Shown here: positions 1 to 64,000 of the stretch, piece by piece
How positions within the stretch are numbered: the first letter of the stretch is position 1
Layout of the letters: each line of letters opens with the position of its first letter
Origin: a virus
Lineage: Duplodnaviria > Caudoviricetes
Strand: one strand, 5' to 3'
Length of the DNA stretch: 64,000 bases
IMG/VR virus record: IMGVR_UViG_3300006143_000333
Location: 1 to 64,000 of that record
Program-made: the position numbers and the translations under genes
The notes under the pieces: model-generated
Told to the model about the DNA's origin: nothing
Seen by the model: only the letters and a program-made list of their open reading frames with translations
The model's database searches: none

Positions 1-265
1 ACTCCACTTCCCATCATATAAGAAGCTTGACCTGGCCCATTTCCATTTACTCCACGAACATTAAGCCTTAAAGAAGAAGAATTACAAATTTCATCTCGAA
101 TCGTTTTAGGAGTCACACTAGAATCAGTTAAATTAGCAACAAGCATGGCATAAGAAACAGCCATACAACCACTACCAGCCATATTACTTTTAGAAACATC
201 ACAATAACCAATGTCCCTATACTCTCCTTGAAGATAACTTACTTCCTTAAAAGCCTTTGGTTTAC
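1..265 (-). CDS. Partial C39-like cysteine peptidase domain (runs off window start)
   Basis: Minus-strand translation SYLQGEYRDIGYCDVSKSNMAGSGCMAVSYAMLVANLTDSSVTP has the Q...GC...AM...TP pattern of C39-like peptidases. Confidence 0.4.
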
Positions 266-267
266 AA

Positions 268-369
268 GAAGAAGCAGAAACATTAGATAGATATTGTAAA
301 GAAAAAGGACATACTAAAGCTGGATTTATCAGGCAAGCAATAAAAGACAAAATGGAAAGAAATGAGTAG
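268..369 (+). pseudogene. C-terminal part of a ribbon-helix-helix regulator, no start codon
   Basis: EEAETLDRYCKEKGHTKAGFIRQAIKDKMERNE*; in-frame stop at 235 with no start in between; followed by a terminator hairpin. Confidence 0.5.
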
Positions 370-412
370 AACATATAAAAATATTATATGTTCTATTTTT
401 TTACGCATAAGA

Positions 413-502
413 ATATTAGTACTAATATACATACTGCACAAATTATTGTGATAAATATTAGTACTAATGTATATTGAAATTATATTAGTACCAATATATA
501 AT
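413..502 (+). promoter_or_regulatory. SigA promoter with three palindromic operators (module 1)
   Basis: TTGAAA 474-479, 17 bp, TATAAT 497-502; ATATTAGTACTAATAT-type palindrome repeated three times, one between -35 and -10. Confidence 0.75.
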
Positions 503-731
503 AGAGACAGTTAAAGGAACAGCAACAAACCTTTAACAGCGCACATTGATAAGATAACTTGAAAATCATTTTAAACAGTTTCCCCAGGGTGCGGGCAATC
601 GGATCTGTATTATAGGCGTATCGGTTTAAAACACTTTATTTAGAAAGTTACCTATATATGCGGAGAAGAGGAGACAAAGTAGCAAGGCAAGGAAATATGA
701 AGAATGAAAGAGTATGGTTTGACCATCTGTC

Positions 732-788
732 CCACAAATTCCTTAGCTAGGAATTAAGCCGATGTGATGAACGGCTGCGCAAGTGTGG
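732..788 (+). ncRNA. Unrecognised three-way-junction RNA motif, copy 1
   Basis: CCACA/TGTGG, AATTCC/GGAATT, AGCCG/CGGCT stems; homologous to 21686-21746 and 23080-23133 with covarying stems. Confidence 0.65.
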
Positions 789-794
789 TAGTCA

Positions 795-867
795 TTGTTA
801 TAATGCAGCCTGAAAGCCTGAACAACTTTCAGACAGTCCACAGCCTGTTAAATGCAGATGGTAATAA
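795..867 (+). ncRNA. Twister ribozyme (P1 type)
   Basis: P1 TTGTTA/TAATAA, UAA-UGCA-GC, P3 TGAAAG/CTTTCA, P4 loop UCCACAGC, UGCA-GA-UGG; pseudoknot CCA/UGG covaries with CCC/GGG in copy 2. Confidence 0.85.
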
Positions 868-926
868 GTTCTTGAAAAAGTTGTGAAATCTGATATAATA
901 GGAAATGTACAAAGGAGTGAATCAGA

Positions 927-1163
927 ATGGCGAATAATACATATGATATGGTAATGAGTGGGAAAAGTGACAATAATATTCGCTTTAATGATTTACGAAA
1001 AATGCTAGATTCTTTAAATTTTGGGTATAGAGTAAAAGGAGATCATTTCATATATTATAGGGATGATGTACCAGAAATCATAAATATACAACCAAGAGGG
1101 AATAAAGCCAAAGGTTATGAAGTAAAGCAAATACGCCTATTATTTAGACAGTATGGCATATAA
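927..1163 (+). CDS. hicA: HicA family toxin
   Basis: IRFNDLRKML...KGDHFIY...INIQP...AKGYEVKQ; promoter TTGAAA 872/TATAAT 894; upstream of hicB. Confidence 0.85.
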   Translation: MANNTYDMVMSGKSDNNIRFNDLRKMLDSLNFGYRVKGDHFIYYRDDVPEIINIQPRGNKAKGYEVKQIRLLFRQYGI

Positions 1164-1175
1164 GGAGGTTTAAGT

Positions 1176-1385
1176 GTGGCAAAATATTCTATGATTGTTT
1201 CATGGTCTGAAGATGATAATTGTTATCTCGTTTCTGTGCCTGATCTTCCCGGATGTATGGCAGATGGAGAAACGCCACAAAAAGCGGTAGAAAATGCACA
1301 AGTAATTATTAATGAATGGATAGAAACGGCACAAATGTTAGGAAGGGAAATTCCAAAACCTTCATTTTCTGCTATGCAGGTATAA
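1176..1385 (+). CDS. hicB: HicB family antitoxin (short form)
   Basis: YLVSVPDLPGCMADGET...GREIPKP HicB signature. Confidence 0.9.
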   Translation: MAKYSMIVSWSEDDNCYLVSVPDLPGCMADGETPQKAVENAQVIINEWIETAQMLGREIPKPSFSAMQV

Positions 1386-1547
1386 AAATTATGATGAAAT
1401 TTATAAAGAAACTTGTTCTTGCATGGGATCCAGATTATACAAAGGTTACACATGCAGAAAGAAAAGAACTGGAAGAAGCTGAAAAGGATATTGCAGAGAA
1501 TGGAACAATATCACATGACGCTATAAATTGGGATTGATGGGGGGGCG

Positions 1548-1781
1548 ATAAAGATATTTTCAAATGTTATACGTAAGATATTAGAAGATTGCAAAGACGA
1601 AGGGAAAAAGGTTACACAAGTAGAACTTGCGAACGTTTTAGGAATCAGTAAACAAGGATTTACGAATAAAATGACAAGAGATAGTTTTTTCATAGATGAT
1701 GTTGTAAAGATTGCTGATTATCTAGGGATGCAAGTTGTTTTAAAAGGTGAAAACGAATATGTTATTAAAAAGGAAGATTAA
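1548..1781 (+). CDS. XRE-family HTH regulator (non-canonical start; absent from ORF track)
   Basis: IKIFSNVIRKIL...VTQVELANVLGISKQGFTNKMTRDSFFIDDVVKIADYLG; G-rich RBS followed by ATA. Confidence 0.75.
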   Translation: MKIFSNVIRKILEDCKDEGKKVTQVELANVLGISKQGFTNKMTRDSFFIDDVVKIADYLGMQVVLKGENEYVIKKED

Positions 1782-1802
1782 AATATTTAGTCTTCTTTTT
1801 TT

Positions 1803-1905
1803 GTGCAACAAAATAGATACACAAAAAGTGTATTATATGCACAAATATTTGGTAAACATTTTGTGTATTATGTCAATGGATAATAGTACACAAATAGTGT
1901 ATCAT
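1803..1905 (+). promoter_or_regulatory. Promoter with TACACAAA..GTGTA operators (module 2)
   Basis: TGGATA 1877, 17 bp, TATCAT 1900; followed by the same AGACAGTTAAAGGAA leader start as modules 1 and 3. Confidence 0.6.
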
Positions 1906-2090
1906 AAAGACAGTTAAAGGAAAGCAATAAACCTTTAGCAAAGCACATTGACAACTTCATAGCTCATACCGTTGATAATAAGACTATAGCCCCAGATAAC
2001 ATATGGATAGTGCCATAAGGGTTATACAGAAATACGCATGGAGGGAATAAACCAATGAACATGTAAGGAAGGGTAAACGGAAGTTGAGTG

Positions 2091-2163
2091 TTGTTATAAT
2101 GCAGCCTGGAAGCCTGATCAACTTTCAGACAGTCCCAAGCCTGGAAAATGCAGAGGGTAACAA
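2091..2163 (+). ncRNA. Twister ribozyme (P1 type)
   Basis: TTGTTA-UAA-UGCA-GC-C...CAG UCCCAAGC CUG...UGCA-GA-GGG-TAACAA matches the twister consensus; predicted cleavage after U2097. Confidence 0.9.
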
Positions 2164-2230
2164 GGCACTTGAAAAAGTTGTGAAATCTGATATAATAGAA
2201 TTACCAAATAAGAAACGGAGGTATGTTATC

Positions 2231-2413
2231 ATGACTGAAGGCGAAATGTTAAAATTGTCAGTAGAGGAATTCTCTAGAATTCAAAGATATATGATGATAG
2301 CGGGGAAAGATTCAGAAGTATATAAGGCAATGAAGGAAAGATATATTGATCTTAAAGTTATTTTAACTTCATCTGGCGTGAATTTAACTGAAATCGACAG
2401 AATAAAAGAGTAG
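2231..2413 (+). CDS. Hypothetical protein, 60 aa (start corrected from 2084)
   Basis: GGAGG RBS before ATG 2231; upstream part of the called ORF overlaps the ribozyme and a promoter. Confidence 0.65.
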   Translation: MTEGEMLKLSVEEFSRIQRYMMIAGKDSEVYKAMKERYIDLKVILTSSGVNLTEIDRIKE

Positions 2414-2419
2414 GGGGCG

Positions 2420-2641
2420 ATAAAGATTACTATAGGAGAAAAAATAAAAGTAATTTTAGAATATCGTCATATGACAGTGCAGGAGTTATCTATAAAAATG
2501 GGTTATAATAGTCCATCTGCACTATATAACAGATTTAAGCGTGATAATTTTTCGGAATCTGATTTACAAGAGATATGCAAGATTTTAAATTGTTCATATG
2601 ATGTTATTATTAAAATGAATGACACGGGAAAAGAAGTTTAA
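2420..2641 (+). CDS. XRE-family HTH regulator (non-canonical start; absent from ORF track)
   Basis: IKITIGEKIKVILEYRHMTVQELSIKMGYNSPSALYNRFKRDNFSESDLQEICKILNC; paralog of 22700-22921. Confidence 0.75.
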   Translation: MKITIGEKIKVILEYRHMTVQELSIKMGYNSPSALYNRFKRDNFSESDLQEICKILNCSYDVIIKMNDTGKEV

Positions 2642-2684
2642 AGACTATTGGCAGAAAAGCAATAGTCTTTTTCTTTATTTTGTA

Positions 2685-2748
2685 ATATCACAAAAATGTG
2701 AGAGAATATCACAAAAAGTATTGACATATCACAAAAACGTGATATAAT
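2685..2748 (+). promoter_or_regulatory. SigA promoter with ATATCACAAAAA repeats (module 3)
   Basis: TTGACA 2721, TG-n-TATAAT 2743; three ATATCACAAAAA copies. Confidence 0.75.
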
Positions 2749-2908
2749 AAAGACAGTTAAAGGAACGGAAACGAACCAATAACAGCTCACAAGATAGGGT
2801 TATCCAATCCGAATAGTCAACATGCGTTCTTGTGGGTATATCTATGAATATTCCTGAAAGATGCCGAAACAGGCAGCGAATACCGTAGATTGAACTTTGA
2901 CAATTTAA

Positions 2909-2963
2909 TCTTGTCTATATGGTAAAAGTCCATATACTGATGACGGCATGAGCCGAAACAAGA
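2909..2963 (+). ncRNA. Hammerhead ribozyme (type III)
   Basis: Stem III TCTTGT/ACAAGA, GUC triplet (cleavage after C2915), stem I TATATGG/CCATATA, CUGAUGA core, stem II GGC-ATGA-GCC with one extra C, GAAA. Confidence 0.85.
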
Positions 2964-2977
2964 AAGGAGAAAATCGT

Positions 2978-3592
2978 ATGAGTAAAAAAGCAATAGATTT
3001 TACACAGATAGACAAAAAAGCAGTGGTACAGCTTGAAAAATTTTCAGAAACAAGAATCGCCATTGCAAAAGAAGAACAACGGCATAAATCAATTATGGTT
3101 CCTCTTAAAAAGAAGTTAGAATCAATCTATGAAAGCCGTGAAAATGATATAAAAGCAGGAATGCCGATTGATGAAGTTTTAACAAAATTCCCGACTATTG
3201 AAGTAGATAAAGCAATTAGAGCAGAAAATATTTTACACAAAGAAATTATGCAACCGTTAAATTTTGAATTAAATTCTACATATAGTTTTATTCCTGACGG
3301 ATTATATACAGGATATGTTACAAAAATAGAAAAACAGAGACGTGGCGAGTATCTTAAATACATCCAGCGTTTTCTTGAAGATATGGGAATTATAGAAATT
3401 TCACAATCTGCATTATGTAAGTTAGCGGAACAAATTTCGGACAGAATTGGCGTAACAGTAAGTAAAACAAAGAATTTATTAGAAGATGGAGTTTTTTCTT
3501 GTGTTTTAAATAGAAAGCAATTTAACAAATTGTTTATGAGCGTGTTTTGTGACATTTTGGTGCTTAATGGAGTAAAGGTGGCTAATATTTAA
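2978..3592 (+). CDS. Hypothetical protein (start corrected from 2948)
   Basis: AAGGAG RBS directly after the hammerhead; long ORF. Confidence 0.7.
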   Translation: MSKKAIDFTQIDKKAVVQLEKFSETRIAIAKEEQRHKSIMVPLKKKLESIYESRENDIKAGMPIDEVLTKFPTIEVDKAIRAENILHKEIMQPLNFELNSTYSFIPDGLYTGYVTKIEKQRRGEYLKYIQRFLEDMGIIEISQSALCKLAEQISDRIGVTVSKTKNLLEDGVFSCVLNRKQFNKLFMSVFCDILVLNGVKVANI

Positions 3593-4080
3593 TTTAGGGC
3601 TTATGCTTGTCAAAAGGCATAGGCTCATTTCTTAAGAGTATGTAAGAGAAAGGAAAATGATTATGACTGCAAAAGAAATCTTTGACATCAATCAAAAAAA
3701 TGAATCTTATTGGTTTAAGGAGAAGATGAAAAGATTTGAAAATCAGATGAAATTATTTTCATCTGGTATTGGAGCGGAAGACGTGAATGCACGAACACAA
3801 AATATTCAAAAATTTAGCAAAGTAGAGATCGATTATTTGATTAATCTTTCTCTGCCTTATTCTGTAAATACAGAGTGAAGAAACAAGGGAGTAATGGAGA
3901 AGTATATATAGAAGGAAGTGATTGTTATACTGACAGTTACATATTCAGTCAATGGAAAACCCATTAAATTTGAAGATTTGAAAAATCTAAAAATTACCAG
4001 AAAAGATTACATAGCTTATGTGGAAAATTTAAAAGAGCATATAAACAAAGAGAGAAGAAAAAATAAGAAAGGTTAAAACG

Positions 4081-4800
4081 GTGGAGAATATGACTAATTA
4101 TAATATTAACACAATCGAAGCAATAACATTTGCACAGGCGGCAGAAATAGCAATAGAAGAAATGACAATCAAAGAGCATGATTGCTTTTTCGTGGATTTT
4201 GGTGGCACTTTTGGATATTCTGTTTTGGTATTTAAGAATGCAATGCACATTCACTACGCTAACGATTATGAATTACACCACAGTTTGACAGTAGAAGAGA
4301 AAGGACGAGAAGTCTTGCGAGAACATTATATTGAAAGCCTTAACAACAAACTTTTTACGGATGCGGAATTGATGGAAAGCATTTCCAGCTATGACGAATA
4401 CAAGCGGAAAGATTATTTTCTCCGTAACTACTGGATCATGCGTCATGAAAGTTTAAGTGTTTTCGGATGTGGGGAAGAGGCAAAACGGAAATTTAACAAA
4501 TTAAAATCGCTTTTTCCTTATTATAATAATATCTGTTTTTGCTATGTACAAAATCGGTCAATCGTTGAAACATGTCAAAAATATAGCGACAATCTGGAAT
4601 CTGAATACAAGAAACTTTCAGATAATGAAACAGAATTTCGGCGTATGATTTCCTATGAACTTGCTAATCATGAAGCGTGTATCACTTGCGATTATACGGA
4701 TACGCTTAGGGATTTAGGACTTACTTTTGACAGTTTGGAAGATTGGAAAAAGGAAATTGTCAAAGAAGAATTAAACAAACAAATTGCCGATTATTGTTAA
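4081..4800 (+). CDS. Hypothetical phage protein
   Basis: 239-aa ORF with RBS; YELANHE motif. Confidence 0.65.
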   Translation: MENMTNYNINTIEAITFAQAAEIAIEEMTIKEHDCFFVDFGGTFGYSVLVFKNAMHIHYANDYELHHSLTVEEKGREVLREHYIESLNNKLFTDAELMESISSYDEYKRKDYFLRNYWIMRHESLSVFGCGEEAKRKFNKLKSLFPYYNNICFCYVQNRSIVETCQKYSDNLESEYKKLSDNETEFRRMISYELANHEACITCDYTDTLRDLGLTFDSLEDWKKEIVKEELNKQIADYC

Positions 4801-4876
4801 TTATGAATCTTATTGGAAAAAGGTATGACTATAGAGAAAGTATATAGAGAAATTAAAGAAAGAGAGAATAAAAACT

Positions 4877-6106
4877 ATGAGTAACTACATCATGAATTTA
4901 GAAACACAAAAACTTGAATTACATTTTGATAAATCTGATTATATGAGTCTGTCAGACAATTTGAAAAAGGAAATCAAAAGCAATTTCCTTTTTAGTGCTA
5001 AACTTGGAGCATGGGTTAGCCGTGCAAAATTCCCTAACTTATGGAGAGCTGAAGCAGTAGCTAAAAAGTTGGGACTTGAAAACGGCGGGAAAATCGGAGA
5101 AATGTTGACTTTTGCGGAACAGATGGAGCAAAAAGCAGAAAAGGCAGAAGCACGAGCAGAAAGATATGAATGCAAGTCTGAAAAGGCACAGGATAGAGGA
5201 GAAGCGTTACAGAAGCCCATCAACGATATGCATGGCGATATTTCTTTTTTTACTCAGCCGCATATCAATAGCAGTTCTGGACGTGCCTTTACAAATAGAC
5301 GCAATAGAATGTTTGCAGCGTATGATAAAGGTTTTGAAGAATTTAAAAAATCTGAATATTATGCAGAACGTGCAGCAATAGCGCGGCAAACAGCAGAAGA
5401 CACAAAACCGACTGACAAGGGATTTATTGATAGACGGATCAAGGATGCTGAAAAGACAATTAGAGCACAAAAGAAAAATCTTAAAAACTATCAGAACTAT
5501 CTTGAGAGAATTAAAAACGGTGAAGAGATTAAGCTTTACAATGGCGATATCCTTACATTGGAAGTGGTTCAAGGATGGATTGAAGATACAGAATTAATTA
5601 TTGAAAATGCAATCAGTAAATCAATCTACTATCACGAGTGTATGGAAGAAGTTGGAGGCGTTGCATTTTCTAAGGATAATATCAAAGTTGGGTATATTGT
5701 AGAACTTGATAAATGGGGTAAATGCAGAGTTATAAGAACGGGCAAAGTAAATATTTCCTATTCCATCTTGGAAGGCGGGGCGGCTGGATATGGTGGGAAA
5801 GCTGCATATGCACAGATTAAAAGAATCATATCAGAAGAAGTACAGGATAAGCCGGCACACCCATTCAAAGTCGGAGATATTTATACTGTACAGGTATGGA
5901 ATGATGAAAAATGTACCAGAGAGCCAAAAGAATACAAAGTTACGAAAATCACGACAGAAAGAGTTACGTTAAAAGCTGGAGAAGAAAGAGCCTTCAGTCG
6001 GAAACCTAGAAGGTTTAGAGATGGTAACAATAGTTTTTCTTGGGCGATTGGTATTGTTGGTGGACTTGGAGGAACTATTTACAAAAAAGAAACAGAAACA
6101 ATATAA
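4877..6106 (+). CDS. DUF3560-like protein
   Basis: KAEARAERY...QPHI...KSEYYAERAA pattern seen in DUF3560 proteins of mobile elements. Confidence 0.6.
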   Translation: MSNYIMNLETQKLELHFDKSDYMSLSDNLKKEIKSNFLFSAKLGAWVSRAKFPNLWRAEAVAKKLGLENGGKIGEMLTFAEQMEQKAEKAEARAERYECKSEKAQDRGEALQKPINDMHGDISFFTQPHINSSSGRAFTNRRNRMFAAYDKGFEEFKKSEYYAERAAIARQTAEDTKPTDKGFIDRRIKDAEKTIRAQKKNLKNYQNYLERIKNGEEIKLYNGDILTLEVVQGWIEDTELIIENAISKSIYYHECMEEVGGVAFSKDNIKVGYIVELDKWGKCRVIRTGKVNISYSILEGGAAGYGGKAAYAQIKRIISEEVQDKPAHPFKVGDIYTVQVWNDEKCTREPKEYKVTKITTERVTLKAGEERAFSRKPRRFRDGNNSFSWAIGIVGGLGGTIYKKETETI

Positions 6107-6342
6107 ATAAGAAAGGAATATGATAGACAAAGAATATTGTATTGCAGAACATAAAGCATATGAAAATCTTAATAAAAAAGGTTACACACCATGTGGGGCA
6201 GATCCAGGATTTAAAACAGTGTGTGTAATGAAATTTGAACATCCTGAATTTTATAATAATCCTGTTAAGCGTGGAAAATGTGAAGTATATCATTTTAAAA
6301 ACTATCAAGAAGCGGATGAAAAACTAATATAACATAAGCTCA

Positions 6343-6816
6343 ATGGACAATCTAAAGGAGGTTTTATTTATGATAAAATCGGATATCATTAATAATACAA
6401 AAAAAATATCGGATGAAGTTGAAATATTTGACGGTGATACAGTAAAAATTACTGGGAAAATAATTAGGGGGAATAATATTGAAATGGAATTAATACCGAT
6501 TGGAACTATTTGTCGTGTCGTTTCTTCTGTATATGATGAAAACGAAGATATTATTGTTGGTGTTATACCAGAAAATGAACTGCCATACAGGGGATATGGA
6601 GAATCTTGGTATCCTATCTATAGCGTTGAAAAGGTTAGGGAAAAGATGAATAGATATTTTGTTGAATTTTATATCAATAATTTTTCTTATGAAACAAAAG
6701 AAGTTTTTGCTACTAAAAAAAGTGATGCTGTATCTTTTATAAAGGATAAGTATCCTAATGCGTTTTATGTGGTTGCGCACGATAAATGTCCTGCAACGCC
6801 ATATTTAAAAGTTTAA
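6343..6816 (+). CDS. Hypothetical protein
   Basis: ORF track, co-oriented gene run. Confidence 0.55.
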   Translation: MDNLKEVLFMIKSDIINNTKKISDEVEIFDGDTVKITGKIIRGNNIEMELIPIGTICRVVSSVYDENEDIIVGVIPENELPYRGYGESWYPIYSVEKVREKMNRYFVEFYINNFSYETKEVFATKKSDAVSFIKDKYPNAFYVVAHDKCPATPYLKV

Positions 6817-6889
6817 AAATTGAAAGAATGTATAATTTTGTAAGCAGTTAGAACGGGTATAGAGAATATAAAGCTATGGTCGTTCTATA

Positions 6890-7606
6890 GTGCTTATAAA
6901 AATGAAAGTTAGGAATGGAGGGAAGTTTATGGGACTTATTTGGAATGAGAAAGTAGAAGAAAGTAAAATACTTGAAGCATATGGTTTGATTGCATATGGA
7001 AAAATCAACTGTTATGATTGGTCTTTTGGATATCGCAAAAATGAAGATGCATTAATTACACTTAGGATTACCGATACAGAAAATAATGAGATTTTTTCTG
7101 TATATCTTGGTAATAATTGTATATTGCAGAGTCGTATTGATGATACACTGGATAATTTTTTATACTGGATTGTTCAGGAACATCCGGACAATTATTCCAT
7201 TGAAAAACAAGTATATGATAGCTTGACACAAAGTAATTGTTTTTTTAATGATATGATTACAGGCAAAAAAATGTTAAAAAGAAAAGAGGAAGAGGAGAAG
7301 AGGAAGAAGGAAGAAGAGGAAAAGAAGAAAAATATAATGATTGACACAATAAAATCGTATTGCGCGGGAAAAGGTTTCTTTCTATTCCTTATATGGGGAG
7401 ACGAGGCTTGTATAATCAAGCCTATTAGTGAAAGTGGAAAGAAATACATTCAAGATAGAGTTAATGGAACTTATAAAGATAAGGAAATTGTTATAGGCTT
7501 TGTTGAGAAATATCCGAAAAATAAGGATGCAGAACTTATTAATAAAGGCTCATTGGAAGAAATGTATAAATATGTTTGTGGGGATATACTGTATGAGAAG
7601 AAATAA
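6890..7606 (+). CDS. Hypothetical protein
   Basis: 238-aa ORF with central charged coiled segment. Confidence 0.6.
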   Translation: MLIKMKVRNGGKFMGLIWNEKVEESKILEAYGLIAYGKINCYDWSFGYRKNEDALITLRITDTENNEIFSVYLGNNCILQSRIDDTLDNFLYWIVQEHPDNYSIEKQVYDSLTQSNCFFNDMITGKKMLKRKEEEEKRKKEEEEKKKNIMIDTIKSYCAGKGFFLFLIWGDEACIIKPISESGKKYIQDRVNGTYKDKEIVIGFVEKYPKNKDAELINKGSLEEMYKYVCGDILYEKK

Positions 7607-8142
7607 TATTGTTGTAGCGGAATATGATTATTACACCTTAGATCAGGCAAGAAAAATATTTGAAATAAGGAAGAAAAACAAAAATAGACTGTAAACTATG
7701 GAAAATTATATAGTTGTGATTGCCATGATTGTAATGCCAGTATTATTTGTTTTACATTGGATTGTGTTTGGATATTAAGGAGGAATAGAGATGATTACAT
7801 GTATATTTTGTAGTTGGAATGAATTTGATGAATACAAATTAGATGAAAAATATAACCTTGTGGATTTTGGAGAAGATGAAAAACGTCCCGGATTTAAGTG
7901 GCTATGTGATATGGAAAAGGATGTTAGTGTTTATGTAAGATAGATTTGTATTTCGTAAAGTGAGGTAATATCATGAAAAAAAGATTAGTAAATTTATACA
8001 AGGAAATTGAATTTTTATTGAATCATGCTCCGATTGAAGACGATTGTACTGATGAAGAAAATGAAATGTATGCGGATATGGCTAATCTGAAAAATAGTAT
8101 GGAAAATGCAGGGTATGATATTTAAAGGATTAAAGATAAATC

Positions 8143-8508
8143 GTGTATTTCATTGGTAGATTAGAGGATAATGAAATGAAAAACTTAAATATGAAAGCGG
8201 CAGTAAAAAGATATAATGGTATAATGGAATTGATTGGATATGAACATAATACTATAGAGACAAAATTTTCAGAGAATACAGAAGGTTGGAACATTCGAGA
8301 TATGGTTGCAGAATGTGATTATGTACTTTCATGTTATTATGAAGATGGACATTGCAACGCTGAAATGAGATGTTCAGAAGATGCAGAAGAAAGAAAAATG
8401 TGGAAGTCAGAAACAGGAAAGTTAAAGAGATTTATTGAAGCATACAAACCATTTATTGATGATGTGAAGTGTGTGTCAGGACATTGCAGCCAATTTGATA
8501 ATAAATAA
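8143..8508 (+). CDS. Hypothetical protein bracketed by boundary sites 8137 and 8514
   Basis: ORF track; likely start at MKNLNMK after GAGG. Confidence 0.6.
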   Translation: MYFIGRLEDNEMKNLNMKAAVKRYNGIMELIGYEHNTIETKFSENTEGWNIRDMVAECDYVLSCYYEDGHCNAEMRCSEDAEERKMWKSETGKLKRFIEAYKPFIDDVKCVSGHCSQFDNK

Positions 8509-8806
8509 GGCAATGAAACTACTGTTTTTGTGGTGCTGTACAGTAACAAGAATATAACAATGGCTCCTGATTGGTGGATGGATTAGCCAGTTATATGAAG
8601 GAAGAAGGAAAGGTTACAGTAAACGGAGTTTGACGAACGGCCACAAAACCTTATTTAAAGCCTTAAATCAGCGCATATGCAATATGTATGTGCGTTGCAT
8701 TAAGTCCTTAAATAAAGTAAATAAACGGCATAGAAAGAGAAGTAATAAGCAAGTGACGAGAGAAAATGTTACTTGCTTTTATTATTGGGAAAATGGAGGG
8801 CAGATT

Positions 8807-9038
8807 ATGAGTAAAAACGACTATATCAGAAAATCAGCAAAAAAAATACCATTGGTGCAAATATTATTCTGTCATGCGCCCCGTTTCCATCGAAACACAT
8901 CCTAAAGATGGCATGATGGATTTAATCAACTATGACACCAGAACGGAAGTAAACGGGCGTATGGTATGGGCAGAAGTGTATTATAATAGGGAATTGTCAC
9001 AGAAGGAAATGGAAGATTTTGAGATGATCAGAGGATAG
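8807..9038 (+). pseudogene. DarA-related (defence against restriction, C-terminal-like) small protein, frameshifted in an A8 tract
   Basis: MSKNDYIRKSAKK, then in the shifted frame YHWCKYYSVMRPVSIETHPKDG...VYYNRELSQKEMEDFEM*; A7 at 8839-8846 would restore the frame. Confidence 0.55.
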
Positions 9039-9050
9039 GAGGCTATTGTA

Positions 9051-9734
9051 ATGGAAAAGAATATAAATGAAAAAATTATTGAAAAGATTAAAAAAGTGCT
9101 AGAATTGTCAAATAATAATCCGTCCATAGAAGAGGCAAAAAGCGCAGCATTAAAAGCACAAAAACTTATGGCAGAATATCATATTAGTATGATGGAAATT
9201 GAAGCAATAGAAGATACTGAAAATATTGTAGAAGAGAAAGTTAGTGTTGGAACAGGCAATAAGTGGAAATATACTTTATCTGCAATAGTGGCTAAAAATT
9301 TTAGATGTAAATATTTCTATTATGGGAAAAGCAGTGTTGTATTTTATGGATATGAAAATGATGTAGAAATAGCAGCAATGACGTTTAAAATGCTTTTCAA
9401 CATCGGCAATAAAGAATCTACTAAATATTATCAGAAGCAAAGACAAGAATATATAAATTGTAGCCGGCGTTTTGATGGAAGAGGCATTAAAAACGCTTTT
9501 CTCAATGGATATCTTTTAGGTATAAAAGAAGAATTAGAAAAGCAATGTACTGCACTCATGATAGTCATTCCAAAAGATGTAGAGGAAAAATACAAGGATA
9601 GAAGCTCTGATTTTCGTAGTTTCAGTAATAGTTTTCGCGTAAGAATAAATGATGAAGGGGAACGGGCAAAAGTTGAGGGAATACAGGTTGGAAAAAATAT
9701 GATTATGTCAAGAGGTATAGAAGCGACATGCTGA
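9051..9734 (+). CDS. DUF2786-domain protein
   Basis: IIEKIKKVLELS...EEAKSAALKAQKLMAEY N-terminal signature. Confidence 0.75.
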   Translation: MEKNINEKIIEKIKKVLELSNNNPSIEEAKSAALKAQKLMAEYHISMMEIEAIEDTENIVEEKVSVGTGNKWKYTLSAIVAKNFRCKYFYYGKSSVVFYGYENDVEIAAMTFKMLFNIGNKESTKYYQKQRQEYINCSRRFDGRGIKNAFLNGYLLGIKEELEKQCTALMIVIPKDVEEKYKDRSSDFRSFSNSFRVRINDEGERAKVEGIQVGKNMIMSRGIEATC

Positions 9735-9837
9735 TTTGACAATGAAAGAATCGTTTTATGTGTATGAAATAAGTATGAATAATTCTTGACATATGCGTAT
9801 AAAGTGTGTATAATCCATATATAAGGAGGAAACACTA

Positions 9838-10008
9838 TTGAAACAAAGAGACTTGATTAAAAAATTGGAAGCTGGTGGATTCATATTTGAACGGCATGGA
9901 AGCAATCATGATGTTTATGCGAGAGGAACAGAGAAAGAAGAAGTGCCAAGGCATAAAGAGATTGACGAACAATTAGCAAAAGCGATCATAAGGAGAAGGG
10001 GATTATAA
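9838..10008 (+). CDS. hicA: HicA family toxin (56 aa, TTG start, below ORF cutoff)
   Basis: MKQRDLIKKLEAGGFIFERHGSNHDVY...VPRHKEIDEQLAKAI; AGGAGG RBS; TTGACA/TATAAT promoter upstream. Confidence 0.9.
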   Translation: MKQRDLIKKLEAGGFIFERHGSNHDVYARGTEKEEVPRHKEIDEQLAKAIIRRRGL

Positions 10009-10063
10009 AATCCCTATCTCTTCAAGAATATAGAATATAAGTTCCTAGAAGGGAGAAAAGAAA

Positions 10064-10483
10064 ATGAAAAATATATACCCTGTGTTTTTTACAAAAACAG
10101 ATACGGTTATACTTGTGGAAGTTCCTGATCTGGAAATCTTGACAGAAGGGAAAGATATGGTAAATGCTGTTGAAATGGCAAGAGATGCCATAGAATTGAA
10201 ATGTGTATCAATGGAAGATGATGGAATGGAAATTCCTTTACCGTCTGAAATTAGTTCTTTAGATGTAAACAATGGAACTTTTGCAGAGGATGGAACAACG
10301 GTTATATCGTTGGTTGATATTGATTCCGGGGAGTATAGAAGGAAAATTGACACAAAAGCGGTTAGGAAAAATGTTACTATTCCTAGTTGGCTCAATTATG
10401 AGGCTGAACATGCTGGAATTAATATATCAAGAGTTTTACAGGAAGCATTAATGAATGTACTTAATGTACAACGGAATTTTTGA
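10064..10483 (+). CDS. hicB: HicB family antitoxin with C-terminal RHH
   Basis: YPVFF...VPDLEILTEG...AVRKNVTIPSWLN...SRVLQEAL. Confidence 0.9.
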   Translation: MKNIYPVFFTKTDTVILVEVPDLEILTEGKDMVNAVEMARDAIELKCVSMEDDGMEIPLPSEISSLDVNNGTFAEDGTTVISLVDIDSGEYRRKIDTKAVRKNVTIPSWLNYEAEHAGINISRVLQEALMNVLNVQRNF

Positions 10484-11094
10484 GTTTAATTGAATAAGAT
10501 TTTATAACCAGTCAGAAGGCATTAGCGGAAATATTCGTTAGTGCCTTTTATAGTGGTTATAAACGCCGAATAAATGGAGAAATAGAGAGTGGAAAGGATG
10601 GTTGATTATGAAACGAAAGACTTACAATAATGTTGTGAAAGCAACAAAAATGATTCAGAAAAAGGGGTATAGCCTTGATGAAGCTAATGAGATGGCTATT
10701 AGACTTTTTGATGAAAATACAAAAGAGATGAATAGTATTGAATTTTATATTGATAAGATTCAGGAAAAAATCATTACAGTAGCAGAAAGAATTGAAATAG
10801 GGAAAAGGAATCATCAAATAATCTCTATTTGCTTAAAGGATTATTATAATAGAGAAATAATTGGATTTTTTAAACATGAAGATGAGATTCCAAAGGAAAT
10901 TTTATCAAAGCCATCAGGTGGTGATTGGGATAGAGGTTTTGGACATTTAACTATTACAGTGAAATAAATATAAAACAGTCTTGAAACAATGGTTTTATTG
11001 GCAAATCAGTTTTATGATTTTCATAAAACGGTTGTAAATTAAAATAAATAGTTGTTTTTGTTCTTAAATATGGTATAATTGGAGGTGATAAAGA

Positions 11095-11487
11095 TTGGAG
11101 GTTGATGTTATGAGATATAAGGATAACGAACAACTTAAAGAATATATTCGTTTAATTATGAGGCATGAAAATATAACATATAAAGAACTTGGAGAAAAAA
11201 TTGGAACAAGTCAGCAAAATGTTTACAAAATGCTTAATAAAAATCAATTAAAATTTGACGATGTATTAAAGGTTTGTAACGCATTAGAATATAAATTTTC
11301 TATTAATATTGTCAAAGAAAATGGTGAGGGAGTAGAGTCAGAACCGTATATTCAAGCACTTTCTGCTATGGATGGATTAGAAGATATGCGTATGGAATTA
11401 GCGAAAATGAAAGAATCATATGAAAAAGTATTAGAACAAATAGAAGAAATAAACAACCAAAAAGATGACAAAAATAAAAAATATTAA
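11095..11487 (+). CDS. XRE-family HTH regulator
   Basis: ITYKELGEKIGTSQQNVYKML HTH. Confidence 0.8.
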   Translation: MEVDVMRYKDNEQLKEYIRLIMRHENITYKELGEKIGTSQQNVYKMLNKNQLKFDDVLKVCNALEYKFSINIVKENGEGVESEPYIQALSAMDGLEDMRMELAKMKESYEKVLEQIEEINNQKDDKNKKY

Positions 11488-11544
11488 AAAATACAACCAA
11501 ACAGTTGACAAATGCTTTTCGGTTTGCTATAATGTATTTGTAAA

Positions 11545-11652
11545 CAAAAAAGAGTAGCAAGTCGGAAAACTTACTACTCTTGGAATAGAAAGATAAGCTT
11601 TCTACTCATATCTAACCAATTTGAGTATACATCAAAAAGTCAATTCTTTCAA
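11545..11652 (-). ncRNA. Putative antisense RNA element A (minus-strand promoter plus terminator hairpin)
   Basis: Minus-strand TTGAAA(11652-47)-17-TATACT(11629-24); hairpin AAGAGTAG/CTACTCTT 11550-11581 with U-run on minus strand. Confidence 0.6.
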
Positions 11653-11805
11653 TGGGAACGTTCGTTCTCGTAAATTCCTATTTGTTTATATTGTACCTTG
11701 AAAATTTAATATCTTGTATTTATTGGGTACTTGGGAAAGAAGCCATGAAAAGCTGAAGCATCTAAAAGCTGATTAATACAAGAACGATGCAATAACAGAA
11801 AGGAA

Positions 11806-12531
11806 TTGATAGTAATGAATGAAGTTATTGTAAATGATTCCACTATCAAAATTAAAGAATGGAATAATCAAAGAGTTATTACATTTAATGATATTGATAG
11901 GACACATGAACGTCCAGAAGGTACGGCACATAGGAATTTTAAACAGAATAAAAAACATCTAATTGAAAATGAAGATTATTTTGTTTTAAAACCTTCAGAT
12001 GTTCAAAGGGACGAATTTCGTCCTTTAGGATTTGAAGATGAAAAACCAGCAAACAGAGGAACAACCTATTTAACAGAAAGCGGCTATTTACTTCTTGTTA
12101 AGTCATTCACGGATGATCTTGCATGGAAAGTACAACGGCAGTTAGTAAACAGTTACTTCAAATTTAAAGAAGTAGTTGAAAACTTACAACCAACGGAAAC
12201 CGGATTGAGTTTATCAGAAGGAAAATTTGTTGATGCTTTGGACACATTAACAACCTGTGCAGCCGTATTTCAAAACATGATTGATTATTCAACAATCAAT
12301 TATAAGCAGCAACAGGATTTGTTACAGACTGCTAGAAAGCGTGTAAATAACCTTTTAGGCGGTGCGCACAGTCCAGAGTATAAAGAGTATTCCAGAATCT
12401 ATTTTAAGAATCTGTGGCAGGATTTTTGTAAAGCGTTTGAATGTGGTTCATATAAAGATTTAAACCCTTTATATATGGCAGACGATACGGCTAAAAAGTG
12501 GATTCAGAATTGGGAATACACGGAAAATTAA
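11806..12531 (+). CDS. ORF6N-domain phage antirepressor-like protein
   Basis: IKEWNNQRVITFNDIDRTHERPEGTA...LTESGYLLLVKSFTDDLAWKVQRQLVNSYF. Confidence 0.85.
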   Translation: MIVMNEVIVNDSTIKIKEWNNQRVITFNDIDRTHERPEGTAHRNFKQNKKHLIENEDYFVLKPSDVQRDEFRPLGFEDEKPANRGTTYLTESGYLLLVKSFTDDLAWKVQRQLVNSYFKFKEVVENLQPTETGLSLSEGKFVDALDTLTTCAAVFQNMIDYSTINYKQQQDLLQTARKRVNNLLGGAHSPEYKEYSRIYFKNLWQDFCKAFECGSYKDLNPLYMADDTAKKWIQNWEYTEN

Positions 12532-12648
12532 AACAGGTCTTCTTATATACACAGGGCTTACACTTGTCAAAGGGTGTGAGCCTTTTTCAAAAAGAGAATA
12601 TATAAACATGGAAATTTTACTAAATTTAAGGAAAGGATGGAATAAGTT

Positions 12649-13053
12649 ATGGAAGAAATTAAAAACAAAAAATTGGAGAAATTATTAGTTGATGCGGAAA
12701 AATTAGATTGGAGCTATACAATTTATCAGGAACCGGAAGGAAATTATGGCGGATGGCATTGCAACGAAAGAAATTATGTTGAATTAGAAAAGCATTCACC
12801 GGCAGGAGAAGATTTCAGCATGATTATTGATTTTGATATGGAAAATCCTATTGATTCTTTCTTGGAAAATCTGAAAGAATATTCAGATGATTTTGATATT
12901 GATGAACATGTTGAAATGTGGATTCCAGAAAGAGGAAAAGGCGGTTGTCCTGACAGCATAAGAGAATTAGTAGAAGATGCGGAAGATATTAAGGAAATGA
13001 TATTTGAATTATGGGATGCTTTATGTGCTGAAATGACAATTCCGTTGTTTTGA
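12649..13053 (+). CDS. Hypothetical acidic phage protein
   Basis: ORF with RBS. Confidence 0.6.
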   Translation: MEEIKNKKLEKLLVDAEKLDWSYTIYQEPEGNYGGWHCNERNYVELEKHSPAGEDFSMIIDFDMENPIDSFLENLKEYSDDFDIDEHVEMWIPERGKGGCPDSIRELVEDAEDIKEMIFELWDALCAEMTIPLF

Positions 13054-13066
13054 TGAAGAAAATAAT

Positions 13067-13178
13067 AAAAGTATTCCAGAAGGAAACAACTGGATAGTGG
13101 GTAAGGTTCGTACCCATTACACCCTAAAAAGGCTGTATAAATGGCAAAAATGCCAATAAATTAATGATTTTAAGTGGA
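13067..13178 (+). other. Orphan homolog of the tnpB 3' end (omegaRNA-like segment)
   Basis: Aligns to 34867-34986: AAAAGTA, GGATAG(T/A)GGGT, AGGTT, ATAAATGG(C/T)A(A/G)AAATGCCAAT, TTTTAAGTGGA. Confidence 0.6.
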
Positions 13179-13472
13179 GAAATGGAGAAAAAATTATGGA
13201 AAAGAAATATACAATAAAATCTGTTAGCGATGAGGGAGTTTATTATCTTGTGAACGGATGGAATAAATGTAAAACTTTTTGGTTTTCTGAAGAAAGCGTT
13301 TTGAAAGATGTGGAAAATGCTAAACGGTTTTTCTTTAATAAACCATCACAGGCAAAGGCAAGTCTTACAAAACTTTTGAAGGTTATGGAAGATTATAGGA
13401 ATGATATTTTTGAGGTAGTAGAGTTTTAGTCAATGAAAACACAATTCTAAGTAAAGAAAGAGAGAAAATAAA

Positions 13473-14273
13473 ATGATTAGAAGAGAAGATATTATTCAGG
13501 AACTTACAAACAGAGATTATAAAGTAGAAGCGCACACAAGCATTAAAAACGGTGTAGAATTTGACGGAATCCGCTTTATGAATGATGACGGGATCTGTCC
13601 TGTAATCTACACAGATGAAATCATAGCTGATTCTGAATCACTTTCTGAAGCGGTTGAAAAGGCAATAGATATCTACAATAATGCTGATATTATGGATTTT
13701 AATAAAGATAACTTGCTTGATTCTGACTTTATTATGGGAAACCTTTATATTGGAATACAGAAGACAAGCACAGAAAATATTGTAAGGTCAGATACGGATT
13801 TTGAATGTATTGAGAAGTATCTATATGTAAAAATGAATGAAAATGCTTCTTTTAAGCTAACATATGGATTGTTGGAAACATTAAAGATCAGTCAAGAGGA
13901 AGCATGGAAAGCAGCGGAAATTATTACTTTTGCAAAGACTGAGATTGTATCTATGTCGGAAAAATTGTCTGAATTAATGGGACAGGAAATTGAAGAAATG
14001 GAAGGTGTTCCAATTCAGTACATAGTTACTAATACTATGAATTTTAGAGGAGCGTCCGCAATTCTGGATGGAAAAGCATTAAAGAAGTTGGCAGAGAGAT
14101 TAAGTGTACAAAGATTTTATGTATTACCAAGTTCTATTCATGAAATGATTATTATTCCTGATGATGGAAAATGTAATATTGAAGAATTAAGTAGGATGGT
14201 ACAGGAAGTAAATCAGACACAGGTAGAACCAGAAGAAAGATTAACGGATCAGGCATATATTATTGAGGTCTGA
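13473..14273 (+). CDS. DUF5688-family protein
   Basis: GASAIL...FYVLPSSIHEMIIIP...MVQEVN...EERLTD. Confidence 0.75.
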   Translation: MIRREDIIQELTNRDYKVEAHTSIKNGVEFDGIRFMNDDGICPVIYTDEIIADSESLSEAVEKAIDIYNNADIMDFNKDNLLDSDFIMGNLYIGIQKTSTENIVRSDTDFECIEKYLYVKMNENASFKLTYGLLETLKISQEEAWKAAEIITFAKTEIVSMSEKLSELMGQEIEEMEGVPIQYIVTNTMNFRGASAILDGKALKKLAERLSVQRFYVLPSSIHEMIIIPDDGKCNIEELSRMVQEVNQTQVEPEERLTDQAYIIEV

Positions 14274-14802
14274 AAATCAGGATTTTATCAGAGAAAGAGA
14301 GGTATTATTTATGTTTGACACTAAAGTTACTACAAGTTATGCAAATGGAACGATTTTTCAAATGGATGCAAATGACGCATTAAATTTTTTAGTAGGGTTA
14401 TCAATTACTGTTATTAACACCGTAAGAGATACCATTGAGGAAGAAAATAAATTTGGTGATAAGGTTACAAAGAGTTGTGATCATGATGTTATGCATCTGA
14501 TTGAGCATTACAATTCGGGTATACCAGAAGCGGTTTATTCTTGTATTCTTCAAACAAATGCAGATATTTTATTGAAATTTGTGCAGGATGTTGTCTTGAA
14601 TGAGACTACAAGAGGATTGTATCTTTTTTATCATAAGTCGAACTATAGAAATGGCGCAGCTCCTTACGATCTTGTTATTAAAGCTCTTGAAGACGTGCAT
14701 CAGTATTACATGGTGTACGGAAATGATAATTATAAAAGAAACAAGAGCAATTATTTTAATAGGTATAATGAGGAATTTATGGAATTGATAAATAGGCAAT
14801 AG
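14263..14802 (+). CDS. Hypothetical protein between boundary sites 14272 and 14800
   Basis: Likely start at MFDTKV (14311); stop codon forms the left arm of site 14800. Confidence 0.6.
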   Translation: MRSENQDFIREREVLFMFDTKVTTSYANGTIFQMDANDALNFLVGLSITVINTVRDTIEEENKFGDKVTKSCDHDVMHLIEHYNSGIPEAVYSCILQTNADILLKFVQDVVLNETTRGLYLFYHKSNYRNGAAPYDLVIKALEDVHQYYMVYGNDNYKRNKSNYFNRYNEEFMELINRQ

Positions 14803-15278
14803 ACTCGGAATTTCATCCAGACAGAACGGAGGACATTAAAAATGAGTAATTTTGAGAAATCTGCAAGAAAAATTGTTGAAAAACACGGATGCACATTTAT
14901 TAAAATGGTTGGTGAATGTAGGGTTTTGTGGAAAAATAAATACGGATATGAATCTATAGACGATATATTTGTCTTAAATAATATGTGTGATAGTGCTTGG
15001 GAATTTTGGAGCAATTATAATCCAGTATGATTTAGTATAAAGCACTTGAAATCGTTTTTTAGAAAGAAAATGGAGGATATTAATATGAAGACAAAAAGAT
15101 TAACGGAGATCGCTAAAAAGGTTTATTTTTCAGGATCAGGTCATATAGATTGGAATGAAGTTGAAGCAGAATATGGATTATCAAAAATGGAACTCAATCA
15201 TGTAATAAGTATAATCAGAAATTGGAACAGAAGATAGCGGTTGAAACTCGTATTTCAAGACAGGAAGGATAGGGAAAT

Positions 15279-15722
15279 ATGGCAATTTTGATAGATAAAC
15301 GTATACAAAAGTATGTAGAAGGCTGTTTATATGAAGAAAATGGAAAAACTATCAGTGTCCATTTAAAAGATATTGATGAAACATTTTGGTTTGATAATGA
15401 AATAGCAGCACAAAATTTCTTAAACAAGCAGGCTATTGAACGTATTGGAGATCCAGAACTAAGGACGAATTCTTTTGATTATACAGATGAAGAAGAATTG
15501 TTACATAGATATTTGCTTGTTGGAGTGAATAAGAAAGGTAAAATTATTTCTTATCTGGAAGAAATAGTAAATGAGTTTACAGAGGCACAGTTATATGAAG
15601 AATATGGTTATCTGATGGCTCAGGAGCATGAAAAAGATACAGAATTACTTATGGACATTATGAAGTGTAATGGTCTTGATGTAGAAGATAAAAATGGAAA
15701 ATATTATGTAATTAATAAATGA
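15279..15722 (+). CDS. Hypothetical protein
   Basis: ORF after boundary site 15242. Confidence 0.6.
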   Translation: MAILIDKRIQKYVEGCLYEENGKTISVHLKDIDETFWFDNEIAAQNFLNKQAIERIGDPELRTNSFDYTDEEELLHRYLLVGVNKKGKIISYLEEIVNEFTEAQLYEEYGYLMAQEHEKDTELLMDIMKCNGLDVEDKNGKYYVINK

Positions 15723-15990
15723 TTGGAGGAATCAAATGAGCAAAGATATTTCAACAGAATACACAAAAGAAAAAAATGAAAAATGTGGAAGAAAAGGATA
15801 TTGTGGCTTTAAGAGAGAAAAAGTAACAGTTATAAGCCCTAAAGAATACGGAATGTTTTTACAAAAAAGGAGACATTGAGTTAATATGGTTGATGAAATT
15901 CGCATTTCAACCGTTAAAAATATAATGAAAAAAATAGAAAAGTATTTGGAGAAATATAATCCAGATACTTTTTATTATGGAGGAAAATAT

Positions 15991-17586
15991 ATGTTACCAA
16001 AAGAATTTTACCCTACACCAAAAGAATTATTGGACAAAATTACAGAAGGTATAGATTGGAAACAACTTCAATCAGTGTTAGAGCCGTCTGCTGGAAAAGG
16101 CGATATTGCAGATTATGTAAAAGAGAAATATAAAAATGAAACATGGAATTGTGGTTTAGATGTTGATTGTATAGAAATTGATGATACTCTTTGCCAAACA
16201 CTTAAAGGAAAAGAACTTAGAGTTGTACATAATGATTTTTTGACGTTTAACACTTTCAAACATTATGATTTAATTATCATGAATCCACCATTTAGCGATG
16301 GAGCAAAACATCTTTTACATGCGTTATCGCTTCAAAAAGATAATTTTGGAATTATTTGCATTTTAAATGCAGAAACGATTAGAAATCCATATACAAATGA
16401 AAGAAAAGATCTTGTGGAAAGATTGGAAAAGATGAATGCAGAAATTGAGTATATGGAAGGACAATTTTTATCAGCAGAACGTCCAACTGGTGTAGAAATA
16501 GCAGTTATAAAAGTTTTTGTACCAGAAGAAGAAAGGGTAAGTTATATTTTTGAGGATTTAAAGAAACAGTCATATCAGGAAAATATATATGAAGAAGTAA
16601 CCGATTTAGCACCAAATGATTTTATTAAAGCTATTGTACAGAAGTATAATATCGAAGTAGAAGCTGGGATAAAACTTATTATGGAGTATAAGGCAATGGT
16701 TCCACACATATTACAAGACTTAAAGGACAGTTCTTATAATAAGCCGATATTGGAAATGAAAATTCGTGATAGAGAACTTTCAACTAATGCGTTTGTTAAA
16801 GAAGTCAGACGTAAATATTGGACTGCATTATTCAGTAATCCTAAGTTTACTGGAAAAATGACTTCAAATTTAGCGAATAAATATCATAATCAGGTTGCAG
16901 AACTTACAAATTATGATTTTTCTGAATATAATATTCGGACAATTCAAATTGAAATGAGTAAAAATCTGGTAAGAGGAATAGAAGATTGTATTATTGAATT
17001 GTTTGATAAATTATCTCATCAATACGCATATAGTGATGAACTTTCAAACAATATTCATTACTATAATGGTTGGAAGACAAATAAAGCGTGGTATATAAAT
17101 AAAAAGGTTATTTTGCCATACATGAATGCCTTTAACAGTTGGAGTGGAAAGTTTGATCCTAATTATCAGGTGAAATCACAACTTGCAGATATTGAAAAAG
17201 CATTGAATTACTTAGACGGTGGATTGACGGATGGAAGGGATATGGAACTGTGGCTGAGACACGCAGCAGAAACAGGTCAAACACGAAAAATACAACTTAA
17301 ATATTTTTATGTAACATTTTATAAAAAAGGAACCTGTCATATTGAGTTTATCAATGAAGATCTTTTAAAGAAATTAAATATTTTTGGAAGCCAACAGAAA
17401 AAATGGTTGCCTCCTGGATATGGAAAAAAGAAATATAATGAGATGCAACCAGAAGAAAAAGCGGTTATTGATGAATTTGAAGGAAAAGCAAAATATGAAG
17501 AAACACTGAAGAATCAGGATTATTTTATTTATAATCCAATGAATTCTATTCAGTGTTTAGAGATGAATGCAGAAGAAATTGCATAA
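15991..17586 (+). CDS. Adenine DNA methyltransferase-like protein with DUF4942-type C-terminus (start corrected from 15886)
   Basis: FYPTP, VLEPSAGKG (motif I), IIMNPPF (motif IV), YFYVTFYKKGTCHIEF; GGAGG RBS. Confidence 0.8.
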   Translation: MLPKEFYPTPKELLDKITEGIDWKQLQSVLEPSAGKGDIADYVKEKYKNETWNCGLDVDCIEIDDTLCQTLKGKELRVVHNDFLTFNTFKHYDLIIMNPPFSDGAKHLLHALSLQKDNFGIICILNAETIRNPYTNERKDLVERLEKMNAEIEYMEGQFLSAERPTGVEIAVIKVFVPEEERVSYIFEDLKKQSYQENIYEEVTDLAPNDFIKAIVQKYNIEVEAGIKLIMEYKAMVPHILQDLKDSSYNKPILEMKIRDRELSTNAFVKEVRRKYWTALFSNPKFTGKMTSNLANKYHNQVAELTNYDFSEYNIRTIQIEMSKNLVRGIEDCIIELFDKLSHQYAYSDELSNNIHYYNGWKTNKAWYINKKVILPYMNAFNSWSGKFDPNYQVKSQLADIEKALNYLDGGLTDGRDMELWLRHAAETGQTRKIQLKYFYVTFYKKGTCHIEFINEDLLKKLNIFGSQQKKWLPPGYGKKKYNEMQPEEKAVIDEFEGKAKYEETLKNQDYFIYNPMNSIQCLEMNAEEIA

Positions 17587-17661
17587 CAAGCAATGAGATG
17601 TGAGCAATGAAATGTACCTTTTAAGACAATAAAATAGAAAAAGAAACAGAGAGGAAATAAT

Positions 17662-18275
17662 ATGTGTAAAGAAATAAATGTAATTAACAAAGCGGAAAAG
17701 GATTTGAATATCACAGTCAATAATGTAGATAGAAATATTCAGATTATAATCAACACAAAGAAAACAAATATTGATTTACTTGTATTAAAAGCAGGAGAAA
17801 CATTCAAGGTAAATAATGTCGAATACATAGTATTAGAACAGCTTGACGGAAATCAGACGGCAGTTATCAGAAAAGAATTAATAGAAGATGAGATGGAATT
17901 TGATTCTGACAATAATGATTGGAGGACAAGCAGTATTAAAAAATTTTTAAATGGAGAGTATCTAGAAGAAATTGAAAATGTATTTGGGAAAGATAGAATC
18001 GTAGAACATGTAGTAGATTTGTTATCTTTGGATGGTTTAGACGATTATGGGACAAGTATAGATAAAGTAAGTTTATTGTCGATTGATCAGTATCGGAAAT
18101 ATAGAAAAGTGCTTGGTGAAAATACAGATAATCCATGGTGGTTAATTACACCAGATTCAACGTCTTCAGGAAAATCGTCCCGCTATGTTCGGTACGTCCG
18201 CTCCGATGGCTGTGTGGACTTTAGCGACTGTGGCTGTGACGGGGTGTGCGTCCGTTTTTTATCATTCAATCTTGA
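17662..18275 (+). pseudogene. Second (remote) DGR target gene, paralog of 50808-51578, frameshifted within its VR
   Basis: Shares LSLDGLDDYG / WWLITP / RYV..V.SDG motifs with target 1; shifted frame ends GVRPFFIIQS* at 18275 vs GVRPFFILQS*. Confidence 0.8.
18178..18256 (+). repeat. DGR variable repeat VR2
   Basis: Aligns to TR 52070-52152; over the first 57 nt 13 differences at TR adenines and 4 at third-position C/T; net 4-nt deletion near the 3' end. Confidence 0.8.
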
Positions 18276-18851
18276 GCGGAGCGATAGATTGTTGTATCTT
18301 AAATCATTGAATCTTGCGAGAGAGTGGATGTTAGCTAGAAAATATACTCTGCGTAGCGGTGTTGTAAATTATAAATCATCAGACAAATTTTGTTCTGGTG
18401 ATTTTTTGATGGGAGAATAAAAAATGAGCAATAATAAAGAAACATATACTATAAAAGAAAGATTTGAGTGTTTAAATAAGAAAATGGTAATTGTTAAAGT
18501 TGATAATAAGGCTTGCTGTGTAATGATGCAAGAAGAGCATGATAAGATTATGTATGCGTATAAGAAAAATCAAAGGCAAAAATAGAAAATATATTGAAAA
18601 ATGTAGAAAATTAGCTTAAAATAGAAAATGGAGGATGTAGTAAATATGATTATATTTATTTTGTTAATAGTTTTAGCAATTATTATTGTTGCGAGTAGTT
18701 CAAAAGAAAGAAAAGTTATGAGTGATGTTAATCACATTGCACGGGATAATGAGAAGGTTATGTGGAAAGAAATTGAAAAAACAATGAGAGATGGAAAAAG
18801 TGATAAAAAAGTAACTGGATAAACTTGTTTTTTAATACATTGGAGGTTTAT

Positions 18852-19889
18852 ATGAAAATATATGAAAGAAAATCATTCCCACGAACAGCAAGAGATTTAA
18901 AAGTGATGTATGAAAAAGGAAATTTATCTTTTGATAATGCAGTTCAAAGGTCTTTTGTATGGAAAAATACGGCTAAAGATAATCGAATGAGTATGTTGAT
19001 TGATAGTATGATTAGAGGACTTCCAGTACCTCCTATGTATTGTAATTGTATATTTGAAGATATTAAAAATAAAACTTATGACTTTTTGGATGGTAAACAA
19101 CGAGTTACAACCATCGTTAAATTTTTGAAAGATGAATTTCCACTAGTAAATATTCCCACTTTTGAAGACGAAGAAGGAAATGAACAGGACTTTAATGATT
19201 TGGTATATTCTCAATTACCAGAAGATGTTCAAGACACTATAAAGACATATAGTTTAACAGTCTATTATTATGAGAATATGGATCAGGAAGATGCGGAGGA
19301 AATGTTCCGTAGGTTAAATAATGGGAAATCATTGACTGCGATCGAGTTGACTAGAGCTAATGCGATTTCTGGAGAGAAAATCCGTAAGATTGGCAATCAT
19401 AATTTATTTAATATTGCTATGTCTGAAAAATCTTTAGCTTCTTATGCAAATGAGGATGTTGTAATTAAGACATGGATTCTGTTATACAGTGATAAGAAGT
19501 CTTTTGAGACGAGATATGTACGTCCTGTGCTTAAAGATACTGTAATTACTGATGAACAGGTTGATGAGATAAATAAGATATATGATTTGTTGTTGGATCT
19601 ATATGAGAAATTGGCTGATAAAAAGCAGACAAAGATTATTAAGAAAATGTTCAATAAAACAAATTTGATATCATTAGTTTCGGTATTTAAAGAGGGGAAA
19701 GATAAAGAAATTTGTATTGATGAAATGGAAGAATGGATGGTTCGTTTTTATGATACTGGAACAAAAGAAATGTCTTTGAATGATGAATATAATGAAATTG
19801 TAAAAGGAAGAATTGCCGTTACTGAAAATGCGGTTGTGTCAAGAAAGAATATTCTATTGAATAATTTTAAAGAATTTATAAAAGCATAG
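18852..19889 (+). CDS. DUF262 (ParB/GmrS-like) domain protein
   Basis: VQRSFVW, LIDSMIRGLPVPP, DGKQR, FRRLNNG. Confidence 0.85.
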   Translation: MKIYERKSFPRTARDLKVMYEKGNLSFDNAVQRSFVWKNTAKDNRMSMLIDSMIRGLPVPPMYCNCIFEDIKNKTYDFLDGKQRVTTIVKFLKDEFPLVNIPTFEDEEGNEQDFNDLVYSQLPEDVQDTIKTYSLTVYYYENMDQEDAEEMFRRLNNGKSLTAIELTRANAISGEKIRKIGNHNLFNIAMSEKSLASYANEDVVIKTWILLYSDKKSFETRYVRPVLKDTVITDEQVDEINKIYDLLLDLYEKLADKKQTKIIKKMFNKTNLISLVSVFKEGKDKEICIDEMEEWMVRFYDTGTKEMSLNDEYNEIVKGRIAVTENAVVSRKNILLNNFKEFIKA

Positions 19890-20570
19890 ATATAAAAGGA
19901 TTATTTTATTGGGGATTGGAGGATAAGATATGGAATGGAAGGATTTAAGTGATAAAGCAAAAGGAATTTTGGAATGGGTAGAAAATCCATATACAAAAAG
20001 TCGAGAGACAATAGAAATTAAAATTGGAGAAGTTTTTTATAGAAAATGTCCTAAACTTTGTGGAGATTTTGGAGAGCCATTGGGTGATGTAAATATTTTA
20101 GTGACTAAGGAATTATATCAAGAAGTATTGTGTTATGTAACAGAATCAGAAGATATACTATATAAACAATTAGCTGATGGTATAGTTTTTAGATTGAAAG
20201 ATGGCGTGGAAATTTAAGTCTTGAAATGATTGATTTATTGGGAAAATATATTTGATAATAGCGAATAAAAGGAGAATGAAATGGATTTAGTACATGTAAT
20301 TGTTGTATATAATGATGAAGGTAGACTGGAAGATGCAATTGATTTCATAGAAGATAATTTTTCTAAAATTAAGGTTAAAGATTTAAATAAAGCATTGGAT
20401 TGGGCTGATAAAGATCCAAAAGATTACAAGGGGAAATATAACAAAATGAAAGCAATATTGAACTATTTAAGATATGAATATATGAAATAATAGTTTCAAG
20501 TAGAAAATTCGCTTGACCTTACAACTTATAAGTTGTAAAATGAATATAACAAAAGAGAAAGAAGGTCAAA

Positions 20571-20909
20571 ATGGTACTACATCATTATAAATCCAATTCT
20601 GGAAAAGATTTAATTTTGGAGTATGTTAAGTCTTTGCCAGATGATGAAAAGACAGATGGATTTTCAGTATTACAATGTTTACAGAATGATGAAATGGATA
20701 AAATAAAATTCAAACGTTGGGAAAAGAAGGTTTATGAAGTATATTTTTATAAGGACAATCGGATATTTTATGTTGTAGCTGATGGAAAGAATATGTATTT
20801 ACTTCATGCTTGCCGGAAACAGAAGAACCAGACAGAAAAGAAAGATAAGAAGATAGTCATAAAAAGAGCTAAGGAAATCGGAAAACTATTAGGCAAGACT
20901 TTTATATAA
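20571..20909 (+). CDS. higB: RelE/HigB family toxin
   Basis: YEVYF...NRIFY...YLLHACRKQKNQT; upstream of an HTH gene. Confidence 0.75.
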   Translation: MVLHHYKSNSGKDLILEYVKSLPDDEKTDGFSVLQCLQNDEMDKIKFKRWEKKVYEVYFYKDNRIFYVVADGKNMYLLHACRKQKNQTEKKDKKIVIKRAKEIGKLLGKTFI

Positions 20910-20930
20910 TAGTATAATAGATAGTAGGAG

Positions 20931-21236
20931 GTGTTGAATATGCCGTTTGTACAAGTCGATATTGATAAAGAAATAGAAAAACATTGTCAAGAATCTCCGT
21001 CATTTGCTAAAGCATGGAATGAAAGTAGAGAAGAATATAAGTTGATCGGAGAAATGATTAGTTTGCGAAAAGCTGAAAAAATTACCCAAGGTCAATTAGC
21101 TGCTATTACTGGAAGTAAACAGCAGGTCATTTCACGGATTGAGAAAAAAGAGAGCAGTCCTTCTTTGAAGATATTCTGTAATATGCTTAATGCTTTGGGT
21201 TATGAATTACAAATTGTGAAAAAGCAAAATTTATAA
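20931..21236 (+). CDS. higA: HigA-type HTH antitoxin
   Basis: LRKAEKITQGQLAAITGSKQQVISRIE. Confidence 0.75.
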   Translation: MLNMPFVQVDIDKEIEKHCQESPSFAKAWNESREEYKLIGEMISLRKAEKITQGQLAAITGSKQQVISRIEKKESSPSLKIFCNMLNALGYELQIVKKQNL

Positions 21237-21380
21237 AAAATGAGGTTTATATTAAAAGTCGTTGATGGAAACATTGACGGCTTTTAAAATACAACATTTT
21301 AATTGATATTAAAAATAATTGAAAACACTTGACAAGATATCAAAAACATGTATAATGATATATGTAAAGGAGGTAAGAGA

Positions 21381-21539
21381 ATGGCAAGACCGAAAAGATT
21401 TCCTGAAAAATTAGTTGTTGGTCTTACTCCTGAAATGAAGGAATTTCTCCAAAAAGAAGCCGAAAAAGAATGTTGTGACATGAATGTAATTGTAAGAAAA
21501 GCAATAGCGGATTATATGGAGAAAAAGAATGACAACTAA
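21381..21539 (+). CDS. Ribbon-helix-helix (CopG-like) regulator
   Basis: MARPK...LVVGLTPEMKEFL...MNVIVRKAIADYM; AGGAGG RBS. Confidence 0.75.
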   Translation: MARPKRFPEKLVVGLTPEMKEFLQKEAEKECCDMNVIVRKAIADYMEKKNDN

Positions 21540-21642
21540 AAAGAAGTAGCTGCTCAGTCTGGACAACTATCAGCTACTTCCTAACCGCCAAACGCTCAAC
21601 ACGTTGACACTTCTATTATATCAATTCTTTAGAAATAGTCAA
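21538..21642 (-). ncRNA. Putative antisense RNA element B
   Basis: Minus-strand TTGACT-16-TATAAT with TG extension; hairpin GAAGTAGCTG/CAGCTACTTC 21543-21580 plus U-run. Confidence 0.65.
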
Positions 21643-21685
21643 CGGAAAAATCCCATTACGATTGAACCTTGACAACTGAATCCAT

Positions 21686-21746
21686 CCGCAACAGTTCTTA
21701 GCTTGTTCTGTAAGGGGTAATACCATAAATCCCCTGTGAAGTGCGT
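21686..21746 (+). ncRNA. Unrecognised three-way-junction RNA motif, copy 2
   Basis: CGCA/TGCG, ACAG/CTGT with TTAGCT in loop, AGGGG/CCCCT. Confidence 0.6.
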
Positions 21747-22143
21747 TATGGAAAAATAAAGAAAGGATTGGTATAAGTATGAAATATACAGTTAGAGCAA
21801 GTAAAAGCGGTTATGCTGAAATTGAGGCGAATAGCGAAGAAGAAGCATTGGAAAAAGCTTGGTGTGCAGATTATAACTGGGAAGAAGATGTATATGATAT
21901 GGAAATTGTAGACGAGTAGGACATATCTTATACATATATGCGGGCGGTAGTTGTCAAAGGCTATCGCCTGATTACAGAAAGCGTTGATATGAAACGCTTT
22001 CTCTTGTCTTATACTTAACAAGTCAAAGAAAGTAGTGTATAATATATCCAATGAAATTAGATATTTATCGTGCATGGCACAAACAACGTATTGACACAAT
22101 TCTTTTCGAGTAATATAATATTGCAAAGGAAGGAGTTGATATT

Positions 22144-22431
22144 ATGGCAACAACTAATGTAACAATGAGAATGGATGAAGATTTAAAAGCTCAATTACAG
22201 GAGCTTTTAGGCAATATAGGAATGGATATGACTACGTTTTTTGTTATGACCGCAAAACAGGCAATCAGAGAACAGGGATTACCATTTCAACCTACTTTAG
22301 AGGTTCCCAATATGGAAACATTAAAGGCTTTTGCAGAAGTGGAAGTTATGAAGGAACATCCTGAATGTTATAAAAGTTATAACAGTTTTCAAGAATTATT
22401 AAAAGAGGTGGAAGACGAATGTACACAGTAA
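22144..22431 (+). CDS. dinJ: RelB/DinJ family antitoxin
   Basis: TMRMDEDLK...IGMDMTT...REQGLPF...PNMETLKA. Confidence 0.85.
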   Translation: MATTNVTMRMDEDLKAQLQELLGNIGMDMTTFFVMTAKQAIREQGLPFQPTLEVPNMETLKAFAEVEVMKEHPECYKSYNSFQELLKEVEDECTQ

Positions 22432-22691
22432 AAGCCACTAACAGATTTAAAAAGGATTTGAAAACTGTTATAAAAAGAGGGTACAATACAAAAATTATGG
22501 ACGCAGTTATTTCTAATCTTGCAAATGGGAAAGAATTAGATGAAAAATACTGTGATCATAATCTTCATGGAGAATGGGAAGGATGTAGAGAATGTCATGT
22601 GCTTCCAGACTGGCTTTTGATATATAAAATTGATGGAAAAGATTTGATATTATATTTAATGAGAACAGGGAGCCATAGTGACTTGTTCTAA
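22419..22691 (+). CDS. yafQ: YafQ family mRNA interferase
   Basis: FKKDLK...DHNLHG...RECHVLPDWLLIY...RTGSHSDLF. Confidence 0.9.
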   Translation: MYTVKATNRFKKDLKTVIKRGYNTKIMDAVISNLANGKELDEKYCDHNLHGEWEGCRECHVLPDWLLIYKIDGKDLILYLMRTGSHSDLF

Positions 22692-22699
22692 AGAAGAAG

Positions 22700-22921
22700 G
22701 TGATCAGAATTACTATACAACAGAAAATTGATATGGCTTTAACATATTCTAATATGACAAAAACAGAGTTGTCTAAAAAATTAGGATACGCTTCTCCACA
22801 AGCGTTTCAAAAGAGATACACGACTGGGAAATTTACGCTTGAAGAGTTGGAAAAAATAGCAAAGGCACTGGGATGTGAATATAGTTCCTGTTTTAAATAT
22901 TCAGACGGGAAAGAGATTTAA
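22700..22921 (+). CDS. XRE-family HTH regulator
   Basis: MTKTELSKKLGYASPQAF; paralog of 2420-2641, with a similar AAGACTA..TAGTCTTTT terminator. Confidence 0.8.
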   Translation: MIRITIQQKIDMALTYSNMTKTELSKKLGYASPQAFQKRYTTGKFTLEELEKIAKALGCEYSSCFKYSDGKEI

Positions 22922-23079
22922 GACTATCAAAAAAATATTGGTAGTCTTTTCTTTATGCTACAGTTTAAATTAAATAGGATAAAATTAAACCGAAATGGAT
23001 AAAATTATATTGACATAATAAACTAAATAGTTTAAAATGAATCCATAAGATTTATTTGAACCTTGACAACCTCATCAGC

Positions 23080-23133
23080 CCGCAACACTTTCGCTGAGTG
23101 TAAGATGAATTGACAAACATCTGCTAAGTGCGT
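23080..23133 (+). ncRNA. Unrecognised three-way-junction RNA motif, copy 3
   Basis: CGCA/TGCG, ACACT/AGTGT with TTCGCT loop, AGATG/CATCT. Confidence 0.65.
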
Positions 23134-23139
23134 AGTCAT

Positions 23140-23198
23140 TGTTTTAACCTACCGATGCACGTCCAAAGTCGTGAGGAAGAAATTATGGGATGGGAACA
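23140..23198 (+). ncRNA. Twister ribozyme (divergent)
   Basis: P1 TGTTT/GAACA, UAA, P4 CACG/CGTG with loop UCCAAAGU, GA-UGG; both pseudoknots compensated (CCA/UGG, AC/GU); P2 imperfect. Confidence 0.65.
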
Positions 23199-23224
23199 TA
23201 TTACATATTCAAGGAGGTTTCAGT

Positions 23225-24157
23225 ATGAGCACAGTTGTAGCAATGAGTGAAGAAACAAGAAGAATGGAACAATTCAACGACATAGTGGCAAACATCAAGC
23301 CACTTATGACTGTTGGAAAAGGAAAGAATCAGAGGGCGATTACAGGAAGCGCAGTTGTTCCGTTGTCTTGTTGCTTTGTGGATTCTCGGTATCAGGGAAT
23401 GAGGACACACAAGCATTTGAATCGGCTAAAGAATAAATGGGATGAACGAAAATTAACTCCTATTATTTTGGTTCCACATCCAGAAGAATACAGATTTGCA
23501 GTTGTAGATGGTCAAGGAAGATGTCTCGTGGCTCCGGAGAAAGGTATGGATCGTCTGAATGCAATTATCCTAATGGATGCACCTGAAGATCTGAATGAGC
23601 GTCTGAAATTTGAAGCAGAATACTTTATAGGGCAGGATTCAGAAGTGGAAAATGTAAAACCACTTGAAAAGCATCTTTCAAGAGTAATCATCGGTGATAG
23701 TGCTGCTGTTTCTTTGGATAAACTTCTGAACAAATATGGAATTAAGTTTGTGGCAACGAAAGGAAACAGAGAAGAATCGGTGCTTGGAAGTTATACAGAT
23801 ACATATTCGATTGTAAAAGTCCATGGCGAAAAATGTCTTGAGTTTATATTTTCAATTATTGAAAATGCTGGATGGAACAAAGAGACTAATGGTTATGCAA
23901 CTTTTGTTATGAGGGCGTTAAGAGAGGTATGGATTGCTCATGCAATTCATAGAGAGTCAATTCATAGTTTCTTGTCAAGAGAATTAAGACAGATTGATCC
24001 TGCTTTATTTAGTGCAAATGCAAAAACTAAATATCCCAAGCGTGACCATAGAGTTTCATGTGTTTTATATATGGAAGACATGGTGTGTAATGGGTTAAAA
24101 ATTAAGAGAAGGATTTATGTTGACGAAAACGGGAAAAAATGTAAGATAGTTGAGTAA
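23225..24157 (+). CDS. ParB/Srx-like N-terminal domain protein (start corrected from 23171)
   Basis: VDSRYQ...FAVVDGQGR; GGAGG RBS. Confidence 0.65.
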   Translation: MSTVVAMSEETRRMEQFNDIVANIKPLMTVGKGKNQRAITGSAVVPLSCCFVDSRYQGMRTHKHLNRLKNKWDERKLTPIILVPHPEEYRFAVVDGQGRCLVAPEKGMDRLNAIILMDAPEDLNERLKFEAEYFIGQDSEVENVKPLEKHLSRVIIGDSAAVSLDKLLNKYGIKFVATKGNREESVLGSYTDTYSIVKVHGEKCLEFIFSIIENAGWNKETNGYATFVMRALREVWIAHAIHRESIHSFLSRELRQIDPALFSANAKTKYPKRDHRVSCVLYMEDMVCNGLKIKRRIYVDENGKKCKIVE

Positions 24158-24175
24158 ATTAATTGGAGGAACGGT

Positions 24176-25213
24176 ATGAAAATTATAAAGAGTACAGAAA
24201 CATCAGAAACTCATTGGACTGCAAGAAAACTTGTTGAGATGATTAAGGATGAAGAGATTAATTTTAATATTGATATCCAAAGAGGATTTGTATGGAGAAA
24301 TAATGATAAGAGATCTGCATTAATAGGCACTATGATTCGTGGAAAGTCTGTTCCTCCGTTATATTTTAACAAAATTGACAACATATATGAGGGGTCAGAT
24401 GGAAAACAAAGGGCTTTTACAATACTGAAATTTATGAATGACGAGTTTAAGCTAAGTGGATTGGATGAATTTACTGTTGTTAATGATGAAGGGGGAATAG
24501 AAGAAATTGATTTGAATGGTTTGAAGTTTAGTGAATTGGATGAATGCTTTAAAAATGCAATTAAAGAGTATAATTTTATGATTTGTTTCACCGTAGATGC
24601 AGATGCTGATGAGGTGGCAGATACATTTTATAATCTAAATAATGGACAAACACTGAATGCTGCAACAATGAATCGTGTTAAAGCGAAATCCAAGGAACAA
24701 ATTAATAGACTAAGTAAGCATAAAGTTTTCCAGGATTCTTTAAGTAATGTGGCTTTAGAAGGACATGTAAATGACGATTTAGTGGCAAAAGCACATGCTA
24801 TTTTAAACGATGAGGAAGTTTCTACAGATGCGAAATGGATTCGTCCATATATGAGAAAGGCCATTATTACAGACGAAGATGAAATTCTGTTAAATGAAGT
24901 ATTTGATAGAATTTATAATATTCATACATTAATAGATGATAAGAAAATAGCTAAGAGAATTTATGCTAGAACACATATGATTAGTATTGTACCAATTATT
25001 GTGGAATCAATAAATAGCGGATACTCAGATAAGCAGATGATGGAATGGTTTGTAAATTTCTTTTGTGGTAAAAAATCCCCTACAATGTGTAAATCATATA
25101 ATGACGCTGCTGGTAGAGGTACAGGGAAAAATTCTGCTATTAGAAAGAGATTGGAAGAGATTAAAAAGGATTATGATAAGTATTTTGAAAATGTGAAGAC
25201 TTTGGTAAGTTGA
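24176..25213 (+). CDS. DUF262 domain protein
   Basis: IQRGFVW, VPPLY, DGKQR, FYNLNNG; paralog of 18852-19889. Confidence 0.85.
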   Translation: MKIIKSTETSETHWTARKLVEMIKDEEINFNIDIQRGFVWRNNDKRSALIGTMIRGKSVPPLYFNKIDNIYEGSDGKQRAFTILKFMNDEFKLSGLDEFTVVNDEGGIEEIDLNGLKFSELDECFKNAIKEYNFMICFTVDADADEVADTFYNLNNGQTLNAATMNRVKAKSKEQINRLSKHKVFQDSLSNVALEGHVNDDLVAKAHAILNDEEVSTDAKWIRPYMRKAIITDEDEILLNEVFDRIYNIHTLIDDKKIAKRIYARTHMISIVPIIVESINSGYSDKQMMEWFVNFFCGKKSPTMCKSYNDAAGRGTGKNSAIRKRLEEIKKDYDKYFENVKTLVS

Positions 25214-25806
25214 TTTGTGTATTCAATGTCGCATGGTGTTGAATCGTACTCTATACTTTTCTACGAAAAAGAGAAGCAGTTTATAAAATGATTGGAGGAA
25301 AGATTATGATTCTATTTTTACAGTGTATAGTGGTTGCAATGGCATTATTTGTAGTTTTAATAAGCATAAAAGAACGGAAAGTTCCAAAAGGATTAGTAGA
25401 ATGGTTGTTTATTATAGGGGCTTTTATAATTATGATTATTTGGAGAGTTAAATATTAGCTTTGAATTAATCGTTTGATTGGAGGAATATAGTGAGAAAAA
25501 TACTTAGAAATTATAATAAGTCGAAAAGGCTAAAAGGCACATCAGAAGGAAGGTACGGGACAATATTAGGACTAATGGACAAGAATAAAAATTGGTTGGT
25601 AGTTGGAGATGAAGTGAAGTATAGAAAATATCATGGGATTCTTTTATATGAACCCATCCGTAAAGGATATGGAGTTGCATTATTGGATAGTATGTGGTAC
25701 GGGAATGATAAATATGATATCAATTCATATGGAAAATTCGTTGATATTCCTATGGATAATGGTGCAAGGATGGAAATAGAAAAAGTTAGTGAATAGAAGA
25801 TAGAAG

Positions 25807-26835
25807 GTGTATTATATGTGTTATAAAGAAGAAAAGCATAAAAAAATTAATATGCAACTTGAAGAAAAAATGAAAGGAGTTCCTAATTTTATTTCTGATT
25901 TTTTTGATAGGTATAAATCAGCAGCAACAAAAAAATGCAACTGGTCATATATTCGAGATTTATTGCAGTGGCTAGTGGATAAAAGGTATATTACAAAAAA
26001 TGATATAAAGGAAATTGCAAAGGAAGATATGAACCAGATAACAAGCAATCAAATAATAAAATATTTAAATGATCTGAAATTTGGAATTACTAGAAGAAAA
26101 AACTCTCTTGATTCTATTTGTACAAAGAAAAATGTATTTAGTGCATTTTGGAATTATATGTTTATGAATAAATATGTTGATGACAATATAATTCAACAAA
26201 TTCCAGGGCATTTATATAAATCAGAAGTAACCTTGAAAGAAGTGAAAGTTCCAACGGAAGAACAGCTTGAAAAATTTATCTGTAATCTTTATGATGGGAA
26301 CAATAATGAGTTTAATATTATTCGGAATATTGCTATTGTAAAATTGATATTAGGAAGTGGTATAAGATCAGAAGAATTAATAAATCTTGATGTTGAAGAT
26401 TTATTTTTGAATGGAGGAAAAAAGAAAAATGGTCGTGTATCTGAAACTCCATTTATTAATATATTGGGGAAAGGAAAGACGGAGAGATATGATTCTGTTT
26501 ATATATCACAAGAAGCAAAAATATACTTGAAAGATTATTTGAAAAGTAGAGAAATATTTGTTAAAGAAAATAATATTGATGACAAAGCTTTGTTTTTATC
26601 TAATGGAAAAGAGCGGATAAGTAAAGATGTTTTGACTAATTTATTCAAAAGATACAGCGGTGGAAAAATAAATCCACATATGTTGCGGCATTGGGTGGGA
26701 ACTGTACTATATGAAAAAACAAAAGATATCGTATTGGTGCAGAGGCAACTTAGACATGCAAGTTTAGAAACGGCTGCAAAATATTATGTGCATATGAGCG
26801 AGGAAAAAATTGCTAATGCAATTGCTGAATTATAG
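25807..26835 (+). CDS. Tyrosine recombinase (XerS/XerC-like)
   Basis: SGIRSEE (R), GKG (K), HMLRH (HxxR), LRH, KYYVH (Y); N-terminal SAM-like domain, no obvious arm-binding domain. Confidence 0.9.
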   Translation: MYYMCYKEEKHKKINMQLEEKMKGVPNFISDFFDRYKSAATKKCNWSYIRDLLQWLVDKRYITKNDIKEIAKEDMNQITSNQIIKYLNDLKFGITRRKNSLDSICTKKNVFSAFWNYMFMNKYVDDNIIQQIPGHLYKSEVTLKEVKVPTEEQLEKFICNLYDGNNNEFNIIRNIAIVKLILGSGIRSEELINLDVEDLFLNGGKKKNGRVSETPFINILGKGKTERYDSVYISQEAKIYLKDYLKSREIFVKENNIDDKALFLSNGKERISKDVLTNLFKRYSGGKINPHMLRHWVGTVLYEKTKDIVLVQRQLRHASLETAAKYYVHMSEEKIANAIAEL

Positions 26836-26892
26836 ATAATTTGGTTAGTGTAGATAAGACATATATGATATAATAAGAAAGGATAATTAAAC

Positions 26893-27456
26893 ATGTTAAG
26901 AGCGATAGAATTTACGGATAATCGTTTTAAAAAAGAAGAAGATTACAATTTGCTTAGTCCAATATCAAATAATACAATTATCTTGTGTAACAACTATAAA
27001 CTGATGGACTCTCTTGCAAAAGAAATTTTAGATACAGTTAATGGAAATGCAGAATATAATGTTTATGATTGTGACGATGAGGATGTCGAAAATGCAAAAA
27101 TATGGCTATCTTTTGGATTACAGAGAATAATTGACATAAATGGTCAGAAGATTACATTGTCACTGGAACCAGCAATTATATATAAGGCAGACAATATTGA
27201 AGACATATGGATGTTTTGCTATAGCGGAGCAGATGAAATTGAAACATTGCCACCATATCAAGAGTATATTTATCCCGTGTGTATTTTTAAAGGAAGTCGT
27301 AAGGTATGGAAAGATGGCAAAGATGAAATGTATAAGATGATCTGTAATGGAAGATACGGAACATATGATGGGAAGTGGATTGATTTACAAGGGAATCATT
27401 GGAATGAAAAAACTCATAATTGCATATCGAAAGTAAATATGCATTTGAATGATTGA
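26893..27456 (+). CDS. Hypothetical protein
   Basis: Stop codon lies in the spacer of site 27446. Confidence 0.6.
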   Translation: MLRAIEFTDNRFKKEEDYNLLSPISNNTIILCNNYKLMDSLAKEILDTVNGNAEYNVYDCDDEDVENAKIWLSFGLQRIIDINGQKITLSLEPAIIYKADNIEDIWMFCYSGADEIETLPPYQEYIYPVCIFKGSRKVWKDGKDEMYKMICNGRYGTYDGKWIDLQGNHWNEKTHNCISKVNMHLND

Positions 27457-27484
27457 TTTCATTGGAGAAAGAGAGGAAAATATT

Positions 27485-28150
27485 ATGTTTGAAAATTTAG
27501 AGAAACATCCTTGTTATGGAATGTTAGGATTTAGTAGAAGAAGTGGAAGTGTTGGGAGTCCTTTATTTGGAAGTAGTATTCAGCATAGAGACACCATAGT
27601 AATGACATTGAAACACGGGGAATTGGGAAGACACCTTAATAGTGATCATTATTTTGGAAAAGGTATAATAGCTGAAGTAGAAATGAGTTATTCACAATTT
27701 GCCGAAGCAATTACAGCAATGAATATTGGTGATGGAGTCCCATGTACAATAAGATTTACAGAAAAAGATGGATATGTATCAAAACGACCGTTTGTGAGCA
27801 AACAGGAACAGTTTGAACAGGAATTTGCAAATCACTTGGACAATATAAAGAAACAAGCTGCAAATGTCATAAATGAGGTTAAAGAAATTTTTGATAAGAA
27901 ATCTGTTGGAAAAGGTGACAAAGAAGAAATTTTAAAGAAACTTAACAATCTTTCTATGCAAATTGGTACAAATACAGAATTTGTATATAGCCAGTTCAAT
28001 GAGCAGATGGATAAAACGGTTATGGAAGCAAAAGGTGAAATTGAAGCATTCTGCCAGAATAAGATTAACTCTATTGCACAGAGTGCCTTAGTAGAAAACA
28101 GGGATGAGATTTTAAAACTAAAAAATCCAGTTGACATTAAATTAGATTAG
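27485..28150 (+). CDS. Hypothetical phage protein bracketed by sites 27446 and 28155
   Basis: GAGG RBS; LFGSSI..H, EVEMS..QFAE, GVPCT motifs. Confidence 0.7.
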   Translation: MFENLEKHPCYGMLGFSRRSGSVGSPLFGSSIQHRDTIVMTLKHGELGRHLNSDHYFGKGIIAEVEMSYSQFAEAITAMNIGDGVPCTIRFTEKDGYVSKRPFVSKQEQFEQEFANHLDNIKKQAANVINEVKEIFDKKSVGKGDKEEILKKLNNLSMQIGTNTEFVYSQFNEQMDKTVMEAKGEIEAFCQNKINSIAQSALVENRDEILKLKNPVDIKLD

Positions 28151-28182
28151 TGGATGAATACTTGATTTTATTGGAGGTTTTA

Positions 28183-28632
28183 ATGGAAGATAATTATACT
28201 GGCGATATGATTCTGATAGATAGATTATCAGAATTTTATCCTGTTAATAGTTGGTCATGGAATGAAGGCGAGGTTGTAGAACTTGATTACATTGCTTGTG
28301 CAATTCATGAAGGACATCCAGAGGAATCAGAGCCGTTTGGTGATACATGGAAACATCCTTGTATGGAGAATAAATCTACTGAGTGGCATATAGGAAGGAT
28401 TTTATATTTTATAAAACATCCAGAGGAAATTAGAGATATAGAGGTTGATAATCTATACAGTGGAGATTATATTTTCCCTGTACCTTCAATCATTGATGGA
28501 AACCATAGATTCATGGCAGCTATGTGGTTACAGGATCAAGGAAAGATGGAAAAAGTTCATTGTAGATATGGTGGTAGAATGGATTTGTTGGATTATCTGG
28601 TTGGGAAAACTGATGTGTGCCCTGATGAATAG
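28183..28632 (+). CDS. Small ParB/Srx-like protein
   Basis: IIDGNHRFMAA. Confidence 0.55.
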   Translation: MEDNYTGDMILIDRLSEFYPVNSWSWNEGEVVELDYIACAIHEGHPEESEPFGDTWKHPCMENKSTEWHIGRILYFIKHPEEIRDIEVDNLYSGDYIFPVPSIIDGNHRFMAAMWLQDQGKMEKVHCRYGGRMDLLDYLVGKTDVCPDE

Positions 28633-31066
28633 GCGAGGTGGTTATATGGATTATAAGGAATGGGAATCTTTAAAAACTGGAGATAGAGTAAAAAGACTTT
28701 TTGAAGGCGCAGGAACCATTATCACAAGTTGTGGCGTTGGACGTGTGGTTAAATTTGATAATGGAACCACTAAAAGAATTATGGATGGTGATTTGCACAG
28801 AATCAAATCATAGTAGAGGAGTTGTTATGAGTAGAGTAAACAAAACGAAAAACAGACTGATGGAAATCTGGAATGATTTAGATGAAGCGTATGAACGCAT
28901 GGAGAGGTCATTAGAGAAACTTTCTGCAATGAGTAATTTATCAGATGAGCTTGAGCAGGAAATAAATAATTTTGATATTTCTGCAATATCAAGTTTAAAA
29001 CAGCACGTAGAAATGTTACTTGGAAATGAAGCGTTTGAGGTGTGAAAGGATAACTATATGAATAATGACAATAAATTTAAGAATCTTATTGTAGATGCGT
29101 ACAATAAAGCGAAGGAAGGAAATCTTGTAGGAATTGTATATAGTGCGGCTTCTACATACGGATTTAGAGATTTAATAGATGTAAATGGATTTGTAGAGAA
29201 TATTAATTCTGATATGCTATATTTGAAATCTAAACTGACAGATACAGAGGTTGATATTTATAAATGGGAACTGGAATACTATAAGATTAAAAGTAGTGAA
29301 AGTACAATTTATGTTAAGTTGAAGAACAAAATGGAAGTTGCGTTGATGTATTAGACAATAAATGTCTGATTTCAAGGAAGAATTGAGGTAAAATATATGA
29401 ACTTAGTTGGAAAAAATGTTGCAATAATGCGTTTATGCATGGTAGGTAATACACCAACAAAAGTAGATGAAGAATATATTGGAACAGCACTAAGAAAAGT
29501 GGTTAAAATTGTTCATGAATTTGATGATGGATTATTTTTGACTGATTTCTTTATGCCAGAACATATTGATAAGAAAAATGACTATTGTCATTATGGCTTT
29601 TTGGTGTTGGATCGACATAATTTTGAAACAATTAATTCTTAGAGAAGGTGGATAATATGATTGAAATAAAAAAGAAAAGCGAACTTAAAGGTGCAGAAAA
29701 GTATGGTGATTGTAATAGCTGCTCAAAAAGGAGTGGTGAAACGGATCTGTACCAGATAGAATTCCATTATGATGATTCCACAAAAAATCATACTGTCAAC
29801 TTGTGTTTTGATTGTATGTGTGAATTAGGAAATATGATTTATGAAATATATCAATCTGAGACTGAAAATGTGGAAAGGTAGATGTTATGACAAAGAATGA
29901 ATTAATTGAGAAATTAGAATCTGTTGAAGGTAATCCTATAATTTTATTGAGCGATGCTGAATTAGGATTCATAAAATTAAACAGTGTAAGATTAGAGAAA
30001 ATGCATCAGTCAAATGATGATTTGGAAAGTTTTGTAACTGATTTTTCATTTATGTCGGAAATAGGTTTGAATACATTTTATCACGATAACTACAATGAAA
30101 AAACTGAGGAATGTATTGTGCTTGATATATCATAAAGCGTCTTGAAATTCGATTTTCATTGGGAGGTTAATCAATATGGAAAATTTGTTTGATAATAAAA
30201 CAGATAAAGAATTAAAGTTATATTTCTCTCAGTTCCAAGAATGGGAGAAGACGGGTGTAATTCCAGATAATGAGTTAGGAAAAATGCGAGATGCTTATTT
30301 TGATAAGTTGGGAGTTGGATGGCATACTGTATGTATGATAGATTTATTGAGAACAATCGCTTTTAGATGGGCAGGAAATAACTGATATGAGGGGCATAAT
30401 AATGATTACATGGAAATGTTTATATAAATTAGATAAAGAAGAATTGGTAGGAATAGTAAATGACATCAAGAACGGTGAAAGTTACACTATTTCTGGATGG
30501 GAAGATACATATCCGACAGATAATGATATTTTGAAATATGCTGCCAGATGTGGAGTGAGGTGATTATATGGATAATCCATTTAGAAGTCAATTATGGCAA
30601 CAAACAATCAGGAATAAAAACAAACTTACTCGTCATGAATTTTGTATGAGTATGACTGATCCGAATGGAACATTTGTGAAGTTGGAAGAAATAAATGAAA
30701 TGATTACAGATGGGATTTTGACAGTTGATTTTGATAAATTGGAGCAGAGGATATTTGGTAGAACTGTTGTAAAATGTGGATAAAGTTGGAGGGTTTAGTA
30801 TGGACTTAGATAATACACAGGATATAGAATTGTTACGAATTATTTGTAAAAAATATATGATTAAAATGAAAAAGGATTATGCATATCAAGATCCTTTTGA
30901 TGATTTTGAGTACATATTTAAAAAGGGTTTTTGGTATCCATTTGAACAGGATTCATATGGAGTCACTTTATACTCAGGTGACGAATGTGAGATTAAGGAA
31001 ACTTTTAGTTACAGTGGAGCAGAAGAATATTTTGAGGAATGGACTTGAAATCCGGTTTTTATTGAA

Positions 31067-32173
31067 ATGAAAGAGGGTTTACAAATGATGAGTAAATATT
31101 TTTGGAAAAGAAAAATTATTTATAAAGAATATAGTGATTCCGATTTGAATGCAAGTTATACAAGACTGGGGAGTCCAGTAAAAGAAGGAGAAATTACTTT
31201 AAATTCATTACGTTTGGCACGTTATATTGTCGATAGTATGATTACTCAACAAAAATGTTTTTCGTTGGCAAATATAGAAATTCTAAGCTGGATTTTACAA
31301 CTGGGAATTATGACATGTGAAGATAAAGATGGATATTTAAAATTGACACCTGAGATAAAAAGTGGTATTTTTCGTGATTTTTCTAATACAGCAAGATGCG
31401 GAGAATTAGCACAGGGAATTAATTTGTATTTGGCTAAAGAGGTACTTGGTGCGTTGAGTATTTGTGACTATACCACTTATTTAGTTGATCGTAATATAGT
31501 AGTTTCTGGTCAGACTCCAGATTATGTTTTAATTTATGATAATAAAATTGGAATCATGGAATCGAAAGGTGATTATCAAAATGATTATCCTACGCAGGTG
31601 TTACGAAAAGCAAAAAAAACACAATGTAAGGCGGGGAAAGATCTTTTTAACAAAAATGGATTGATATGTAATAATGGATATGCGAGTGTTGTGAAATTTA
31701 TATCTAAAGATTGTAAAGATACAATACAGAATAAACCTCGTGAGATTAGCATTCATTATGGCGATCCCCAATATGATATGAAAGATAAGAGAATTGATAT
31801 TCATGAAATAAGAAAAGAGTACTCAAAATGGTTTGATATTATGGGCAGAGAAAAGGATGCGTGTAAGCTAAAAACCAATAGTCCTATTGAATTTGAATAC
31901 AACAGATATAATATCCAAAATGGATTTGTGCCTATTAATAGATTATCATATGAAAATGATGAGATTTCATTTGATTTAGAAATGGGAATATCATCTGAAT
32001 TGGTCACATTATTAACCCAAAAAGATGTGACAGCAGAGGCATTTATTGATTTAAAAATGAAAAATAAAGATTCTTTTCAAAGTTTTAATGTTTTAGATGA
32101 TAATACATTTATAGATATTAATATTGACGGTACATATATTAAGGTTATGATACATGATGATATTTCGCGATAG
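31067..32173 (+). CDS. Putative PD-(D/E)xK nuclease-like protein, bracketed by sites 31046 and 32208
   Basis: GELAQG...TPDYV...IMESKG motif spacing. Confidence 0.5.
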   Translation: MKEGLQMMSKYFWKRKIIYKEYSDSDLNASYTRLGSPVKEGEITLNSLRLARYIVDSMITQQKCFSLANIEILSWILQLGIMTCEDKDGYLKLTPEIKSGIFRDFSNTARCGELAQGINLYLAKEVLGALSICDYTTYLVDRNIVVSGQTPDYVLIYDNKIGIMESKGDYQNDYPTQVLRKAKKTQCKAGKDLFNKNGLICNNGYASVVKFISKDCKDTIQNKPREISIHYGDPQYDMKDKRIDIHEIRKEYSKWFDIMGREKDACKLKTNSPIEFEYNRYNIQNGFVPINRLSYENDEISFDLEMGISSELVTLLTQKDVTAEAFIDLKMKNKDSFQSFNVLDDNTFIDINIDGTYIKVMIHDDISR

Positions 32174-32651
32174 AAAATATATGAGATTGCACTTATACAA
32201 AATTAATTGAAATGTTGCTTTCAAGTGGAGGTAGAATAGTGGATAATTTTAAATTATTTAAGGATATATCAGATGAAGAAATGTTGGAAATGTATAAAGA
32301 TATTTTAGGAAGTAAAGAAATGGGGTTGCGACCCAGAAGTTTAGATTCATATGCAAAACAGTTAAAAGAAACTTGTCGTTTTGAAATGTTATCCCAAGCG
32401 ACAAATTTTGTGATTGAACTTTTTTATGAAGAAGTTGCACTGAGATATTTTAGGAATATAAACGGATGAAAAAATGATGTTTTAAGTGGAGAAAAAAATA
32501 TGATTTACTTGGATTGTGGTAATATGGATATAAGATATGATGAAAAAGAAAAGCGGTTTTAGATCATAAATTTTGTTGACTTGTATATAATAACGGCATA
32601 TAATATAAGTACAGTAAATAGTACGGTTTTAAGTACGTAGAGAGGTGCGCT

Positions 32652-32909
32652 ATGATTGCAACGAAACAGATGGATGTAAGAGCAAATATAAAAAAATATT
32701 TCGACATGGCGTTTGATGGGGAGCCAGTGATTGTTTCCCGTAAAGAGAATAAAAATGTTGTTATAATATCTGAAGCAGAATATAACGAATTATCAAAAGC
32801 TAAGAAGAATGCTGAATATCTAGCAAAATTGAATAAGGCAGATGAACAGATTAAAAACGGTCAGGTGGTAACAAAAACTATGGATGAGCTTCTGGCAATG
32901 GAGGAATAG
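32652..32909 (+). CDS. yefM: Phd/YefM family antitoxin
   Basis: VRANIKKYFD...EPVIVSR...VVIISEAEYN; GTAC repeats in promoter. Confidence 0.85.
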   Translation: MIATKQMDVRANIKKYFDMAFDGEPVIVSRKENKNVVIISEAEYNELSKAKKNAEYLAKLNKADEQIKNGQVVTKTMDELLAMEE

Positions 32910-32912
32910 TCT

Positions 32913-33176
32913 ATGAAAATCACTTTTGCAGAAGATGGATGGAGTGAATATCTCTATTGGCAGACTCAGGATAAAAAGACAGTAAAGAAGATAAACCAGT
33001 TATTGCAAAGTATAGAACGGGATGGTGTATTACAAGGTATAGGTAAGCCAGAACCATTAAAATATGGGAAGTCGGGATCATTTAGTAGACGAATAGATGA
33101 AGCGAATCGCTTGGTTTATGAAGTTTCTGATGACCAAATTATTGTAAAATCATGCAAAGGACATTATGATGATTGA
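32913..33176 (+). CDS. yoeB: Txe/YoeB family toxin
   Basis: YLYWQTQDKK...GIGKPEPLK...SRRIDEANRLVY...GHY. Confidence 0.9.
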   Translation: MKITFAEDGWSEYLYWQTQDKKTVKKINQLLQSIERDGVLQGIGKPEPLKYGKSGSFSRRIDEANRLVYEVSDDQIIVKSCKGHYDD

Positions 33177-33227
33177 TAGTAGGGATTGAGAATAGATCAA
33201 TCCCTATAGTTAAATTTGAAGAAGTAA

Positions 33228-33716
33228 TTGATGAAAATAATGGAGGAAAATATTATGAGTAAATTTAAAGCATTAGATGTTGGGAAACCTTTTATACAGC
33301 CAGAGAGTCCGTTTTTCTTATTGACGGAAGATTCTGATGGGAATGTGTCTTATTGTTGGTGGGATAATGAAGAAGGACTTCAGGAAGATGCTGTTGAGAG
33401 AAGGGGATCGGGAGAACGGATTATTTGTGCAATTGAGATTTCTTCATGTAGAAATGTGGAAATTCCTCCTGAGTATACTGTGGATGATTTTATAGAGGAA
33501 GTCAATTCTGCTTATGATGATGCAAAAGAAAGAGGATTTGACAGTATTGTTTTAGCGATAGAAACAGATACGGAACAAACATATTATATCAATGACACAG
33601 AAGATGGATTCCAGTGTGATGAATTTGATTATTGCTTTGAAGATTTGGATTCCATTGCAGAAGCATTATTTAATGAGAAAATTATTGGAAAACCTGTGGA
33701 GATTAGAATTGAGTAA
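33228..33716 (+). CDS. Hypothetical acidic protein
   Basis: ORF track. Confidence 0.6.
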   Translation: MMKIMEENIMSKFKALDVGKPFIQPESPFFLLTEDSDGNVSYCWWDNEEGLQEDAVERRGSGERIICAIEISSCRNVEIPPEYTVDDFIEEVNSAYDDAKERGFDSIVLAIETDTEQTYYINDTEDGFQCDEFDYCFEDLDSIAEALFNEKIIGKPVEIRIE

Positions 33717-33739
33717 TTTTATGAAAGGAAGTGAAATAG

Positions 33740-34948
33740 ATAAAGGTAAATAGAACAGAACAACACAAAATAAAACCTGATTCTGATTTTACCAAATTCA
33801 TTGACGAATACTGTTTCAAGTCAAAAAATCTTTACAACTATGCTAATTATATTATCCGTCAGGAATTTATCAACAACAATAACTGGATCAGATATAACAA
33901 GTTATTTGAGTTGGTAAAAGAATCAGAACCATACAAAGATTTAGGAAGTAATGTAGGACAAGGAACGCTCAGAATACTTGATAAAGCATGGAAATCATTT
34001 TTTAAAGCCATCAAAGATTGGTCAAAGAATCCATCAAAGTATCTTGGCAGACCCAAACTTCCAAAATATAGACCAAAAGACGGAAGATTTATATTGTCTC
34101 TTGATAGTAATAAAGTCAAGTTGAAAGGTGAATATGTATATTTTGCGTGGAAACCATTTAAGCAATTCAATCATCGGTTCAGGACAAATGCTAAAGAGAG
34201 AATATTACAGTGTAGATTCATTCCGAAAGCTGGTCATTATGTGATGGAAATTGTTTATGAGATGGAAGTTCCTGATTGTGTGGATTCTTCTGAGCGTGTA
34301 GCTGCTATCGACATAGGAGTTGATAATTTCATAACTATGGTAAACAACATAGGCGAGGAACCTATCGCTGTTAAAGGTGGAGTCATCAAGTCTATCAATC
34401 AGTTTTACAATAAGCAAAAAGCAGAAATACAATCAGAATTGAAGAAGACAAATAAGCATGATTGGTCAAAGCGATTACGGAAACTTACAGACAAGCGATA
34501 TGGGATGATTAAATATCAGATGCATTGTATCAGCAAGTATGTGATTGATTGGTGTGTTTTGTATGGCATTGATACTCTGATTGTGGGGCACAATGACGAA
34601 TGGAAACAAAAGAATAAAGGTATGCAGAATTTTACTTACATTCCTTATGATATGTTTATACAGATGCTTTCCTATAAGTGCGAGAATAATGGGATAAAAT
34701 TTGTAGAGACAGAAGAGGGATATACTTCTGGGACATCGTTTGTAGATGGAGAAGATCCTGTGAAAACCAATTATGATAAATCCAGAAGAGTTCATAGAGG
34801 TTTATTTGTAGGAAACAATGGTACACAGATAAACGCTGATGTCAACGGTGCGTATCAAATTATGAAAAAAGTAATCCCAAATGCTTTCGCAAATGGGATA
34901 GAGGGTGCAGGTTTACATCCATTGACTATTAAGAAATTGATAGCATAA
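33740..34948 (+). CDS. tnpB: TnpB RNA-guided endonuclease (IS200/IS605 family), solo; frame open from ATA 33740
   Basis: SKNLYNYANYIIRQEF upstream of the called start; AIDIGVDN, EEGYTS, RGLF, INADVNGA; no tnpA nearby. Confidence 0.9.
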   Translation: MKVNRTEQHKIKPDSDFTKFIDEYCFKSKNLYNYANYIIRQEFINNNNWIRYNKLFELVKESEPYKDLGSNVGQGTLRILDKAWKSFFKAIKDWSKNPSKYLGRPKLPKYRPKDGRFILSLDSNKVKLKGEYVYFAWKPFKQFNHRFRTNAKERILQCRFIPKAGHYVMEIVYEMEVPDCVDSSERVAAIDIGVDNFITMVNNIGEEPIAVKGGVIKSINQFYNKQKAEIQSELKKTNKHDWSKRLRKLTDKRYGMIKYQMHCISKYVIDWCVLYGIDTLIVGHNDEWKQKNKGMQNFTYIPYDMFIQMLSYKCENNGIKFVETEEGYTSGTSFVDGEDPVKTNYDKSRRVHRGLFVGNNGTQINADVNGAYQIMKKVIPNAFANGIEGAGLHPLTIKKLIA

Positions 34949-34994
34949 ATGGTAGAAATGCCAATGAATTGCTGTTTTTAAGTGGAAGTTTTGA

Positions 34995-35162
34995 ATGTTT
35001 AATAAAAATGGGAAAAGAGTGATTCGAGTTGCGATTAAACATATTATTGAATTGCCACAAAATATTTCAGATGATGAAATTGAGAAGTTTTTAGAAGAAA
35101 AGTATAATGGAAAAGAATATCAATGGTGCGACGGAGATCAAGATGTTTTTGGTGATTTTTAG
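34995..35162 (+). CDS. 55-aa protein, single-gene cassette; paralog of 37401-37568
   Basis: MFNKNGKRVIRVAIKHIIELPQNISDDEIEKFLEEKYNGKEYQWCDGDQDVFGDF. Confidence 0.65.
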   Translation: MFNKNGKRVIRVAIKHIIELPQNISDDEIEKFLEEKYNGKEYQWCDGDQDVFGDF

Positions 35163-35479
35163 AAATGAAAGGCTGGATTTATTGATTGGAGGAAAAGATG
35201 GTAAGAGTAAATAGATGTGGAAAAATGGAAGATAGATTTATTAATGGCTGGTGTAAGGAATGCGAATCAACTTGCGAGATGGATGAAGGACAAATGATTG
35301 ATAAAAGGATATATGATTATGCTATGAGACATGGCTTACTATCATGTGGGATGTTTTCAATAAGTAATTTTAAAAATTATTTTGAAAATCATCCATGTAT
35401 TGATAAAGAACCAAAATACATACAGAATTATTTAAAAACAATAGAATTCTAGTTTTGTGGTATAGGTAGGGATAATATT

Positions 35480-36013
35480 ATGGAGAAGATAGCGAGGTTT
35501 AAGGATATTCCGCAGTTTACGACAAGTGGTAATTGGCAGTGCGATTTTGAACCTGTTGGTTTGATAAAATTTATAGATGAACAAGTATCCGAAGAAGGAT
35601 TACAACTTAATCCTAAGTTTCAAAGAGGACACGTCTGGTCAAGTAAACAGCAAATAGCATACATTGAATATTTTTTGAAAGGTGGAAAATCTGGAACAGT
35701 AATTTATTTAAATAAACCTGATTGGAATATTAATATGCCAGTTGGCGAATATAATGAATTTGTATGTGTTGATGGTTTGCAACGTATTACAGCATTTCGG
35801 AGATTTATAAACAATGAAATTAAAATATTTGATTCGTATTTTAGAGAATATACTGATAAATTGCGAATGAAATTTACAATTAAGGTTAATATAAATGATT
35901 TGAAATCAGAAAAAGAAGTGTTACAATGGTATGTGGATATGAATGCTGGCGGAACACCACATACAAGTGGCGAGATTGAAAAAGTAAGAAAAATGATTCA
36001 AGAACTTGGATAA
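35480..36013 (+). CDS. Stand-alone DUF262 domain protein
   Basis: LNPKFQRGHVW, VDGLQR, MNAGGTPH. Confidence 0.85.
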   Translation: MEKIARFKDIPQFTTSGNWQCDFEPVGLIKFIDEQVSEEGLQLNPKFQRGHVWSSKQQIAYIEYFLKGGKSGTVIYLNKPDWNINMPVGEYNEFVCVDGLQRITAFRRFINNEIKIFDSYFREYTDKLRMKFTIKVNINDLKSEKEVLQWYVDMNAGGTPHTSGEIEKVRKMIQELG

Positions 36014-36023
36014 TTAGTGATAT

Positions 36024-36779
36024 ATGCGAGGTGCAGATATGAATAATCTTACGAATAAAGAGTTTTTATATTTCCTTTTAGAAAGATGCAAAATAGAAAG
36101 AGAAAAATTTGACAGATCCGGCGTGTATGCATATACACAACGTTTACTTGCCTATAACTCAAATAAGATTGAGGGTAGCACACTTACTGAGGAGCAAACT
36201 GCTTCACTGTTTGATAATGGAATTCTACCTAAATCTGATGATTATTATAGGGCAAAAGATGTTGAGGAAATGAATGGGCATTTTCTCATGTTTAATAAAA
36301 TGTTGGATACATTGGATGAACCGTTATCACAGGAACTAATAAAACAATTTCATTATGAGTTAAAGTCTGGAGTATTTGAGGATAGGGCTAATGGATATGC
36401 AATTGGTGATTATAAGCAGCGTCCTAATATGATAGGTATGTATCAAACTGTAAGACCAGAAGATGTTGCTCAAGAAATTTATTTACTAATGGATTGGTAT
36501 GATGGTCAGGCAATAAATATTTCTGTATTAGCTGAGTTTCATGCAAGATACGAGAGCATTCATCCTTTCCAAGACGGGAATGGTAGGACGGGAAGATTGA
36601 TTCTCTTTAGGGAGTGCTTGAAGAATGGTGTTGTGCCGGTTGTGATTGAAGATTCAAATAGAAATGAGTATCTGGAGGCATTAAAAGAATATAGAGAAGA
36701 AAAATCTTTGAATAAGCTGATTGAGTTGTTTAAAAAAGAGCAGCAATTTTATCTTGAGAAGTGCAACTATTTTATGTGA
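36024..36779 (+). CDS. Fic family protein
   Basis: HPFQDGNGRTGR; YNSNKIEG inhibitory motif. Confidence 0.9.
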   Translation: MRGADMNNLTNKEFLYFLLERCKIEREKFDRSGVYAYTQRLLAYNSNKIEGSTLTEEQTASLFDNGILPKSDDYYRAKDVEEMNGHFLMFNKMLDTLDEPLSQELIKQFHYELKSGVFEDRANGYAIGDYKQRPNMIGMYQTVRPEDVAQEIYLLMDWYDGQAINISVLAEFHARYESIHPFQDGNGRTGRLILFRECLKNGVVPVVIEDSNRNEYLEALKEYREEKSLNKLIELFKKEQQFYLEKCNYFM

Positions 36780-36817
36780 GATTAGGATGAATGTTCAGTT
36801 TTAAGGGGATATAATAT

Positions 36818-37369
36818 ATGAGGATGGATATAATAGCTACTGCTATTGAAGATGCAATTGAGAAAAGATGTTTTTTACCAGCTTTGTCATTATCGTTGGT
36901 TATACCTGATATTTGTGCTAAATATGATTATCCTGATATCTATAAAAAGAAATCTGATTACAAAGGATATAAAGGACAAGGTGCTGCATATGCTAAATGG
37001 TATGATGAAAACATTGGAAATTATGATATTGATCCGAAGACAGGTATAGGATTAATTGATGGTAGAAGTTGCTGGAAATTAAGATGCGAGTTTTTACATA
37101 GTGGTAGCATTGATCTTGATAATTTTATGAGCGTAGATGATAAACATATAACATTTAAGTTGATTTCATCTAGATATTCTGATTTAAAATGGACAATAGG
37201 CGGATGCTCTGCAGTTGCATATAGTGAGAATAAAAAGAAACAGGATATTGAGCTGGATATAGTAAATTTATGTGGGAAAATATTAGCTGTTCTAAGACAT
37301 TCTTATTTAACTGACGATAATTTTATAAAAGCAACGGAGAATAAAGCTTTAAACTATATAGAACAATAG
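36818..37369 (+). CDS. Putative HEPN-like protein bracketed by sites 36788 and 37374
   Basis: All-helical; ALSLSLVIPDIC and LRCEFLHSG (Rx4H). Confidence 0.5.
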   Translation: MRMDIIATAIEDAIEKRCFLPALSLSLVIPDICAKYDYPDIYKKKSDYKGYKGQGAAYAKWYDENIGNYDIDPKTGIGLIDGRSCWKLRCEFLHSGSIDLDNFMSVDDKHITFKLISSRYSDLKWTIGGCSAVAYSENKKKQDIELDIVNLCGKILAVLRHSYLTDDNFIKATENKALNYIEQ

Positions 37370-37400
37370 CGAATAAAAGTGAAATTTCATGAGGTGTGTG

Positions 37401-37568
37401 ATGATTTTAAATAATGGATATAGAAAGATAAAGTATTGTGTGGTTAAAGAAATAGAAGTCAATGAAAACTTGTCAGGATCAGAAATAGACGATTATATTG
37501 AAAATATTGCAGAAGGAAAAGATTACGTGTGGTGTGATGCTGATGAGAATTTATTAGACATGAAATAA
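37401..37568 (+). CDS. 55-aa protein, single-gene cassette; paralog of 34995-35162
   Basis: MILNNGYRKIKYCVVKEIEVNENLSGSEIDDYIENIAEGKDYVWCDADENLLDMK. Confidence 0.65.
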   Translation: MILNNGYRKIKYCVVKEIEVNENLSGSEIDDYIENIAEGKDYVWCDADENLLDMK

Positions 37569-37605
37569 CTATTTTATCATGTAAAGATGAGAGGACTGAA
37601 AGAAA

Positions 37606-37851
37606 TCAGTCCTCTTTTTGATGAAGAACAGGATCGTTTGTACGCCCAACAAGATAATCAATTGAAACATCAAAATAATCAGCAAGTTTGATTAACATAT
37701 CTAAGCTTGGTTTTTTGTTTCCGTTTTCAAAATTACCAATAGTACCCCTTGTGGTTTCAATTTCTTTACCAAGCTGCTCCATAGTAAGTTTTTTGGAAGT
37801 CCTTAATTCTTTTAGTCTTTCAGAAAAACTAGGGAAAAAGAAAAAAAACAT
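37606..37851 (-). CDS. XRE-family repressor (CI-like)
   Basis: RLKELR...TMEQLG...FENGNKKPS...LADYFDVSIDYLVGR; divergent from a Cro-like gene. Confidence 0.85.
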   Translation of the reverse strand: MFFFFFPSFSERLKELRTSKKLTMEQLGKEIETTRGTIGNFENGNKKPSLDMLIKLADYFDVSIDYLVGRTNDPVLHQKED

Positions 37852-37862
37852 AAAATCACCTC

Positions 37863-37914
37863 TTGACAAAAGTATTCTGATAGAATACAATAAATATGTA
37901 TTCAAACGGAATAC
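37863..37914 (+). promoter_or_regulatory. Promoter with two GTATTC-N5-GAATAC operators
   Basis: TTGACA..TACAAT; palindromes at 37872-37888 and 37898-37914. Confidence 0.75.
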
Positions 37915-37935
37915 ATAACTGGAAAGGAGATAATT

Positions 37936-38151
37936 ATGACCCAGCTAAAACAAATCCGTTTGAAGAATAAATGGACTCAACAGTATGTGGCTGATAGAAT
38001 TGGAATTACAAAGTCAGCATATTCAAACATTGAAAATCAAAATAGGAATCCATCATTAAAAGTAGCCTTACAATTACAAAAATTGTTTGGTTTATCAATT
38101 GAAAAACTAATGGAAAATGAGAATAGCAACTCTTCACCGACCAAAGTTTAG
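37936..38151 (+). CDS. Cro-like XRE regulator
   Basis: WTQQYVADRIGITKSAYSNIEN..RNPSL. Confidence 0.85.
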   Translation: MTQLKQIRLKNKWTQQYVADRIGITKSAYSNIENQNRNPSLKVALQLQKLFGLSIEKLMENENSNSSPTKV

Positions 38152-38226
38152 AAGTTGCCATTCGCCAAATGATTTGAACTAAGTCCTAATCTTTTTTATT
38201 TTATCGTACTTTCTGGACTATTTCAA
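38121..38226 (-). ncRNA. Putative antisense RNA element C
   Basis: Minus-strand TTGAAA-17-TAAAAT; hairpin 38121-38163. Confidence 0.55.
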
Positions 38227-38365
38227 GTCGAATTTTCAAAAATCGTACCTTGATAATTTAATATTGAGTATCGCAAGTATAATTTTAGAAAAAATGTGAA
38301 AAGTTTTGTAGAAATAGTTAGTGGAACTGTTGATCAAAACTTATTTACAGAAAGGAAATGATAGA

Positions 38366-39331
38366 ATGAGAATTAAAGAGAAACAAAACGAAAACATTAT
38401 CGCTGATAGGAGTATTAGAGATAAGTGTGCAGAGCATTATGAGGTATTAGAAAAAGTCAAAAAGTTGTTACTTATTTCAGGAACAGATTTTGCAGTAATT
38501 GCACAGGTTGCAGATTATTATGGAACTGGCTTAGAGGCAATAGCTTCATTGGTAAAAGATAATCGAGAAGAACTTTTGGAAGATGGATTGGTTAATGCTT
38601 CTGGGCAAGAAACGAAAGAAATTTTAGCAAAGTCCTCAAAGAACTTTGCTAATGAGAGAGGCTATTTTGTATGTGATGGAATTAAATTTAATCATAGAAA
38701 TAACTTATTATTTCCTCGTAGAGCGATTTTACGTGTAGGAATGTTGCTTAGAGATTCTGAAGTTGCAAAGGAAGTTCGGACACAGTTACTAAATATAGAA
38801 GAAAAAGCTTCTGATGAAACTAAGACACAAGATATTGACGAAGAACAGAGTCTTATGTTATCGGTAGGAATGGCAGTTGCAAGTGGTGACGCAACGGCAG
38901 TAGCAGTGGCTTCTGCAAAGTTGGTAGAATTTAAAAATCGCCACATCCAGAAATTAGAAAATGATAACAAAGCTCTTGCTGAAGGAATTCTTGAATGGAA
39001 AGACAGGAATAAACTTAACGCTGGTATCAGGAAGCTTGCTGCTGTGACAGGAATTCATTTTAGCAAGATGTGGAATGAATTATATAAGAATCTTCAGTAT
39101 AAGTATGGGATCTGTGTAAAGCAGAGAGGAGGTACTCCATATATACAGTGGATTGACGAGTCTGAGTGGGCTGATGTAATGAAAACATTTTGTGCTATGT
39201 GTGAAGCATATGAACAGTCGCCAACAGAGATGTTACAACAGAGTACACCATTACAAAATTTAAAGCAAAATGATAAGCTAAAGGGTATGGCAGCTTTGAA
39301 TGATTTAAAAGCAAGGCGGATAAGTGTTTAA
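38366..39331 (+). CDS. Phage antirepressor-like DNA-binding protein
   Basis: VADYY...FPRRAILRVGMLLRDSEVAKEVRTQLL; follows the cI/cro pair. Confidence 0.65.
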   Translation: MRIKEKQNENIIADRSIRDKCAEHYEVLEKVKKLLLISGTDFAVIAQVADYYGTGLEAIASLVKDNREELLEDGLVNASGQETKEILAKSSKNFANERGYFVCDGIKFNHRNNLLFPRRAILRVGMLLRDSEVAKEVRTQLLNIEEKASDETKTQDIDEEQSLMLSVGMAVASGDATAVAVASAKLVEFKNRHIQKLENDNKALAEGILEWKDRNKLNAGIRKLAAVTGIHFSKMWNELYKNLQYKYGICVKQRGGTPYIQWIDESEWADVMKTFCAMCEAYEQSPTEMLQQSTPLQNLKQNDKLKGMAALNDLKARRISV

Positions 39332-39538
39332 AATTACATATGGTCAGTATGTATAAAAGCATACTGACCAATATAGAAACCATAATTTTATCTTTGATAT
39401 TAGCCAGTTTAGCATAGAAAAATCCTTATTTCTATACTAAAAATATGGAAGCAATGGATAAAACTGTAATATGATCAACCATCTATAAGTGTAAAAGCGT
39501 GTAAAATAGGCATTTCTGCATATGAAAATAAGATAAAA

Positions 39539-39781
39539 TTATGGTTTCATCTGTTTTAATAAAAGCTGCATTTGAGGATCGTCAGATGTCAATATTTCAA
39601 TTGGTGAACATTCTAGTTCTTTGCAAATTGACTCAAGTATTTCAAATTTTATAGATGTTGATGTCCCTTTATATATATTATCAATAGTAGGATAGGTAAC
39701 ACCGATACGTTTTGCCAGCTCATATCGAGTCATGCCTTTTTCTTTTAATTTGTTTTGTATAAATATTTTCATATATACCAA
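39539..39781 (-). CDS. XRE/Cro-like HTH regulator
   Basis: MTRYELAKRIGVTYPTI...LESICKELEC. Confidence 0.85.
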   Translation of the reverse strand: MVYMKIFIQNKLKEKGMTRYELAKRIGVTYPTIDNIYKGTSTSIKFEILESICKELECSPIEILTSDDPQMQLLLKQMKP

Positions 39782-39928
39782 CCTTTCTATATATAGAATA
39801 ACATATATATAAAGAAAAGAAAATATAAAAAATAATTATAATAATTGTTGACAATATATATAGTTAAGTATATAATATAAAATATCAAAGGCAAAATTAA
39901 GTACATATCACGAGAGAGGAGGATACAT

Positions 39929-40309
39929 ATGGAGCTTCATAGATACGATATTATAGAGGCAGAATTAGATTATGGGACTGGCTCTATTCAGAAAAAGAAG
40001 AGGCCATATATAATTGTAAGTAATGAGAAAGGAACAACAAATGCAAGTATCATTACTGTAATGCCTTTGACTCATATTATAAAAAAGCAGCATCTTCCAG
40101 TTCATGGGTGTTTACAAGCAGAATCTGAGACTGGATTATCTATGTACTCTATGATTCTTGGTGAACAGCCACAAACGATTTGTAAAGAAGAAGTAATTAA
40201 GAAATTAGGGAACGTTTCAGATCGCAAACAGAGAAATAATGTAAATAAAGTTTGTTTCAATACATTTTTCTTTGGAGAAATCATTAATTGGGAAGAGGTG
40301 TTAGCATAA
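39929..40309 (+). CDS. PemK/MazF family protein
   Basis: RYDII...GSIQKKKRPYIIVSN...VMPLT...EQPQTI. Confidence 0.8.
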   Translation: MELHRYDIIEAELDYGTGSIQKKKRPYIIVSNEKGTTNASIITVMPLTHIIKKQHLPVHGCLQAESETGLSMYSMILGEQPQTICKEEVIKKLGNVSDRKQRNNVNKVCFNTFFFGEIINWEEVLA

Positions 40310-40587
40310 TGAATGTTATTGTGTGTTCTGTAAAAGAAGCATATAAGTTAATGGAACATATGGATGAAGAGGATATGGTTGTATTAACTGTTTTGAACAA
40401 GAAAACTCATATTCATAGTATTCCGAAAAGAATTAAGAAGAAAAATGGAGAAGAATTAATAAAACGAGCAGATAACATTCTTTATCAAAATAATAATTTT
40501 TTTGGCATGTTGTCATTGTATGGAGTTACAAAAAAGGAAAAAGATACCATTCATAACATATCTTTTCCACAATTAGAATAAAAATAC

Positions 40588-40639
40588 AAACTAATGTTCG
40601 ATTTTCTTATTGACAAGAATATATGTTCGGGGTTATAAT
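40588..40639 (+). promoter_or_regulatory. SigA promoter with two LexA/SOS-box-like sites
   Basis: TTGACA 40610, TATAAT 40634; AAAC-TAAT-GTTC 40588-99 and GAAT-ATAT-GTTC 40617-28 vs Firmicutes GAAC-N4-GTTC. Confidence 0.55.
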
Positions 40640-40650
40640 ACCATCAGAAA

Positions 40651-40758
40651 CAAAAAGACCTATCCTCAAACGGTGTTGGCGCACCATCGGACAGGTCTAA
40701 TACATAAACGAGCAGAAACGCTCACTTGTATTTTACATAGTTAATTTTTATAAGTCAA
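40651..40758 (-). ncRNA. Putative antisense RNA element D
   Basis: Minus-strand TTGACT-17-TAAAAT; hairpin 40656-40698 with TTGGCG loop and U-run. Confidence 0.6.
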
Positions 40759-40818
40759 GTAAATTCAAGCGGTTCTGCAAAAATTCATAATATTATAATT
40801 GAATATTTTGACAATTAT

Positions 40819-40892
40819 GGATCTATAGCTCAGTTGGTGAGAGCAATCGTCTCATAAGCGATAGGTCTTGGGTTCGAGTCCCAATAGATCCA
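40819..40892 (+). tRNA. tRNA with CAT anticodon (probably Ile2; Met possible); CCA not encoded
   Basis: Acceptor GGATCTA/TAGATCC, D arm GCTC/GAGC, anticodon loop CTCATAA, T loop TTCGAGT. Confidence 0.9.
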
Positions 40893-40968
40893 TTAAATCA
40901 GTGTTTTAAGAACACTGTATTTTTTGTACGCATTTTTTAAAATTTAATGAGAAAGGAATGAAGAAAAA

Positions 40969-41604
40969 GTGGATTATGTAATTAAAAATCATAAAAATTT
41001 GTATATTCGGTTAAATAAAAATGGGAAACCTGTTACTTGTACAGAATATGAAAAAACATTATTTGAGTATTCAAAAGCAAAAAATATTCTTGATAATTTG
41101 CCCAAAACATTACATAGGTTAAATTTTAGAGTAGAAGTAGTCCCAGATATTGTCCAAGACACGCATAAAATGACACAATGTAACCCAAGTGTTATAGAAA
41201 ATAAGATTATACAAGCAGAAGAATACATAATTTCAGAACAAATAAAACGATGGATAGAAAAATTTGGAATATGTGATGACATAATAAAAGAAGCAAAAAA
41301 AAGGAAAGATGAGTTAGAAAAGAATATTTCCAATTATGATCGTGCTGTTAGTAATTGGTTACATGAGGTAGAGCTAGAAAAGAAAAAGAATGCTTGTGAA
41401 GGATATCTCAAATATAAATACATAAAAGAAGTTGTTGATAAAAGAAGAATAGCCAAAGATGAATGGGTGATTATTAACAATATTTTGCGAATGGATTTTA
41501 GAAATCTTGATAGGGAAGTTGTTAATAAAGCAATAATTGGTCTTGCTAAAAGAAAATTTACATATCGAGTTGTTGAAGAGGAGGAAACAGAAAATGTTGT
41601 GTAA
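40969..41604 (+). CDS. Hypothetical phage protein
   Basis: 211-aa ORF with RBS. Confidence 0.65.
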   Translation: MDYVIKNHKNLYIRLNKNGKPVTCTEYEKTLFEYSKAKNILDNLPKTLHRLNFRVEVVPDIVQDTHKMTQCNPSVIENKIIQAEEYIISEQIKRWIEKFGICDDIIKEAKKRKDELEKNISNYDRAVSNWLHEVELEKKKNACEGYLKYKYIKEVVDKRRIAKDEWVIINNILRMDFRNLDREVVNKAIIGLAKRKFTYRVVEEEETENVV

Positions 41605-41793
41605 AAAGTGCATGATGGGCATGGGAACTGGGACTACATATGAACAAAATAAAGATGGAAAGCCATCAGCTAAGAGATTTCATGAATGTAAAAAGTGTCA
41701 TGATAAGGTTTATACAAAAGAACCTAATTTTCAGGAATGTATGAGTAAAGCATCAGAAAAATGTAGAAATAGATAATACATAATTATTAAGAG

Positions 41794-42387
41794 GTGTCCA
41801 ATATGAATCAGATATTAATTACATATTATTCAAACAATGCAAAGAAACTTCATAAGATAGTTGACAGGATTTTACTAAAATTTGGCGGTTTATCTGATAA
41901 AGATGTGGATGATTTCTATTCTCTTGCAAATGAGGTATTTGTAGATGTGATGAATCGATATGATAATTCTCAATCTTTTGATGCATTCCTGTATTCTTGT
42001 CTACTAAATAAAATTAAAACTGAAATGACAAAAAGGAATCGAGAAAAACGTAAAGCAGATAGATTGTCGATTTCAATTTATACACCGATTGGTGATGATG
42101 AAAATTCTACTATAGGAGATATTATCGCATCTGATTTTTCTATTGAAAAAGAAGTATTTGAAGATGGTGAGGAAGAATATAGTAGAAGAATGTTGCTATA
42201 TCTTAATAGGCTTTCAAATCTCCAAAAGGAAATATTAAGACTTAATATATCTGGGCATCTTCCTAGAGAAATCAGAGAAGAATTACATATAAGTGAGAAA
42301 GAATATGCTGATTGTTATTCAGCAATTAAGTCATATAAAAACACAAAATATTTAGCAAAATTGATTAGGAGGAAAAGCGTATGTTAG
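41794..42387 (+). CDS. Sigma-70-like factor / phage transcriptional regulator
   Basis: Region-2-like DDFYSLA...YD...SFDAFLY...RNREKR and C-terminal HTH. Confidence 0.65.
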   Translation: MSNMNQILITYYSNNAKKLHKIVDRILLKFGGLSDKDVDDFYSLANEVFVDVMNRYDNSQSFDAFLYSCLLNKIKTEMTKRNREKRKADRLSISIYTPIGDDENSTIGDIIASDFSIEKEVFEDGEEEYSRRMLLYLNRLSNLQKEILRLNISGHLPREIREELHISEKEYADCYSAIKSYKNTKYLAKLIRRKSVC

Positions 42388-43805
42388 ATGAGTATAGGAT
42401 TGAGCCATTAAGTGTAGGACAGTATTTGGATCGTGTGGATAATGAAGATATTAAAATAGATCAAGCTGTACAGCGAAGTTTTTGTTGGAATAAGGAGATG
42501 ATGAATGCACTTATTTATAGCGCGCTTTCAAGAAAAATATATATTCCTAATTTTATTCTTGCTGAAGAAAAAAGAAATGACGGGACGAAACAGACGTATG
42601 TTGTAGATGGTGGTCAAAGAACAGAAACCCTATATCAATTTAAGTATGGTGGTTATACAATAACGAATAATCTGAGGAGTTATATCATCCCATATAAAAA
42701 GAGAAAAGTTGATGAAAAGGGAAATGTTGTAAGGGATGAGTATGGGAATATTCAATATGAATTGGTAGAGTATGATATTCGGAAAAAAACTTATAACGAA
42801 CTTCCTGAAGAATTAAAAAAGAAATTTGATGGATGTCCATTGACGACTGTGATTTATCAAGACTGTACAACAGAAGAGACTTCAGAGTTGGTATTGCTCT
42901 ATAACAATCATGTAGGCATGAACGTTTCACAGAAGTCTCTTACATATATTGGTAAATTTGCAGATGAAATAAAAAGAATCAAGGATAGCAATAGATTTTT
43001 AATAGATTGTACATCCCTTAGTGAAAACGAAAAGAAAAATGGTGTATGGGAAAGGGTTATATCAGAGAGTGTGATGGCTATCAATCATTTTGATCATTGG
43101 AAAAAGAAACCAAAAGATATGTGTGATTATTTAAATAATAATTCATCCATTGATGAGTTTAAGGGTTTGGAAAGTTACTTTAATAGATTGATTCCATATA
43201 CGGATCAACTAGTGAACAGAGATGTAGCATCATTGTTTACAGCAAAAAATTTATTTATTTGGATGATGGTCTTTGATAAGTTCTCAAAAATGCATGTTTC
43301 AGATGATAAGTTTGGTGAATTCTTAAGTGCTTTTGTATGTGGGTTACAGAATAGAGAGATCAATGGAGAGGATTGGGCAACTATTGATAGTGACCGTCAT
43401 ACAAAAGATAGAAGTCTTATTGAAAGAAAAATTAAGTATATTGAATGTTTACTGAAAGAATTTTTATCCTCAGTAAATATTCAGGAAGAGAAAAATAGTG
43501 TCGAATCCATTGTTGCAGAATGTCTTGGCATAGAAGCAAAGACAATTCAAGAAGATATGGATTTATATAATGAATCACTAGATGCCTTATTGGAGAATAC
43601 CGTAAAGGTTGATTCAAAACTACGACATGAACAAAATCGTCCGTCTTTATTGGCAATGATGATTTATTCCTACAAACATGATAGAGATTTAGATAATTGG
43701 ATGATAAGTTATGCAAAGAATAATAATACATATTTTGTAAATCAAAAAAAGAATTTCTTACATATGAAAAATGATTTTGAGCAATATCTTAGAAGATGTG
43801 TATAA
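42381..43805 (+). CDS. DUF262 domain protein (long form)
   Basis: VQRSFCW, YIPNFIL, VDGGQR, YNN. Confidence 0.8.
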   Translation: MLDEYRIEPLSVGQYLDRVDNEDIKIDQAVQRSFCWNKEMMNALIYSALSRKIYIPNFILAEEKRNDGTKQTYVVDGGQRTETLYQFKYGGYTITNNLRSYIIPYKKRKVDEKGNVVRDEYGNIQYELVEYDIRKKTYNELPEELKKKFDGCPLTTVIYQDCTTEETSELVLLYNNHVGMNVSQKSLTYIGKFADEIKRIKDSNRFLIDCTSLSENEKKNGVWERVISESVMAINHFDHWKKKPKDMCDYLNNNSSIDEFKGLESYFNRLIPYTDQLVNRDVASLFTAKNLFIWMMVFDKFSKMHVSDDKFGEFLSAFVCGLQNREINGEDWATIDSDRHTKDRSLIERKIKYIECLLKEFLSSVNIQEEKNSVESIVAECLGIEAKTIQEDMDLYNESLDALLENTVKVDSKLRHEQNRPSLLAMMIYSYKHDRDLDNWMISYAKNNNTYFVNQKKNFLHMKNDFEQYLRRCV

Positions 43806-44427
43806 AGGAGGATGGGTAAATGGCGGTTATTATTAATTTCCAGAAATATGTTAATTCAAGAAAAAAGAAAGGTGAAGATGTAGAAGTAAATAAAGATTCA
43901 AAAGAAATGTGTGAAATTATTCATTTTAACAGGGAGGATGTTAGTTTATGAGATACATAAGTGATGATGGGAAAGTATTCAATACTGAACAGGAATGTTG
44001 CGAACATGAATACAAGATAGAACAGGAAAGAGTTAGAGAAGAAAAAATAGAGATGGAACGTCAGAATAGGTTAGATTCTATTAATAAAAAGTATGAAGAT
44101 TTGCAGAAAGAGATTTCTGAATATAAAAAGGATTATGGTGCTAGATTAGAAGGATATTTTACACCATTCCATGAGTTGTTGGATATATTATACAGATAGT
44201 TTGAAAGCCGCATTTCATTGGGAAAAATAGGAGATTTTTATGAAAGCAAGAATAGTTAAAGATGGAAATTTTTGGATTGGAGAAGTTTATGGACATTGGA
44301 ATATGTTTTTTGGACTAGAAGAAAGAATTTGTTGGGGTTCTGTAACAAGTAGATGCTTTACAAAATTTGGGGCAAAACTTGAATTAATGAAGTGGAAAAG
44401 AGAACATAGCGGAGAGGAATTTGAGTT

Positions 44428-45333
44428 ATGAGTGATAAAAAGATGAAAAGAGACGATTTAGGAAATCGCATGAAAACATTTTATGAGGAGATTCCTAAAA
44501 CAAAGTTAATGAGACGTTGCCCAGTTATATGCCGGATTGATGGCAAGGCGTTCCATACATTTGCCAGAGGGTTCAAAAGACCGTTTGATGATGTTCTTAT
44601 TATGACAATGCAGGAAACAGCAAAATATCTGTGTGAGAATATTCAAGGATGTCAATTAGCGTACACACAGTCAGACGAGATTTCTTTGTTACTGATTGAT
44701 TATCAGAGATTTGAAACTTCTGCATGGTTTGATTATGAGATTCAGAAAATGTGTAGTATCTCTGCAAGTATGGCAACTATGGCGTTCAATAAATTTTTGT
44801 ATAGAAATATTGAGGATTATGGACGTGATTGCTGCTATGATCCAGATGTTTGTAATTATGGGAGTAAAATTAATCCAGGTAGAGAAGATGATTATAAACG
44901 ATACAAAGAAGTTTATAGAACAAGATTGTTTATGGGTGCTATGTTTGATGCCAGAGTCTTCAATATTCCCAAAGAAGAAATAACTAATTATTTCTACTGG
45001 CGGCAATTAGATGCCTCAAGAAATAGTATTCAGATGGTAGGACAAGCAAATTTCAGTCATAAGGAGTTACAGTTTAAATCTTGTAATGACATTCAGGATA
45101 TGCTTATGACACAAAGAGGGATTAATTGGAATGACCTTCCTACATATCAGAAACGTGGGAGTTGCGTAGTAAAAAATAAAGTTGTTCTTGAATCGGATGG
45201 TGTAAAAGAGAAGTGTATGTTGCGTGATCCGAAACATGGTGAAAACAATTGGATTATTGATTGTGACATTCCCATTTTCAAGGGAGAGGACAGAGAGTAT
45301 ATTGAACAGTTTGTGAATGTAGGAGAGGTGTAA
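44428..45333 (+). CDS. Thg1-like tRNA(His) guanylyltransferase / 3'-5' polymerase
   Basis: RIDGKAFHTF, YTQSDEIS, FDARVF, YFYWRQLDA..NS. Confidence 0.9.
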   Translation: MSDKKMKRDDLGNRMKTFYEEIPKTKLMRRCPVICRIDGKAFHTFARGFKRPFDDVLIMTMQETAKYLCENIQGCQLAYTQSDEISLLLIDYQRFETSAWFDYEIQKMCSISASMATMAFNKFLYRNIEDYGRDCCYDPDVCNYGSKINPGREDDYKRYKEVYRTRLFMGAMFDARVFNIPKEEITNYFYWRQLDASRNSIQMVGQANFSHKELQFKSCNDIQDMLMTQRGINWNDLPTYQKRGSCVVKNKVVLESDGVKEKCMLRDPKHGENNWIIDCDIPIFKGEDREYIEQFVNVGEV

Positions 45334-45658
45334 AATTATGGATATTAGTAAAGCTGAAAAAATTGGTAAAGTTATGAATAATATTAATCGTTGCAAAAGT
45401 TTTCTTGGTTGCTTGAAAGACAGGGGTTATCCTGACAGCTTTGAAATCTATTATAGAGATTATAAAGCTTGTGATCTTGAGGAAGATGTATTGGATATTA
45501 TTATTGAACACTACGAAAACGAATTGGAGAGATATAACGAAGAGCTGAAAAAACTTTAAGCATTGAAACTAACATTTCAAGTCAATATAGGATCAATATA
45601 TGGTATGTGAGTAATTAACTAATAACAATATATAGCGCAATAAAAAGGAGAGCAAATT

Positions 45659-47745
45659 ATGGAATTTACAGAAATGAGAAACAAATTGATGGAAAACTTT
45701 AATGAGATGGTAAAAGACGTAGATCATCTTTTTGAAGTAGCAGTAGACAAGGATGAATTATGGAATCTGTACCTTGATAGTTTTCCAGCAGGAACTAATG
45801 AGATTTACAGAGAACGAAGGTGGCATGACTGTAGTTGTTGTCACCAGTTTATTAAGACAATTGGAAATGTTGTTGTGATTAAAAACGGAGAAATTACAAC
45901 CATTTATATCAGCCAGTGTTAGATGCTCTGTCAAGTTTTATCAAGTCTCATGCTGTATCAGATATTTTTGTGAGTAAGTTTAAGAAAATCGGTACTTTAC
46001 AGAATTATGAAGAATTAGAAAATGGCAAGGTACAGGAATGGACTCATTTTTATTTAGAGTTGCCTGATAAATTTGTGGACAGAAGTAGCAGATCAGAAGG
46101 CGATATTAAAGGCGGCTTTAGGGATACAAGGAATGTTTTTAAGCGTTCTCTGGATGAGATTACAATGGATTCCATTGACACAATTTTGGAACTTATTAAT
46201 TCCAATACCCTTTATAAAGGAGAAGAGTGGAAGGGTGTGCTTGGTGAGTTTAAGAAATACAAGAAGGAATATGATAAACTCACTTCCGATGTTGAAAGAG
46301 ATAATTATGCGTGGGAACAGTCGGTAAAAGCTGGTATTGCTATTGGTCGGATCAGAAATCACAGCATTGGAACACTGCTTGTCAATGTAAGTGAAGAAAT
46401 GGATTTGGACACAGCGGTTAAGAAGTATGAACAGATTGTAGCACCTGCAAATTATAAGCGTCCAAAGGCAATTTATACAAAGAAGATGCTTGAAGATGCA
46501 AAGAAAACCATTACAGAACTTGGATATCTGGATTCTTTGCAGAGAAGATTTGCTAATTTGGATGATATTACAGTAAATAATATTTTGTTTTCTAATAGAG
46601 ATGCTGCTAAGAGGATTGTTGGCGCCGATGATATTTTTGGGGAGATGGAAAAGGATGTTGCTGTAAATCCGAGAAAGTTTTCCAAGGTTGAGGAAATTCC
46701 AGTAAAAGATTTTATTGAAAATATATTACCAACTGCAAAGGATATTGAAATATATTTGGAAAACAAACATACGTCTAATATGGTTTCGCTAATTGCTCCA
46801 AAAATCAAAAATTCAAAAACTATGTTCAAATGGAATAATGGATTTTCTTGGGCATATAGTGGAAACATTACAGACAGTGATATTACACAGAGAGTACAAA
46901 ATGCTGGCGGTCGTATTGACGGAGTTTTAAGATTTTCACATAGTTGGAATTATGAGGGTATGCGAAATGGATCTCTTATGGATTTACATGTATTCATGCC
47001 TGGCTCAAATCAAAAAGTAGAATATAAAAATGGAAAAGAAATTCATGATAACTATGGAAACAATGAGCGTGTTGGATGGAATCATAGACAGCATTTGCCT
47101 TCTGGTGGAGTACAAGATGTTGATTATGTTAATGTTGCACCAGTCGGATATATTCCTGTAGAAAATACAACATTTCCATCAATTGAAAAATTGAAAGAAG
47201 GAATATATACATTTAAAATTCATAACTGGAATTTTAGAAATCCGACAACTGGTGGTTTTAAAGCAGAAATCGCTTTTGATGGACAGGTTTATAGATTTAT
47301 TAGAAGAGAACCTTTACAGCATAAGGAATGGATAACTTTAGCAAAGTTAGAACTTAAAAATGGTCATTTTGAAATAATAGAAATGATGGAAAATGATACT
47401 ACTCCTATTGAAATTTGGGGATTAAAGACTAATCAATTTATTCCTGTATCAGCAATTAGTTATAGTCCAAATTACTTTGATGAGCAGGACGGTATTGGAC
47501 ACAGACATTTATTCTTCTTCCTAAAGGATTGTGTAAATACAGAAGAACCAAATGGATATTACAATGAATTTTTGAAGAATGAACTTGCGGAACATAAGAG
47601 AGTGTTTGAGGCTCTTGGAGCAAAGTGTCATGTGGAAGATACAGAGGATCAACTTTCTGGAATTGGATTTAGTATGACTAAGAGAGCAGAATTGATTGTT
47701 AAAGTAAAAGGTGCAACAGAAAGAATCATGAAGGTAAAATTTTAA
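45659..47745 (+). pseudogene. Large phage protein split by a frameshift near 45905
   Basis: ORFs 45659-45922 (HDCSCC) and 45916-47745 overlap in different frames; second has no RBS. Confidence 0.6.
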
Positions 47746-47766
47746 TCAGAAAAGGAGAAAGAGATT

Positions 47767-48156
47767 ATGGCAGTAGAAAACATTTTTGAGTATGCAACAA
47801 GGAATAAGGTACATTTTCCGTATAAAGGGAATGTTTGGGTAGAGGATCTGTGGGACTTATCGGTTACAGAACTTGATAAGGTGTTTAAGTCGCTTAATTC
47901 ACAGAAAAAGCAGTCTCAGGAAGAAAGTCTTTTGAATACAAAATCAAAGGAAGACGAGATTGTGGAAGTTCAGATTGCTATTGTAAAGCATATTGTAGCT
48001 GTAAAATTAGCAGAGAAGGAAGCAAAAGAAAAAGCGGCTGAAAATAAGGTTAAGAAACAGAAGATTATGGCTATTATGGCAGCGAGAGATGAAAAGGCAT
48101 TAGAAAATGCTTCAGATGAAGATTTACAGAAAATGCTTTCGGAACTGGATGGGTGA
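47767..48156 (+). CDS. Hypothetical phage protein (coiled coil)
   Basis: VEDLWDL motif; AAGGAG RBS. Confidence 0.7.
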   Translation: MAVENIFEYATRNKVHFPYKGNVWVEDLWDLSVTELDKVFKSLNSQKKQSQEESLLNTKSKEDEIVEVQIAIVKHIVAVKLAEKEAKEKAAENKVKKQKIMAIMAARDEKALENASDEDLQKMLSELDG

Positions 48157-48225
48157 TTAAGTAGTATGTGATAGGTAAAACTGTTGCATGACCAATTTAA
48201 TAGAATAATTGGAAAGGAAAATAGA

Positions 48226-49314
48226 ATGAAAGAAGTTACGAATAGATTTGGAACAGGAATTTTGTACGAAGAAAGTGATTTAGGAAAGAACATTTATTGT
48301 GTATGTACTGCCTGCATGAGTGTGTGGTCTGATTTTTTGAGCTTTGCGAATGAGGAGGCTGTTAAAGACAAAGATGGCAAGTGTGTTACACCATATTTTG
48401 TAGAAGAAAATTCTAATGATGTACTTAATCCAACAGATACGATCGTTGTTCTGGGGTGTCAGGTAACTGATCTTGCGATTTACAATGATTTAGAAACTGC
48501 AGAAGAACTTCATGAGCAGCATCCCAATACTCCAATTTATATGGGAGGATGTCTTGCACAGAGATTTGATATTGAGTTACCAGATTATCTTAGACGACTT
48601 GATGTTGTGCGAAAAGAATATGTAGATTTGAAGTATGTTACAGGGTTTATTGATTATAGAAAGCCTTTCTGGAATAGAAAATTAAAAGAAAACGATGATG
48701 AGTTTGCAGTTGGTAATTTGTTTCGGCATATGTATCCTTTGAAAATTGGAGCAGGATGTCATGGTAAGTGTAAGTATTGTACAATTCGTAACACAAGAGG
48801 AGAAACATATCATACTGATGCATATTTACAGGTAAAAGAATTTCTGGATCATGCTGATGAAAGTGTTGTAGTAATTAGTGATAGTCCAACTGTACAACAG
48901 ATTAAGGATTGGTGTCATATAGCAATTCGGTACAATAAACCTATTTCTTTTAGAAATGTGGAACCTCAAAATGCAAATGCTTGTAGAGATGAATTAATCA
49001 GTTTAGCAGATAAAGGATTGCTGAAGATATTTCATTGCCCTATCCAAAGTGATAACGCAAGAGTTCTTCAGGCTATGAATAGAGACATTGATCAAACCCT
49101 TTGGTATGTTGCACTTGCACAGGATTTAAGAAAATGTGGAACAAAAGTAGCTACCAATATTATCATTGATTATGTTGTGGATGGAAAAGTAATACATAAC
49201 ATGAATGAAAATTGGTTGAATGATAAGTTTGATTATTGGTCCTGGAATCCCTATTTTGATGGCAATTGGGATTATCAGAAAGCTGAAGAAAGATTTAAAA
49301 AGTATATTGGATAA
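48226..49314 (+). CDS. Radical SAM protein, MiaB/RimO-like architecture
   Basis: CTAC, LGCQV, GGCLAQR N-terminal cysteines plus GCHGKCKYC (CxxxCxxC). Confidence 0.7.
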   Translation: MKEVTNRFGTGILYEESDLGKNIYCVCTACMSVWSDFLSFANEEAVKDKDGKCVTPYFVEENSNDVLNPTDTIVVLGCQVTDLAIYNDLETAEELHEQHPNTPIYMGGCLAQRFDIELPDYLRRLDVVRKEYVDLKYVTGFIDYRKPFWNRKLKENDDEFAVGNLFRHMYPLKIGAGCHGKCKYCTIRNTRGETYHTDAYLQVKEFLDHADESVVVISDSPTVQQIKDWCHIAIRYNKPISFRNVEPQNANACRDELISLADKGLLKIFHCPIQSDNARVLQAMNRDIDQTLWYVALAQDLRKCGTKVATNIIIDYVVDGKVIHNMNENWLNDKFDYWSWNPYFDGNWDYQKAEERFKKYIG

Positions 49315-49320
49315 TCAAAA

Positions 49321-49480
49321 CAGTCGTTGGTGAAAGATAAACGCATTTAAGACAATAATATGCTCACAGGAGGTAACGCTTACACAAAAGTAAGTATTCC
49401 GAGGCAGGTAATCGGCTTCAACATATGAAGTATCTGAACTGTGCATGAGTGCTGGAGGAGTGAAAGGCTCACCACGACTG
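49321..49480 (+). ncRNA. Candidate structured RNA, 160 nt
   Basis: Ends pair (CAGTCGTTGGTGA / TCACCACGACTG); three internal hairpins; GC-rich intergenic segment. Confidence 0.5.
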
Positions 49481-50807
49481 GTTATTGAGAAAGGGAAAAT
49501 ATGAAAAACAAAATAGAAGAAGCAAAAGATTTAAAGTATCGGTTAGAAAATAATAAAAAGATAGTCCAATATTGTCTTGGAAAACAGGAAGATAATGACG
49601 GCGGATTTATTCATAATCCCAATAATGATAAACATAATTTTGTGTTTTCTACCACACAACATCATTCATCAAAACCAATATATTTAGATGCTTACTATGG
49701 ATATTATGGCAATAGTAATGTATCTATGTTTAATGATGAATTTTACATTACATGTATGGTAGAAGCAATAAATAAATTTCTTCCTCAACTTAGGGAAGAA
49801 ACAGAGAAAATTATGGGGCAGAAATACAATGAAGCACTATTAGAGGCGAAAGGTGAAGCTGAGAAGATTCTTAAAACAATTGAAGATCTAGGTTTGAATT
49901 AGGCAATGAAAAATTCATTTCAATTATTACAGAAGGAGAGGTCATGATTAATATAGAGAAAACAGATAGTATAGAACAAGAATATTTACAGTGTTCAAGC
50001 TGTTTAAAATGTAATGATGATTTAAATATGTTTAAAATCATTGTTGGTAAAAATATGAGACAAACAACAACTGTGAAATTATGCGAAGAATGTATGCGTG
50101 ATTTATTGGAAGATTTAAAAAGATTGGAAATTAACGGTCAGATATAAGTGGCAATGAATATTTGATTTTGTGGTGTGAGGTGATAGGATGACAGAGAATG
50201 AAGCAATCGCAAGAATGAGGTACAGAATAGATACAGCAACAGAAGCAATTGGAAAAGGTTCTGATGGTAAGGCTTATGAGGATATGGAAATCGCAATTAA
50301 AGCACTTGAAGAAATTCAACAGTACAGAGTAATTGGGACAGTTGAGGAATGTCGAGAGGCACGGGAAAGGCAGATTGGGAAGAACCCCATAATTTTAAGT
50401 GAGCAATCTGTAGAATCAGAGAAAAAATTATATATAGCAAAGTATTTCAAATGTCCTACTTGCGGAAACACATCTACATATTTCGGAGGACTACCTAATA
50501 ATTGTCATAATTGTGGTCAGAGGTTGGAGAGTGATGCCACATGACCTACCAAAGAGCAGACCAAAAACATCCATTAATGGGGCTTGATAATAAAATCTGT
50601 AAAAATCCTGCCTATTGGTGTAGGTTACATCAAGTCTGGTTGTCTGATGATGATGTAAAGAAGAAACAATGTAAATGTAAACAGACTTTTGACATGGTTG
50701 GTACATATTGTTGCGGAAATTTAGTCAAGAAGTCAATAAAATGAAACTTTCAAGTAAGAAAAGAGAAATATATATATCACAAAAATGAAAAGGAGAGATG
50801 ATAAGTT

Positions 50808-51578
50808 ATGTGTAATTTTAAGAGTGGAATTATTTTGAAGAACAAGGTGGTTTTAGCACCAGAAGGAAATGAAAGCCATTCAGATTTATTGAAAAATCTT
50901 GAAATTGAAGATACTCACATGAATGCATCTAAAACATTTGTAAGAGCAGAGTTAATTCCTAAAAATAATGATAAAACGACCAATGTAAAAGACTGGAGAT
51001 ATAAAGTCGATCAGGATATTGTGCCTGATTGGTATGAAAAAGACCCAGAGAGATACGAACAAGATTTTAGAAATGCAGTTGAAGAATATATGAATGAGTG
51101 GAGAAAACAGTTAAAATTCATTTGTGGGCATTATTGGACAAGTGCTCAGGATGGGAATCGTACATATTATTTTATGAATGGGATTCTTAAAAAGTCAGAC
51201 TTTGGTAAAACAAATAATTATGCAGAATCTTATGTGCGGAGAGATCTTATTAATAGTGAGTTGGCAGAGGATTTAAAGAAAGAATTTGGAGATAAACTTG
51301 TTCCGATTTCTCTTGATTTGACTTCTATGGATGGATTTAAAGATTATGGAAGTGTTGAAGGTGATATTTTAGCAATCCCAAATATTCAGTTGCTTATGAA
51401 GTTTGGTGAAAGTATTCCATTGATTGATAATTGGTATTGGCTTGCTAATCCTAATCAGACACCGAAGAGAAACGACGCCCGCTATGTTCTGTGCGTTAGC
51501 TCCGATGGCGATGTGTGCTACGGCGATTGCGGCTGGAGTGGCCGGGGCGTGCGTCCGTTTTTCATCCTTCAATCTTAA
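50808..51578 (+). CDS. DGR target protein with C-terminal variable (C-type lectin-like, DUF6273-like) domain
   Basis: WYWLANP...VR...GVRPFF C-terminus. Confidence 0.9.
   Translation: MCNFKSGIILKNKVVLAPEGNESHSDLLKNLEIEDTHMNASKTFVRAELIPKNNDKTTNVKDWRYKVDQDIVPDWYEKDPERYEQDFRNAVEEYMNEWRKQLKFICGHYWTSAQDGNRTYYFMNGILKKSDFGKTNNYAESYVRRDLINSELAEDLKKEFGDKLVPISLDLTSMDGFKDYGSVEGDILAIPNIQLLMKFGESIPLIDNWYWLANPNQTPKRNDARYVLCVSSDGDVCYGDCGWSGRGVRPFFILQS
51477..51559 (+). repeat. DGR variable repeat VR1
   Basis: 83-nt ungapped alignment to TR; 18 mismatches, all at TR adenines. Confidence 0.97.
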
Positions 51579-51620
51579 ATCTTTGAATTTTGCAAAAAAC
51601 CATCGGGTAGCCAGTAATCA

Positions 51621-51638
51621 GGAATGCGTCAGCATTCC
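51621..51638 (+). other. DGR target-recognition-like hairpin
   Basis: GGAATGC-GTCA-GCATTCC downstream of VR1/IMH, nested in CATCGG/CCGATG. Confidence 0.65.
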
Positions 51639-51679
51639 GTAGGTAGCCGATGAGCGACTGAAAGGAGCGGGGAAAACCA

Positions 51680-52048
51680 GTGAGCGAAGCGAAACTGGAT
51701 GTTATTGTAAAAGCAATAAATCTTATGGAATATACTATGACAATTACATCAAACCGAAAGAGGTATCCAGTTAAGCATTTAACATTGGTAAAACGCATCC
51801 AAAATCGCTGTATGGATATATATGAATATTTGCTTGATGCAAATAGGCTGAAATTGGATACTTCAAAATCGGAACGCCAAGAATTACAAACAAAAGCATT
51901 TTCATGTTGTGATAAGTTGTCTTGTTATGTGGAACTTTCTATGAAATTGAAATTAATTGGAAGTGATACAGTAGGATATTGGCAGAAACAAATAAATGAT
52001 GTGAAATATATGAGTATTGCATGGCGTTCAAAAGATAAAGAGAGATAA
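51680..52048 (+). CDS. avd: Avd accessory variability determinant (four-helix bundle)
   Basis: 122-aa basic helical protein, YPVK..LVKRIQ..AN...W pattern, between VR and TR. Confidence 0.85.
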   Translation: MSEAKLDVIVKAINLMEYTMTITSNRKRYPVKHLTLVKRIQNRCMDIYEYLLDANRLKLDTSKSERQELQTKAFSCCDKLSCYVELSMKLKLIGSDTVGYWQKQINDVKYMSIAWRSKDKER

Positions 52049-52069
52049 TTTTAGGTTGTTTGTTGTATG

Positions 52070-52152
52070 ACCCACTATGTTCAGTACGTTAACTCCAATG
52101 GCAATGTGAACTACAACGATTGCAACTGGAATGACAAAGGCGTGCGTCCGTT
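52070..52152 (+). repeat. DGR template repeat TR
   Basis: AAC/AAT-rich template with 25 adenines; diverges from VR after GTGCGTCCGTT (IMH*). Confidence 0.97.
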
Positions 52153-52271
52153 CTGGATCGGAAGACGAATGAAAGTAAGAGAAACACTGAAATTAGAGTC
52201 CCGATATCAAAAGAATAAACAACCTTTCCTGATTCAAAAATGTCAGGATAAATACAAAGGAACAAAATACT

Positions 52272-53315
52272 ATGATAGAAGATAAAACAGATTTTGAAAA
52301 AGTAGTAGATTTCGGTAATTTATATCAAGCATATTTAAAATCTAAATCAGGTAAAGGTTTTTCAAAAAGCAGTCAAAAATTCCAAGTATTAGCTCTTGAT
52401 GGAATTCATCAAATAAAGAGAAGATTAGAAACTAAAACATATCAAGTATCAAAATACAATGAATTTATAATATATGAACCGAAAGAGAGAGTCATTAAAG
52501 CATGTTCGTTTGTAGATAAAATTGTACAGCATAGTTTGTGTGATAATGTACTGATTCCAAGATTGAATAAAGAGTTTATTCAAACAAATTATGCTGGACA
52601 GATTGGCAAAGGTACATTGTATGGATTGGATTGCTTAAAAGCTCAGATGTATCTTGCATATCAGAAGTATGGATATGATTGTTGGATTATAAAAGCTGAT
52701 GTTAGCAAGTTCTTTTACAATATCAATCACGATATTTTGAAGGATATTTTGAAATATTTTATAGAAAATAAAGAAGTGTATTGGCTGTGTGAGAAGTTTA
52801 TTGATAGTACTGAGGGAGTAGGACTTCCATTAGGTAATCAGGTTAGTCAAGTATTTGCACTTTTATATTTATCAGTGTTAGATCACTTTATCACAGGAGA
52901 ACTTGGAGTTAAATATTATGGTAGATATATGGATGATTTTTATTTGATAGTACAAAATAAAGAATATGCGAAATGGTGTTTAGCAGCTATTTATGAGTTT
53001 GTGTATTCATTAGGTCTTGAATTAAACAGTAAGACTCAGGTCATTCCTTTTAAAAATGGAATCAAATTTTGTGGTTTTCATACATATGTGACTTCAGATG
53101 GTAAAGTAATCCGAAAGCTGAAGAACGAAAATAAACGTGCCGCTAAAAAGAAATTTAAGAAAATGGTTGGATTAGTGAGGTGTGGAAAACTTAGCAAAGA
53201 GAAATTTTATGAGAGTTACAATGCTTGGAAAAATCATATATCACATGGCAATTGTGTGAAATTGGGATATGAGATGGATAGATATATAGAAAAATTATTT
53301 ATAGGAGAAAAATGA
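52272..53315 (+). CDS. DGR reverse transcriptase
   Basis: EPKER, KADVSKFF, GLPLGNQVSQ (DGR-type SQ), RYMDDF. Confidence 0.95.
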   Translation: MIEDKTDFEKVVDFGNLYQAYLKSKSGKGFSKSSQKFQVLALDGIHQIKRRLETKTYQVSKYNEFIIYEPKERVIKACSFVDKIVQHSLCDNVLIPRLNKEFIQTNYAGQIGKGTLYGLDCLKAQMYLAYQKYGYDCWIIKADVSKFFYNINHDILKDILKYFIENKEVYWLCEKFIDSTEGVGLPLGNQVSQVFALLYLSVLDHFITGELGVKYYGRYMDDFYLIVQNKEYAKWCLAAIYEFVYSLGLELNSKTQVIPFKNGIKFCGFHTYVTSDGKVIRKLKNENKRAAKKKFKKMVGLVRCGKLSKEKFYESYNAWKNHISHGNCVKLGYEMDRYIEKLFIGEK

Positions 53316-53910
53316 TGGAATATATTTTGTTTTCATTTATATTGGCTGGAACACCTGCTTTATATACTGGATATTGTAATAAATTGAGAGACTTAATTCG
53401 ATTAATTTTCATCATAACATTTATCGTAATCTATTATATTAATAAATGGGAAACCGCAGATATTAATGTGGGATTATTCGTTTGTTGGTGTGCAGTATGG
53501 ACGATATTTTGGGATAATTTATATAAGAAACTTAAAAGGAAATGAAACACGAGTTTTAAGGAGGAAAATTATGAAATCAGTAGAAGAAAGAATTACAAAT
53601 AAGATTGAAGAAAGTGAAGATGGAGTGTTGATGAAGTTCCTTGGAGCTAAAAATGTTGAAAGACTGAAAAAGGAAGTTACAGATGCAATTATTCAACAGG
53701 TAATCAAAGATTTACATGATAGTTGTGATTATATAATTAGCCCAGACGATATAGTGCAAGACATTATTGATGATATTATAGATTCTGCTAATAAGAATAT
53801 TAGACCGAAAGTAGAAAAGCTGTTGTATAAGAAAGCTATGGAAAAATTAGGATTAGAGGAATAGTTTTAAAATTTCCGTTTTAAGGCTATTTTAGAGAAA
53901 GGATAATAAT

Positions 53911-54714
53911 ATGAAAAATTACATAGAAGAATTAAAACAGGATGATCCTAACGCAATGATGACCCCACAACAGTATTTTGATTCTATGAAGGAAAAGAAA
54001 AACACCGTATCTTCTGAAGATTTAAAGAAGATTTATGATAATTGCTTGGAACTTGCGAATAAATATAGGATTACTGGTCAAGTGCGTGGGCTGAGAAAAA
54101 TATTGTTCTGTATGGAGTCTATAGAAAAAGAACAAAAACTTGTAGATATGGGCATTACAACTTTTATCTATAAAGATGATATTGATTTCTATATTGATAG
54201 CGTCGTTAAGAGTAGAAAAAGAGATGAGAAGCCGATTAAAATTATTGAATTAGAGCGATATGAAAGAGAAATTCCTGATGAGATTGTAGAGGTAATTGAC
54301 AAAACTAAGGAATTATTTGACCAAATGTATATTGTATATACTGATTATACTGGCAAAGAAGAGCGTAAAATTGAAGCAGAACGAAAACAAAAAGATCCTA
54401 TTCTTTTTGGAACCTTTCAAAATAAAAAAAAGAAAGTGTGTATTGACAGATTCTATTATCTTGGTGATTGGATTGACGAATTTTGTGATTTGACACTTGA
54501 CAAAATGATAAATGAAACTGAAAAGTTGGGCAGAAATATTGTTAGGACAATAACAACTCCGAAAGATGTAGAAGGATTAAGAAAATATATTGATGCTCAT
54601 TATGAAGTAGAAAAGGATAGTATTTCAAAGATTATTAGAAAAGCAGATGCAGATTTTACGCCAAAGATTAGTTTGTTTTCAAAGGTTAAAACTGTGTTCA
54701 GTAGAAAGAAGTAG
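53911..54714 (+). CDS. Hypothetical phage protein
   Basis: 267-aa ORF; DPILFG..FYYLGDW. Confidence 0.65.
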   Translation: MKNYIEELKQDDPNAMMTPQQYFDSMKEKKNTVSSEDLKKIYDNCLELANKYRITGQVRGLRKILFCMESIEKEQKLVDMGITTFIYKDDIDFYIDSVVKSRKRDEKPIKIIELERYEREIPDEIVEVIDKTKELFDQMYIVYTDYTGKEERKIEAERKQKDPILFGTFQNKKKKVCIDRFYYLGDWIDEFCDLTLDKMINETEKLGRNIVRTITTPKDVEGLRKYIDAHYEVEKDSISKIIRKADADFTPKISLFSKVKTVFSRKK

Positions 54715-55536
54715 ATATGATACAAGACTTAACCGCAAATAGAGATTTTCAAAACGATAGAGATTTGAGTATTTTATCAAATTTAATAAGACAGAGTTCA
54801 ACTCAGGATGATTTAACATCTCTATATGATGAAGTCGTATTAACAGGAACAACTTTTGATCGTGACCATAAACGTTATATTTTGGACTATGAAAGCGAAC
54901 AAAAGAATATGTGTGATTGCTGTGGTTCTCCAATTAGAATTCGACCTTGGGATTTTGAAGAAAACAAAACGCTATGTCCTGCGTGTGAAAAATGGTTAGA
55001 AGAATCACAAAACAGGAAATATGATGGAGAACTGCTTGAAGAAATAATAGATGATTCGTGGTCTATAAGAATTGTAAAGCCCTGGGATATAAATGATTTT
55101 GAAAGAGAAAATGCAGTTGATAATGTATTATTGTGGGACTAGATAAAACGAAGGTTTCAAGTAAAAATGAGGTGGTAATTTGGAAAATATTTTAAGTAAA
55201 AATAATGACGGATCAATAGATGTCATGGACAGATATGGATTTACGGAATATACAGTTGCCAAGAATGAAAATGGTATAGTAGCTAGATTGGCAAATCAGT
55301 TATATGAATATGAGAATTTCTTTACAGAAAGGCTTAAAGATGTATTGATGAATTACTTTGATGTTCCATCTGACACATATGCGTATAATCTAACAAGACA
55401 TAAAACTGCTTTTTCTGAAGTAACCATATCTCTTGATGATTTTGAAGAATTTGATGAAGAAATCATTGATGATATTGTGAAGTATATCAAAGACAATATT
55501 TAGCCAATAGAAGAAACATTTTAACTGGATGGAGGT

Positions 55537-55905
55537 GTGTTCGTGTATCAGAATTGTTGTAAAAAATGTGGAAGTATCTCATTACATACAGAAGTAAAAG
55601 GTAATAACACTGGTTTATATTGTGATGATTGTGGAGCCTGGGTGAAGTGGTTAGGTAAGGATGAACTTAGAGCGTTTGAACATAGTCAGATAGAGAGTAA
55701 CAAGTTATCTAATAAAAACATAACTGCCAGACTAAAAGAGTTTGTTGAATTTCTTGAAAAGAAAATTGATTCTGAATATGATAATTTACCAAATTCAAAA
55801 GATGATGCAATTAGAAAGAATGTTTGCTGTGCAATTATGGAACGAGATAAAAATGCAATCATCAACATTATAAACGGGCATGATTTTAATTATATAGAAG
55901 AATAA
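55537..55905 (+). CDS. Zinc-ribbon protein
   Basis: CKKC...CDDC. Confidence 0.6.
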   Translation: MFVYQNCCKKCGSISLHTEVKGNNTGLYCDDCGAWVKWLGKDELRAFEHSQIESNKLSNKNITARLKEFVEFLEKKIDSEYDNLPNSKDDAIRKNVCCAIMERDKNAIINIINGHDFNYIEE

Positions 55906-55906
55906 A

Positions 55907-56011
55907 ATAAGCACTCTGATAACTTTGGCGAGCGAGCAGAGTGCTTATCAATACAAAACGGAAATCCGCTTTGATAAGTCTTAGTATATCAATTATTCAT
56001 GACCTATTCAA
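55907..56011 (-). ncRNA. Putative antisense RNA element E
   Basis: Minus-strand TTGAAT-17-TATACT; 12-bp hairpin 55907-55948 with TTTGGCG loop. Confidence 0.6.
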
Positions 56012-56252
56012 GTCGGTAATTCCACAAATTAAAAATTGAATACAGGTGGTGATATTTATATAGAAACTTTTTATCATGGAACATCTGATACTTTAGATGT
56101 GAACAAAATAATTAGCTGATAAAGCAGTAGTAATAGGACAAATTTAGTCTTGAAATAAATCTTTCATAGAAAAAGAAATAGTAAATATAAGACGAAAGGA
56201 GTAAGAGGTTTGCTGTCCAGCATTAAAGACTGTCTTTACTCTAAAAGGTATA

Positions 56253-57107
56253 TTGGAAACAAATAAAATTTATTGTGGTAATTGTATTGATATTCTTAAA
56301 TCTTTCCCTAATAAAAGCGTGAATTGTTGCATAACAAGCCCACCTTACTATGGATTAAGAGATTATGGCGTAAGCGGACAAATCGGAAACGAAGATACAC
56401 TAGAACAATACATAGAAAATTTGGTAAATGTATTTGAACAAGTAAAAAGGATTTTAAAGGACGATGGAGTTCTTTGGTTAAATCTTGGTGATAGTTGGCT
56501 TGGAACTGGTGGAGAGGGAAGATATAAAAGAAATCAAAATATGAAGGCATCAGGAATAAAATGCAAAGACTTAATAGGTATTCCGTGGATGGCAGCATTT
56601 GCATTGAGAGAGGCTGGTTGGTATCTTCGTCAAGATATAATTTGGGCAAAAGGAAATCCAATGCCTGAAAGTGTTAAAGATAGATGTACAAAATCTCATG
56701 AATACATATTTTTGCTTTCCAAATCAAGAAAATATTATTTTGATTATGAGTCTATAAAAGAACCAGCAAAATATCCTAATGATAATCGTGGAAGCAGAAA
56801 TGATAGTCGTAGAGGAACAAAAATGAATAGCATAAGTGGTGTCACAGGGGAAAAGCGCAATAAGCGTGATGTATGGAATGTAAATACAAAACCATGTAGA
56901 GAAGCACATTTTGCAACATTTCCAGATACACTGATTGAACCATGTGTATTAGCTGGTTGTCCTGAAGGTGGCATTATCTTAGACCCATTTATGGGAGCAG
57001 GAACAACGGGAATGGTCGCAAAAAGACATAATAGGAATTATGTTGGAATTGAATTAAATCCAGATTATGTTCAGATTGCAGAAAATAGAATAGAAAAGAA
57101 GTCTTAA
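56253..57107 (+). CDS. Orphan N4-cytosine/N6-adenine DNA methyltransferase (beta class)
   Basis: TSPPY, HFATFP, LDPFMGAGTT; bracketed by sites 56151 and 57105. Confidence 0.9.
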   Translation: METNKIYCGNCIDILKSFPNKSVNCCITSPPYYGLRDYGVSGQIGNEDTLEQYIENLVNVFEQVKRILKDDGVLWLNLGDSWLGTGGEGRYKRNQNMKASGIKCKDLIGIPWMAAFALREAGWYLRQDIIWAKGNPMPESVKDRCTKSHEYIFLLSKSRKYYFDYESIKEPAKYPNDNRGSRNDSRRGTKMNSISGVTGEKRNKRDVWNVNTKPCREAHFATFPDTLIEPCVLAGCPEGGIILDPFMGAGTTGMVAKRHNRNYVGIELNPDYVQIAENRIEKKS

Positions 57108-57131
57108 AACCCACGTTTCAAAGGAGATAAG

Positions 57132-57920
57132 ATGAAATATTTTAATGTTCCACAATGTTATAAAGAGAAAATAGTAGTTATTATAGACGGTGCTTTTAAA
57201 GGAGTTATTGGTGTATTAACATCATTAGAAATGAGTTATTTAAGAGAAACAACTTGTAAAATTAATATAGACTACAGAAATACAATCACTGTCAATTATA
57301 ATCAAATTATTTCTTTGGATATATCTGTATTTGAAGATTGTGACATTGATATATCTAATGAAGATGGTACTTTTAAAAATGTATTTGAAATTATAAAATA
57401 TGGAGAAAAAAATATTATGCCAACAAAATCATTTGATTTAGAACTTATGGGAATTAAGAATCTTCATTTCTATATTGCCAAACCAGAAATAGTAGATGTA
57501 AATATCGTTGTGCCAGGCAAGGTTGTAGAAGTAGTTTTTGCAGATGGGACAAAAGAGAAATCTGTATGTAGAGAACCTGATACATTTAGTTTAGAATCCG
57601 CAATTTCAATTTGCATTTCTAAGAAAATTATGGGTGGATCTTCTGCTTATAATAATGCAGTTAAGCATGGTATGAAGGTTTATGAGGACAAGCAGAAGAA
57701 AGAACTTGCTAAAAAAGAAGAACAGGAACGCATTGAGAAGAAACGTACTAAGAGACTTGCTTATAAGGAGCGTAGAGCTGCTAAGAGGGCTGAGGAAGAG
57801 AAACGGAGAAAGGCTAGAGAACGTGAAGAGCAGATTGCGATTCAGACGGAGGCATATCTGAGAGTGATGAAAGAAATAGGTAGTATTCAGTACAATCCAG
57901 CAAAAGAAGTGTTTAGTTAA
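57132..57920 (+). CDS. Hypothetical phage protein
   Basis: 262-aa ORF with charged C-terminal helix. Confidence 0.6.
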   Translation: MKYFNVPQCYKEKIVVIIDGAFKGVIGVLTSLEMSYLRETTCKINIDYRNTITVNYNQIISLDISVFEDCDIDISNEDGTFKNVFEIIKYGEKNIMPTKSFDLELMGIKNLHFYIAKPEIVDVNIVVPGKVVEVVFADGTKEKSVCREPDTFSLESAISICISKKIMGGSSAYNNAVKHGMKVYEDKQKKELAKKEEQERIEKKRTKRLAYKERRAAKRAEEEKRRKAREREEQIAIQTEAYLRVMKEIGSIQYNPAKEVFS

Positions 57921-59996
57921 TTTATTTTATCACTGTCTCTCGTCAATATTATTTATATTTGGCGAGAGATTTTATGAAGGGAAGGAATATATATTTTTAT
58001 GACTAACGAAGAAATAATTAGAAAGAGAGTAGCAAGGGAAATATTATCCATGATTGAGACTATTTGTTTCAGCGAAGAATTTAAAGATTTTAGAATCGGA
58101 CAAGGAAGTAATGGGACAAGGGATTTAATTATTGAACGCATAAAGAATACATATGACATTGGATGAAATCTGCGATTTATTGGGAGGTTAATGGATTTGA
58201 AGGAATGTAGATTCTGTAAAGATAGAACAAGATGTGAATATGCTATGAATGATTATCCTGGCTCTGGCGATCTTTGGAAAGCAAAGAAATATTGTGAAAA
58301 AATTCAGAGACAAGAAGTAGAAACTATTAGCGAAAATGACAATAAAGTATTTAAAGAAAAAGTAGAAAAATTTCTTTCACAAGGATATAAAATCTCTTCT
58401 ACCAATTGTGGTTATGCTGGAGAAGTTGGTGGAAATGTATACGATTGCGAATACTGGATGGCGATTTTGATTAAGGAGTGATTGAATATGAAAGACATAA
58501 ATATTATTATCAAAGACGCTTTTGGAAGAGAAATCAAAACTAACACAGATCAGATTGAGGAAGATGTTCTGCGAATGAGAATAGGATTGGAACCACAGGA
58601 ACAGGATGGTGACTAATGCGTAGAAGAATCACAGGCAATATTTATACTGGTCTTGGGAATCCATCGCCAGTAATTTTTGACAACGAATGGACAGATAATA
58701 AAAAATTTAATGATGCTGTAAAGTTGTTCTTTGAAGATATTCTAAATTTATTAAAAGACGAAACTATTAATAGTGTTGGTGGTTTTGATTTCAAAATAGA
58801 ATTAGAAAATAACAGTTTTAAAATCTTATTTGGTATTGAGCCATCATATATGTATGATTCATATATCTGCTATTGTTTTGATAGTGAAAAAGAGAATAGT
58901 TATATACATAAAGAACGGGCTTTTGGGTATTATGGTGCTGACATTAAAATTAAATCGAATAAAAGTTATAAGAGATGTGGTAAGGAATTTAGTGAATGTA
59001 TGGATAAGTATTATGAAAATTTGATGAGGTGTTTAAGTGAATAATGGAATATTTGCAAAGTATACAGGAATTCCAATAATAGTTGTTCCTGATAGTAAAA
59101 AGCAAAATAGAACACATAGGAAAAAGAGAATTAACAAGAAATGGGCTAAAAGATATGGATATACAACATATAATTCCATTGAAGATGAACAGATCATTAC
59201 AATGAATGGAAGCATGTATGTGAATCCGAGAACTTATTATAAGCTAAAATCTCTTGAATTATATACTTAGAAATTCATTCTGTGTGGGAGGTGAATAATG
59301 AATTCAAAATATGAAAATATGTCTTTAAAAGAAATTATTAGACAGATAGAAAAGAAGGATAAAAGAATTGCTAAGTTGGAGAAAAAAGTTTCTGATATGA
59401 ATGACACCATCAGAACAATCGGTAATCAGAATCGTAAACTGAAAAGAAATAATGAAAGATATCAGGAACGATTAACAGAAGTTTTATATAAAGGTGAGAT
59501 TAAGAATTGCTCAACATGTAAAAATAATGTTAAATTTCCTCCTCCTCATACTTGTGATATTTGTACCAGTTTAGACCAGGAAGAAGAATATGAGATGTGG
59601 GAGGAAAGGATTGAGATTAATTGATGCAGATAATTTAACAAAAGAAACAGAAAAATCTATGCATGACAATCCTCATAAAAATAGACAAATTTCTCAAAAT
59701 CATTTAACAGAACATATTCATTTTTTGTCATTAATTGGAAGACAATCAACAGTAACAGATGATAGAATTACGAAAGCATTGGAGCTTGTATGGAATTATG
59801 GTCAAATTGATGGAGATAATCATAAGACATGGATTATTGATCAAATTGTTAGAATTTTGTGTGGTAGTAATGAGGAATATAAAAAGTGGGTTGATAAATA
59901 TGAAGAACCTTTAGAAGATGGTGATTATTACAGTTGGAATCAAGGTATCAATTCTTAAATCTTGCATTTCATTGGCAAAAAAACGGAGGTTAGAGA

Positions 59997-61025
59997 ATGA
60001 ATATTGAACAAATTAAAGAAGTATTGAAAACAGGTGAATATGATTTCCTGAGAGAAGATAAAAATTTAGGTGATAATATCATTCTCTTGACACTCGGAGG
60101 AAGTCATGCTTATGGAACTAATAATGAGAATAGTGATCTGGATGTTCGTGGTTGTGCGTTAAATAGTAAAATGCAGATTCTCACAAATGAAAATTTTGAA
60201 CAATTTGTAAATGAAGCGACTGATACAACAATTTACTCATTCAATAAGTTGATTTCTCTGCTAAGTAATTGCAATCCTAACACCATTGAGCTACTTGGGA
60301 ATAAACCAGAACATTATTTATATGTATCAAACATTGGAAAAGAATTGATTAATAATTCTCATTTATTCTTATCCAAGCGAGCAGCGTATTCTTTTGGAGG
60401 ATATGCGACAGCACAATTAAGGCGGTTGGACAATAAAGCTGTTAGATTAGTTAATCAGAAACAGAGAGAAAGACATATTCTAAACAGTATTATGAACGCA
60501 TTTCATACTTTCCCAGAGAAGTATTTTCATTTTGAAGAAGATAATATCAGATTATATATTGATAAATCTGAACAAGAAGAGTATGATACAGAAATTTTTA
60601 TGGATGTAAATTTACATCATTATCCATTGAGAGATTATAAGTCAATGTGGTCTGAAATGAATAATGTTGTGAAGGATTATTCTAAGATTGGCAAGAGAAA
60701 TAAAAATGCCATTGAACATAATAAGCTGGGAAAGCACATGATGCACCTTATCAGGCTTTATATGATGTGTCTTGATATTCTTGAACATGAAAAGATTGTA
60801 ACATATAGAGAAAAAGAGCATGAACTTCTTATGGATATTCGTAATGGAAAGTTTCTTGATGTGGACAGACAACCAATTCCTGAATTTTATGAAATGGTTG
60901 ATGATTACGAGAAGAAGTTAGAGTATGCAAAGAATAATACGAGTCTTCCTGATAATCCAGATTATAAGCGGATCAATGAATTTGTAGCAAGTGTGAATGA
61001 GAGAGTGGTGAAAAATGAGATTTAG
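59997..61025 (+). CDS. Pol-beta superfamily nucleotidyltransferase (RlaP/YcgL-like)
   Basis: GGSHAYGT...SDLDVRG, NPNTIELL, KHMMHLIRL. Confidence 0.85.
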   Translation: MNIEQIKEVLKTGEYDFLREDKNLGDNIILLTLGGSHAYGTNNENSDLDVRGCALNSKMQILTNENFEQFVNEATDTTIYSFNKLISLLSNCNPNTIELLGNKPEHYLYVSNIGKELINNSHLFLSKRAAYSFGGYATAQLRRLDNKAVRLVNQKQRERHILNSIMNAFHTFPEKYFHFEEDNIRLYIDKSEQEEYDTEIFMDVNLHHYPLRDYKSMWSEMNNVVKDYSKIGKRNKNAIEHNKLGKHMMHLIRLYMMCLDILEHEKIVTYREKEHELLMDIRNGKFLDVDRQPIPEFYEMVDDYEKKLEYAKNNTSLPDNPDYKRINEFVASVNERVVKNEI

Positions 61026-62376
61026 TATAGAAGTTCCTGTATCAGTAAGTTATATCATACAGGAATTAGAGAAATGTGGACATGAGGCATACATGGTAGG
61101 CGGCTGTGTAAGGGATAGCGTGTTGGGAAGAAAACCACATGACTATGACATATGCACATCTGCCACTCCTGATGAGATATTGAAGGCATTTCCCAATGAA
61201 GAAATTATTCCGACTGGTCTTCAGCATGGCACAATAACAATTTTAATAAATAAGGAACCATTTGAGGTAACAACTTATCGGATTGACGGAGATTACTCTG
61301 ATAATCGTAGACCTGATAATGTAACATTTACAAAGAATCTGGTTGAAGATTTACGGAGAAGAGATTTTACGATTAATGCTATGGCATACAATCCTAAAAC
61401 TGGTTTAATTGATCCGTTTAATGGCATGGAGGATATCAAATATAAAAAGATTCGATGTGTTGGCTCCGCAGAAGACAGGTTTAATGAAGATGCTCTGCGA
61501 ATACTCAGAGCAATAAGATTTGAAGCACAGTTAGGTTTTGCAGGGTTTCCAGAAACAATGTTTGAAATAGATCGACAATATGAGCGGTTAAAGAATATTT
61601 CCGTTGAAAGAATTAACAGTGAATTTTGTAAAATAGTTGCTTCTAATCAGTTCTGTGTGGAATTAGTTTTGTATCCCGATGTGTTCTCTTTATTTATCCC
61701 AGAATTAAAAGATATGATAGGTTTTCAACAGGATAATCCATATCATGCATATGATGTATTTGATCATACAGTACATGCGATAGAAAAATGTGAATCGGAT
61801 GATTTAATTGTAAGGCTTGCAGTTTTCTTTCATGATTTTTGGAAGCCACATTCTTATCAGGATGGAGAAGATGGTATTAGGCACTTTAAAGGTCATGGAA
61901 AAGTAAGTTCTGATATTACTGACACTATTATGAAACGTCTTAGATTTGATAATGAAACCAGAAATAATGTAGTAGAACTGGTATATTATCACGACGCTAC
62001 TTTTGAAGTTGGAAAGAAGTATGTTAAGAGATGGCTTAATAAAATCGGTGAAAAGCAGTTTAGGCGGTTGTTAGAAGTCAGGAAAGCGGATATTAAAGGA
62101 CAAAAACCGGATTATGAAGAATCTCGGATAGAGAAAATAAATAATATAGAAAATATTCTTGAAGAAATATTATCTGAGAAATCTTGTTTCTCATTAAAGG
62201 ATTTAGCGGTTAATGGTAACGATGTAAAAGAGGTGATGAAACTCAAAGAAGGTAAAGATATTGGGTATTGGTTAAATGAGATACTGAAACGTGTTATAGA
62301 TGGAGAATTAGAAAATAATAAAGATGATTTGGTTTATTGGATGACAGGTGTTAGAGATGGTTGGATAAAATTTTAA
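61015..62376 (+). CDS. cca: CCA tRNA nucleotidyltransferase with HD domain
   Basis: VGGCVRD, DYDI, EVTTYR, DLRRRDFTINA, EDALRILRA, HT...HD. Confidence 0.9.
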   Translation: MRFSIEVPVSVSYIIQELEKCGHEAYMVGGCVRDSVLGRKPHDYDICTSATPDEILKAFPNEEIIPTGLQHGTITILINKEPFEVTTYRIDGDYSDNRRPDNVTFTKNLVEDLRRRDFTINAMAYNPKTGLIDPFNGMEDIKYKKIRCVGSAEDRFNEDALRILRAIRFEAQLGFAGFPETMFEIDRQYERLKNISVERINSEFCKIVASNQFCVELVLYPDVFSLFIPELKDMIGFQQDNPYHAYDVFDHTVHAIEKCESDDLIVRLAVFFHDFWKPHSYQDGEDGIRHFKGHGKVSSDITDTIMKRLRFDNETRNNVVELVYYHDATFEVGKKYVKRWLNKIGEKQFRRLLEVRKADIKGQKPDYEESRIEKINNIENILEEILSEKSCFSLKDLAVNGNDVKEVMKLKEGKDIGYWLNEILKRVIDGELENNKDDLVYWMTGVRDGWIKF

Positions 62377-62391
62377 GGAGGGTTTGATAAT

Positions 62392-63285
62392 TTGAAGTGT
62401 TTTTATCATGTAGATGATGATGGGAAATGTGCTGCATTTTGGGTGTATTTAAGTGCAGGAGTATATGATGGATATGAGTCAGAATTTATTCCTATCAATT
62501 ATGGAATGGAATTTTCTTTTGACAAGATAAATCCTAATGAGCAGGTATATATTGTTGACTATTCAATTATGCCAGACGAAATGAGAAAACTGTTAGAAAT
62601 AACAAAAGATGTAACCTGGATTGATCATCATAAATCAGCAATAGAAAGATATACGGATTTTGAAATTCCTATTCGTGGAATTAGATATGACGGGATAGCC
62701 GCTTGTATGCTTACATATTGTTGGTTGCATCATATGACTGAAAGAGGAGGTGGCAATCCGAAAAAATTTGATATTTCTATGACAAAAGATGCACCTATGT
62801 TTACAAAATATATTGCTGATTATGATGTATGGGCTTTTGAATATGGTGCTGATACAAGATATTTTCATATGGGATTTGATGCATACGATAAAAGCCCAGA
62901 TAACGAGATTTGGTATAACCTTTTAGATGATGATGCGGAGAATAAATATATTGAAGAAGGAAAAGCAATCATCAAGTATCGTGATAGTTTTGCAAAAGAA
63001 TACTGTAAATCTAAAGGCTTTGAAACAGAGTTTGAAGGTCATAAAGTATATGCAATGAATATTGGACTAGCTGGTAGTGATTGGTTTAAATCTGTAGATG
63101 ATGGTTCCTATGATATATTGATGCCATTTTTATTTAATGGAAGAAATGGTACATGGACATATAGTATGTATTCAAAAACTGTGGATGTATCTGAAATTGC
63201 AAAGAAATATGGTGGTGGAGGTCATAAGGGAGCTGCTGGATTTAATACGAATAGGTTGATTTTTGAGAGAAAAGGAGAAATTTAA
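62392..63285 (+). CDS. DHH/DHHA1 phosphoesterase
   Basis: YHVDDDG, IVD, WIDHH, GGGGHKGAAGF. Confidence 0.9.
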   Translation: MKCFYHVDDDGKCAAFWVYLSAGVYDGYESEFIPINYGMEFSFDKINPNEQVYIVDYSIMPDEMRKLLEITKDVTWIDHHKSAIERYTDFEIPIRGIRYDGIAACMLTYCWLHHMTERGGGNPKKFDISMTKDAPMFTKYIADYDVWAFEYGADTRYFHMGFDAYDKSPDNEIWYNLLDDDAENKYIEEGKAIIKYRDSFAKEYCKSKGFETEFEGHKVYAMNIGLAGSDWFKSVDDGSYDILMPFLFNGRNGTWTYSMYSKTVDVSEIAKKYGGGGHKGAAGFNTNRLIFERKGEI

Positions 63286-63286
63286 T

Positions 63287-64000
63287 ATGGCAGATAGAGC
63301 ATTGGCACATATTGAAAAAATTGAGTGGGTAAGACCGATTGATGGAGCAGATAATATTGAACTTATTGGAGTCCTTGGATGGGTTTGTATCGCAAAGAAA
63401 GAAGAGTTTAAGCCAGGAGATTTAGCCGTGTACATTGAAATTGATAGTAAATGTCCTGAATCTGATGAAAGATTTGCTTTCTTAGCAACAAAGCATTATA
63501 AGGTAAAAACAATGAAGCTAGGGAAATTTAAGGTTATTAGTCAGGGACTTGCACTCCCGATTTCATTATTTCCAGAGTTGAGTGATAAAGCTATTGGATC
63601 GGACGTGACTGAAAGTCTTAAAATTACTTATTCTTGTGAAGAAGATATTAAGAGAAAGTCCAATAATATAGATTCTAATGCTAAATATAAGTCTATGGCT
63701 CGGAGACATAAGAAATTCTTCAGCAGACCGCTTGTTCGTAAGATTATGAGATATAAGTTTGGCAGGAAAATTATGTTCCTGTTCTTTGGTAGGAAGAAGG
63801 ATAATCCAAAAGAGTTTCCTAAGTGGATTGTTAAGACGGACGAGACACGAATTGAGAACGCACCGTTTTATCTTGAAAGTACCGATAAATGGATTAAGAC
63901 AGAGAAGTTGGACGGAACAAGCTGCACATTTGCTGTAGACAGAATTAAGAAGAATAAGTTTGAGTTTATTGTTTGTAGTAGAAATGTGAGACAGGCAGAT
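63287..64000 (+). CDS. RNA ligase (Rnl2/DRB0094-like), truncated by window end
   Basis: MADRALAHIEKI...GADNIE...YIEIDS...SQGL...KTDETRI...TEKLDGTS (KxDG). Confidence 0.85.
   Translation, partial: MADRALAHIEKIEWVRPIDGADNIELIGVLGWVCIAKKEEFKPGDLAVYIEIDSKCPESDERFAFLATKHYKVKTMKLGKFKVISQGLALPISLFPELSDKAIGSDVTESLKITYSCEEDIKRKSNNIDSNAKYKSMARRHKKFFSRPLVRKIMRYKFGRKIMFLFFGRKKDNPKEFPKWIVKTDETRIENAPFYLESTDKWIKTEKLDGTSCTFAVDRIKKNKFEFIVCSRNVRQAD

Follow-up and report, generated by a model that had tools for sequence, protein, structure and literature searches.

Flaviviral xrRNAs are built on a family-C three-way junction (PMC5760640), and RNase J1 is stopped in vitro by this fold, in which L3 forms a pseudoknot with the downstream strand (PMC5760640). 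Further xrRNA features are a two-nucleotide pairing between the 5' end and the junction, a U-A-U (or C+-G-C) base triple and a conserved junction C (PMC5760640). RAGATH motifs are candidate RNAs located near genes associated with twister and hammerhead ribozymes (Weinberg et al. 2015 and 2017, PMC5737381), and they are not described in the main text of PMC5737381. Small phage RNAs with a closing stem and hairpins include the P1/P7 C4 antisense RNA (RF01695; two hairpins plus the closing stem) and int-alpA (RF02996; three-way core). In the lambda nut site (boxA + boxB) and the rrn leader site (boxB-boxA-boxC), boxA is accompanied by a 15-nt hairpin. No work linking twister ribozymes with boxA, no RAGATH motif that would fit, and no report of phage or bacterial xrRNAs was found in the literature searched.

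A three-way junction RNA was present in three copies of ~57 nt each on the + strand (731-789, 21685-21746 and 23079-23133) of the DNA analyzed here, the first 64 kb (64,000 nucleotides, hereafter the window) of a 128,958-base IMG/VR virus record that is linear and ~71% complete. The copies, which lay where the initial annotation had put them, share one common fold and form a real, uncatalogued and lineage-restricted structured RNA family. They have in common with flavivirus xrRNAs the family-C strand lengths, a similar size (~60-70 nt) and a candidate pairing between the loop of the second hairpin (L3) and the strand downstream of P1 (S4). With RAGATH-type candidate RNAs they share a setting where small accessory genes stand in arrays together with twister and hammerhead-like elements, and the status of a short covarying motif to which no function is assigned. 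Like C4 and int-alpA, they are small phage RNAs with variable loops, and like the lambda nut and rrn sites they combine a genuine boxA with folded RNA ~10 nt further on, near phage transcript starts.

The window has a G+C content of ~31% and carries nearly all of its long ORFs on the + strand. Its close relatives were large phages and proviruses; pieces identical to it were found in Eubacterium plexicaudatum ASF492 and in Lachnospiraceae bacterium 1XD21-87, and its hosts are therefore mouse-gut Lachnospiraceae. No plasmid relatives of the region were found, and the sole phage match in the relatives search, an unannotated 176-kb gut phage, aligned to the HicA-like gene region and not to the junction motif. 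Genes near the junction copies were typical accessory genes, encoding a HicA-like protein, a DUF7659 and a DUF3560 protein, two GmrSD_N/DUF262 proteins and RelB. Those behind the three junction types were unrelated to each other: the promoter of the HicA-like cassette, a 46-aa acidic ORF and a 310-aa protein (function not assigned). A link between the junction and the cassette-joint palindromes of this genome was dropped, as none of these palindromes occurred within 1-3300 or 20800-23600.

In copy 1 (731-789, + strand), P1 was formed by 732-736 and 784-788 and P2 by 737-743 and 749-755 around the loop 744-748, followed by the single J23 nucleotide A756, by P3 (757-761/772-776, loop 762-771) and by J31 at 777-783 (GCGCAAG). 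Copy 2 (21685-21746, + strand) displayed P1 at 21687-21690/21742-21745 and P2 at 21691-21694/21708-21711 with a long loop, J23 being A21712, P3 21713-21717/21731-21735 with the loop 21718-21730, and J31 21736-21741 (GUGAAG). The same elements were found in copy 3 (23079-23133, + strand), with P1 at 23081-23084/23129-23132, P2 at 23085-23090/23096-23101 (loop 23091-23095), J23 at A23102, P3 at 23103-23107/23118-23122 (loop 23108-23117) and J31 at 23123-23128 (GCUAAG).

The minimum-free-energy structure of each copy folded alone on the + strand was this common three-way junction, and RNAalifold, to which the fold was not supplied, predicted the identical junction. Reverse strands of copies 2 and 3 gave poorer folds. 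A covariance model built from copies 1 and 3 only recovered copy 2 (19 bits, E=0.014) and no other credible match in the 64-kb window with filters off. Invariance extended to CC-R-CA on the 5' side of P1, to the direct succession of P1 and P2 without an intervening nucleotide, to the lone A that separates P2 from P3, to three pairs of P3 (A-U, G-C and the inner G-C) and to a J31 of the form G-N2-3-AAG followed by UGYG. The P2 loop varied (UAGCU, UCGCU, CCUCU); the consensus TT(A/C)GCT that the initial annotation had proposed for it was not conserved, relative L004 carrying CCTCT.

Covariation was evaluated on an Infernal alignment of five distinct sequences (the three copies, L004 and L165), MAFFT having misaligned copy 2; the family is too small for R-scape-type statistics. 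In this alignment, 94.8% of the cells were paired and 8 of the 17 pairs had changed on both sides, while slid controls reached 26-51% paired and none of 500 shuffles equaled the observed pairing and covariation. The covariation of all three stems, noted in the initial annotation, was thereby borne out. Three independent wobble changes, in P2 of copy 3 (U.G), in P3 of L165 (G-C to G.U) and at 23088 in an RNA-library relative of copy 3 (run X4; C>T, C-G to U.G), would be C.A mismatches if read from the opposite strand, and they therefore fit the + strand only.

The conserved unit is the RNA, as inherited within the transcript. At the loci of the copy 3 type (copy 3, L004 and L162), promoters were unrelated and homology began from about the predicted +1, while homology in all five copy 2-type contexts ran from the box onward, beginning in G019 exactly at TTGACAAC; since homology starts at boxA or at the predicted +1 and promoters or flanks differ, it is the transcript that is conserved. 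The invariant block of the copy 2 type extended from CAACTGAATCCAT through the junction to TTAT, with both flanks differing. Between the window and G019, no substitution was found in the 81 nt of box plus junction, and the ORF behind differed at ~23% of its positions; this 81-nt identity reflects either strong constraint or a leader module exchanged recently. A mouse-gut metatranscriptome, in which DNA carry-over is possible, contained an exact 269-nt contig spanning the box, copy 2 and the start of the ORF. RNA-library contigs bridged copies 2 and 3 unbroken, assembled contigs being of a kind that does not show the ends of molecules.

No known family covered the junction. At the gathering threshold, Rfam 15 reported only a tRNA in the whole window, and no family was placed over any of the junctions by cmscan at E<=10, run both with 2-kb pieces and with pieces of 91-111 nt surrounding the individual copies. 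None of the Rfam 15 models for known ribozyme classes (hammerhead types, twister, twister-sister, pistol, hatchet, HDV-like, hairpin and glmS) matched the junction at E<=10, and RAGATH, int-alpA, C4, EAR and the other cis-regulatory or phage models gave chance-level scores only, the chance-level Rfam scores being those of CRISPR-DR55 (15 bits), Ysr206 (12 bits) and DdR13 (9 bits). The junction thus differs from RAGATH-type candidates, of which no model matched at E<=10, and from C4 (RF01695) and int-alpA (RF02996), whose models were likewise without a match. The comparison with Rfam including RAGATH that the initial annotation had proposed therefore returned no family for any copy, and its description of an unrecognised structured RNA is supported by the three-stem covariation together with the lack of a match in Rfam 15 at E<=10, and also by the + strand wobble changes, the homology beginning at the transcript start and the metatranscriptome contigs of the region. 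Its interpretation as a whole is supported in part, self-cleavage or protein binding being possible roles. A C4-like antisense role for the loops was also considered and rejected: the best complements in the 129-kb phage were 9-11 nt long, at chance level, and off ribosome-binding sites.

The family was small: about six distinct sequences fell into three types, and one further variant was known only as differences in an RNA-library contig. Carriers of the motif were large Lachnospiraceae phages or prophages and gut metagenomes, mostly from mouse. They were sought with descriptors in IMG/VR, in 185,579 species genomes and in JGI/ENA metagenomes, matches being kept if their free segments formed P2 and P3. 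The copy 1 type had no other occurrence in these scans of IMG/VR, species genomes and metagenomes. The copy 2 type was found in phage G004, two Lachnospiraceae genomes and five metagenome contigs (one labelled human gut); it was identical in G004, in the two bacterial genomes and in four of the metagenome contigs, and L165 differed by its single G-C to G.U change. The copy 3 type was found in L004/L028 and in L162. All six real matches of the metagenome scan were near-identical to copies 2 and 3. In IMG/VR, descriptor and linker scans returned sister loci only, the remaining matches being chance occurrences in coding or high-GC DNA, and the P2/P3 pairing test was failed by 75 of 77 CCGCAA-type and all 51 CCACAA-type matches in genome contigs, as well as by all 16 viral CCACAA-type matches. 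An improved model (R2) detected the motif in 2 of 17 related phage records and, over 151 Lachnospiraceae genomes, gave a genuine match in ASF492 only; its four extra Lachnospiraceae matches lay inside conserved coding sequence and were false, and a weak match, L043, was not a junction. By synteny, the motif was present at 1 of 17 loci bearing the gene downstream of copy 3, the others having unrelated leaders.

A GAACYTTGACAAY box preceded copy 2, copy 3 and the hammerhead-like element described below (5 matches, a number reached by none of 100 shuffles). The phage box GAACCTTGACAACTGAA agreed at 15 of 17 bases with the boxA of the host rrn leader (GAACATTGATAACTGAA, L157), a leader in which a hairpin comes before GGAACATTGATAACTGAACAG (~420-476). 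The element is a boxA, and the term boxA-like that the initial annotation had applied to it ahead of copies 2 and 3 was correct. In the host genome, the phage box had exact copies on the phage-like contig C4 only. Intergenic boxes of this kind preceded non-coding stretches (543, 1945), the hammerhead-like element (2894) and the junction (21666, 23060). A looser boxA-like box (TTGAATATTTTGACAAT; window 40800-40892) was observed to end 4 nt before a phage tRNA gene (40819).

The three copies occupy different places in their transcripts. Copy 1 lies ~220 nt into a transcript from an operator-flanked early promoter at 474-502 (region 474-561, + strand; TTGAAA-17-TATAAT), whose leader consists of a hairpin at ~514-545 followed by a boxA-like box at ~543-561. 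Three operator-like repeats, ATTAGTAC(T/C)AAT, were seen at 415-502, overlapping this early rightward promoter in a divergent region beside the leftward ORF 3-374; the promoter is likely repressor-controlled. The stretch 514-561 recurs at 1903-1955 as a repeated module made of the hairpin GTTAAAGG...CCTTTAAC and then GCACATTGA(T/C)AA, its order from hairpin to boxA being that of the host rRNA leader. Copy 2 is located between two ORFs of an operon, and the boxA-like box before it (GAACCTTGACAACTGAATCCA, 21664-21684, + strand) marks the point where homology among unrelated contexts starts. Copy 3 begins ~34 nt past a transcript start, behind a promoter and box at 23010-23070 (+ strand), the promoter being TTGACA-17-TAAAAT at 23010-23038 and the boxA-like box 23058-23070. 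A strong promoter (872-899, + strand; TTGAAA-16-TG-TATAAT) follows the twister of copy 1, and as homology with relative L020 starts at this promoter, the copy 1 junction and its twister belong to the upstream module.

The linker TAGTCATTGTT was exact at 789-799 and 23133-23143. Its 8-nt part TAGTCATT separates the copy 1 junction from P1 of a twister (789-796, + strand) and is repeated identically behind copy 3 (23133-23140, + strand), in two copies whose P2 and P3 differ. Directly after copy 1, a type-P1 twister at 797-865 (+ strand; RF03160) scored 48.1 bits (E=5e-9) and so fell short of the gathering score (67.2), as did a second twister at 2093-2161 with 59.8 bits (E=2e-12). By eye, twister 797-865 has CCA/UGG where twister 2 has CCC/GGG, at positions we take to form a twister pseudoknot, so that the difference would be a compensatory change. 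Near-identical strong promoters were noted within 10 nt of both twisters (872-899 and 2169-2196). Twister ribozymes cleave UAA at its U/A step.

The element after copy 3 (23141-23197, + strand) is twister-like by eye, with P1 GUUU/GAAC, UAA, P2 CCUA/UGGG and a hairpin CACG-UCCAAAGU-CGUG; Rfam gave only a 12.5-bit local match to the twister P4 hairpin/Twister-P5 model. In a relative, its P2 and P1 pairs were kept through the wobble changes 23151 A>G and 23194 G>A (see also L162). It may be a divergent form of twister or a different RNA. The initial annotation had described copies 1 and 3 as joined to a twister by the same linker, which holds for the linker itself and for the twister of copy 1, at its score below gathering, but the element behind copy 3 is not called by Rfam. 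An element in phage L009 (~2895-2960) shares with it GAUG...hairpin...AGGAAGAAA.

The hammerhead-like element (2909; region 2892-2963) displayed by inspection a core of GUC, CUGAUGA and GAAA with three helices. No Rfam hammerhead model reported a hammerhead there, even in a 96-nt scan, so of the hammerhead slot that the initial annotation had placed behind boxA at 2909 the preceding box stands, while the ribozyme is recognised by its core alone. One half of its boxA, GACAA (2899-2903), can pair with UUGUC (2911-2915) of the hammerhead-like stem III/cleavage strand, and such a hairpin would compete with folding of the ribozyme.

Junction strands were of constant class in all five sequences, with J12=0, J23=1 and J31=6-7 nt. 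Lescoute and Westhof reportedly defined, in 2006, family C three-way junctions by a J31 longer than J23. Stacking of P1 and P2 in this family goes with a P3 that bends down beside P1, so that the P3 loop comes close to the strand leaving P1. By its strand lengths, the junction would therefore belong to family C. In all three types, the P3 loop was complementary over 4-6 bp to the tail just 3' of P1. The tail UUAUGG of copy 2 (21746-21751, + strand) is a perfect 6-bp complement of CCAUAA at 21723-21728 (-6.0 kcal/mol, p=0.016), GUCA of copy 3 (23135-23138) can pair with UGAC at 23111-23114 (-4.4 kcal/mol, p=0.02) and GUCAU of copy 1 (791-795) with GUGAU at 764-768 (-3.4 kcal/mol, p=0.09), these p values being taken against random 10-mers for a pairing that was spotted post hoc. 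Each loop preferred its own tail, cross-pairings being close to 0 kcal/mol (combined Fisher p ~0.003, post hoc). Within each type the P3 loop was invariant, while the P2 loop changed freely (L004); the one P3-loop change seen, 23109 A>G, lay outside UGAC. The tail UUAUGGA was changed to UUAUAGG in G019 (also in L163), two G being retained for the CC of the loop. Alternative partners for the tail exist in the 5' flank or in boxA (UCCAU in copy 2, UGAC in copies 1 and 3). The pseudoknot between P3 loop and tail, supported by three sequence types and 4-6 bp, is put forward as a candidate. The P3 loop of copy 3 (AAUUGACAAAC; 23108-23118) was also seen to repeat the boxA core UUGACAA of 23060-23070, the linker GUCA fitting either UGAC.

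We infer the function of the junction as a whole, as we do its pseudoknot and its family-C assignment. The reading we prefer, tentatively, is that of a module for RNA processing or stability that defines RNA ends. In large temperate Lachnospiraceae phages, the junction would serve in cis as a folded domain of ~57-65 nt within the untranslated leaders of cassettes of accessory genes, where it lies between an rRNA-type boxA, a loading signal for Nus factors, and either a twister (or twister-like) ribozyme or a ribosome-binding site. P1 and P2 would be stacked end to end with P3 back along P1, probably locked by base pairs between the P3 loop and the 4-6 nt directly following P1, and a compact, nuclease-resistant knot would be the first-choice mode of action. 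After twister cleavage, the boxA leader RNA set free from copies 1 and 3 would have a tucked-in 3' end with a cyclic phosphate, ~6 nt beyond the pseudoknot, and in copy 2 the fold would protect the message behind it from RNase J, the 5'-3' exonuclease of the host; the RNase J match in the host was above the curated cut-off. The end-defining reading is drawn from the slot behind boxA, held elsewhere by elements that are cut (hammerhead-like, tRNA) or by a long hairpin that could be cut, and from the twister linker present in two types. This equivalence of slots is real, and it fits a processing or stability element as well as a ribozyme. A 3' cap in copies 1 and 3 plus a 5' shield in copy 2 is, however, less economical than one binding role, and the non-coding stretch before twister 2, which folds no better than shuffles (z=-0.66), lacks a comparable fold, so that a 3' cap is no general twister companion here. 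The main rival, possible though doubtful, would make the junction a nut-like partner of boxA; in this reading a phage-specific antitermination RNA, bound by a phage protein or by RNA polymerase, would play the part of lambda boxB or act like HK022 put or Bacillus EAR RNA and, with NusB/NusE on boxA, make the long one-directional gene array resistant to Rho and to intrinsic terminators. The gap between box and junction is 10 nt in copy 2, copy 3 and L004, and the boxA-boxB spacer of lambda nut is 8-9 nt. Box and junction are inherited as one invariant block in five contexts, copy 1 is on the transcript of an operator-flanked early promoter, the host encodes Rho and a NusB-like gene, and the invariant A, G..AAG and P3 A-U/G-C/G-C pairs would suit specific recognition. 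Set against these, the box adjoining copy 1 is degenerate (GGTTTGACCAT, 5 nt away), a good boxA lying 170 nt upstream, and because the slot is filled elsewhere by a hammerhead-like element or a tRNA, adjacency to boxA is a general property of these leaders, not one of the junction. Present in only 2 of 17 related phage records, the motif cannot be a core transcription signal. No N- or Q-like antiterminator or other candidate binding protein was found among the ten neighbouring ORFs scanned, and this reading leaves the conserved linker to the twister without explanation. Unlike lambda nut, moreover, with its 15-nt hairpin, the folded RNA is here a 57-nt three-way junction that is interchangeable with ribozymes or tRNA and missing from most related phages.

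The slot shared with the hammerhead-like element behind boxA would also suit a new class of self-cleaving ribozyme that removes the boxA leader, as the element at 2909 would. Pistol, hatchet and twister-sister were reportedly found by Weinberg et al. (2015) in contexts such as this twister- and hammerhead-rich accessory region, and no known ribozyme model matches the few invariant junction nucleotides amid covarying helices. Self-cleavage is nevertheless unlikely: two of the three types would have it needlessly duplicated by a twister 8 nt downstream, the invariant unpaired bases number just ~6-8 with the P2 loop free to change, and the distribution is extremely narrow, known ribozyme classes being widespread; the RNA-library contigs that bridge the element count weakly in the same direction. 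That the junction is instead an accessory or regulatory domain of the adjacent twister seems quite improbable. In such an arrangement the linker would switch between the P3 loop and boxA or the 5' flank and thereby decide if, and at what point, the twister folds and cuts, for example by coupling cleavage to occupancy of boxA by Nus factors. The identical linkers of copies 1 and 3, the presence of their complement UGAC both in the P3 loop and in the box, the repeat of the boxA core in the copy 3 loop AAUUGACAAAC and the possible pairing of GACAA with the ribozyme UUGUC in the hammerhead-like cassette would all agree with it, but no ribozyme follows copy 2, which is the type found most widely, the helices are just 4-5 bp and the alternatives are not separated by covariation. 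The protective side of the preferred, end-defining reading has a more specific form that we also consider improbable, in which junction and loop-tail pseudoknot would by analogy be the phage counterpart of xrRNAs, a protein-free roadblock behind boxA to 5'->3' enzymes (RNase J, even Rho) that protects untranslated RNA. Neither sequence nor model similarity to flavivirus xrRNAs is seen in the junction (Rfam 15 gave no match at E<=10), nor did the five sequences offer consistent candidates for the 5'-end-to-junction pairing, the base triple or the junction C, for which 2-3 bp lack statistical power; in two of the three types, moreover, the downstream ribozyme would detach the fold from the RNA to be shielded. 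If true, no xrRNA-type element would have been described from a prokaryotic virus before, as far as the literature searched and our knowledge go. A small-molecule-sensing riboswitch, or else a chance or DNA-level repeat, is very improbable. A three-way junction with a conserved core in 5' leaders would be compatible with a riboswitch, yet the three types head unrelated genes, which makes a gene-specific sensor unlikely, and no expression platform (terminator or pairing to the ribosome-binding site) is evident; a chance repeat is excluded by the covariation controls, and a double-stranded DNA site is disfavoured by the strand-specific wobbles and by homology that starts from +1.

The natural role of bacterial twister and hammerhead ribozymes is still an open question, and interest here lies mainly in the way ribozymes, boxA and a new fold are tied into one modular leader. 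Ribozymes and junction are parts of exchangeable leader modules, each starting with a copy of the host rRNA antitermination signal and ending just before the next promoter or gene. This gives a testable picture, from promoter to boxA, to RNA-end-defining element and to message, with a cultivable system in the prophage of Eubacterium plexicaudatum ASF492, a member of the defined mouse flora. Should the fold prove to block nucleases or to cleave itself, a new structural class would be added; binding of an antiterminator would make it the first nut-like site described for Clostridia phages, and failing all of these it is a rare leader motif specific to its lineage.

Some further features of these leaders and their neighbourhood were observed. 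The very acidic 46-aa ORF at 21779-21919 (MKYTVRASKSGYAEIEANSEEEALEKAWCADYNWEEDVYDMEIVDE) lies behind the copy 2-type leader in most contexts, and in L160 the same leader is followed by a different ORF. In relatives L015-L018 (~2870-2990), the leader of the 310-aa gene carries boxA-like TGTACTTTGATAAT or TGAACATTGATAAT and then a long imperfect hairpin with a GAAA loop. Four kb from copy 1, a 409-aa protein (4877-6106) carries DUF3560, weakly matches (E=0.002) a phage ProQ C-terminal-like domain, and is possibly an RNA-binding protein.

Follow-up and report, generated by a model that had tools for sequence, protein, structure and literature searches.

Known site-bounded gene modules

The closest described system is that of the dif modules of Acinetobacter Rep_3 plasmids, in which gene modules are bounded by Xer-type (pdif) sites with a 6-bp spacer, sites recombine if their spacers match exactly or almost so, two exchanges at matching sites replace a module, and the cargo consists of accessory genes including toxin-antitoxin pairs (PMC13141974). 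Both the cargo and the exchange proposed below for a phage genome are likened to these modules. The phage system differs in its carrier (a 130-220 kb phage of Lachnospiraceae rather than a small plasmid), in having ~50-60 sites with all spacers different and an order conserved across genomes, and in phage-encoded XerS/XerH-like candidate recombinases, known here from sequence alone. Because the phage arms are symmetric (one half-site type), unlike the XerC/XerD arms of dif modules, there is no alternation of C/D orientation. An earlier note on this DNA had proposed an undescribed system; that goes too far in one respect, since the Acinetobacter modules already show exchange at identical-spacer Xer sites (PMC13141974), while the phage carrier, the symmetric arms and the ~50-60 ordered “addresses” set the present sites apart from those modules.

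Single-recombinase Xer systems, as proposed here, are XerH/difH (Helicobacter, Campylobacter) and XerS/difSL (streptococci) (PMC5241119, PMC3325230, PMC2965235). In Xer systems the strands are exchanged at either border of the 6-bp central region (PMC2965235), and in each arm XerH reads the inner 5 bp specifically, hardly contacting the central region (PMC5241119). The phage arms resemble Helicobacter difH, TGAAAA-N6-TTTTCA (PMC3325230), with half-sites 2 bp closer than in difH. A dif site is a single chromosomal site for chromosome-dimer resolution under FtsK control, whereas the phage has ~60 sites.

Two phage systems are also similar. The PeSLs of T4-type phages are repeated intergenic motifs in variable regions that mark exchange points of unrelated genes; they are promoter-plus-terminator units acting through homologous recombination (PMC2839356, PMC4122927), whereas our sites are ~22 bp long, lack a promoter or hairpin and each have a unique centre. 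The stoperators of Cluster A mycobacteriophages are likewise dozens of short gene-end sites in a temperate phage, often overlapping stop codons, but they are asymmetric (13-14 bp), bound by a monomeric repressor, in one orientation and without a variable centre (PMC9283540, PMC6550527).

Integrons (IntI, attI, attC) resemble the phage system in pairing a tyrosine recombinase with arrays of one-gene cassettes that lack promoters, with a recombination site after each one. The integron attC is 57-141 bp long, is recognised as a folded single strand and travels with its own cassette, with no slot identity. In the phage, by contrast, a slot keeps its spacer while a cassette brings its half-arms with it, and there is no attI or Pc. 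In engineered cassette exchange with heterospecific lox or FRT sites, sites that share their arms but differ in spacer are orthogonal, and two different sites around a cassette permit exchange without deletion; these are laboratory designs with 2-3 variants, whereas the phage set would be a natural one of ~60 sites.

Counts, anatomy and placement of the sites

The window (the whole stretch analysed, 64,000 nucleotides, positions 1 to 64,000 of IMG/VR record IMGVR_UViG_3300006143_000333) contains 42 matches to T(G/A)AA(A/T)-N6-(A/T)TT(C/T)A, the core that the earlier note saw recurring at gene junctions; dinucleotide shuffles gave 13.5 ± 3.4, and 0 of 100 reached 42. About 6-8 of the 42 probably arose by chance (627, 3463, 18911, 42502, 55773, 61009, 61791). 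Of 71 matches on the whole 128,958-bp contig, 53 are non-coding, although non-coding DNA makes up 16% of the contig as called by the crude home-made gene caller that underlies this split. The density test suggested earlier came out as predicted, with 2.5 matches per kb in non-coding and 0.17 per kb in coding DNA (15-fold); the latter is chance level (Markov simulation expectation, 4.8 non-coding and 21 coding matches). A gapped-palindrome scan, an unbiased check with no preset motif, ranked TGAAA-N6-TTTCA top in this genome (G0) and in relatives G1 and G2, and TAAAA-N6-TTTTA top in G4.

An iterated weight matrix (PWM) yielded 60 sites over 8.1-120.5 kb of the contig, 37 of them in the window. 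Sites and the candidate recombinase are listed below in window coordinates, sites without strand, with PWM scores and occurrences of the same spacer in relatives; G1 is a provirus contig and G8 a scaffold from a Lachnospiraceae isolate. The phage family appears to be temperate or episomal.

8137-8152, site, spacer cgtgta, PWM 19.6; same spacer, collinear, in G1 and G8
9743-9758, site, gaatcg, 20.3; G1, G8; G1 homology begins exactly there; precedes a 12/12 sigma-70-like promoter at 9786
10982-10997, site, caatgg, 18.9; G1, G8
13157-13172, site, taatga, 22.7; syntenic G1 interval
13434-13449, site, acacaa, 15.7; G1
14272-14287, site with degenerate left arm, tcagga, 14.9; syntenic G1 interval
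15242-15257, site, ctcgta, 23.1; G1, L136; both flanks unrelated
15894-15909, site, ttcgca, 18.4; G1, G3, G8; flanks unrelated; precedes the likely true start (15991) of a methyltransferase gene
17608-17623, site, tgtacc, 16.2; syntenic G1 interval
19893-19908, site, ggatta, 16.1; G1
20222-20237, site, tgattg, 20.0; G8, and G1 with 1 mismatch
20483-20498, site, taatag, 17.0; G1, G2, G3, L189; flanks all differ
25462-25477, site with right arm TTTGA, taatcg, 20.0; no orthologue found; upstream boundary of the recombinase-holding segment
25807-26835, + strand, XerS/XerH-like simple tyrosine recombinase, candidate enzyme; Pfam Phage_integrase, 1.6e-22
27446-27461, site, gattga, 21.7; spacer common to 14 loci
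28155-28170, site, acttga, 19.0; G3, G8, L120, L122; homology to G1 and G3 runs no further than the right arm
29359-29374, site, gtctga, 20.7; G2, G8, L120, L122
30143-30158, site, ttcgat, 19.5; G1, G2, Roseburia scaffold
31046-31061, site, tccggt, 21.4; G1, G8, L120
32208-32223, site, tgttgc, 22.4; G1, G8
34965-34980, site, tgctgt, 21.3; G1, G2, G8, L124
35166-35181, site, ggctgg, 16.4; G1, G3, G8, L126; flanks all differ
36788-36803, site, gttcag, 14.7; G8; of the two flanks G1 shares just the left and G3 just the right
37374-37389, site, gtgaaa, 16.0; G1, G8; G3 homology stops at the right arm
37561-37576, site, taacta, 15.1; G1, G8
39534-39549, site, ttatgg, 15.3; left flank 100% identical with G1 over 250 bp, identity stopping within the right arm
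44202-44217, site, gccgca, 22.5; G1, G8
45564-45579, site, ctaaca, 22.3; G1, G3, G8; flanks unrelated
49907-49922, site, aattca, 17.5; syntenic G1 interval
50737-50752, site, tgaaac, 18.2; G1 keeps site and both flanks; upstream of the DGR block
53543-53558, site, cacgag, 23.9; G8, absent in G1
53868-53883, site, tttccg, 16.4; G1
55144-55159, site, cgaagg, 15.5; G8
55508-55523, site with left arm TAGAA, gaaaca, 15.9; G8
56151-56166, site, taaatc, 18.4; G8
57105-57120, site, cccacg, 23.5; G8; stop codon TAA forms arm positions 0-2
58164-58179, site, tctgcg, 17.1; G1, G8
59956-59971, site, cttgca, 19.9; G1 (relaxed arms), G8

The site at 39534 is real, contrary to the claim that 37.6-44.2 kb is empty of sites. 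Other parts of the original description fared better: arm symmetry does extend outwards, reaching ~8 bp, (C/A)(A/C)(A/T)T(G/A)AA(A/T), and the left and right outer arms of a site can each be of either type, with no covariation (independence test, p = 0.11). The half-sites lie one helical turn apart. All spacers were said to be different, and 58/58 intergenic spacers do differ from each other, but uniqueness by itself is not significant (~0.9 identical pairs expected by chance). The spacers carry high information content, and their GC content of 46.8% exceeds the 30.4% of the remaining intergenic DNA (p = 1e-10). The upstream stop codon often falls within the site, as the earlier note had it (site offset from the stop, -10 to +22 nt), and the sites are anchored on this codon and not on the next start, which lies 5 to 391 nt away. 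In 5/5 genomes the sites are restricted to the non-structural arm.

Lying on the transcribed strand, past one stop codon and ahead of the following ribosome-binding site, the motif would suit an RNA-level hairpin or processing signal in a polycistronic transcript. Such a 5-bp A/U stem would have very little stability, however, and no compensatory, hairpin-type covariation of the arms was found at any variable pair among 58 sites: positions 1 and 14 are A..C in 17/58 (29%), and the variants at positions 4 and 11 break pairing in 18/18 cases (U.U or A.A). The RNA-level reading is disfavoured, and we hold it to be extremely improbable.

The sites might also be operators of a dimeric phage regulator (e.g., a stoperator-like repressor blocking transcription at many gene ends), with the mosaic boundaries a by-product of short-homology recombination at these conserved linkers, as has been proposed for PeSLs. 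Their dyad symmetry and helical phasing fit this reading, as do their placement just past stop codons and, where the gap is long, upstream of sigma-70-like promoters, their absence outside the non-structural arm of each of the five genomes and the apparent lifestyle of the family; stoperators and PeSLs are precedents (PMC9283540, PMC2839356). It does not account for GC-rich, unique spacers, no promoter hexamers or terminator hairpin were found within or adjoining the sites, and a search of the genome for a candidate regulator found none.

Spacers and flanks in related genomes

Under strict criteria, G0 and G1 share 38 identical-spacer pairs vs 1.9 expected (Spearman rho 1.0), and both flanks are unrelated in 27 of them; relaxed arm criteria add 12 further G1 partners, for 50/60 G0 sites. 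With G8 there are 57 such pairs vs 5 expected, including a collinear chain of 50, and both flanks are unrelated in 33, just 22.6 kb of DNA being alignable. Because orthologous pairs were picked by spacer identity, part of the spacer conservation follows from that choice; neither the number of pairs nor their collinearity does. Spacer gattga occurs at 14 loci, whose flanks fall into 7 types on the left and 6 on the right, and spacer tttaac has at least 15 different downstream neighbours. Synteny was kept across 1 site junction and broken across 46, compared with 44 kept and 128 broken at other junctions, counts that are summed over four relatives and are not independent. Many homology blocks between relatives also stop at gene borders without a site, and one gene occupies different slots in G0 and G1; ordinary mosaic recombination therefore acts here too.

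Arm mismatches in orthologous pairs are as frequent as independence predicts, even at positions 4 and 11 next to the spacer, and they depend on the flank. Left arms mismatch in 4/45 cases with the flank conserved vs 57/144 with it replaced (p = 9e-5), right arms in 2/30 vs 44/141 (p = 0.006), and G8 shows the pattern again (p = 0.026 and 0.014). Since variable arm bases track the genes beside them and nothing but the spacer is common, the exchange points lie at the spacer edges, as in Xer-type tyrosine recombination. The prediction that breakpoints of gene gain and loss in relatives sit at the N6 spacer is thus borne out, and the crossover-site reading is supported by collinear identical spacers, unrelated flanks and arms inherited with the flank.

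Regulator operators would leave unaccounted for this segregation of arm variants with their flanks around a common 6-bp spacer, and the unbroken identity between orthologous sites, often only 12-20 bp, is short for homologous recombination; we consider that explanation unlikely. Template switching, in which a site-bound protein stalls a fork and the nascent end anneals to the same spacer on another copy, would put junctions exactly at short common sequences and would require spacer identity for re-annealing. Yet a 6-bp spacer with the few arm bases that do not vary offers hardly anything to prime on, and the Xer-like site geometry and Xer-like recombinases would go unexplained, making this highly improbable.

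Candidate recombinases and a proposed addressed cassette exchange

The protein encoded at 25807-26835 has XerS as its best NCBIfam model (full-length, 128 bits, far below the cut-off of 267 bits) and XerH (5JJV) as its best PDB relative; the catalytic motifs are present, RS.E, HMLRH and RHASL..YY lining up with XerH. An integron-integrase model gave a weak partial match only, and a genome search found no serine recombinase. The earlier choice of this gene holds insofar as it encodes an intact XerS/XerH-like simple tyrosine recombinase, which we take as the prime candidate enzyme for the sites; the gene is, however, poorly conserved. Identity between the syntenic enzymes of G0 and G1 is 33%, with those of G2 and G3 even further away, and the arm consensus is the same across relatives despite this divergence. 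Each relative encodes 2-4 Xer-like recombinases, one in the same cassette-arm slot. That no single recombinase is well conserved among relatives counts against the reading favoured here.

The enzyme behind the same recombination logic could instead come from the host (XerC/XerD of the chromosome or a further host Xer), as it does for mobile elements that exploit Xer: the phage enzymes are too diverged to resemble a dedicated, co-evolving enzyme, and host XerCD moves dif modules (PMC13141974). However, symmetric arms suit one recombinase, not a XerC/XerD pair, and the relatives carry Xer-like recombinases of their own. The density of the strict motif on the phage scaffold is moreover ~100-fold that of the host chromosome, with 17/24 strict matches on this 190-kb scaffold of a 4.7-Mb genome and no standout host site. 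We judge a host driver distinctly unlikely.

The explanation we favour, and think fairly probable, is that these are heterospecific Xer-type crossover sites allowing registered cassette exchange among related phages. Each would be the core site of a simple Xer-type tyrosine recombinase, its two inverted binding arms (inner 5 bp sequence-specific, ~3 more bp weakly specific) surrounding a 6-bp crossover (central) region that differs at every site. Because strand exchange would require matching central regions, only same-numbered sites would recombine productively. The partner would be the same address on a related phage copy (a co-infecting phage, resident prophage or episome), neighbouring sites of one molecule would be unable to recombine together, and two exchanges would swap the 1-4 genes between two sites. 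With site order fixed, the non-structural arm would therefore be a series of ~50-60 addressed slots with reassorting contents. Recombinase binding, cleavage at the spacer edges, the requirement for spacer identity and the identity of the acting enzyme are what we infer from sequence comparison, and cassette exchange would leave the origin of the unrelated genes between given spacers unaccounted for. If this explanation is true, a large phage of gut bacteria would carry a built-in gene-cassette exchange system of ~60 sites.

Palindromic sites at gene ends

The window makes up the first 64 kb of a virus contig (G0) of 128,958 bp, which has 31-32% GC and carries all genes up to ~124 kb on the + strand, as called with a home-made gene caller. 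Its products include DnaE, a DnaB-like helicase, primase, RecJ, a RecD2-like helicase, an NAD-ligase and NrdD. Small accessory genes form a long run that includes three GmrSD_N paralogues, Fic, MazF-like, HicAB and Thg1-like genes, along with radical-SAM and methyltransferase genes and a sigma-like factor. Features referred to below, or lying beside the sites, are as follows (contig numbering for the last two).

927-1385, +: HicA-like toxin (weak match) and HicB-like antitoxin pair, first genes of the + arm, just behind consensus sigma-70-like promoters at 474 and 872
18825-19889, +: GmrSD_N (DUF262) paralogue
24176-25213, +: GmrSD_N paralogue
25807-26835, +: tyrosine recombinase, candidate enzyme acting on the sites
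27485-28150, +: widely conserved neighbour gene; Pfam and PHROG scans gave no function
41803-42387, +: 194-aa sigma-70-like factor (PHROG sigma factor; Pfam regions 2 and 3 weak), conserved in four relatives (G1-G4)
42381-43805, +: GmrSD_N paralogue, the only one of the three, all in one phage arm, that is conserved across relatives
50496-53300, +: DGR block
64796-67402, +: complete phage-encoded P-type cation-transporting ATPase, 868 aa (L001 796-3402); the copy in G4 is 48% identical
123625-124842, end of the + arm: second, longer tyrosine recombinase, 405 aa (L003/L004), 73% identical in G3

Among named phages, Clostridium phage Amboise is nearest (DnaE 50%); it does not carry the site motif, and megablast with 8 kb of G0 gave no matches among GenBank phages. 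IMG/VR contains many relatives closer than Amboise, 130-220 kb in size. A family-specific gene also has homologues in cultured Lachnospiraceae, on phage-sized scaffolds from Roseburia sp. 1XD42-69, Bacterium 1xD42-87 and Lacrimispora amygdalina. These scaffolds (G006:C112, G008:C133, L205) are 150-190 kb long, the size of the phage genome, which would fit a prophage kept as an episome, or a carrier state, better than insertion into the chromosome.

The pattern T(G/A)AA(A/T)-N6-(A/T)TT(C/T)A is matched 42 times in the window, compared with 13.5 ± 3.4 in shuffled sequence, and 71 times in the whole contig. The earlier note had placed the motif at gene junctions, and it is indeed denser outside coding sequence, with 53 of the 71 matches in the 16% of the contig that is non-ORF DNA (2.5 vs. 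0.17 per kb). Simulation predicts 4.8 non-coding and 21 coding matches, and the coding matches are therefore attributed to chance. An iterated weight matrix recovers 60 sites between 8.1 and 120.5 kb of the contig. When all 5-N(0-10)-5 palindromes were ranked without reference to the motif, the site palindrome came first in G0, G1 and G2, and TAAAA-N6-TTTTA came first in G4. Sites occur only in the strongly skewed non-structural arm (five genomes), and in two host genomes the phage scaffold has ~100x the strict-motif density of the chromosome.

Two matches stand apart. A perfect TTGAAA-agcatc-TTTCAA at 23665-23680 lies within an ORF and has both flanks conserved in G1 and G8; it may be a functional site or else a chance match retained through coding constraint. 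The match at 22052-22067 (spacer ttagat) was missed by the weight matrix and has a collinear identical-spacer partner in G8.

Relative to the upstream stop codon, sites start at -10 to +22 nt, most commonly at -2 to +9, while the distance from site end to the next start codon ranges from 5 to 391 nt; the narrow offset from the stop and the wide one from the next start tie the site to gene ends. Where the gap behind a site is long, a sigma-70-like promoter lies downstream (e.g., site 9743, followed by a 12/12 promoter at 9786).

Conservation is mirror-symmetric across ~22 bp, (C/A)(A/C)(A/T)T(G/A)AA(A/T)-N6-mirror, with the highest information content at positions 0-4 and 11-15 and weaker, symmetric signal at -3 to -1 and 16 to 18. 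No further conservation, including promoter hexamers, was found within 45 nt on either side. The spacer is fixed at 6 bp in 58/58 sites and carries ~0.1-0.3 bits per position, with a symmetric bias at its first and last bases; its GC content is 46.8%, compared with 30.4% in the remaining intergenic DNA (p = 1e-10). All 58 spacers differ, and the outer arm types mix freely between left and right under one consensus for both arms, both as the earlier note had proposed.

Base-pair covariation is missing from the mirrored variable positions. The choice of G/A at position 1 is independent of that of C/T at position 14 (p = 0.37), non-pairable A..C combinations occupy positions 1/14 in 17/58 sites, and all 18 variants at positions 4/11 are T.T or A.A. 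The lack of covariation implies that whatever recognises the sites has two-fold symmetry and reads duplex DNA instead of a hairpin, and an RNA hairpin or processing signal was rejected, with covariation at none of the variable pairs.

Several regulatory readings were also rejected. A promoter for the sigma-like factor at 41803-42387 was rejected on the symmetry of the site, the absence of a -35/-10 partner within 45 nt and the closeness of the site to the next start codon; this factor resides in a site-free block with MazF-like and GmrSD_N genes and probably drives a different gene class. The geometry of a class-II activator site would place the transcription start within coding sequence, and CRP/FNR, CcpA cre, Rex, ArgR and CodY boxes differ in spacing or orientation. 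Pfam and PHROG scans of ~45 proteins yielded no candidate helix-turn-helix regulator.

The arms vary across G4 (L109-L119) and a 42%-GC clade (L019-L084): in more distant clades they read TAAAA/TTTTA in place of TGAAA/TTTCA, and another clade has lost the outermost arm base (AGAAA/GTAAA...TTTCC). Deamination of methylated C in TTTCA could account for this symmetric G-to-A and C-to-T drift.

Spacers shared between unrelated genes

G0 and the related provirus contig G1 (DnaE 99%) are syntenic but share DNA only in patches, and a site is often the precise point where a block of homology ends. If just one flank is common to both, the site and its spacer remain with that flank. Statistics on the junctions cover four relatives and are not independent. 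When sites were grouped by spacer, the same 6-mers recurred in G0, G1, G2, G3 and further contigs, including places with no relatedness in either flank. A scan for isolated exact matches (k = 12-15) was swamped by chance matches in the AT-rich DNA, and a test of spacer pairs and their collinearity was used instead; the pairing of orthologues rests on strict anchors, since the loose site pattern gave too much noise.

G0 and G1 share 38 strict identical-spacer pairs where 1.9 are expected, and the order is fully collinear (rho = 1.0). Of these pairs, 27 have two unrelated flanks, 4 share only the left flank, 4 only the right, and 3 both. With degeneracy permitted in the outer arm bases, another 12 identical partners and 3-4 with one mismatch appear in the intervals where they would be expected. 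The isolate scaffold G8 (G008:C133, 177 kb) has 57 identical-spacer pairs with G0 (5.0 expected), 50 of which form a collinear chain, 33/50 with both flanks unrelated; only 22.6 kb of DNA is alignable between the two. Sites absent in G1 (53543, 55144-57105, 105929) are found in G8, and 25462 is the one site in the window for which neither G1 nor G8 has an orthologue with the same spacer. The DGR block at 50496-53300, among the few multi-gene stretches intact in G1 (91% identity), holds one site, 50737, conserved in both flanks.

Single addresses, as we call sites identified by their spacer, have diverse neighbours. Address gattga was found at 14 loci with 7 left and 6 right flank types, and in a more distant clade the tttaac site behind the homologue of 27485-28150 is followed by at least 15 different downstream genes. 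At tttaac loci, several unrelated ORFs read into the site and terminate at a TAA within the spacer.

The tttaac site also carries an insertion, an AT-rich promoter-like stretch plus a 77-aa ORF placed exactly after the fifth spacer base (locus L145, 3671-3975; likewise L135, L143, L152, L154, L157, L163 and L166). The insert is flanked by a 12-bp direct repeat, AAAGAAATTTAA, and the outcome is a left arm and spacer lacking the right arm, with a complete site behind the inserted ORF.

The earlier note's prediction that breakpoints fall in the N6 spacer was borne out: where a flank has been replaced, mismatch at the degenerate arm positions rises to the level of unrelated sites up to position 4 on the left and 11 on the right. 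Left-arm mismatches are 4/45 with the flank conserved and 57/144 with it replaced (p = 9e-5), and right-arm mismatches 2/30 and 44/141 (p = 0.006); the pattern was repeated in G8 (p = 0.026 and 0.014). Each arm thus belongs to its adjoining genes and the 6-bp centre alone is common, which places the joints at the spacer edges. These sequence products fit a putative strand exchange at the borders of the central region. Orthologous sites often share an unbroken identical stretch of only 12-20 bp, little for homologous recombination to work on. A selection-only model, in which breakpoints are random and intact sites survive, predicts that arms are co-inherited with the spacer, the opposite of what was observed. 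A hot spot of double-strand breaks by a homing endonuclease would convert both flanks along with the site, again the reverse of the pattern found.

Candidate enzymes and known systems

The site has the sequence form of a simple tyrosine-recombinase core site. Each of the five genomes encodes 2-4 proteins with a Phage_integrase domain. The recombinase at 25807-26835 (Pfam PF00589) lies in the cassette arm between addresses taatag and gattga, and the same slot holds a recombinase gene in G1, G2 and G3. Among NCBIfam models XerS matches it best (full length, 128 bits, short of the equivalog cut-off), and its closest solved relative is XerH, with RS.E, HMLRH and RHASL..YY motifs aligned; of the catalytic set R-K-H-R-H-Y, the residues checked (R, H, R, H and Y) are present. 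The match to the integron-integrase model is only partial (27.6 bits, cut-off 265). Recombinases are poorly conserved among relatives that share one arm consensus, and the true actor may be a host Xer or some other protein. The 405-aa recombinase at contig 123625-124842 probably serves in integration or maintenance instead of acting on the cassettes. Half-sites resemble those of Hin/Gin-type serine invertases, but no Resolvase domain was found in any of the five genomes.

Integron attC sites are imperfect palindromes of 57-141 bp that move with their cassette and are accompanied by IntI and attI. The phage sites differ in being ~22 bp long and in that the spacer remains with the slot when either flank changes. 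They lack the sigma-70 promoter and stem-loop terminator of PeSLs, having no conserved hexamers within 45 nt and no covariation. Stoperators are similarly placed at stop codons, but are asymmetric, 13-14 bp long, orientation-dependent and bound by an immunity repressor, whereas the phage site is dyad-symmetric and no repressor for it turned up.

Closer parallels come from Xer recombination. XerH reads the inner 5 bp of each difH arm specifically, contacts the backbone at the outer bases and hardly contacts the 6-bp central region, and the information peaks of the phage sites match these contacts (PMC5241119). The half-sites are 2 bp closer than in difH, TGAAAA-N6-TTTTCA (PMC3325230), at 16 bp end to end instead of 18. 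Chromosomal dif/difH is a single dimer-resolving site at the terminus, in contrast to ~60 sites on the phage and a host chromosome that is not enriched. The XerCD/dif system exchanges strands at the borders of the 6-bp central region (PMC2965235). Plasmid pdif sites of Acinetobacter recombine if their 6-bp spacers are identical or one base apart, and dif modules are replaced through two pdif recombination events (PMC13141974). In the phage genomes, flanks differ at sites with identical spacers, for which exchange between such sites is a candidate explanation. Unlike the Acinetobacter modules, the phage sites have symmetric arms rather than distinct XerC and XerD arms, do not alternate in C/D orientation, and form a long ordered set of unique spacers on a phage carrier. 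No account of a comparable array in phages came up in limited searches of the literature.

Proposed slot-by-slot exchange and phage mosaicism

An array of heterospecific Xer-type crossover sites is the simplest account of all these features together. With matching centres as the requirement, a site would exchange only with its equivalent in a related genome, and genes between two sites would be swapped with order kept and internal deletion avoided. We give slightly less than even weight to the full form of this proposal, in which one phage-encoded, single-subunit Xer-like recombinase acts on ~60 orthogonal sites to exchange slots among related phages and prophages with no intragenomic deletion. 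Ordinary mosaicism at gene borders is also at work, and the first entry of new genes into a slot lies outside the exchange model and is unexplained by it.

The usual explanation of phage mosaicism is illegitimate or relaxed homologous recombination, in itself rare, with selection acting afterwards. The array suggests a dedicated, site-directed mechanism, with ~50 six-base addresses kept in order between two genomes that have only ~17% alignable DNA. The idea is directly testable because cultured isolates (the Roseburia, Bacterium 1xD42-87 and L. amygdalina strains) harbour relatives, and the array would supply, ready for use, a set of orthogonal sites at which a small recombinase could act. 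It would also carry the exchange of modules at Xer sites beyond small Acinetobacter plasmids, into phages of Lachnospiraceae. If the proposal is true, the accessory genome would reassort as the segments of segmented viruses do. The cargo of the array comprises GmrSD-like, Fic, MazF-like and HicAB genes, a DGR and methyltransferases, and this reading, if right, would explain the fast turnover of defence, counter-defence and host-takeover genes in large gut phages.

Follow-up and report, generated by a model that had tools for sequence, protein, structure and literature searches.

A frameshifted, non-adjacent DGR target in a mouse-gut phage, with a variable repeat that fits a sister template better than the resident one

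Results

The remote target and the resident DGR cassette

The window analysed here is the first 64 kb (positions 1 to 64,000) of IMG/VR record IMGVR_UViG_3300006143_000333, which is 128,958 bp long with a completeness of 71% (CheckV). The contigs of close relatives measure 243-249 kb, so the 129-kb record may represent about half of a genome of ~245 kb. All runs and assemblies containing the phage originate from mouse gut, and one relative was found inside a Lachnospiraceae isolate assembly. Most of positions 17000-19500 is also present in runs X15-X20, which are labelled as a single organism rather than a metagenome and carry an S-to-F variant at 18395; these may be cultures of the phage-carrying host.

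The window contains a complete DGR cassette (50808-53315) and, 33 kb from it on the same strand, a second DGR target gene, target 2. The features at the target-2 locus are as follows.

17608..17623, + strand: junction site TGAAA-N6-TTTTA, left edge of the target-2 module; homology with L003 and L007 begins exactly here, and the upstream gene differs
17662..18420, + strand: target-2 ORF as now read, 252 aa, DUF6273/C-lectin-like (ORF list, Pfam, phrog_9958); the last 58 residues are an out-of-frame read-through
18179..18263, + strand: VR2, the variable repeat of target 2 (alignments to TR and VR1, sister-allele differences, family entropy)
18241..18244, + strand: G4 run where the loss of 1 nt shifts the frame (the intact sister allele has G5 at this point), from DNA alignment with L003-L012; no indel variants in contigs of four runs
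18246..18266, + strand: IMH-like 3' end of VR2, read directly and compared with VR1 and TR
18267..18291, + strand: hairpin 1, CAATCT-N13-AGATTG with a GCGGAGC loop, spanning the original stop at 18273-18275 (fold; the element recurs in relatives)
18283..18335, + strand: 53-nt stretch absent from the intact sister allele, holding the 3' arm of hairpin 1 and the 22-nt motif (alignment; blastn blocks end at 18282 and 18333, and the bounds are ambiguous by 3 nt)
18296..18317, + strand: 22-nt motif in common with the 3' flank of VR1 (51572-51593)
18346..18362, + strand: decayed counterpart of the family's downstream GC hairpin (-1.0 kcal/mol, z 0.2)
19893..19908, + strand: junction site, right edge of the target-2 module; L003 homology ends at 19913

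The features of the cassette module are the following.

50737..50752, + strand: junction site, left edge of the module; homology with L070, L071 and L057 starts at 50729-50736, and upstream genes differ
50808..51578, + strand: target 1, 256 aa, with VR1 at 51478-51566
51621..51638, + strand: GC hairpin 3' of VR1, GGAATGC-GTCA-GCATTCC, with compensatory variants in L071, L036, L037, L074 and G001
51680..52048, + strand: Avd-like accessory gene, named from its position and its conservation in sister cassettes (no Pfam match; 97.5% identical in G001)
52071..52159, + strand: resident TR, long form, encoding ..DCNWNDKGVRPF (alignments to VR1 and VR2)
52272..53315, + strand: DGR reverse transcriptase (Pfam RVT_1, E 3.2e-15)
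53543..53558, + strand: junction site, right edge of the module (site pattern search and homology block ends)

The ~110 nt between the TR and the start of the RT (52160-52270) are highly conserved also in L070, L071, L074 and L036 though the flanks diverge, which fits a structured part of the DGR RNA.

Protein family and predicted fold of target 2

The match of target 2 to Pfam DUF6273 (PF19789) scores just below the gathering cut-off (23.0 versus 23.5 bits), and that to phrog_9958 has an E-value of 8.5e-41. Nearly all target-2 homologues carry a precomputed PF19789 match, have a length of 202-206 aa and terminate in GVRPFFI(L/I/V)QS. An earlier note on this DNA had described the N-terminal domains of the two targets as different. 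This holds for the first 60-110 residues and not for the rest, which is a common DUF6273/phrog_9958 domain (33% identity over ~138 aa). A peptide-pattern search of IMG/VR for target 2 returned no close relatives, the best relatives in an alignment-based search of virus collections were at most 49% identical, and the neighbouring methyltransferase was the sole match among GenBank phages (blastn).

An intact sister allele of target 2 (P0123; L003-L006, from other mouse samples) was modelled over the counterpart of 17662-18275 using AF2 (pLDDT 77.6), and GVRPFFIIQS is predicted with confidence to form the terminal beta-strand. A Foldseek search of the PDB with this model gave no match at E <= 0.001, and the fold was assigned using VIA-align, with modest Z values: many CTLDs at 3-5, the DGR target TvpA (2y3c) at 4.0, and 9qa6 at 10.1. 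The model and this comparison point to a C-type-lectin-like fold with the VR near the C-terminus. A gut-bacterial protease noted in connection with the P0123 model may carry a DUF6273-like domain. The ORF of target 2 itself does not run through the VR to the family's normal C-terminus.

Differences of VR2 from the resident TR at non-adenine positions

Within the 129-kb record, VR2 aligned to the TR (52071-52159) with 70.8% identity (E 6e-7) and to VR1 (51478-51576) with 77.8% identity (E 1e-16). The alignment bore out the 13 adenine-position changes in the first 57 nt that the earlier note had reported; in the core as a whole, 14 of the 21 aligned adenines are changed, and a 15th adenine change lies two bases upstream. 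The five third-position C/T differences counted in the same note were likewise found. They are GTT>GTC, TAC>TTT, GAT>GAC, TGC>TGT and GGC>GGT, all silent, and amount to 5 of 57 non-adenine positions. The corresponding values for VR1 are 17 of 24 adenines changed and none of 58 other positions (non-adenine mismatches in VR2 versus VR1, Fisher p 0.027). VR2 is also net 4 nt shorter than the TR, with one 3-nt and one 1-nt gap. An RT and a TR are present in the same genome, but the differences of VR2 from this TR are not confined to adenines and the two are unequal in length, as would not be expected of a VR that this DGR currently targets. Elsewhere in the 129-kb record there was no other RT or TR of DGR type, nor did the 243-kb contig of G001, a sister genome, contain a second TR or RT for its own remote VR; a second TR could lie in the missing part of the genome.

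Comparison of the window with the intact sister allele revealed 14 differing positions in 676 nt, of which 12 fall in VR2 and 2 outside; 9 of the 12 are at template-adenine positions. Across 102 homologues, the entropy reaches 2-3 bits at adenine-bearing codons (AAY in the TR) and is ~0 at V176, V179, G183, C190 and G195-F200, so that hypervariability in the target-2 family is limited to template-adenine codons. VR2 therefore appears, from these alignments, to have been recently diversified by adenine mutagenesis.

Recognition elements downstream of the variable repeats

The IMH-like end of VR2 is nearly intact: GTGCGTCCGTT is common to VR2 and the TR, and the bases that follow, TTTTATCATT, resemble VR1 and not the TR. 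Further downstream, the earlier note had seen a sequence that directly follows VR1 recur near 18296 after a short insert. The recurrence stands, as a 22-nt motif found at exactly two sites (18296 and 51572; 0 expected by chance), and it is conserved after the VRs of relatives. The "insert" proved to be a conserved hairpin (hairpin 1) that is missing at VR1. A decayed GC hairpin also remains further on, at 18346-18362; the earlier note had seen no clear hairpin.

Hairpin 1 recurs 3' of both G001 VRs and of the L037 VR, with the base of the stem changing between C-G, A-T and T-T. Its stability does not exceed that of shuffled sequence (z 0.9 to -0.7), and it is absent after VR1 of the window and the VR1s of L070, L071 and L074, all of which are in step with their own TRs. 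For these reasons it is not claimed as a required element. The 53-nt deletion in the intact allele (L003 5370) lies just after the stop codon, has a repeated AGC at its two ends and takes away the 22-nt motif.

In G001, the ~68 nt after the two VRs (L062 = G001:C5, minus strand, ~1400-1527; L065, ~1400-1527) are nearly identical, with 1 difference, and past a short divergent spacer both VRs carry the same GC hairpin. This common stretch includes a 9-bp AT-rich hairpin with GCGAAGC in its loop and the stop codon inside it. The loop reads GCGAAGC in G001, GCGTAGC in L037 and GCGGAGC in the window. The sequence GCGAAGC is known to form a mini-hairpin of great stability in DNA.

Throughout the family, a GC hairpin with a covarying stem lies downstream of each adjacent VR, at -5 to -10.5 kcal/mol. 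That of VR1 folds at -7.3 kcal/mol (z -4.3) and those of the relatives at -5.1 to -10.5 kcal/mol, compared with -1.0 kcal/mol for the counterpart at VR2. The intact sister allele has the decayed hairpin too, yet its VR differs, which suggests that the GC hairpin may not be essential.

The observations above bear on the proposal of the earlier note that target 2 might be a trans target of the resident DGR. In this explanation VR2 is still live, retrohoming occurs only rarely, and when it next takes place it would write over the indel, which would make the frameshift a rescuable off state. A complete cassette is present in the same genome with VR1 perfectly in step with its TR, the IMH-like ends of VR2 and VR1 differ at only ~3 of 30 positions, prophage DGRs often have non-adjacent targets within 50 kb (PMC5758913), and the lost base falls within the stretch that would be rewritten from a cDNA. 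The frameshifted VR2 is identical in every assembly and contig examined; these are consensus contigs, at which level rare variants are invisible. VR1 is constant as well, across 60 contigs of this clone, and the DGR thus seems rarely active at the consensus level, so the constancy of VR2 alone is no proof that it is untargetable. However, the five non-adenine mismatches and the codon-length difference show that, since the arrival of the resident TR, no event templated by it has become fixed in VR2. Moreover, the GC hairpin of VR2 has decayed, and BPP-1 requires a hairpin of this type to home efficiently (PMC3240598); remote VRs are also out of step in other lineages, described below. The data therefore do not support trans targeting by the resident DGR, and we regard a live VR2 as unlikely.

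Templates in sister cassettes

Sister cassettes were recovered from G001 (RT 90% identical), L070, L071, L074 (a provirus, RT 91% identical), G002 and G005. The adjacent VR in these cassettes shows no non-adenine core mismatches to its own TR, except for two in G002. The sister TRs differ among themselves at exactly the sites of the silent departures of VR2, and both long and short forms exist. The G001 TR is of the long form and has all four of the variants GTC, GAC, TGT and GGT, for which the earlier note had suggested a search. The L074 TR is short and has GAC, TGT and GGT, and it fits VR2 better than the resident TR does: its alignment to VR2 has only the 1-nt gap and, at non-adenine positions, two mismatches (GTT/GTC and TAC/TTT), where the resident TR gives five such mismatches and a gap of 4 nt. 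The TRs of L070, L071 and L060 are of the short form as well. All five non-adenine variants of VR2, and its missing codon, are thus natural variants in the TRs of sister cassettes, in support of the second option of the earlier note, a relic templated by a sister TR. An exact cognate TR, with GTC and TAT too, gave no match in two pattern scans of JGI metagenome contigs. Two viral scans found L061 and L074, with L074 as the best, though not exact, fit.

TR length is polymorphic even among very close relatives, as both the long (256-aa) and the short (255-aa) form of the VR are found in target-1 proteins whose remaining sequence matches at 99% identity. Remote target-2 VRs are out of step in G001 (four non-adenine mismatches) and in G005 (four) as well, the target-2 and TR loci of G005 being on different contigs of a MAG.

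In a further MAG, a target-2-type gene lies directly upstream of avd-TR-RT (L059 = G002:C63, 3348-4378). The RT frame of G002 is interrupted there by one in-frame TAA and falls into two overlapping pieces. The differences between this VR and its TR are mostly adenine-only despite the interrupted RT.

An origin of the non-adenine changes and indels by slippage or misincorporation of the resident RT, with no other template involved, has precedent: a survey of 372 DGRs reported non-A-to-N changes in 23%, TR/VR length differences in 7% and often unequal pairs of targets (PMC5758913). The 1-nt loss inside a homopolymer created by mutagenesis would also suit such an origin. Random errors are not expected, however, to reproduce five non-adenine states and a missing codon that are all found in sister TRs, nor to be silent third-position C/T changes in all five cases. 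The intact sister allele has the same non-adenine states, and the short form is found in most orthologues. We therefore consider errors of the resident RT an improbable source of these differences, and templating by a sister TR is the reading followed below.

The frameshift in VR2

The earlier note had reported a net loss of 4 nt that shifts the frame. The loss is real, but the frameshift comes from one base only, the change from G5 to G4 at 18241-18244. The other three bases correspond to a Trp codon of the resident TR that is absent from most orthologues and some sister TRs: the TR encodes C-N-W-N-D-K-G, and homologue VRs read C-G-Y-D-G-G. As most homologues are without this codon, three of the four "lost" bases represent the usual short form of the VR. 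At the fourth base, the intact sister allele reads GACGGGGGTGTG and the window GACGGGGTGTG. The G run is derived from A-to-G changes at the AAA codon before GGT.

As a result of the shift, the near-invariant ten-residue end of the protein, GVRPFFIIQS, gives way to 58 residues unrelated to it. In the displaced frame, GVRPFFIIQS is followed by a stop at 18273-18275, in accordance with the earlier reading. The read-through ORF remains open for 58 codons, and its stop is 4 nt short of the next gene; this is noticeable but is taken as chance. A functional 58-residue extension was rejected because the stretch is intergenic or deleted in the sister allele. Programmed frameshifting or transcriptional slippage at C-GGGG-T was likewise rejected, by inference, as there is no X XXY YYZ site, no structure at a distance of 5-9 nt, and a run of only four bases.

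Only two of 120 homologue clusters, target 2 and P0059, have a frameshift through the GVRPFF end, and a third, P0102, ends early, probably because of a contig end. P0059 (217 aa, 65% identical, one contig) is frameshifted at the Gly-Gly/GVRP junction, and this G-rich junction may be a recurrent weak point.

That the G4 run is a homopolymer sequencing or assembly artefact in an intact gene is barely credible even at a G run, the classic place for such errors, since G4 occurs without indel at the site in contigs of four runs from four studies (two of which may be the source of this record), the exact VR2 of the window is found in six separate ENA assemblies, the 252-aa product or a one-residue variant is present in 13 + 78 contigs and indexed in 124 blocks, and G5 occurs on a separate haplotype that differs at 13 further positions. 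The assembly error that the earlier note had allowed for is thereby ruled out. All the mice may share one clonal phage, in which case the G4 replicates are independent as sequencing and not as evolution. The broken allele is the only form in all ten assemblies and runs of this clone examined.

Junction sites and exchangeable modules

A pattern search revealed that TRAAA-N6-TTTYA sites are over-represented (23 versus 3.4 expected), and homology blocks with relatives start or stop at the sites at 15907, 17608 and 50736. The DGR cassette forms such a block, from 50736 to ~53300-53558, and is surrounded by different neighbours in L070 and L071. Judged from these boundaries, the DGR cassette and the target-2 gene each lie in an exchangeable module bounded by junction sites. 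Since homology breaks at these sites, either module could derive from a phage with another TR.

A gene for a 566-aa DUF4942 methyltransferase lies exactly between the junction sites at 15894-15909 and 17608-17623. In L003 and L007 it is replaced by a 157-aa gene, with flanks >99% identical.

Discussion

Target 2 is a second target of an already known kind that is stranded and frameshifted, with a VR that records a different sister template. The survey by Wu et al. (2018, NAR) described non-adjacent targets within 50 kb in prophages, and also covered substitutions other than A-to-N, indels and frameshifts, as well as DGRs whose two targets show unequal patterns (PMC5758913). The phage studied here resembles those prophage DGRs in having a second target <50 kb from the RT that shows non-A-to-N changes, a length difference and a frameshift, and an adjacent target with A-to-N changes only. 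It differs from them in that the odd changes were traced to sister-TR variants and exchangeable modules, and in that the target is broken.

DUF6273 has been described as a C-lectin-like target domain of DGRs in gut phages with two targets (PMC10743442), including Faecalibacterium prophages (PMC11792537). As in those phages, the targets here are small single-domain proteins with the VR at the C-terminal end of the domain, and there are two paralogous targets. In those phages both targets lie in or beside the cassette and are treated as active, whereas the second target here is 33 kb away, out of step and frameshifted. A distal second target among methyltransferase and defence-type genes, not tail genes, is also found in the Quimbyvirus DGR (Benler et al. 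2021; PMC8008677), but both Quimbyvirus VRs show adenine-only differences, and the host phylum is Bacteroidetes, compared with Lachnospiraceae here. Neither target in this window is structural.

Efficient homing in BPP-1 depends on a hairpin downstream of the VR (Guo et al. 2011; PMC3240598). The arrangement in this family is similar, with a GC-rich end common to VR and TR, then VR-specific sequence, and downstream inverted repeats with stems that covary among relatives. Unlike in BPP-1, the GC hairpin, as recognized here from sequence, lies ~55-85 nt past the point of VR/TR divergence and not 4-34 nt; its loops are GTCA, GTAA or GTA compared with GRNA; and some VRs are directly followed by an extra AT-rich hairpin with a GCGNAGC loop.

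We consider it likely that target 2 is a non-adjacent DGR target, paralogous to target 1, that was templated by a sister TR and is now a frameshifted relic that the resident DGR does not maintain. The order of events that we infer is the following. Target 2 sits in a separate accessory-gene module 33 kb upstream of the cassette. VR2 would have been written by adenine mutagenesis from a sister TR that was one codon shorter and had GTC, TAT, GAC, TGT and GGT. It could have become uncoupled from its template when one or the other module was exchanged at the junction sites; alternatively, a co-resident prophage with a related DGR could have supplied the template in trans. The G5 run would have arisen when the AAA codon beside GGT underwent A-to-G mutagenesis, and one G was then presumably lost from it. 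This loss would have exchanged the C-terminal strand for the read-through residues, and the downstream GC hairpin would have decayed as well. The function of the target-2 protein and the targetability of VR2 would both have been lost, and target 2 is most likely a non-functional relic. Restoration of its frame by retrohoming from the resident TR is nevertheless sound in principle, as the tract to be replaced by a cDNA would include the site of the deletion.

A bolder and quite doubtful extension of this reading would be that the cassette and the remote target are exchanged independently at address-like junctions, that a remote VR preserves, as a dated "fossil", a TR that was there earlier or was foreign, and that the frameshifted copy is a silent reserve allele, to be rewritten and switched on again by a single retrohoming event from whichever TR is present. 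The remote VR is out of step in each of three lineages (the window, G001 and G005). If true, the reserve-allele reading would amount to DGR-mediated pseudogene rescue.

The known mechanism is unchanged by these results, which provide a well-documented example and no new system. For annotation, they mean that a distant VR-like repeat should be taken as an active target only if it agrees with the resident TR in length and at its non-adenine positions. For the evolution of DGRs, a change of template accounts here for the "non-canonical" TR/VR differences better than sloppy reverse transcription does, because sister TRs differ by a codon and at silent sites, and the cassette lies in an exchangeable module. 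The locus also illustrates a cost of mutagenesis: A-to-G changes beside GG give a G5 run, and it is exactly there that the frame of target 2 broke.

Follow-up and report, generated by a model that had tools for sequence, protein, structure and literature searches.

We found a complete diversity-generating retroelement (DGR) in the genome of a large phage (Caudoviricetes), a prophage of mouse-gut Lachnospiraceae, within a stretch of 64,000 nucleotides (the window; positions 1 to 64,000 of IMG/VR record IMGVR_UViG_3300006143_000333). The only target of this DGR is a 256-aa protein whose gene is on the early/replication strand and well away from those for the virion. Because the target is encoded among early accessory genes and not among tail genes, its binding partner is probably within the infected cell; such DGR targets are rare among phages but have a precedent. 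The explanation as a whole, in which an early, non-virion protein with a lectin fold is the sole DGR client and binds a variable intracellular partner, seems to us fairly probable.

Experimental knowledge of phage DGRs comes largely from one case, BPP-1, in which a receptor-binding tail protein is diversified, leading to receptor switching. If the sole client of a phage DGR is an early cytoplasmic protein, phages also use hypermutation within the cell, the most plausible setting being the race between defence and counter-defence. The many DGR targets in gut phages that are listed as of “unknown function” would then call for a different reading.

Components of the retroelement

The element comprises, from 5′ to 3′ on the + strand, the target gene with its VR, a hairpin, avd, the TR and the reverse transcriptase (RT). 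The target gene (50808-51578; phrog_9958) is an ORF in which the VR (51477-51559) occupies codons 224-251 of 256. The TR (52070-52152) aligns with the VR without gaps and differs from it at 18 of 83 positions, all of which are TR adenines (15 A>G, 2 A>T and 1 A>C, or 82% A>G). The TR has 25 adenines, distributed so as to give 7 AAY codons and 1 AAA codon, and the probability that all 18 mismatches would fall on adenines by chance is 6e-13. An earlier interpretation of this DNA (the sequence-only reading) had given the same counts, and our alignment confirms them to the base. The VR ends in a GC-rich 14-mer, GGCGTGCGTCCGTT (51546-51559), that is identical in the TR, and the alignment of the two repeats ceases to show homology 3′ of it. 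Given this IMH-like position, the 14-mer may, by analogy with BPP-1, serve as the IMH.

The hairpin (GGAATGC-GTCA-GCATTCC, 51621-51638) has a 7-bp stem and is located 62 nt 3′ of the VR. It is followed by avd, the accessory variability determinant (51680-52048, 122 aa), which matches phrog_3206, “Avd protein of DGR” (E 4e-18), and scores 30.8 bits against NF033474, under the cut-off of 80. The RT (52272-53315, 347 aa) contains LGNQVSQ and YMDD and matches RVT_1 and phrog_1423 (E 2e-108); it was assigned to the DGR type by its motifs ([LIV]GxxxSQ and YxDD), these family matches and its adjacency to the TR. By its position, the spacer between TR and RT (52153-52271) is presumed to belong to the TR-containing template RNA, as in the BPP-1 model. 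The avd gene, the RT with its two motifs and the 7-bp hairpin had all been listed in the sequence-only reading, with ORFs as we find them, and its description of the DGR as complete is fully supported by the TR/VR pair, the family matches of avd and RT, and the hairpin. When the 12 kb surrounding the DGR were compared with GenBank phages by megablast, the sole match was an irrelevant one of 200 bp.

Domains of the target protein

Predicting the structure of the target had been proposed as a check. The resulting AF2 model (pLDDT 96.1) suggests an N-terminal domain (50808-51119, residues 1 to ~100) and a C-terminal DUF6273-type C-type-lectin domain (residues 103-256). The modeled C-terminal domain resembles the N-terminal part of the T. 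ramosa IgA peptidase (9qa6, Z 14.2), Lcl (8q4e, Z 9.1) and the DGR target TvpA (2y3c, Z 8.2), and DUF6273 is mentioned in the paper on the IgA peptidase (PMC12402451). According to this model, the VR would lie within a C-type-lectin fold at the 3′ end of the target. Structure matches of the target in BFVD also include DUF6273 proteins, some of which are named as tail or receptor-binding proteins. The Pfam model of DUF6273 (PF19789) does not match the target itself; for an 84%-identical relative (P0058), the score is 24.9 bits, with a cut-off of 23.5.

The N-terminal domain, which begins at residue 1 (MC.FKSGII...), represents a large uncharacterised family; the target matches more than 1000 representative clusters. 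The domain is a constant module throughout this family and always occurs at residue 1. Elsewhere, it is fused to beta-solenoid-like or pentapeptide repeats, on contigs that are mostly too short to reveal gene context. Sequence searches of the domain against Pfam, PHROGs, PADLOC and NCBIfam found no match, a profile search of the PDB gave a single match (E 0.12), and an atlas search returned its own kin alone. At the level of fold, Foldseek found nothing and the best VIA match, to RNase PH-like subunits (Z 5.3), is within noise. Because there is no recognisable fold or catalytic signature, an “effector” role for this domain is a guess, and the family deserves a structure and a screen for partners. 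We found no signal peptide in the target and no fibre, collar or trimerisation domain, and the N-terminal domain matches no virion protein.

Genomic context

Genes in the first 124 kb of the record are all on the + strand, and have accessory, replication and nucleotide metabolism functions. The − strand begins at 125-129 kb with an endolysin and a tail-fibre-like gene. An integrase (123625-124842 of the record) and the integration of relatives in isolate genomes indicate that the phage is temperate. In one relative, a ~210-kb prophage of Eubacterium plexicaudatum ASF492 on which we found no literature, the tape-measure, minor-tail and portal genes occupy the opposite arm, at distances of 66-160 kb from the DGR. 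The 238-kb contig with this prophage, including its structural arm, has one VR in total, and the phage's own contig has no VR in the structural arm, its sole extra copy being the decayed VR2 described below. Both RT and target are missing from two relatives that are 97-100% complete.

The neighbors of the target and its relatives include Thg1-like and N6_N4_Mtase (N6/N4 methyltransferase) genes, joined in the relatives by GmrSD_N and PemK, and a 47%-identical homologue is found among PARP-like, LPD11 and LexA-DBD accessory genes. Relatives of each of the two domains occur just past the repressor/cro switch in early operons of small temperate phages (45-62 kb). For example, Dulem virus 35 encodes an N-domain protein between the repressor/cro genes, which it directly follows, and the replication genes. 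The target is not Mtd-like in the sense of being encoded in or beside a tail module, since tail genes are more than 65 kb away on the opposite arm. It does have the context seen for a second target in Quimbyvirus: far from structural genes, on the opposite strand and with defence or counter-defence neighbors. This context argues against a place for the target in the virion. The sequence-only reading had called the target non-structural, a claim that is favored, short of proof, by strand and distance, by the lack of a VR in trans, by the loss of the unit in complete relatives and by kin in early operons.

Comparison with other DGR targets

The DGR of BPP-1 (Mtd, Avd, TR, bRT) has the same parts in the same order. 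In both, TR and VR differ specifically at adenines, the VR is C-terminal in a C-type-lectin target and has a GC-rich 3′ end, and a hairpin follows downstream. However, Mtd is a trimeric protein of the tail-fibre tip encoded in the tail module, whereas the target here is a small early-region protein with an unrelated N-terminal domain, the hairpin is 62 nt from the VR end and 82% of the substitutions seen are A>G.

DUF6273-type targets are known in gut Firmicutes phages, namely the tentaclins and the Mtd-like “target2” of nd4/nd12 (PMC10743442), and targets in Toutatisvirus (bioRxiv 2024.10.15.618418) and in the Faecalibacterium phages Lelie, Roos and Pioen (PMC11792537). They share with our target the lectin-type domain, a VR at the C-terminal end and a DUF6273-like structure, and tblastn finds weak matches of the target to the records of nd12 (31672-32040) and Lelie, at 33-34% identity. 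These proteins are presumed to act in receptor binding or decoration of the virion and often have Ig-like domains or tail-gene neighbors. By contrast, the protein studied here has a different N-terminal domain, belongs to the early arm and is not paired with a structural target.

That such lectins are usually presumed to be virion proteins raises the question of whether our target could also be an accessory virion protein (receptor-binding, decoration or mucus-binding) that happens to be encoded outside the structural cluster. Its N-terminal domain would serve to dock it to the capsid or tail, with adsorption tuned by the DGR, as for Mtd, the tentaclins and Hoc-like targets. The tail and receptor-binding names among the BFVD matches fit this idea, as does the combination of a constant N-terminal module with swappable C-terminal binding modules, which resembles modular receptor-binding proteins. 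Moreover, virion genes are scattered in large phages, and for a protein with no signal peptide, display on the virion (or lysis) is a possible route to an outside ligand. Nonetheless, we consider this explanation rather unlikely, in view of an early-strand gene more than 65 kb from tail and portal genes, complete relatives that lack the whole unit, kin of both domains in immediate-early operons beside the lysogeny switch of 45-62-kb phages, and a protein without virion-type domains whose N-terminal part is unlike any virion protein searched.

A closer parallel to an early, non-virion target is found in Quimbyvirus (“Quimbyviridae”), whose second DGR target is in a defence-related island and was proposed by the authors to be non-structural and to act in phage-host conflict (Benler et al. 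2021, Microbiome 9:78, PMC8008677). The sequence-only reading had presented the contrast with the classic phage DGR as novel and overlooked this precedent. A phage DGR target proposed to be non-structural has already been published, and ours would not be the first of its kind. Compared by description, both are C-type-lectin targets encoded on the strand opposite to the structural module, at a great distance from it and among methyltransferase and RNA-repair genes. However, Quimbyvirus has a Bacteroides host, a frameshifted RT and a tail-proximal target that is also diversified. Here, the early-region protein is the sole target, is located in cis beside avd, TR and RT, and carries a distinct N-terminal domain, in a genome of ~200 kb with a Lachnospiraceae host.

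Another possible parallel occurs in the Faecalibacterium phage FP_Brigit. Its gp06 (NC_047909, 3948-4559) is a small DUF6273-like protein that is 35% identical to our target over the C-terminal domain, and its gene is located just past the HTH switch genes and before recombination and replication genes. The 3′ end of gp06 differs from the TR of this phage at adenines only. This pattern indicates that gp06, 41 kb away, is a second target of a DGR with a Hoc-like target in cis; the Hoc-like protein is the only target named for this DGR (PMC5883640). Unlike our target, gp06 has no N-terminal domain and is a remote instead of a cis target.

Proposed role of the target

In the BPP-1 model, RT and Avd would copy the TR RNA into cDNA while misreading adenines, and the cDNA would take the place of the final ~83 nt that encode the target. 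The rewritten codons are presumably on the ligand-binding face of the lectin domain, with the scaffold kept constant. We propose that the target is an early product of infected or induced cells and does not belong to the virion. Its variable lectin face would bind a partner within the cell, as the sequence-only reading had also inferred, and this partner would itself vary, the most plausible candidate being a polymorphic target in host defence or host takeover. The conserved N-terminal domain would supply a constant effector or adaptor activity.

A broader and more tentative idea is that the target belongs to an early phage protein family in which a constant N-terminal effector or adaptor is joined to exchangeable recognition modules, either a DGR-rewritten lectin or an expandable, solenoid-like repeat array. 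The DGR might then generate, much as antibodies are generated, intracellular binders for variable proteins of hosts or rival phages, in effect a programmable counter-defence, of which FP_Brigit gp06 and the island target of Quimbyvirus could be further instances.

The partner might alternatively come from other phages: a defence or superinfection-exclusion sensor carried by the prophage and made in the lysogen could recognise proteins of an invading phage by its lectin face and trigger exclusion by its N-terminal domain. The phage does appear to be temperate, PMC8008677 and PMC7517822 cite proposals of intracellular sensors diversified by DGRs in bacterial conflict systems, and the unit is dispensable, with hypervariable accessory surroundings that include methyltransferase, GmrSD-like and toxin genes. 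However, the small-phage relatives are in the rightward early lytic operon and not on the repressor side, promoter and terminator scans gave no excess over shuffles and so no signal of the unit's own, and the target has no match to PADLOC families and no recognisable effector domain. We regard such a sensor as improbable.

Variation among relatives

The DGR is currently active. We found the same unit in 8 relatives from mouse-gut Lachnospiraceae genomes, where TR and VR differ by 10-18 adenine-only mismatches each, with about 0 mismatches at other bases; the VR variability is a comparison across assemblies, between genomes. In the target, 8-13 of the 16 codons with a TR adenine differ, versus 4-28 of the 223 outside the VR, and different VRs are found on proteins with identical scaffolds. 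Among 120 target homologues, entropy peaks at codons 231, 233, 235, 237, 239, 242, 244 and 246, which are the AAY codons. Rewriting of the 16 VR codons gives about 10^14 possible proteins. The sequence-only reading would have taken a lack of VR variation across relatives as a sign of inactivity, a concern that falls away because activity is evident across them.

The remaining parts (RT, Avd, TR and hairpin) are all conserved among the relatives. The TR of L034 is identical to that at 52070-52152, avd is 91-99% identical, and the hairpin, when the sequences are folded singly, keeps its position, with compensatory changes giving four versions of the stem sequence. A 98%-identical unit is present in the ASF492 prophage, and the unit also occurs in several other isolates; ASF492 is a culturable mouse commensal, which makes the system testable.

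The decayed VR2 (18178-18260) lies within a paralogue with a DUF6273-like domain (17662-18420, +), whose conserved C-terminal end is out of frame and which scores 23.0 bits against PF19789 (cut-off 23.5). A search for its orthologue in the genomes of five relatives matched the main targets alone. Although this decayed gene and the absence of the unit from two complete relatives could point to a relic or a selfish passenger, with old, neutral variation and a target without a selected binding function, we consider this very improbable given the zero non-adenine mismatches in VR1, the different VRs on identical scaffolds, the conserved parts and compensated hairpin, TR/VR pairs that are intact on scaffolds up to 45% diverged, and a target-avd-RT unit retained down to 43% target identity.

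Borders of the unit

The boundary motif of this phage group is T(G/A)AA(A/T)-N6-(T/A)TT(C/T)A. One site that fits it, TAAAA-TGAAAC-TTTCA (50737-50752), is ~55 nt 5′ of the target start and forms the left edge of the unit; the next, TGAAA-CACGAG-TTTTA, is at 53543-53558. The sequence-only reading had proposed that the DGR travels as a cassette between these two sites, together with a small membrane protein. The right part of this proposal is not supported: homology to relatives ends at ~53300, in the last RT codons, and only L041 and L042 have a site nearby. The ORF for the 77-aa hydrophobic (membrane) protein (53312-53545, +) adjoins the unit; it is absent 3′ of the RT in L034-L042 and is specific to this genome. 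It is therefore outside the conserved unit.

No empty site with the TGAAAC spacer was found in relatives without the DGR among the loci fetched. The left part of the proposal is supported, since homology with five genomes (L034, L036, L039, L040 and L041) begins at 50730-50736, that is, exactly at the left site. In part, then, the data suggest that the unit is an accessory module of a group of ~200-kb temperate phages, with a recombination-type site delimiting its 5′ side. The TGAAAC spacer of this site is common to 6 genomes, with 5 different upstream flanks.

Components and layout of the DGR

The window covers the first 64 kb of one phage contig (128,958 bp, 32% GC) and carries a diversity-generating retroelement (DGR) on the + strand. 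The target gene (50808-51578) encodes 256 aa, and its variable repeat (VR, 51477-51559) covers codons 224-251. Downstream are a hairpin (51621-51638, between the target gene and avd), the accessory gene avd (51680-52048; phrog_3206 'Avd protein of DGR', E 4e-18), the template repeat (TR, 52070-52152) and, after a 119-nt spacer, the reverse transcriptase gene (RT, 52272-53315; RVT_1; phrog_1423, E 2e-108), with LGNQVSQ and YMDD motifs. VR and TR align without gaps and differ at 18 of 83 positions, all 18 at TR adenines, of which 25 are available (15 A>G, 2 A>T and 1 A>C); the probability of such exclusive placement is 6e-13. Realignment and ORF calls reproduced every number that the sequence-only reading had given for repeats, mismatches and ORFs. 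All testable defining features of DGRs are present, and the target fold and VR position are canonical. On the BPP-1 model, the IMH would be assigned, and RT and Avd would act, as in that system.

Variation among relatives

Scanning one genome per species, we found the target-avd-TR-RT unit in mouse-gut Lachnospiraceae, including several MAGs. The unit in Eubacterium plexicaudatum ASF492 has 98% nucleotide identity over 2.6 kb; other carriers are Roseburia sp. 1XD42-69, Lachnospiraceae bacteria MD308 and A4, and bacterium 1xD42-87. In 8 of 8 relative genomes, the genome's own TR and VR show 10-18 adenine mismatches and essentially none at other bases, a pattern that persists with target scaffolds down to 56% identity.

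Across 120 aligned homologues (82-100% identical), mean column entropy is 0.40 bits over residues 1-222. It climbs to 2.1-3.2 bits precisely where codons are AAY-templated (231, 233, 235, 237, 239, 242 and 244), and at codon 246. Compared with the window's target protein, close relatives have changes in 8-13 of 16 adenine-bearing codons, in 0-1 of the remaining VR codons and in 4-28 of the 223 scaffold residues, and one 90% cluster has members with identical scaffolds and different VRs. Given these adenine-specific differences, entropy peaks and identical scaffolds, the VR clearly varies across relatives, so that the complete DGR described by the sequence-only reading stands and is not the invariant element that would have counted against it. 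Judged by these patterns across relatives, the element is active. All relatives keep a hairpin downstream of the VR, and its stem occurs in four different sequences, the pattern that a functional target-recognition structure would leave. The TR could encode about 10^14 proteins.

TR-adenine changes in the window VR and the VRs of the relatives' DGR loci (L034-L042) are strongly skewed, with 103 of 126 being A>G, 17 A>T and 6 A>C. RT bias or selection for Gly/Asp/Ser codons could cause this skew.

The target protein

Structure prediction of the target, a check proposed earlier, gave a confident two-domain AlphaFold2 model (70-sequence alignment; pLDDT 96.1, pTM 0.84), in which residues 103-256 are predicted to form a C-type-lectin fold. 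The best structural match of this C-domain (Z 14.2, rmsd 2.6, 151 residues) is the N-terminal part of the Thomasclavelia ramosa IgA peptidase; next come the C-terminal domain of Legionella Lcl (Z 9.1) and TvpA, a DGR target (Z 8.2). The C-domain also matches viral models named DUF6273, which the literature on gut Firmicutes phages (PMC10743442, bioRxiv 2024.10.15.618418, PMC11792537) describes as a lectin-like domain found in DGR targets. The Pfam DUF6273 model is reached by close relatives and a paralogue only, not by the target. Neither a signal peptide nor a hydrophobic segment was found in the target sequence.

Residues 1 to ~100 form a separate alpha/beta domain (pLDDT 93.4 when modelled alone), for which searches of Pfam, PHROGs, PADLOC, a PDB sequence profile and folds found no family or fold match. 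An exhaustive search of 50% representatives gave 1153 clusters of target relatives. Many match the N-domain alone, always from residue 1, and their C-termini consist of 8- or 10-residue solenoid-like tandem repeats in variable number, true pentapeptide repeats, or nothing. Because the N-domain is always at residue 1 while C-termini vary among clusters, the family seems to combine a constant N-module with recognition modules that can be exchanged. We infer the N-domain's function, the ligand's identity and the timing of target expression.

Perfect tandem repeats of 8 or 10 residues, such as GNATVE..IC and GSSTVQEMY, form the end of many N-domain ORFs (in L045, L046, L049-L052, L054, L055 and L058, contigs that carry them), and the copy number of these repeats is very different between genomes. 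Two N-domain ORFs extend into masked or unresolved stretches.

Virion protein or early protein

All genes at 1-124 kb of the contig are on the + strand, comprising accessory genes, a replisome (90-103 kb) and nucleotide metabolism (109-120 kb); next come an integrase and then, on the - strand, an endolysin and a tail-fibre-like gene at the contig end. The ASF492 contig carries the whole element as a low-GC stretch of ~210 kb, collinear with this contig, whose second arm, on the opposite strand, has tape-measure, minor-tail and portal genes 66-160 kb from the DGR. Since the 238-kb contig has exactly one VR, the DGR has no hidden structural target there. IMG/VR relatives share the downstream 267-aa (80-91% identity) and 141-aa (58-83%) genes and lack RT and target; two of them are rated 97% and 100% complete, which argues that the unit is dispensable for virion production in this phage group. 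A 47%-identical full-length homologue in another, 158-kb phage has PARP-like, LPD11 and LexA-DBD accessory genes as neighbours, and in Dulem virus 35 (45 kb) an N-domain protein lies directly behind repressor/cro genes, ahead of replication genes.

The best reading of these several independent lines (strand, distance, single VR, dispensability and early-placed relatives, FP_Brigit gp06 among them) is that the target is probably an early, non-virion protein, so the non-structural role claimed previously is favoured, but not secured. A virion protein is a less probable alternative that we nevertheless retain, since the general presumption is that DUF6273 targets bind receptors, virion genes are scattered in large phages, and the modular constant-N/variable-C layout fits receptor-binding proteins too.

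The ~210-kb stretch in ASF492 (AQFT02000004.1) resembles a jumbo-sized prophage with two convergent arms. This culturable strain belongs to the Altered Schaedler Flora; a literature search for ASF492 with prophage found no paper.

Comparison with known systems

Benler et al. 2021 (PMC8008677) reported a Quimbyvirus DGR target within a defence-related island; its strand is opposite to that of the structural genes, and methyltransferases and a tRNA ligase lie close by. The neighbourhood here is alike: this genome and its relatives have Thg1-like, N6/N4 methyltransferase, GmrSD-like and PemK genes. What is unusual is the sort of protein that is diversified, and Quimbyvirus is the published precedent for it. 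New are an early-region protein as the sole, cis-encoded DGR target, DGR hosts that are ~200-kb temperate phages of Lachnospiraceae, a target bearing a widespread, unclassified N-terminal domain, and a recombination-type site that coincides with the 5′ edge of the unit.

The nearest C-domain relative from a phage with a cultured host is gp06 of Faecalibacterium phage FP_Brigit (L080:3948-4559; 203 aa, DUF6273-like), located in the immediate-early region, a position akin to that of the Dulem virus 35 N-domain gene. Its 3′ end differs from the FP_Brigit TR (L081:1183-1262) only at adenines, and it is 41 kb from the RT; VR1 of this phage is at L081:3198-3325. By this sequence pattern, gp06 is a second, remote DGR target of FP_Brigit. 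The original description names a Hoc-like target only (PMC5883640).

Boundaries of the unit

The sequence-only reading placed the DGR in a cassette between sites 50737 and 53543. Both fit the motif T(G/A)AA(A/T)-N6-(T/A)TT(C/T)A, loose matches to which number 71 in the contig versus 20.6 +/- 4.3 in mononucleotide shuffles. Only the left boundary held: in five relatives, homology to the window begins at 50730-50736, at site 50737, and six genomes, among which the upstream flanks are of five different kinds, share a TGAAAC spacer in front of the target gene. On the right, homology stops at ~53300, within the last RT codons, rather than at 53543, and most relatives have no site and different downstream genes there. 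The 77-aa membrane ORF, previously placed with the unit between the two sites, is peculiar to the window's strain group. An unrelated short contig has the target-avd-RT unit as well (43% target identity). With the left break at the site and the right break in the RT end, we regard the unit as an accessory module whose 5′ edge is defined by a site. Among relatives' loci without the DGR, no empty site with the TGAAAC spacer was found.

In the stretch from the Thg1-like gene to the DGR (45333-50808), gene content varies among near-identical strains (compared with L005 8013-10001 and L010 6634-8001, loci of relatives); a 609-aa phrog_1735 protein, a radical-SAM gene and a 133-aa gene are present in the window and absent from L005. 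A site with spacer AATTCA lies directly 5′ of the 267-aa gene in L010, and in the window the AATTCA-spacer site (49907) stands in front of a block of 4 kb containing the DGR.

A paralogue and a composite ORF

A DUF6273-like paralogue (17662-18420, + strand), flanked by a DUF4942 methyltransferase and a GmrSD_N-like gene, has a decayed repeat, VR2 (18178-18260). VR2 mismatches the TR at 15 adenine sites and 5 non-A sites, and a net loss of 4 nt shifts the conserved GVRPFFIIQS end out of frame. No orthologue was found in five relatives' genomes. Two readings fit this gene: a relic target, or an artefact from assembling a hypervariable region.

A 652-aa ORF (genome 118518-120476; L004:8518-10473) has an anaerobic ribonucleotide reductase activase-like C-terminus and an internal HNH endonuclease region, which may be an intein or a homing-endonuclease insertion.
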